From: an uncultured virus (IMG/VR IMGVR_UViG_3300040733_000035)
Lineage: Duplodnaviria > Heunggongvirae > Uroviricota > Caudoviricetes
Reading direction: 5' to 3' (one strand)
DNA length: 20,000 nt
Virus record (IMG/VR): IMGVR_UViG_3300040733_000035
Positions 1 to 20,000 of the stretch are shown piece by piece. The position numbers and the translations under genes are program-made. Under the pieces are notes generated by a model. The model searched no databases and had not been told where the DNA came from. It saw only the letters and a program-made list of their open reading frames with translations. Positions within the stretch are counted from its first letter, which is position 1. Every line of letters starts with the position of its first letter.

Positions 1-187
1 ACACCTCAATACCAGCGACCTCACCAAACGACTCGGATGGAAGCGTGAGTGGGGTAGCCAAATTCTGATTCTCGCCTGCGACTGTATAAGCTGCAGCAGT
101 ACCAACTCTGGCGTTGGCACCAACAGCAAGACCAGTCGTAGAGAAATCGAATTTATAATCAAATGCCTCTAAAGTATACGCGGCCAT
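1..187 (-). CDS. 5' part of a gene running off the left edge (MAAYTLEAFDYKFDFSTTGLAVGANARVGTAAAYTVAGENQNLATPLTLPSESFGEVAGIEV...); candidate abundant structural/capsid protein
   Basis: Own translation: ATG at 187, 62 open codons to the window edge, SD GGAGGT just upstream (ATGGAGGTTAATAATG), TATA TTTTATATAT at 230-221. Absent from the ORF track because it is truncated. Function is a guess. Confidence 0.85.
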   Translation of the reverse strand, partial: MAAYTLEAFDYKFDFSTTGLAVGANARVGTAAAYTVAGENQNLATPLTLPSESFGEVAGIEV

Positions 188-192
188 TATTA

Positions 193-230
193 ACCTCCAT
201 AAAACTGAATAGAAAATGTGATATATAAAA
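193..230 (-). promoter_or_regulatory. Archaeal TATA box (TTTTATATAT, 230-221) and SD (GGAGGT, 198-193) for the left-edge gene
   Basis: Motifs read directly; spacing fits a transcription start near 200 with a short SD-containing leader. Confidence 0.65.
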
Positions 231-295
231 CAAAGGTACAAAATAACAATACACCAAAAGAATGATATATGAATACAATAATTTATAGAAATTGC

Positions 296-466
296 ATGAC
301 ATCAAAAGTACACGTAAGTACGGCGGTGGGAAAAGAATACAAAACCGCATTCCACAAACGATGTATAGAAAATAACACGACAATGAGCAAAGTATTAGTA
401 GACGCGATGAAAGAATTCATGGATAGTCACCCAGAAAAACCATCGCGGTTTCAGGGAGTAACGTGA
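296..466 (+). CDS. Ribbon-helix-helix (CopG/ParG-like) DNA-binding protein, 56 aa
   Basis: MTSKVHVSTAVGKEYKTAFHKRCIENNTTMSKVLVDAMKEFM shows a beta-strand followed by two helices, the typical RHH pattern. ATG 296 preferred over 269 because a TATA-like ATATATGAA lies at about 265-273. Confidence 0.7.
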   Translation: MTSKVHVSTAVGKEYKTAFHKRCIENNTTMSKVLVDAMKEFMDSHPEKPSRFQGVT

Positions 467-494
467 GAGTTTGATGGAAAAAAGAGGAATAATT

Positions 495-920
495 ATGAAA
501 GAAATTAAAACAATCTGCCCGAATCCAGCATGCGATAGAGACATTTCACTGGACACATCAAAGATAATGCGAGCGATGATGAGAAAAAAACATACAAATG
601 GTATGCCACTGATCGGATGTCCGGCATGTTGCCATGTGATGATATTGCCAGACACAATACCGACAAACATGACAATGTTTGAGAATTTCGTAACAAATCT
701 AGAGAAAAACAACGAGTGGTTAGGAGATTGCGTGCCAATGATAGATCCGACCATGGTAAGAATGCCAACAGGAACAAGAAACGTTCATGGATCTACAATG
801 TATAGCTCAGGAACAGGAGAAATGCTTGACAAATACTCATACATGACGAAATACGGAATCGACCCAGAATGCGCGACATACAAAACTAATAAAAAACCAT
901 TCATAATACAAGACAGATAG
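495..920 (+). CDS. Zn-ribbon-containing hypothetical protein, 141 aa
   Basis: CPNPAC...CPAC(C) Cys pairs; SD GAGGA at 484-488 before ATG 495; followed by a T-tract. Confidence 0.75.
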   Translation: MKEIKTICPNPACDRDISLDTSKIMRAMMRKKHTNGMPLIGCPACCHVMILPDTIPTNMTMFENFVTNLEKNNEWLGDCVPMIDPTMVRMPTGTRNVHGSTMYSSGTGEMLDKYSYMTKYGIDPECATYKTNKKPFIIQDR

Positions 921-965
921 ACATTTTTTCTGGTAAAAACACAAACCAAAAATAAAATAATATAA
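921..965. terminator. Convergent oligo-T terminator region
   Basis: The + strand has TTTTTT at 924-929 right after the TAG at 920. The - strand has TTATTTTATTTTTGGTTTGTGTTTTT after the TGA at 966. Confidence 0.55.
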
Positions 966-1802
966 TCACAATTTTTCGCACCTAATAGATACTTGGGCAG
1001 ACTGACCAGCAAGAGAATCAATCAATATATACGTCTTGGCAGCACCAACACAATCAATCTGGAACGATTGATACAATGGGTGACCAATGGCAGTCAACAT
1101 GGCGACAGTCTGCGTGTCACCGACATAAAAATTACCAGCATCATCCTCAAAGATAACAACGAGAGACAAAGATGGAACAGACCGATAATCCGCGACATAA
1201 AAATACACATGAGCAACGAGAAGAGTATAATCAGACGTATCAACACCAGTTATACCAGATAGAACATAACCGTTGTTAAATGAGAAAATCCCATTGTTAG
1301 ATGCAATACCTGTGCCAACTGCATCACAACGAACATCACCAGCCGCAACACCGGCGCTCGGAGAGACAACGGTGCCTACCGCAGACACCAACGCACCAGC
1401 GGCGCGTTGAGCCTCTGTGACTCTAGCAACCCACAATGGCGCAGCATCGGTAGAAAAGAAAACATCATAAAACGCAGCGCCGACAACCTGTGGAATAGTA
1501 ACATCCACCATATGAGTATCACTAGCATCATCGGCTGTAGAAACTGATCCAATGGAAGAAATACCACCAGGACCGAATTCATTAGAAGGGGAATAAGCAC
1601 TTTTATATTCAACATCGTGTGTGAGATGACCACCAAGGGCAACATCAGCACTAACAAGAGCCGCTGAAGAAACGACCAACTTATCAACCGCATTAATGAG
1701 AGATCGATGCAGAACACTTGACTGACGCCTGAACACACTACGAACCGGAAGAGGGATAGTGCCATCAAGCGCACTACGAATATCAGACTTAAAACCAGAC
1801 AC
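966..1802 (-). CDS. Beta-rich hypothetical protein (about 278 aa), likely virion structural protein
   Basis: Long ORF rich in Ala/Val/Ser/Gly with many predicted strands. GTG 1802 is preceded by GGAGTGA at about 5 nt; GTG 1811 is the alternative start. Confidence 0.75.
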   Translation of the reverse strand: MSGFKSDIRSALDGTIPLPVRSVFRRQSSVLHRSLINAVDKLVVSSAALVSADVALGGHLTHDVEYKSAYSPSNEFGPGGISSIGSVSTADDASDTHMVDVTIPQVVGAAFYDVFFSTDAAPLWVARVTEAQRAAGALVSAVGTVVSPSAGVAAGDVRCDAVGTGIASNNGIFSFNNGYVLSGITGVDTSDYTLLVAHVYFYVADYRSVPSLSLVVIFEDDAGNFYVGDTQTVAMLTAIGHPLYQSFQIDCVGAAKTYILIDSLAGQSAQVSIRCEKL

Positions 1803-1807
1803 GAAAA

Positions 1808-2290
1808 TCACTCCTTACCTGAGAAGCAATTAATACATTGCTTGAATTGTACTTGCAGTGAATTGACATTATCGATTGTACAATAAAATTTGCCACTCTG
1901 TGCAATCAATGGAGCCAGACCATTATTTTTAAGCCACGTAAGACAAGCGAGAACAACCGATTTGTCAAGACCAGTACCATCAACAACATCCTGAAAAGTG
2001 ACACATCCCTTGTCGAACATAGATGAAACAGCACGCAAATCATCGAGGGAGACAATATCAGAAGTCGCCACCGCGAGCTTAGGAGGAGAATAAGAAGACT
2101 CAGATTTGACGACAGTAAGATCATCAACGATGGATTTATTGGCAGACTCGACAACACTCAATGGAGATTCATTGACTTTAACAGCACCAAAAGAAAATTC
2201 TTGTGTAACCGGGGCAGCACCAGTGGAAACCGGATTGCCAGTTGTAGGAATTTCTTCAGTTATAACATCGCTATCAAGGATATCAGACAT
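1808..2290 (-). CDS. Protein with disordered acidic N-terminus and C-terminal winged-helix-like domain, 160 aa
   Basis: VTFQDVVDGTGLDKSVVLACLTWLKNNGL matches a wHTH pattern; terminal CINC; GGGAGTG SD upstream. Confidence 0.7.
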   Translation of the reverse strand: MSDILDSDVITEEIPTTGNPVSTGAAPVTQEFSFGAVKVNESPLSVVESANKSIVDDLTVVKSESSYSPPKLAVATSDIVSLDDLRAVSSMFDKGCVTFQDVVDGTGLDKSVVLACLTWLKNNGLAPLIAQSGKFYCTIDNVNSLQVQFKQCINCFSGKE

Positions 2291-2298
2291 GATATTAT

Positions 2299-3006
2299 CT
2301 ACACTCCCCTTGTATATATAGATGCATTAATCTTAGTTTTCTTGCCCCACGAACGAGGATTGCCATCGACATAAACAACTTTGGGAATTTTAATTTCCCT
2401 AGACAAAAAAACAACATCACCGGATGAAACAACGGGTATTTGAGGTGGAGCAAAGTCAACAGAAACAGACTTCTTGTATTCATCGGACAATTTAAGATTA
2501 AGCCAACCAGACCAAGCCTTGTTACCAATATTCTGAAATTCATAACCGATTACAGTAATCCCATCTAGATTGATGGAAGACGGAACAGATCTATTTCCTG
2601 TATGCCTAAGCAATGGACGATTTTGGAGATGACCATCGATGATATTAGACATTTTTTCGATGACACCACTGACAGCAACAGACAATTTATCAGAGTAATC
2701 TGTTATGTAATCAGCAAGCAACGAAGCTTCATCATCAGTTGAAATAGTCTTATTGTAATCTATGGATGCATTTTGAGCACGAACATTAAAACCAGACATC
2801 GCGTCATTGATTTTTGCAACGACCTCTGATTGGACGGATTGGGAAAACGATTTAACAGCCTCTTGGAATTTAGAACCATCAACATAAATCAAGACCGGAT
2901 GGAGATCTATATAAGGCTGTGCATAATCAAGTGAATGATTCACAAGTCCGAGCGCAGTGGAATACGCATAATCAATCTGCGATTTTGCAATATCTAGTGT
3001 AGTAAT
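2299..3006 (-). CDS. Helical stalk + C-terminal Ig-like domain protein (about 235 aa if started at ATT 3006; 214 aa from GTG 2943)
   Basis: C-terminal PLLRHTG...QNIGNKAWSGWL motif is paralogous to the upstream gene. The frame is open from 3006, and SD GGAGGA (3020-3015) lies 8 nt before ATT. Confidence 0.75.
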   Translation of the reverse strand: MTTLDIAKSQIDYAYSTALGLVNHSLDYAQPYIDLHPVLIYVDGSKFQEAVKSFSQSVQSEVVAKINDAMSGFNVRAQNASIDYNKTISTDDEASLLADYITDYSDKLSVAVSGVIEKMSNIIDGHLQNRPLLRHTGNRSVPSSINLDGITVIGYEFQNIGNKAWSGWLNLKLSDEYKKSVSVDFAPPQIPVVSSGDVVFLSREIKIPKVVYVDGNPRSWGKKTKINASIYTRGV

Positions 3007-4763
3007 GATTTCAATCCTCCATAAACGGTGTTGACTATAACAGATGGAACGACTGTGCCGCCGAGTGAAGACAAATTATATATTCTTGTACCTGGAACCT
3101 GGACAGACAATACAGAAGATTGTCCGGGGGAAACAAAACTAAATCCTATACGCTTGTTCCATCTAAAATAGGGAACATCATAATCACCAGTGAAAACATT
3201 ACCGGTTTCCTTGAGATACAATTCAGCATAAGTATCATAATCAACAGAACTAGTCAAAACTACACCAAGCCAACCAATCCAAGGAGAACCGCCGATATTA
3301 GAAACTCCAATCTTAAACACATTAGTAGACGCGACAACTTTACCATCATCATCAAGATTATAATCAAAACTACTTATGCGAGGAGGAGTAACAATATCAC
3401 CGGTGAAACGTAATAATGGAACATTAGTGTAATATCGATCTACAAATTTATCGAATTGCCGTGATAAACCGTCAGATATATGATTGATGTATGCAGAATA
3501 ATAAGTGAAATAAAGTGAAATCCTATCAACATACCTGGAAATTGCTACAGACAACTTGTCATTGATATACGAAACCTGGGACTCAGTAAGACCAGGAACA
3601 TTATTATTAATGTATTCAATAGAACTGGTCTGAACATCATTAAGATATGTGCTATAATTACTACTAAGAACAGAAACGCGGGAATTGTAATCAGCAAACA
3701 TTTTATTGATATGATCTGATATAGACGAAGACACTTGACTAAGAAGAGCAGATTTAGAATTCCTGTAATCAGGACCATCAACAAAGATGGGAGAATACCC
3801 AGATTTAAATTGTTTTTCAATATTAGAAAACACTGGTTCGGATCGCTTGGACAAATCGGAAATCAAGTTTTCAAGTTGATTGCGAACACGGACAGACTCA
3901 GCAAACATCTGTGAACTAAACTTGCATATAACAACTGAAAAAACATAATCCGACTTGTTATAAAGCATCGATGGAATAGACGAAAACAATGCAGACACGC
4001 GATCAGATGACGAGTCAATGGCAATCTTTACTTTATCCTGACTGGATGAAATCTCGTCAGATGAATACGTAGAATAATACTTATACGACGAAATAGATTC
4101 ATTGTAGACAGAATTGGCATCACCGAGAGAATCATTATATTCAGTTGATATTTCGGTGAGAATTTCATTGACATCTGTATAAAATCCAGGTGGAAGAACT
4201 TTATATGTATTGTAGATGGAAATGAGACTATTGATAGAATCGACAAGATGGGATTCAGCCAGAGCGATAGCAGCAATATATGAATCAGTAACGGCAATGA
4301 TGAAAAAATGCGCAGCCTTGTTCTGAGCAGAAGACAACGCCAATGAAAACTTGTCATTTGCATTAGAAAGCGCATCAGAAACGTGCTTGGTAGCAGAAGA
4401 CGTAGATTGTGAAATATGATCAGACAATGCAGAAATCTGAACCTGGAGAGAATCGTAATACGATTGATTGGGGAAGGATATTTGTGAAACATACAAATTG
4501 ATGCTCTGAGACGCAACATCGACACAAGCGGTGAGATCTGCGACAAAATCACCATATATACCAGTATTAGAATCACCAATGCCAACAGAAAACGCAGAAA
4601 TGACACGATCAAACACATCAGTGGACGTTGTGGGGATCAATGGAACAGAATTAACGTCACTAATGAGGGATGTAATAAACGAAGACAATTTATTATCAAA
4701 ATTTGTCAGTGCGCGTGCTATATCATTATCAAAAATGGTTTGAATGGAGGAAAGATCAGTCAC
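2994..4763 (-). CDS. Long helical/coiled-coil protein with C-terminal Ig-like domain, 589 aa
   Basis: Long ORF whose GTG overlaps the upstream TGA, with GAGGT SD. Amphipathic helical body followed by PLLRFTG...SNIGGSPWIGWL...VSPGQS, an Ig-like CARDB/NBR1-type pattern. Confidence 0.8.
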   Translation of the reverse strand: MTDLSSIQTIFDNDIARALTNFDNKLSSFITSLISDVNSVPLIPTTSTDVFDRVISAFSVGIGDSNTGIYGDFVADLTACVDVASQSINLYVSQISFPNQSYYDSLQVQISALSDHISQSTSSATKHVSDALSNANDKFSLALSSAQNKAAHFFIIAVTDSYIAAIALAESHLVDSINSLISIYNTYKVLPPGFYTDVNEILTEISTEYNDSLGDANSVYNESISSYKYYSTYSSDEISSSQDKVKIAIDSSSDRVSALFSSIPSMLYNKSDYVFSVVICKFSSQMFAESVRVRNQLENLISDLSKRSEPVFSNIEKQFKSGYSPIFVDGPDYRNSKSALLSQVSSSISDHINKMFADYNSRVSVLSSNYSTYLNDVQTSSIEYINNNVPGLTESQVSYINDKLSVAISRYVDRISLYFTYYSAYINHISDGLSRQFDKFVDRYYTNVPLLRFTGDIVTPPRISSFDYNLDDDGKVVASTNVFKIGVSNIGGSPWIGWLGVVLTSSVDYDTYAELYLKETGNVFTGDYDVPYFRWNKRIGFSFVSPGQSSVLSVQVPGTRIYNLSSLGGTVVPSVIVNTVYGGLKSLLH

Positions 4764-5605
4764 TCAAACAACCTCGGTGGAACCATGGAACGTGGAGATT
4801 GAGCAGCAAACGAAAACGAACCGCCGAGATCCGATGGACCAGACTGAGACTTACGAGACTCACTAACCTCCTTCTTAATATCGCCACGAGTCTTAAACAT
4901 GCTACTAAATATCATTTTCTTGGACAATATAGGATCACTGTCTTTAAACGCTGCCTCGGCGATATTAATTGCATCCTGCTTAACACGTTCGATGATGTCG
5001 GGGTCAAGAGAATCAATCATTTCATCTGAAAATGACTGCAACGCACGCTTATATGAGGGATCACTAACCAAACCAGAAGCAAAATCAGACAAAATACTAA
5101 GCCCTACGGACACTGTAACATCTCCGATGGGTTTAAGTCCGAGCTGCTTAGCAGCCTTAATACCAAATGACATATACTTAGGAAGAACGGGAAGAGCACC
5201 AGAAATGACATTGCCAGCAGAAACGCGAGATGGAGGAACAGAATTCGACTGAACTTCCAAATCATGTGATTTTGGAACAGACTCATAAGGACGTTTACCA
5301 AGACTCTGTGTAACCTGATCCATTGCATGACACACATTGCACCGCTGCAAAACAACCGCGAATTCATCTCCATCCATCAATTCTTCAATGGTATACAATG
5401 ACTTAGGATAGTCGACATAAGCAATACGAGTGCCATTGGCAACAGAATCAAATCCCATGCCATACTTAACACCAGTAGGACGATCATCACGACTCTTATA
5501 ATCAAATTCTTGTGGAGACTGCACATTAGGAGATCCATGTGATCGCCATCTATCGCCCATGTCAACAAATGTGACACCATTTCTTCCTTTATAACCACCA
5601 GACAT
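4760..5605 (-). CDS. Hypothetical protein, 281 aa, with a hydrophobic helix (VTVSVGLSILSDFASGLV) and a CNVCH motif
   Basis: TAATG coupling to the upstream gene; SD GGAGGA. Confidence 0.8.
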   Translation of the reverse strand: MSGGYKGRNGVTFVDMGDRWRSHGSPNVQSPQEFDYKSRDDRPTGVKYGMGFDSVANGTRIAYVDYPKSLYTIEELMDGDEFAVVLQRCNVCHAMDQVTQSLGKRPYESVPKSHDLEVQSNSVPPSRVSAGNVISGALPVLPKYMSFGIKAAKQLGLKPIGDVTVSVGLSILSDFASGLVSDPSYKRALQSFSDEMIDSLDPDIIERVKQDAINIAEAAFKDSDPILSKKMIFSSMFKTRGDIKKEVSESRKSQSGPSDLGGSFSFAAQSPRSMVPPRLFE

Positions 5606-5958
5606 TATTGATCTTCCTCCGTGCGAATATTAGCCAACAGACCAATGATCACGGATCTATATAACTCGAATAAAGCATCACTGCTATTTATCTGTTTCAT
5701 CAATTCAGGATAATTTTTGTCAATGACCAACGTGACAAGCGAACCGACTCCACGAATATCCATGCCATCAATAGCAGTCCGAATGTTACCAATATTTGAA
5801 ACAAAGTTTTGATCAGATGTTATAAGAGAGATGATTCTATCAGCAGGCAATTCCTTGAGTGTCGAATATGCAGAATACACCACATCAGGAGATGGAAACG
5901 GAATAGAACACACCAACACCCTAGCCAAAGGATTAATAAAAACATCATCGGAAGACAT
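5605..5958 (-). CDS. Hypothetical alpha-helical protein, 117 aa
   Basis: TAATG coupling at both ends; SD GAGGT. Confidence 0.8.
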   Translation of the reverse strand: MSSDDVFINPLARVLVCSIPFPSPDVVYSAYSTLKELPADRIISLITSDQNFVSNIGNIRTAIDGMDIRGVGSLVTLVIDKNYPELMKQINSSDALFELYRSVIIGLLANIRTEEDQ

Positions 5959-7127
5959 TAAAACCTCGAAGCAACAGACGCAGCATCAGTAGACATTTTA
6001 TGATTACTAAGCAGCTTACTCTCAACAAGAGGGGCAATTATTCCAGTGACAGTGCCTAGAGCAGACATGCGGCGCTGTTCGCGAAGCATCTCAATTTCAA
6101 GCTGCTTCTCTTCTTTGATGAACTGATGATCAAGCTTTTTATCCTCACGCAGATTAGCTGCACGTATACGCTCTTGTTCAGGAGTATCAGTGACCACATT
6201 AACACCGCCAGCGCGAGCCTGCTCAATCATATCGCGAAGCTGTGAAATTGGTATTTGGGGAGGACTGCGGGAAATCTCTTCAAGCTGATTAACACGATTC
6301 TGTAGAAATTCACGGTCTTTCTCGACTGCCTGTATCTGCAATTCAATTATTTTACTCTGAGACTCAGCAATTGCTTTAGCGGCTGCTTCCTGAGACGCGC
6401 GATTTTGTTCTTGCATATTCTTAAACAATTCAGAAAACGCAGCAGTATTTTTATCATTAATTTCTTTAAATGTTTGAACAATATTAGCAACTTCGACCGG
6501 TGGATGAGGATTGGAATTAGACATGGGAGGTGTAACGGCACGTTGTATCTCCATGCCAGCACGAAGCTGATCAACTAACATGGAACTAACACTATTTATG
6601 ACAGAAATAACGTCATTGGACGAGCTAGTAACAGGTTGCACAACAGGAGATGACTGTGATCGACTAATACCAGGGAACGGAAGAGGAGAGGTGGAAAGCA
6701 ACTCAGGATGATCATCAATAAACTTACGCTTGGCGTCATCAGATTCGAAATTTTTAAGGGCAGCATCGAGAATAGAAGCTCTATCAGTAAGAACGGCAGA
6801 ATTTAATAATCCACCAGGAACCGGAGATGATTGACGAACGACATTAGTAGGTGAAGTAAGTGATGCCAATTTTGCCTCTTCTTCACGTTTTAGTCGCTCA
6901 CTTTGCAACAACGCAGAATCCATGACATTCTGTTTCAAACGACCAAACGCATTACCTATCATCTCTTTTTGGGCAGCTTTGATAACATCATTGGGATCGA
7001 CCTCAGAAAATGTTATAGACGGGGGAAGACCATCAGACTGTATATTATCAGCATCAACAACCTCTTTAGCGACAGAAATGAGAGATTTTTTTGATTCTTT
7101 CTTAACAGACTCTGTTTCCTTTGACAT
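5958..7127 (-). CDS. Coiled-coil protein with Pro/Ser-rich linkers and C-terminal amphipathic/hydrophobic helix, 389 aa
   Basis: Heptad-like Q/E/K-rich segments; LGTVTGIIAPLVES near the C-terminus; first gene of the operon, TATA about 26 nt upstream. Confidence 0.85.
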   Translation of the reverse strand: MSKETESVKKESKKSLISVAKEVVDADNIQSDGLPPSITFSEVDPNDVIKAAQKEMIGNAFGRLKQNVMDSALLQSERLKREEEAKLASLTSPTNVVRQSSPVPGGLLNSAVLTDRASILDAALKNFESDDAKRKFIDDHPELLSTSPLPFPGISRSQSSPVVQPVTSSSNDVISVINSVSSMLVDQLRAGMEIQRAVTPPMSNSNPHPPVEVANIVQTFKEINDKNTAAFSELFKNMQEQNRASQEAAAKAIAESQSKIIELQIQAVEKDREFLQNRVNQLEEISRSPPQIPISQLRDMIEQARAGGVNVVTDTPEQERIRAANLREDKKLDHQFIKEEKQLEIEMLREQRRMSALGTVTGIIAPLVESKLLSNHKMSTDAASVASRF

Positions 7128-7185
7128 GGCAATACAATATGATAAAAGGTATTATATAGAGGTTACTATTAGATAGATACACCAA
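7128..7185. promoter_or_regulatory. Divergent promoter region with one central TATA element (TTATATA 7152-7158)
   Basis: 58-bp gap; the TATA is about 25 nt from ATG 7127 (-) and about 28 nt from ATG 7186 (+). Purine-rich GATAAAAGG (BRE-like) lies upstream on + only. Confidence 0.65.
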
Positions 7186-7545
7186 ATGTCAGGAATGAAA
7201 AAACCGCCAATAAAGCGAAAAAGAGGCGAACGATGCAAAGGAAAACTAAACATAGATGAAGCATGGTCGAGATTGCCGGAGAGCCAAAGTGAAAGACAAG
7301 TTAAAATACAATTCTACGTAAACAAAGAACTACGGGACAGAATGAAAAACGTAGCACCGATGTTAATAGAAATGGAAAAAAACAACGAAGGTGGAGGAAT
7401 AAAGAGAAACACACCTGGAATGTTCTGTGAATACTGTTGTAAGACAGTCACGACGGGACTGGAACAAATAATAAAAACCATGCTAGAACAAGAAAAACCT
7501 AGAGGAAACGATGCCATCGCATATACTACACATAACAATGGATGA
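7186..7545 (+). CDS. Basic protein with RHH/Arc-like segment, 119 aa; putative transcriptional regulator
   Basis: QVKIQFYVNKELRDRMKNVA...TPGMFCEYCCKTV resembles an RHH strand-helix-helix; K/R-rich N-terminus. Confidence 0.65.
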   Translation: MSGMKKPPIKRKRGERCKGKLNIDEAWSRLPESQSERQVKIQFYVNKELRDRMKNVAPMLIEMEKNNEGGGIKRNTPGMFCEYCCKTVTTGLEQIIKTMLEQEKPRGNDAIAYTTHNNG

Positions 7546-7807
7546 GCTATTGTTTGGAAGAGGAACATTTTTTCCAGATGTACACAAATACATGGACAAA
7601 ATGCAACCATACCTACAATCAAATCACAGGATATATGGACACGATATGCAAACTGTATATGATATATACACAATGTCAGGAAACGAGACGATGGCATTAT
7701 CAGCATACTTTCATATATTATTGGATCTAGTTTCAGATGAGGTAGGGCAAGAACACGCAATAGCAGAATTAACAAGAAGAATCGCGAATGGAGAAATACA
7801 AACATGA
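7511..7807 (+). CDS. Small His/Asp-rich putative metal-dependent hydrolase, 98 aa
   Basis: Motif MPSxxxH...VHxxMD...HRxxxHD...HILLD is typical of small all-helical metal-binding hydrolase-like proteins; SD GAGGA at 7502-7506. Confidence 0.7.
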   Translation: MPSHILHITMDELLFGRGTFFPDVHKYMDKMQPYLQSNHRIYGHDMQTVYDIYTMSGNETMALSAYFHILLDLVSDEVGQEHAIAELTRRIANGEIQT

Positions 7808-8181
7808 TTGATATAAAGAAAGAAGATGAAAAGTGTCCAAGATGCGAAATGGACAACATTATGATAGGAATGGCAGTAGCACATGTGGCATGTGGTGGAA
7901 TAAAAAACGATGACGACCGGGGAGAATGCAACGAATGGGCAGCAAGCTTAGATCCGAACAAAATGTCTGCAATGGATATAATGGGAACGCTATACGATAA
8001 ATACGGAATAGACGGCTTATCGAGATTTCCAGAACTACACACAAAAATGATAAGAAGGCTAGTAATAAGCAAGGTAGGCGAAAAATTGGAAAAAGGAATA
8101 CCAATAACAACAGAAGAACAAGAATTGTTCAATAGATACACCAAAGAAGAAACGAAGGACGGAATAAAACAGGGGGTATAA
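7804..8181 (+). CDS. Cys-containing hypothetical protein, 125 aa
   Basis: ATGA overlap with the upstream stop; CPRC plus two further Cys. Confidence 0.8.
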   Translation: MIDIKKEDEKCPRCEMDNIMIGMAVAHVACGGIKNDDDRGECNEWAASLDPNKMSAMDIMGTLYDKYGIDGLSRFPELHTKMIRRLVISKVGEKLEKGIPITTEEQELFNRYTKEETKDGIKQGV

Positions 8182-8183
8182 GC

Positions 8184-8984
8184 ATGGAATTAACAGGAGA
8201 CATGTTAATAGCATTCGGTGAGGAAAATGGACTGACAATAATGAGCCACAGAGATCCAGATAAATGGGCAGAAATGATAAACGAGAGAGGAGGGATATGC
8301 CCATGTGGAAAAGAATGCCCATGTGACAACTGTGAATGCAAATTCTATGAAAAACAAGCAACAGAAGATGAAATGCCCGAAAAGAGTGATGAAATAATAA
8401 TAAAGAACGATGAAATAAAAGGAGCACTCGAAGCACTAGAAGAAGCAAAAGTAATGTTGATATCGATACCAACAGATGACGAAAATGAAGCACTAGACGA
8501 AATTAAAAAAGCGAGTGAAATAATAAAAACCGATGCAAATAACCACAAATGCAACAAATGCAAAGGAGCGATGGAAGGAATATCACGGAAGATAGATTTC
8601 CTCGGAGGAGAATGCAAACAAGACTCACTATCATGCATGCTAGAAAAAGAATCAACACTAAAACGAATAGAGCAAATGCAACAAATATTCATCGGAATAG
8701 ACAAGTCACTCGCAGATGACGAAATACCAGATGAGCAAGATAAACGAGATTCACAGTTAGATAGAATGAAAGAGAACGAAGAACGAGAGCAAACAGAAAA
8801 ACGGGATAGAATGATGCAGGGATTTCATGGATGTGTAAGCGGAAAAATAGAAAAAGGATTCAATAACGAAGACATGACAAGACAAGAAAAATTCTGTACA
8901 GCGACAAAACTATGCGCGAAGAATTCAACAATTTCCGAAAAAGACGCAATGGAGTCATGCATAAAGGGAGACAAAAAACAATGA
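8184..8984 (+). CDS. Cys-rich acidic protein, 266 aa, with N-terminal ferredoxin:thioredoxin reductase catalytic-subunit-like motif
   Basis: GGICPCGKECPCDNCECKFY resembles the CPC/CPC/CHC-x-LF signature of FTRc; further Cys clusters (CNKC; C-terminal C...FC...KLC...C); SD GGGGT. The ORF is secure; the FTR-like call is moderate. Confidence 0.75.
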   Translation: MELTGDMLIAFGEENGLTIMSHRDPDKWAEMINERGGICPCGKECPCDNCECKFYEKQATEDEMPEKSDEIIIKNDEIKGALEALEEAKVMLISIPTDDENEALDEIKKASEIIKTDANNHKCNKCKGAMEGISRKIDFLGGECKQDSLSCMLEKESTLKRIEQMQQIFIGIDKSLADDEIPDEQDKRDSQLDRMKENEEREQTEKRDRMMQGFHGCVSGKIEKGFNNEDMTRQEKFCTATKLCAKNSTISEKDAMESCIKGDKKQ

Positions 8985-9076
8985 TGGACATACAAACGAG
9001 AATGATATTAGAATTAAACGAACATGGACCAATGCCAATAAAAGACATCGCGATACATGTAAAGGGAGACAAAAAA
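8962..9076 (+). repeat. 17-bp direct repeat TAAAGGGAGACAAAAAA at 8962-8978 and 9060-9076
   Basis: Exact match read from the sequence; encodes KGDKK in both adjacent genes. Confidence 0.6.
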
Positions 9077-9319
9077 ACAAACAGACAGAAGTGTGAACAA
9101 CGATGCACTTACAATTTAGATAGCTTGGAAGGAGAAGGAATAGTAGAATCATTCACAGACGGTAGAAGAAAGATATACAAAATATCAGAAAACGTTGAAA
9201 TTCTGACAGGAAAACTTGTACTAAATGACGAAAATGGATACGTGAAATACGAAGAAGAAATAAAACATGTACTACGAATGAATGATGGACAAATACGAAT
9301 AAGCATATTAGAAGAATAA
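8981..9319 (+). CDS. Winged-helix (ArsR/MarR-like) transcriptional regulator, about 112 aa
   Basis: ILELNEHGPMPIKDIA...YNLDSLEGEGIVESFTDGRRKIYKI is a typical wHTH; ATGA overlap at 8981 with SD GGGAG. Confidence 0.8.
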   Translation: MMDIQTRMILELNEHGPMPIKDIAIHVKGDKKTNRQKCEQRCTYNLDSLEGEGIVESFTDGRRKIYKISENVEILTGKLVLNDENGYVKYEEEIKHVLRMNDGQIRISILEE

Positions 9320-9330
9320 TTCTCGGTACA

Positions 9331-9368
9331 TTCTTTTTTATACAACAACAAATAACAGGAATACGGTG
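9331..9368 (+). promoter_or_regulatory. T-tract terminator overlapping a TATA box (TTTTTTATA 9334-9342), plus SD GGTGA for the basic protein gene
   Basis: Motifs read directly between the 9319 stop and ATG 9376. Confidence 0.55.
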
Positions 9369-9375
9369 AAAAGAA

Positions 9376-9591
9376 ATGGCAAAAACTATTAAACCAAGCC
9401 AAATGGCAGATCCGTCTTTGCGAATTGGTATCAAGAAAGGTGGAATGGGACTGAGGTTCCTGCACGTAGGTAAAGGAAACCCAAAAGCAATAAAGGAACA
9501 GCAAGGAAAACTGGCATCCTGTGCAAGAGCTGCAAAGGGTCTGAAGGGACAAGCATTCAGAGATGAAGTAAAGAAGTGCGCAAAAAAATGA
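9376..9591 (+). CDS. Small, highly basic protein, 71 aa; candidate genome-condensing nucleoprotein
   Basis: 14 K + 4 R versus 4 D/E; own TATA and SD GGTGA; codon usage less A-skewed than neighbours; C-terminal Cys pair. Confidence 0.8.
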   Translation: MAKTIKPSQMADPSLRIGIKKGGMGLRFLHVGKGNPKAIKEQQGKLASCARAAKGLKGQAFRDEVKKCAKK

Positions 9592-9598
9592 AAACACC

Positions 9599-9618
9599 CG
9601 CCTCGCTTAAGCGAGGCG
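9599..9618. terminator. Perfect 20-bp GC-rich palindrome CGCCTCGCTTAAGCGAGGCG between convergent genes; probable terminator hairpin
   Basis: Self-reverse-complementary; followed on the - strand by GGTGTTTTCATTTTTTT; contains the TAA stop of the nuclease gene. Confidence 0.6.
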
Positions 9619-10827
9619 AGGTATAATCACGACTCTTTTTATCTTACCAATTTCAGGGACAACGACTTCTTCTTCAGGAAGATAACCACCATCAATAACA
9701 ACCCCTATCGTAGAAGAAACACCGACCGGGAGATCAACAGATAGAGGAGCAAGCCCAACAACAGATCCATCTATAGATATAATAGACCTGACACCAATTG
9801 GAGCAACTTCAATACTGACAGTACCCAACGACACGGGAAGCTTCTGCAGGATATAAGCAGGCAATTGACGTTTTGTAGACGTTATCTCAATCTCATCTCT
9901 GATAGATGAACAACCAGGAGCAGATATAGAAATGAAATACTTACCAACCGGCAATTCGATCTCACAAGGAGTAACACCATCATAAAGGCTGATAGAATCA
10001 TCGATTTTGCCTATACGAACCACTGCATGAGTAGGAGATGAAATAATCTTGACGACGCCGATCTGAGGCCAGCTAATAAGGCACTTCTTAGCCGCCTGCT
10101 TGAACTCAACAGGATCGACAAAGTGATTCTTACCAAATTTGAGATTAGGCTCAGTAAAGCACCGCTCAAGTGACCACAGGGCAAAATTAACACCATCGAG
10201 ATCATAGACAGTGCCAAGAACACGACCATATAAATCATTTGGTGAATGTCTATCATAATACACAATAACATCCTTACCAAGCCAATGAGGGGAAGTTTCA
10301 GCAGCGACCATCTCGCCACGGTCTGTACCGCCTTCCGGAGTATCTATGCCAGCAATACGGACCTGATGCTTGAGGGAAACGCCACCATCAAATGTCGGAG
10401 ACTGCTCGACAATAAGAGTGTCACCATCAGGAACAGCGACAACGGTACCAGCAAAACTACGACCAACATCAGTATCATTTTCAGAACCAATAAGCACAGG
10501 GCCCGTAAGAGACGGAACTATTATGGTATCTTCAAGATAATCAAGCTGCATTTGGATATTATCAATTTTGTATGCATAATATTCTGGCTCTTTATCATAT
10601 AAAGAAGACCGGTTATCCTTTATGAAAGTTTTGAAAATATCAAAATCCTTAGCCAACGCCAATAAATCCTGTCGGGCAGCGACATACAACGCAGATGGAT
10701 CAGTGCGGTATTGTTCACTCTCCTTTGCCTGCTTCTGAATCTTGAGAACACCATCTATACCGCGCAAAAGATCCTGCAATCTCTGTCGGGCCTCGGCAAC
10801 AACAGATGTACTATACCCAGTAGTCAT
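9607..10827 (-). CDS. Thermonuclease (staphylococcal nuclease family) fused to an N-terminal helical domain and two C-terminal PEGA-like domains, 406 aa
   Basis: VVAVPDGDT, VRIAGIDTPE and DLYGRVLG are the SNase catalytic motifs. GVVKIISSPTHA...GVTP..IELPVGKY.ISISAPG and GTVSIE...ISIDGSVVGLAPLSVDLPVG...GY are PEGA-like. Confidence 0.9.
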   Translation of the reverse strand: MTTGYSTSVVAEARQRLQDLLRGIDGVLKIQKQAKESEQYRTDPSALYVAARQDLLALAKDFDIFKTFIKDNRSSLYDKEPEYYAYKIDNIQMQLDYLEDTIIVPSLTGPVLIGSENDTDVGRSFAGTVVAVPDGDTLIVEQSPTFDGGVSLKHQVRIAGIDTPEGGTDRGEMVAAETSPHWLGKDVIVYYDRHSPNDLYGRVLGTVYDLDGVNFALWSLERCFTEPNLKFGKNHFVDPVEFKQAAKKCLISWPQIGVVKIISSPTHAVVRIGKIDDSISLYDGVTPCEIELPVGKYFISISAPGCSSIRDEIEITSTKRQLPAYILQKLPVSLGTVSIEVAPIGVRSIISIDGSVVGLAPLSVDLPVGVSSTIGVVIDGGYLPEEEVVVPEIGKIKRVVIIPRLA

Positions 10828-10866
10828 AGAGAATTATTTATGCAGATAAGGTATATAGGATTTAGC
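10828..10866. promoter_or_regulatory. Overlapping divergent promoters (TATATA 10857-10852 for the - gene; TTATTTA 10834-10840 for the + operon)
   Basis: Each TATA lies about 25 nt from the ATG on its strand (10827 and 10867). Confidence 0.5.
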
Positions 10867-10965
10867 ATGGACATGAGCAGTAAGATATTGGACGAAATAA
10901 GGAAAGCAATCAAAGAAATCAATGAAAAAGCAAACGAAGTAATGAAGAAACAGGAGAAAAAATAA
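10867..10965 (+). CDS. Putative 30-32 aa coiled-coil micropeptide (MDMSSKILDEIRKAIKEINEKANEVMKKQEKK)
   Basis: Heptad periodicity, + strand codon style, TAATG coupling to the giant gene, TATA at the expected distance. Confidence 0.5.
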   Translation: MDMSSKILDEIRKAIKEINEKANEVMKKQEKK

Positions 10966-13900
10966 TGGCGACAAATCCATTTGGAAAAACTGTATACAAT
11001 GAACCAACCCAAACAATAACATTCAAGAACACATTTAACACGAATGCACCGAGGTTTGTTGGGCTGGATGTAAACTATGGAAAAACACAAACTTACAACA
11101 ACACATACAACACGATAAAACTATCAAACGAAGCAATTGAAGCGGCACAACGACAACTGGAAACAACGAAAGCTGAAATGATAAAGAACGTAACAAAATC
11201 ACTAGAATACCTGAAAACAACGTATGACATTAATATAAAGCCAATCAGCATAAAAACAATTGAAATACAAAACAACACGATAGAAAACGCGAGAAATGAA
11301 ACAGACTTGATAATACAAGAGGCGATACAAAAAATACAAACAATATCAACCGAGGAACTAATAAAAGCAAACACAACGTCAGTAATAACAGAAATAAAAA
11401 ATGCTGCAATGCGAAGCCTAGAAGCATTACAAACAATGAAAAATATATCGATGGAAGATATAAAGAAAGTACAAAACGCAGTGATTGGAGAGATAATATA
11501 CAAGTTTGCAGGAAATGATGCAGAAACAACATTGCTCAGTGTAAAAGATATAAACAATACTAAAATACTAAAAGAATGGCTAATCGAGAATAACAAAATA
11601 ACAGAACAAGAACTACAGACAGTAGACGCGATAGATATCAAAAACACAGTGACAAAAAACAGCGAAATGGTATTTATAATGGACGATATCAAAAAAGACG
11701 CGAAAATGTTGAAATGGTTAGAGGACAGAGGATACATAACTGATGTTGAATTAATTAGCGGAAAATTGGTAACAAAGAAAACTGTAGACGGAAAAACGGC
11801 GTTCGAATCAATAATGGAATACAATAAAGAAAACAAAACAACATACGAACCAAAACAGATACTAGCAGAAGCGCCTGTGGGATGGGACACGCCGGTAACA
11901 AAGAAACAGACAACATGGAGACAAACAGAAAACAAAACAATAAAATTCGACGAACCTATACAATTGAAAGACTCTCAGATAAAGACAACACAACCAACAC
12001 AGGATAAAGACGGAAAATTCATAGTGGAAACAATAGACACAAATGGAAAGCTACTGAGAGAAAAATACGCAACGGAATCAGATGCAAGAGCACGAATGAA
12101 TTACCTGATAGAAAACAACCAAGAAATAACAAAAACACTGAAAGAAATTGTGCCTGAAAAAACATCAGTGCAATCGTATGCAATACTAAAGAGATATAAC
12201 CAGGACGGAGAAAAAATAAGCGATGACATACGTATAGGAGCAAGAGGAGCAACAGTAGAGGAGACGGAAAGACAATTGAAATATGAGATAGAAAGACAAC
12301 AACAACTAGACGAACGAAAAGGAATAACAATAAAATCATACGAAATCCAGAACCACGACAGCGGAAAGACAAAAGAGATAACCATATTATCAATTGGAGG
12401 AACTGAAACAAAAATGCATGTGACAGAAAAAATAATACCAGAAGTAAAACAATCAATGACGGGAGCAGGAGAATTGCTATACACTGAGCAAAAACAAAAA
12501 GAAATGGAAGAAAACAAAAAATTACAAGAAGCATTAAATTCAATAAATGCGAGCTTAATGCCAAATGGAAAAGGAATTTCAATTTCGGCACAATCACTCC
12601 AATTAGGAAACGTGCAAATAGAAAATGGAAAAATATCAGTAAACGGAAAAGAATATTACACAAAAACAATACCAAAATCATACGAAGTGACAGACTGGAC
12701 AAAAACAATGAAAAATATGGAATCAAATGCACCAGATTTACTAAAACCAGTCGCATCTACAATATATTCACTGTTCGCAGGAACTACTCAGAAATTATCA
12801 AACAATGGATTAGTAAAAGAGACATACACACAAGGAGAATATACAAACGATTGGTCGTTATTCAAAGTAATGTCATTCTGGGGAAGAGAATTGCAATCTG
12901 GAACGGCTGCAGTATTATATGGAAACAAAACAATAGACGCCGATACCGCCTGGACTGGAAATTACAACGTGGAAATAACAACAAAAGGACAACAATTCAT
13001 AGATAATGTCGGAATGAACTGGGCAAACAACGGAAAAGTAACGAATTCGATAGGACTATCAGATAAAGAAGCAAAAATAAGTGTACTGGAATACGCAAGC
13101 CCGAACGTTTTAAACAACATACAGCAAAAACAATCAAAAGATCTGGCAATCATGGCATACAACCCAACAACAAAAACAGCATTAATAGACGCATACGGAT
13201 CAACGACAGTGAATAACATAATAAATTCAAACAAACTAACACAACGGGATATAGAAAATGTAAACACAGACGTTGTATTAACCGTGTGGAATGCAATTAC
13301 AGACCAACGAATAACAGGAACACCACTAGACCCATTTATAACGATACTAGGAGGAGGCATTTTAGGTATAGAGGGAAATGTTATTGGAAAGGTAGGAAAA
13401 GTAACTGCAAAAGTAGGGGCAGTTAAAGACTTCGCAACATTCATCAAAGAAGCAAAAATAGTAGTGCCAACGACAACGGGAATAACAACGATAACAGATG
13501 TAATATCAAACACTGCACTTGGTTCATTGAAGATAGCACCGACTGCAATAATACCAAACAGCGGTGTAATAGCAAAAGACATCATATCACCAAAGACAAT
13601 ATCAGAAGCAACGAAATTAAAAACAGAAATAACAGAACTGAGAAAATCACTGGACAAAGGAATAACAAACACACAGAATTCAGAAGAATTTGTGACAAAA
13701 CTACTAAACACAGACACAAACACGGCGAGGGCAGCACTAACAGAATTCATAGCAACTACACCAAACGATGTGTATGGAGTAATAAGCAAGGGAACATACA
13801 ACATATTGCCAGAAAATGCACTGAGAGCACAAAATTTGCTAGAATCAGCAAACACTGAATACAAAGCACTATCAAATGCAGTAATAGAGAATATAGTAAT

Positions 13901-16661
13901 AAAATCAAACGGGAACACAGTAGAAGCTGCAAAACTACTACAACAAAAGAGCAATGAACTGGGAAAAGACACAGTAAACTACATGATAAACACAGCACAA
14001 CACGAGGGAACAAAATATTACAACGAAATAACAAACGCAGTGAATGAGTGGGAAAAATTAGAAAATGCAGGAAAAATAACAATAGCAACACAACAACCGC
14101 CGAACGGAACACAAATAACAAGTGTATTCTCGACAGCAGAAACAAGTAAGATAGAAAATGAAATCGGAACACTTGAAAACTTGAGAAGCTTATCAGCAAG
14201 CGATAAAAAAATATTATCGGATAAAACAGGAATACCAATAAACAGAATAACATACCACCAAAAACGAGCAGAAACTTATTTGGCATCATTTAAACCAAAA
14301 GAACAGACTGGGTGGATATCCGGTAACGTGGAAGTAGACAGATTAACAGACATTGTAAACGCAGCAGAACGAAATACAATAGACGTAATAAGAGACACAA
14401 CGAAACTATCGAGGAATGGAATAGAAACACTAAAAGATGTGGCAAGCATAAAACCGAATGAAATAACACTGATTGCAAAGAAAACCGGAATAGATGAAAC
14501 TGCACTAAAATTGTACAGAGAAGAAGCTTCAAATGCTATAATGTGGAAAGAAAACGAAGAAACACTAAAAGATATGGGATGGAAAATAGAATCTCCAACA
14601 AAGAAAGGAGAAGACACATTCGAAGAGACGATACTACCAGAAACAGACGAGATAATTGTCTCAGATGAACTGAAGTTGCTCGGAATTGAAAGTGATGGAA
14701 TAGGTGGATGGAAGATAACAGATGCTAACATAAAAGAAATGAGCAACAAAGAATTTAATAGATTGATATACAGGGATCGAGACAAATTTGCACCAGTAAT
14801 CGGAAAGATAACAAAAGAAGACATAAACAAACTAGACATAACAAGAACACAAAAAGACAGACTGATAAGTGCACTTACAACGAAAAAAACAAACATAGCA
14901 GATACAACAAAGATAACAGAAATGAAAAGAAGACTGGAAAACGAGACAAACGTACTAGCAGATCTAATGGACGAATATGCACAAAAAAGCAAACAAAAAG
15001 GAAATACAAGTGAACTTGAAAAATTATCAAGAGAAATAAACAAACAACGGGAAGTAGTAAGGGCATTCGACACTGAAATAGGAATACAAAGTGACATACT
15101 ACGAGAGATGTCAACAAAAATGAAACCATCGGCACAAGAAATGAAAATAATTGAAAGACACGCAGAAAACATGAAAAACGAAGTAAAAAGGCAAAACGAA
15201 CTGATTGAAAGAGTGAAAAACATGCCTGGAAACAGGAAACCAAGTGAAGCAGCAAAGAACACACTAGACGAAATAAGAAAAGGAAACTTCGAAGAAGCAG
15301 CGAATAAATTAAAAGAATCAAATACGCACAGTAAAACAACGTTACTACCGAATGATGCAAATGCATACAAAGATGTAAGCATTGCAAAAATAAGAAGACT
15401 GGAAGAATACGGAGCACCACAGAAATTGGTAGACCAGTTGGTAGTAGAAAGATCAAATCATGCTCTAAAAGAACTAGCAACAAAACCAGGAATGAAAAGA
15501 ACAGAATATATGATACGCAATGGGGAAATATCAGAACTAAGTGACGAAGAAATACTGACATTGTGGAAAAATGAAAGACAACTTGGATTGGATGCAACTG
15601 AAGATGTGTACGGAAAAGAACCAAACGGATTATTAAAAAGATTAACAGACGACGCAATAAAATCAGGCGATAAATCGAGGATGGAAAAGCTAGCAGAAGA
15701 AATGAGAAAAGAAAAAGCAGACTGTGTGCTAAGAGGAGAATGCGGGATAGGATCAACTGGATCAAGCACAATGAAAACCATGGGAGCAGGACTACTAGTC
15801 GCCGGAGCAATGACAACAACGATAACAATGGCAGACGGAACGACATGGTTGTACGACGCTGATAAGAACATGTACATGGAAATAGAACCAACAGCAGCAG
15901 CAATACGCAATATGGGAGCAACAACACCAGAAAATAAAAATTACGCACTGAGAAGCAGCGAACTTGGACCAGAAAGCGTAAACAAAGAAATTGTAAGGGC
16001 ATTCGATATATACATGAAAAGTGGATTACCAGGAAAACAGTACACAGAAGGAAACGTGAAAGGAATACAAGGAACAAAAATAGACACAGGGGAACGGATA
16101 TGTCAGAATTTCGCAATTGAAGCGGCCAATTACATAAATAACAACCAAGAACTATCAAAAATGGGGATAAAAGCAAACGTTATTGGCGTAATTGGAACAG
16201 ATGTAAACGGAAAAGCGGTGAGTCATGTATTGGTATCAATTGAAAACATGAACAAACCAGTCGGATCATACACAAATCCAGTAACGGGAAAAACCGAAAC
16301 ATTATACGAGAAAACACTATTAGAACCACAGACGGGGCAAACGGGGGAAACTGGAACGGATTTCACCGGAACAAAGATGATGCTAGGTGATAGTGAATAT
16401 AAAATAGAATACACACAAGCAATGAGAAACGCAGAACAATCGATAATATACGGACCGAAAAATGAGAAAGCTGGAATAACACAAGCACCAACGAGGGGAA
16501 CAGACATGTTGATACACACAGCAGAATCAATGCCACAAGTTGACAAGACAATAGAAATCGACAGACTGGCAGGAGCGAACGAAACATATCTAGAAAGTGA
16601 AAAAATAAACCCATTTGTAACAATTGACGTAAACACACCAGTAAAGAGAATAAACGGGTGA
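10965..16661 (+). CDS. Giant multidomain protein, 1898 aa: coiled coils, two hydrophobic segments, two HhH-like repeats, C-terminal transglutaminase/papain-like Cys-His-Glu domain
   Basis: Uninterrupted ORF; SD AGGAG; ICQNFA (Cys1713)...GIKANVIGV...SHVLV (His1754)...LLEPQTG (Glu1787); GIETLKDVASIKPNEITLIAKKTGID is HhH-like. Confidence 0.9.
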   Translation: MATNPFGKTVYNEPTQTITFKNTFNTNAPRFVGLDVNYGKTQTYNNTYNTIKLSNEAIEAAQRQLETTKAEMIKNVTKSLEYLKTTYDINIKPISIKTIEIQNNTIENARNETDLIIQEAIQKIQTISTEELIKANTTSVITEIKNAAMRSLEALQTMKNISMEDIKKVQNAVIGEIIYKFAGNDAETTLLSVKDINNTKILKEWLIENNKITEQELQTVDAIDIKNTVTKNSEMVFIMDDIKKDAKMLKWLEDRGYITDVELISGKLVTKKTVDGKTAFESIMEYNKENKTTYEPKQILAEAPVGWDTPVTKKQTTWRQTENKTIKFDEPIQLKDSQIKTTQPTQDKDGKFIVETIDTNGKLLREKYATESDARARMNYLIENNQEITKTLKEIVPEKTSVQSYAILKRYNQDGEKISDDIRIGARGATVEETERQLKYEIERQQQLDERKGITIKSYEIQNHDSGKTKEITILSIGGTETKMHVTEKIIPEVKQSMTGAGELLYTEQKQKEMEENKKLQEALNSINASLMPNGKGISISAQSLQLGNVQIENGKISVNGKEYYTKTIPKSYEVTDWTKTMKNMESNAPDLLKPVASTIYSLFAGTTQKLSNNGLVKETYTQGEYTNDWSLFKVMSFWGRELQSGTAAVLYGNKTIDADTAWTGNYNVEITTKGQQFIDNVGMNWANNGKVTNSIGLSDKEAKISVLEYASPNVLNNIQQKQSKDLAIMAYNPTTKTALIDAYGSTTVNNIINSNKLTQRDIENVNTDVVLTVWNAITDQRITGTPLDPFITILGGGILGIEGNVIGKVGKVTAKVGAVKDFATFIKEAKIVVPTTTGITTITDVISNTALGSLKIAPTAIIPNSGVIAKDIISPKTISEATKLKTEITELRKSLDKGITNTQNSEEFVTKLLNTDTNTARAALTEFIATTPNDVYGVISKGTYNILPENALRAQNLLESANTEYKALSNAVIENIVIKSNGNTVEAAKLLQQKSNELGKDTVNYMINTAQHEGTKYYNEITNAVNEWEKLENAGKITIATQQPPNGTQITSVFSTAETSKIENEIGTLENLRSLSASDKKILSDKTGIPINRITYHQKRAETYLASFKPKEQTGWISGNVEVDRLTDIVNAAERNTIDVIRDTTKLSRNGIETLKDVASIKPNEITLIAKKTGIDETALKLYREEASNAIMWKENEETLKDMGWKIESPTKKGEDTFEETILPETDEIIVSDELKLLGIESDGIGGWKITDANIKEMSNKEFNRLIYRDRDKFAPVIGKITKEDINKLDITRTQKDRLISALTTKKTNIADTTKITEMKRRLENETNVLADLMDEYAQKSKQKGNTSELEKLSREINKQREVVRAFDTEIGIQSDILREMSTKMKPSAQEMKIIERHAENMKNEVKRQNELIERVKNMPGNRKPSEAAKNTLDEIRKGNFEEAANKLKESNTHSKTTLLPNDANAYKDVSIAKIRRLEEYGAPQKLVDQLVVERSNHALKELATKPGMKRTEYMIRNGEISELSDEEILTLWKNERQLGLDATEDVYGKEPNGLLKRLTDDAIKSGDKSRMEKLAEEMRKEKADCVLRGECGIGSTGSSTMKTMGAGLLVAGAMTTTITMADGTTWLYDADKNMYMEIEPTAAAIRNMGATTPENKNYALRSSELGPESVNKEIVRAFDIYMKSGLPGKQYTEGNVKGIQGTKIDTGERICQNFAIEAANYINNNQELSKMGIKANVIGVIGTDVNGKAVSHVLVSIENMNKPVGSYTNPVTGKTETLYEKTLLEPQTGQTGETGTDFTGTKMMLGDSEYKIEYTQAMRNAEQSIIYGPKNEKAGITQAPTRGTDMLIHTAESMPQVDKTIEIDRLAGANETYLESEKINPFVTIDVNTPVKRING

Positions 16662-16666
16662 TAAAA

Positions 16667-18967
16667 ATGACCGGAAAATGCAGTAGTTTGGACAATTTCG
16701 AAAAATCACTGACAGACGCAGCCAGTGAACAAAAACAAACAACGGGTAAAACAACGACACAACCAGAAAGGAGAAGTAATATAGCAACAATGGGGAAAAA
16801 TAAGATTGATGAAATATTAGACCCACTGCGAGAAATGGAAAAAAGAGCAGCGAAAAATATAGACGACCCGGAAGAAACAGCAGCAATTGCAAAGGAAAAA
16901 CAAGAGTACGGAGGTGACACGAAGCCAGGATCACCGGGAATGAGACTGAACGCCGCAATGGGTGATGCACAGGTTAAAGAATATCTAAAAACAGTGTCGA
17001 CAAATGAATACTCTAAAATGTATTCAGATATACAGGGATGGTTCGGTGGAGAATATGGGACACAAGGAGCAATGGGAAGACAACTTGAGAAAGCATACAA
17101 AAATGCAAGAGTGGAAAAACTCGGAGAATATTTGCCAGATACTGGAATGGGAAAAATATTAAAAGCAAAAACAAACGGAATCGCAGGACGAGGATTCATA
17201 CAAGACGGCGATTTGAAATTCTTCGATGCAGCAGATACGGCGATAGAAAAGATGGACGGAATAGTAAGCGGGAATGCTAGGAAAACATACAACGAATTGA
17301 AAAACGGACTTGGAAGGGAAACAACCGACGAATTGTTTAGTGAAAAGATAGCAGAAAACATACAAACACTTAGAAAACTATTACCGGACAACACATTCGC
17401 AGACAAGATGATAAAAAAATCACTGACAAGCGACGAAATGAAAGTGTTAAAGGAAATAGAATCAGGAAAACGGCCAATGGATGCAACATCATTTGAAGTA
17501 ATAAACAAAATGATAGAAAAAATATCGGACGATGGATGGAACGAAATAAATAAGATAACATCACCATTGGACGAACTGGACACAACCACGAAATCACAAA
17601 TACAAGCAAGAGGATGGACAAAGGCAAACAAAACAATTGCAGGACTCGGTGTAGCAGGAAGCGCGATATGGATAACAACGGTAACAATACCAGACAAACT
17701 AAACAATTGGGGGCAATTCGGATTGACAAATTCCGCAGAAATGTCAACATTGTTCGGGCAATTCGACAAGGACACGACTGCGGAGAGATTGTTACAACTG
17801 TGGTTTCCAACGGAGAAAAGAAAAGAGGCAATGGAATTGTGGTTAGACTCGGCGAAATATTACATTGGAATAATGGAAGCAGTATACAAAATACCAATAT
17901 ATGGTGAATGGTTGAAAGGAACAACATTTGTGGGATACTCATCGGCAGTATCATCACTCGGAAATCTAGACACAATAATGACAGCATTAGAAAACAGAGG
18001 ACTAGCAACAAGAGACGAAACAACAAAGTCGGGGTGGAGAGAAACAACAGAACAAGAAAGAAAGAACATATATGGAAAAAACGCAGAAAAACTATTCTCA
18101 AATGACGCCGAATGGGTAAACAAATATTTAAATGAAAAAAAGACAAATGTATACAAATCTGGTAAAAGCGGAAAAGAATTAACAGAAGCACAAGCAATGG
18201 CACTGTACTACGCCGAAAATGGAATGGCAGTGAAACTGTCAGATTTCGGATTGACAGCGAGCGACTTAAACGATGAATCACTGATGATAGCAGTAAGAAA
18301 GTATGGAGAAAACAGGGACACATCGAAAAAAAGTGAAAGCGAATCAAAATATTCACTAAACGAATTGACAAACATGGGACTAACATGTAATATGGGAAAC
18401 ACATGCACACAAGAAGATTATTCGAAAAACATAGCAAATGGATGGTTCGTGTATAAAGATAAAAACACAGGTTTAGCAACGTGGGGGCAACCAGGAGATA
18501 ATGTGGGAAACGTCGAGATACTAGAAAAAGGAATGCGAGACACCGTGGGATCAGGATTAACAGGAACAATTGGATCAGGGGGAAACGGAGGAACGGGAGG
18601 AGGAGAAATATATGCACGAAAAACAGACACTGCAGATAGCAGCAAAAAGACAAGAGCAAACCCAACAGTGTCACAACAACAATCGCTAGACCAAGTAAAA
18701 AACAATGAAAAAACACTAAGTTCAAAAGATGTAGATGCACTGAAGGTAAACGGTGTAGTAGACATAACAACCGCAAAGGAAAATGGAATACCAATACAAA
18801 ATTTGGCTGCAATCGACAGAGAAGCAACCGTAGGTGGATTTAAAACATACGCAGTAGATATGAAAAACACCAATAAAATAGACAAAAGCGATTACGAAGC
18901 AATGAAAAAAGAAGACGCTGCAGCAACAAGAGCTGCAATAAGAAGCGCATACGGATGTGATCAGTAA
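16667..18967 (+). CDS. Large hypothetical protein, about 766 aa, with one central hydrophobic/TM-like segment and a Gly-rich linker
   Basis: SD GGTGA before ATG 16667 (GTG 16658 is the alternative); TIAGLGVAGSAIWITTVTIP; GSGGNGGTGGG. Confidence 0.88.
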   Translation: MTGKCSSLDNFEKSLTDAASEQKQTTGKTTTQPERRSNIATMGKNKIDEILDPLREMEKRAAKNIDDPEETAAIAKEKQEYGGDTKPGSPGMRLNAAMGDAQVKEYLKTVSTNEYSKMYSDIQGWFGGEYGTQGAMGRQLEKAYKNARVEKLGEYLPDTGMGKILKAKTNGIAGRGFIQDGDLKFFDAADTAIEKMDGIVSGNARKTYNELKNGLGRETTDELFSEKIAENIQTLRKLLPDNTFADKMIKKSLTSDEMKVLKEIESGKRPMDATSFEVINKMIEKISDDGWNEINKITSPLDELDTTTKSQIQARGWTKANKTIAGLGVAGSAIWITTVTIPDKLNNWGQFGLTNSAEMSTLFGQFDKDTTAERLLQLWFPTEKRKEAMELWLDSAKYYIGIMEAVYKIPIYGEWLKGTTFVGYSSAVSSLGNLDTIMTALENRGLATRDETTKSGWRETTEQERKNIYGKNAEKLFSNDAEWVNKYLNEKKTNVYKSGKSGKELTEAQAMALYYAENGMAVKLSDFGLTASDLNDESLMIAVRKYGENRDTSKKSESESKYSLNELTNMGLTCNMGNTCTQEDYSKNIANGWFVYKDKNTGLATWGQPGDNVGNVEILEKGMRDTVGSGLTGTIGSGGNGGTGGGEIYARKTDTADSSKKTRANPTVSQQQSLDQVKNNEKTLSSKDVDALKVNGVVDITTAKENGIPIQNLAAIDREATVGGFKTYAVDMKNTNKIDKSDYEAMKKEDAAATRAAIRSAYGCDQ

Positions 18968-20000
18968 TGGCGTGTCCAATAACAATGCAACAACAAATTA
19001 AAAACGACCTGTTGGCAGGGGGGATGTCAGAAGAGCAGGCAGAAAGAGAACTGGCAACATTCATAACAACACCAGAAGATATACAACAGGGAATAGTAGA
19101 TGACAAAACACTCACAAACGTAGTAACAATGAATACGTATGGAGATCTGAAAAATACAGCAGCATCGAGTATAGCAGAAAAATGGAGTATAAATAAGGTA
19201 ATAAACAACGGATTACAAAAAGACACAGCAATTGTAAGCGAATACACTAAGAAAGGAATAGATATAAAAACTATAGATAATGTGCTGCATGGAAGAGATT
19301 GGACAGACATACCAATTGAAGACGGGAAAACCGAAAAAGAAACACAGCAAAATGCACAAGATTTGACAGCACTTGTAATGGCTGGACATCCAGAAGCAGT
19401 CAAATTCGTGAACGATGTTATAAATGCAGCATTCACAGGAAACGAAGACACAAAAAACATGGCAGTGGTGCTTTTAGACATATTAGGAAAAGGAGGGATG
19501 ACAGAAAAATATGGAACAACAAAACCAACCGGGAGAATAGAAAATTTCGCCAAATTCGCAGATGAAATATACAACGTATACTATGATAACATATATAACA
19601 TTCCACCAGACAAACTGAAAACAGAAGACGGAAATATAACATGGATAGATGGAATAGGAGGAAAACACAAAACAGTACTAACAGAAATGGGAGGGCAGGC
19701 AGTTTATGACCCATTAACAGGAAAAATGAGAACAATTACAGACGAATACATACAGCAAACAATACAGATAGACAAATACACGAAACTGGAATTAAACAAA
19801 GACGCATACGCAAAAGCTGTACTAGAATACGTCACGAACTTCATGAACACTCCGACAGAAGACAAAACGAAACTTGAAAAAATAGTACAAGAATTCAGCG
19901 AAAAAATAATGCCTAACATGGAAAATCCAGCAAACAACAGCTTAATGTGGGCGTGTACGGGATCAGGTTGTGTTGCTATGGAAGGAAGCGGTGGAGGCGG
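18967..20000 (+). CDS. 5' part of a large hypothetical protein (>344 aa; MACPITMQQQIKNDLLAGGMSEEQAERELATF...WACTGSGCVAMEGSGGG) running off the right edge
   Basis: Own translation: ATG 18967 overlaps the upstream TAA and the frame is open to 20000. Missing from the ORF track because it is truncated. Confidence 0.88.
   Translation, partial: MACPITMQQQIKNDLLAGGMSEEQAERELATFITTPEDIQQGIVDDKTLTNVVTMNTYGDLKNTAASSIAEKWSINKVINNGLQKDTAIVSEYTKKGIDIKTIDNVLHGRDWTDIPIEDGKTEKETQQNAQDLTALVMAGHPEAVKFVNDVINAAFTGNEDTKNMAVVLLDILGKGGMTEKYGTTKPTGRIENFAKFADEIYNVYYDNIYNIPPDKLKTEDGNITWIDGIGGKHKTVLTEMGGQAVYDPLTGKMRTITDEYIQQTIQIDKYTKLELNKDAYAKAVLEYVTNFMNTPTEDKTKLEKIVQEFSEKIMPNMENPANNSLMWACTGSGCVAMEGSGGG

Follow-up and report, generated by a model that had tools for sequence, protein, structure and literature searches.

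Why is one strand of this viral DNA so rich in A, whichever strand its genes lie on? The window (the whole stretch of 20,000 nucleotides that was analysed) holds 8311 A, 3964 T, 4097 G and 3628 C. On its + strand A makes up 41.6% of the bases and T 19.8%, the bulk AT skew is +0.354, and A exceeds T in 20/20 1-kb bins. The hand counts of a preliminary description are exact (A33/T8/G11/C8 for 11281-11340, A25/T8/G14/C13 for 1441-1500), and its main claim, that the + strand is A-rich under + and - genes alike, holds at the four-fold degenerate (silent) sites of 20 hand-picked ORFs, all of which have more A than T on the + strand (each p<0.05) with no flip between orientations. On the coding strand the + genes (n=1523) have A.70, C.05, G.17 and T.08 at these sites, and the - genes (n=1258) A.15, C.19, G.11 and T.55. 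Seen from the + strand, these are AT skews of +0.79 and +0.58, and a strand-tied component of 0.68 stands against a transcription-tied one of 0.11; the bias follows the strand rather than gene direction, as had been proposed. The GC skew had been called small in two samples, which is true in bulk (+0.061) and false at silent sites (+0.58 in + genes, +0.27 in - genes; strand-tied component 0.43, transcription-tied 0.15), with G above C on the + strand in 19/20 ORFs. The asymmetry is one of purines versus pyrimidines, not of A and T alone.

The window lies in a virus contig of about 64.5 kb (64,458 being the longest for the window's own proteins) and shares synteny with G001, G002 and G003, complete virus records of 67-69 kb that are circularly permuted; genome sizes are thus put at 64.5-69.4 kb. 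The genes of the window are given in Table 1, and what we report below on replication genes, the origin and the packaging ATPase is known from these relatives rather than from the window's own contig. Could the pattern be produced by shadow-ORF gene calls, assembly error or sequencing damage? Opposite A-rich DNA, long shadow ORFs do arise, and one such miscall was met in G002. We nevertheless give this next to no credence, since it is refuted by the 18 of the 20 window ORFs that have homologs, with relative orientation kept, in three separate records; moreover, the reading frames are intact, and a nuclease and the capsid protein are among the products of - genes. Two single window proteins scanned against viral contigs, and alignment A2 against viral and genome contigs, gave no matches, and no notable direct or inverted repeats were found in the window.

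Table 1. Genes in the 20,000-nucleotide window
Position	Strand	Feature	Remarks
2..187	-	Start of the predicted double-jelly-roll (DJR) capsid protein gene	N-terminus identical to P0194
269..466	+	Small ribbon-helix-helix/Arc-like regulator	Weak match, E 0.01; four-fold A15/T0
471..920	+	CxxC-containing protein, function unassigned	Not found in G001-G003
966..1811	-	281-aa virus-associated protein	T-ending codons here, A-ending in relative L032
1808..2290	-	Conserved protein	49-51% to G001-G003
2299..2943	-	Conserved protein	51-57%; paralogs of C-terminal domain on both strands
2994..4763	-	589-aa Ser-rich conserved protein, probably helical	48-50%
4760..5605	-	Conserved protein	40-50%
5605..5958	-	Conserved protein	40-45%
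5958..7127	-	Conserved protein	35-40%
7186..9591	+	Six small conserved genes (7186-7545, 7511-7807, 7804-8181, 8184-8984, 8912-9319, 9376-9591)	Order kept in relatives
9607..10827	-	Thermonuclease-like domain + PEGA domain	Lone - gene amid + genes; four-fold T123/A19 on coding strand
10965..16661	+	1898-aa K/E/T/N/I-rich protein	Four-fold A531/T61
16658..18967	+	769-aa conserved protein, clade-specific	
18967..19998	+	Start of a further large gene	

Two annotations can be extended from G003, where the homolog of the small regulator matches RHH_1 at E 8e-4, below the cut-off, and the gene after the homolog of 18967..19998 has a weak PEGA-domain match. The 1898-aa protein is probably virion-associated.

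The preliminary description also spoke of two amino-acid dialects. In the window K, E, M, T and N are raised in + genes and S, V, F and P in - genes, and I, L and D, which had been counted in, differ little; in G001-G003 only a K/E/M versus S/V/F/P/Y split persists, T and N being flat. The split is real for K/E/M versus S/V/F/P, and the enrichment of T, N and I is largely window-specific. As that of T and N is absent genome-wide in the relatives, the dialects are partly a matter of gene function.

Around the relatives' circles one strand is T-rich and the other A-rich, whatever the gene direction. A exceeds T at silent sites in 74/74, 74/76 and 73/74 genes of G001, G002 and G003, and in 104/104 of their 2-kb windows; the skew inversion that had been looked for does not appear, the AT skew keeping its sign in 3/3 full circles. 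One gene that G003 alone carries is unskewed (A60/T60), as expected of a recent arrival. About 70% of the coding DNA is on the A-rich strand. Among G001-G003 no reversed gene has more than 27 silent sites. A natural test of a strand switch is given by the 281-aa gene of the window, with T94/A19 against A102/T17 in its L032 copy and A40-60/T26-80 in six homologs from outside. Its residues shift along with the strand (38 vs 17, p 0.006). Genes re-equilibrate in composition after a change of strand, as this pair shows, and homologous proteins are pushed in opposite directions depending on the strand they occupy.

This bears on whether selection rather than mutation is at work, through A-ending codon programmes for early genes and T-ending ones for late genes, or through favouring of an unstructured purine-rich strand. 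The - genes are indeed mainly structural and the + genes mainly early or replication genes, and a transcription-tied component of 0.11-0.15 is present. However, the flip of a single gene's codons with its strand largely refutes such a programme, large and probably structural + genes are as A-rich as the replication genes, codons ending in A and in T are about equally frequent in host-like genes, and intergenic DNA is skewed as well (A184/T94/G72/C55 over 405 nt of the window). We regard selection as quite improbable.

Is a skew of this magnitude ordinary? It far exceeds that of related viruses and host-like chromosomes: the strand-tied AT skew of seven host-like 20-kb segments is between -0.15 and +0.14, STIV and MetSV have nothing comparable, and no strand-tied AT skew is present in PM2, STIV, PRD1 or phi29, the dsDNA controls whose genes occupy both strands. 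PRD1 does have two - genes that are T-rich on the coding strand, without an ssDNA genome. The T-rich strand (A/C/G/T.15/.19/.11/.55 at silent sites, T>>C>A~G) is unlike the host-like chromosomes and the seven dsDNA controls, phi40:1 being used as a 12-kb one. It is nearly identical to the virion strands of M13 (.13/.19/.09/.58) and phiX174 (.08/.21/.11/.60), at a Jensen-Shannon divergence of 0.001-0.021 and with C above G in both, though nearly all genes of the reference ssDNA phages are on the virion strand, so that strand and coding are inseparable there. These two phages differ in having genomes about ten times smaller than those of our viruses, which encode their own PolB, primases and helicases. 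The FLiP virion strand is also T-rich (.19/.13/.11/.57), HRPV-1 has the same polarity as the viruses studied here, and the skew of ACV, likewise ssDNA, is merely -0.13.

Classical replication-linked skew sets keto against amino bases (G+T vs A+C) and flips at the origin and terminus. Bacteria, mitochondria and a distant virus, G004, resemble our viruses in having a strand-tied, gene-direction-independent skew that reshapes codons and amino acids; that of G004 is an ordinary keto GC skew, which flips next to a homologous primase gene. Our viruses are unlike this, with purines against pyrimidines and an AT skew without a flip in 3/3 circles, and we rejected a classical two-replichore keto skew. 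Strand asymmetry itself is already known; in this archaeal virus of 64-69 kb, which has a replisome of its own, it reaches the strength and spectrum of ssDNA phages.

The one-sign skew, the flip upon strand switch and the excess over relatives and hosts point to asymmetric replication in one direction. The preliminary description had suggested strongly asymmetric replication or a strand-specific mutator or modification; the long single-stranded exposure that it coupled with the former is suggested by composition. Its view that a mostly AT skew does not fit a deamination signature must be given up: GC skew is strong at silent sites, no change on the T-rich strand is inferred to be faster than C>T, and ssDNA phages have T>>C>A~G too. 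Between G002 and G003, C>T, G>T and A>T on that strand run at 4.1, 5.1 and 3.5 times their complements, ratios obtained by fitting a reversible model to just these two sequences, 0.4 substitutions per site apart, and largely a restatement of the base frequencies; UNREST was no better than GTR or HKY by BIC, and outgroup polarisation with G001 was given up as saturated (53% identity at silent sites). High C>T is described for ssDNA phages (PMC4032129).

We consider it fairly probable that the asymmetry is mutation pressure from one-directional replication that leaves the T-rich strand single-stranded or unrepaired. The genome would be copied from a single origin by strand displacement or a rolling-circle-like route, the T-rich strand persisting as a single-stranded or unrepaired template, either an intermediate or the virion form. 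There it would suffer C deamination, G oxidation and purine loss, and dA would be inserted opposite the lesions during copying, an A-rule that is documented for a family-B polymerase (PMC10341727). C, G and A would drift to T on this strand and everything to A on its partner, and codon and amino-acid differences between the gene sets would follow passively. Some details fit less well. The G content of the A-rich strand increases as the origin is approached (rho 0.69 over 29 core + genes), opposite to the prediction of simple T-rich-strand exposure, and in hosts that live without oxygen one would expect less oxidative G>T. This G gradient is the one we retain; a gradient of C depletion, present when all genes are taken, largely disappeared once core genes were considered, and we dropped it.

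Which enzymes might do the copying? The preliminary description named pPolB, a rolling-circle Rep and a primase as candidates. A primase is present and so is a PolB, of archaeal cellular type rather than pPolB: the relatives encode this PolB, a Prim-Pol/Zn/SF2-like helicase fusion and an NrS-1-like primase. A Rep was not found, Rep_trans and Rep_1 being absent from 3/3 records, no HUH triad being conserved between G001 and G003 core genes and no Rep family appearing in Pfam or PHROG scans of window and G003 proteins. An SSB-like protein has no match among solved structures, and its role is a guess. A block of inverted repeats that follows directly on the PrimPol-helicase gene is the probable origin; a conserved inverted repeat there coincides with a reset of composition. 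PolB (884 aa) is closest among solved structures to Thermococcales-type enzymes and 46-50% identical to PolB in 6/61 Halobacteriota genomes, and from it the host is most likely a Methanosarcinales-type methanogen. In a search for CRISPR spacers, the matches in 37/401 Halobacteriota genomes did not rise above chance (best E 1.8e-4), and none of 10 loci inspected resembled a CRISPR array; a capsid profile found no provirus in 14 genomes.

This gene set also permits another explanation, possible yet in our view unlikely, of a dsDNA virus replicating in one direction with its strands made by different enzymes (proofreading PolB vs a Prim-Pol or NrS-1-like primase-polymerase that is prone to error) or from a nucleotide pool rich in dATP and poor in pyrimidines. 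One nascent strand would then collect dA errors without long single-stranded exposure. In its favour are three polymerase-type genes, a thymidylate-synthase-like gene in 3/3 relatives and a dCMP deaminase in G003, although G001 and G002 lack the deaminase and are equally skewed. Incoming bases on the A-rich strand rank A>G>=T>C, the exchangeabilities being fairly even (0.37-1.12), and over 44 core genes the AT skew shows no trend with genome position (rho -0.17, p 0.28), both as this explanation would have it. Against it, outside homologs of the PrimPol-helicase (L097-L103) sit in unskewed DNA, and convergence on M13, phiX174 and FLiP, which use host polymerases, is left unexplained.

What kind of virion carries this genome? 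A place in the Caudoviricetes was rejected, as HK97 capsid, terminase and portal are absent from the 20 window and 67 G003 proteins covered by Pfam/PHROG-type scans, and a DJR capsid is predicted instead. The P0194 model (pLDDT 84.6) aligns over residues 1-408 with the PRD1 capsid (Z 10.1, rmsd 4.2, 252 aligned) and with STIV MCP (Z 9.3) and PM2 P2 (Z 7.8), which supports a DJR fold; FLiP MCP scores Z 7.0. Cellular DJR-fold enzymes score similarly (10.6, the top row of the structure search, and 9.8), so that the viral context and the strong conservation are needed as further grounds for a capsid role. The capsid query had no sequence match among phage records or plasmids, nor the primase query among phage records. 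A second conserved structural candidate (327 aa) gave a model with pLDDT 36. No Pox_A32 or DUF87 match to an FtsK/HerA (A32-like) packaging ATPase was found in G001-G003, and a Walker-A scan of the relatives' ORFs of at least 100 aa returned nothing beyond the PrimPol-helicase and three loose matches that do not look like ATPases, with a pattern that also missed the SF2 helicase's Walker motif and that a divergent ATPase may escape.

FLiP (Finnlakeviridae) shares the DJR capsid, the T-rich signature and the lack of a detectable ATPase, but its genome is 9,174 nt, its host bacterial and its replication described as rolling-circle. The Odin-group viruses also combine a DJR MCP with no ATPase (PMC5894146); we set them apart by their 7-11 kb genomes, as described there, and not by direct MCP comparison. 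STIV, MetSV and the Coyopavirales have a tailless DJR-type capsid and an archaeal host in common with our viruses, which are 4-6 times larger than STIV, MetSV and Chaacviridae and have a cellular-type PolB and PrimPol-helicase; the MetSV record annotates a putative ATPase, whereas none was detected in our relatives. Membership of the Chaacviridae (Coyopavirales; 10-11 kb, protein-primed PolB; PMC9894754) was rejected on genome size and PolB type. A literature search that covered few subscription papers found no description of the group or its skew, and these large tailless viruses apparently have no earlier description. Our best explanation, which we think rather likely when its parts are taken jointly, is that the window belongs to a DJR virus with a circular genome of 64-69 kb that replicates asymmetrically in a Methanosarcinales-type host.

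A bolder form of asymmetric replication, which we consider doubtful, is that the virion packages only the T-rich strand, as circular ssDNA of 64-69 kb in an ATPase-less DJR capsid, the duplex being rebuilt by the virus's own primases and PolB. If true, this genome would be about 2.7 times the largest known for ssDNA (Aeropyrum coil-shaped virus, 24.9 kb) and would carry a gene set typical of dsDNA viruses. The skew offers a sequence-only marker for the replication or packaging mode of an uncultured virus group, and opens to testing the question of ssDNA virus genomes larger than ~25 kb. Should the virion prove to be dsDNA, the clade would let one study, in nature, a PrimPol-helicase replisome that runs in one direction and makes strand-specific errors, and would still comprise apparently undescribed, large, ATPase-less jelly-roll viruses of probable methanogens. 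In its sequence context the bias has no strong motif, and there is mild avoidance of TA and AG only.

Recounting reproduced exactly the base counts made by hand in the preliminary description, and the + strand of the window as a whole is 41.6% A and 19.8% T, with A>T in 20/20 1-kb bins. For the silent (four-fold) sites we used 20 non-overlapping ORFs, picked out of the 83 listed. These sites are A.70, C.05, G.17 and T.08 in + genes (n=1523), and A.15, C.19, G.11 and T.55 in - genes read on their own strand (n=1258). Seen on the + strand, the AT skew is +0.79 in + genes and +0.58 in - genes, with A>T in 20/20 ORFs, which bears out the suggestion that the excess is independent of orientation: the four-fold skew does not flip with gene direction, its strand-tied component (0.68 AT, 0.43 GC) far exceeding the transcription-tied one (0.11 AT, 0.15 GC). 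The GC skew had been called small; this is so in bulk, where the contributions of codon positions 1 and 2 offset each other and leave 0.06, but not at silent sites (+0.58 in + genes, +0.27 in - genes). The silent-site AT and GC skews together therefore make this a bias of purine versus pyrimidine. Selection seems a quite improbable cause of a skew seen at silent sites and also in intergenic DNA (A184/T94).

The window proteins were placed on a 64,458-base contig. The 281-aa - gene led to L032, a 53-kb relative that has the regions of four window proteins in common and encodes a Prim-Pol, and a profile of the L032 primase recovered three complete virus records, G001-G003 (67,553, 69,399 and 69,061 bases). 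These are circular permutations of each other, and 18/20 window ORFs match at least one of them, with order and relative orientation kept. What looks like a terminal repeat in G003 is no more than a 6-base tandem repeat, which encodes a (Pro-Ala)n linker.

On the A-rich strand of these circles, silent-site A exceeds T in 74/74, 74/76 and 73/74 genes (at least 15 A+T sites each). A also exceeds T in 104/104 2-kb windows, and since no reversal exceeds 27 sites, each circle behaves as one replichore. Three genes depart from the rule: the first is a shadow ORF called in error, and another is a gene missing from the two other records (A60/T60), probably a recent acquisition; the skew of a gene could thus act as a residence clock. 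The 281-aa gene is a natural case of strand switching, with silent sites of T94/A19 on the T-rich strand (window), A102/T17 on the A-rich strand (L032) and T85/A37 in the locus L031, while A and T are roughly balanced in six outside homologs.

At the protein level, compared with the L032 type, aligned residues of the 281-aa protein shift 38 versus 17 toward prediction (p 0.006), although similar shifts are seen against most outside homologs as well. Replication proteins of the A-rich strand, set against unskewed homologs, shift in the reverse direction in 5/5 pairs (3 at p<0.05), a comparison that GC content confounds. Of the two proposed amino-acid dialects, K/E/M versus S/V/F/P/Y extends genome-wide; the T and N excess is confined to the giant ORFs of the window.

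Nor is the magnitude ordinary. Pooled silent-site absolute AT skew is at most 0.28 in 40/41 other loci (at least 5 kb), the exception being L032 (0.59), and the strand-tied AT skew of host-like chromosomes runs from -0.15 to +0.14 (seven 20-kb segments, four genomes). We conclude that the bias is real, inherited, tied to the strand and unusually strong; an artefact is scarcely credible. As for the host, PolB of the relatives is 46-50% identical to that of 6/61 Halobacteriota genomes, which we take to be Methanosarcinales and where the genes flanking PolB appear methanogen-like; full-length matches elsewhere reach at most 36%.

In a small, hand-picked panel of reference viruses (larger annotated genes only, those of ACV from our own ORF caller), virion-strand AT skew is -0.63 in M13, -0.77 in phiX174, -0.51 in FLiP and -0.49 in HRPV-1, and only -0.13 in ACV. 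Seven dsDNA controls (PM2, MetSV, STIV, PRD1, phi29, psiM2 and 12 kb of phi40:1) have main-coding-strand values of -0.27 to +0.17, and in PRD1 the skew reverses with gene direction. Within this panel the T-rich strand of the clade is nearest in composition to M13, phiX174 and FLiP.

Insertion of dA opposite uracil, 8-oxoG or an abasic site yields C>T, G>T and A>T on a damaged single-stranded template. We consider it probable that the T-rich strand is long-lived as single-stranded or unrepaired DNA; damage in that state, followed by dA placement opposite such lesions, would produce these same changes on it. Over 5,403 silent sites, at which G002 and G003 differ by 0.42 substitutions per site, a reversible fit puts C>T, G>T and A>T on the T-rich strand at 4.1, 5.1 and 3.5 times their complements. 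A non-reversible model won no preference over this fit, which means that the ratios largely reflect equilibrium. Asymmetry of the polymerase or nucleotide pool is a possible, if rather doubtful, source of the skew. C>T is reported in ssDNA phages (PMC4032129), and the A-rule for Klenow and RB69 polymerases (PMC10341727).

Around the circle the AT skew shows no trend (rho -0.17, 44 core genes), as uniform exposure would have it. Among 29 core + genes, G on the A-rich strand climbs as the primase gene is approached (rho 0.69), a direction that simple exposure of the T-rich strand leaves unaccounted for and that weighs against a tidy version of the model. The gradient resets 1.3-2.0 kb beyond the primase gene stop, where an inverted repeat is present in G001-G003 (3/3). 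It has a conserved 9-base core, and its arms, separated by 0.6-1.3 kb, flank G-rich, C-poor DNA that contains small genes. This block is likely the origin; alternatively, its arms are candidate priming or packaging sites. G004, a distant virus of 89,732 bases that likewise has PolB, a helicase and a primase of this family, shows an ordinary keto skew in two replichores; the sign changes at about 20-21 kb and again at about 60-65 kb, with a flip adjoining the homologous primase gene. The DJR capsid protein had no match in G004.

The ORF cut at the left end of the window starts a 412-aa protein. In structure comparison its predicted model (pLDDT 84.6) scores Z 10.1, 9.3 and 7.8 against the PRD1, STIV and PM2 capsid proteins, and 10.6 and 9.8 against cellular enzymes of the same fold; we read it as a double-jelly-roll capsid protein. 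In G001-G003 its gene apparently begins with an Ile codon directly after a stop, where the window has Met, and standard callers shorten it to 340 aa. A scan of 67 G003 proteins and one further ORF gave PolB, an XPB-like helicase, an NrS-1-like primase, dCMP deaminase, homing endonucleases, a methanogen-type thymidylate-synthase homolog and a Prim-Pol/Zn-finger protein weakly similar to SF2 helicases in its C-terminal part. Contigs L099-L102, from MAGs, carry homologs of the last-named protein beside integrase-like genes; G004 has one too. Neither A32/HerA ATPase nor Rep_1 or Rep_trans was found in G001-G003.

Although the T-rich strand bias works as in ssDNA phages, the clade differs in size, Rep and replication genes and so lies outside those families. 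DJR capsids without packaging ATPase are described for FLiP (ssDNA) and the 7-11 kb Odin group (PMC5894146); Chaacviridae have 10-11 kb genomes and pPolB (PMC9894754), and ACV (24,893 bases in its genome record) is named the largest known ssDNA virus (PMC9643867). That the T-rich strand is itself packaged as ssDNA, one component of the single-stranded or unrepaired reading, is unlikely. Our literature search found no description of this clade, and the one passage of PMC9796341 (methanogen viruses) matched by search term mentions neither jelly-roll nor skew; the clade may already have been named in work on methanogen viruses published behind a subscription. The window apparently represents a hitherto undescribed group of large DJR viruses, its skew apparently a form of replication-linked asymmetry not described before.

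Locations of features in the window, its relatives (G001-G003) and other loci (L numbers)
Feature	Location	Remarks
Inverted repeat with 9-base core	L094:13582-14343, L095:13407-14781, L096:13630-15024	just past PrimPol-helicase stop
Left core of inverted repeat	L032:15995-16050	retained
C-poor stretch	L032:16001-16250	4 C only in 250 bases
Nested hairpins	L032:17008-17093	ahead of early genes; perfect 14-base arm pair within 19-base pair
Capsid gene	G002:C1:30962-32191, G003:C1:27577-28806, G001:C1:55730-56959	
Prim-Pol, Zn finger and SF2-like helicase fusion	G003:C1:52695-55685 (= L114:12695-15685)	about 1000 aa; C-terminal half without Pfam
Unskewed gene	G003:C1:10422-12179	
Protein with long (Pro-Ala)n linker	G003:C1:67905-322	spans record ends; conserved; possibly an SSB
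Beta-rich protein	G003:C1:20013-20996	327 aa
Two adjacent conserved genes, and thymidylate-synthase homolog	G003:C1:23277-25878 and 5575-6321	
Three consecutive + genes	window:10965-19998	1898, 769 and >344 aa

The beta-rich protein, the second strongly conserved one (76-98%), is perhaps another capsid or penton protein; its predicted model was unusable. One of the two adjacent genes has a weak glycosyltransferase match, and with the thymidylate-synthase homolog they form a possible DNA or capsid modification system. Depletion of GGCC (6 seen/16 expected), GTAC (31/48) and GATC (59/78) in the window suggests restriction avoidance. The three very large + genes have no family assigned and keep their order in the relatives, where they are variably split or expanded.
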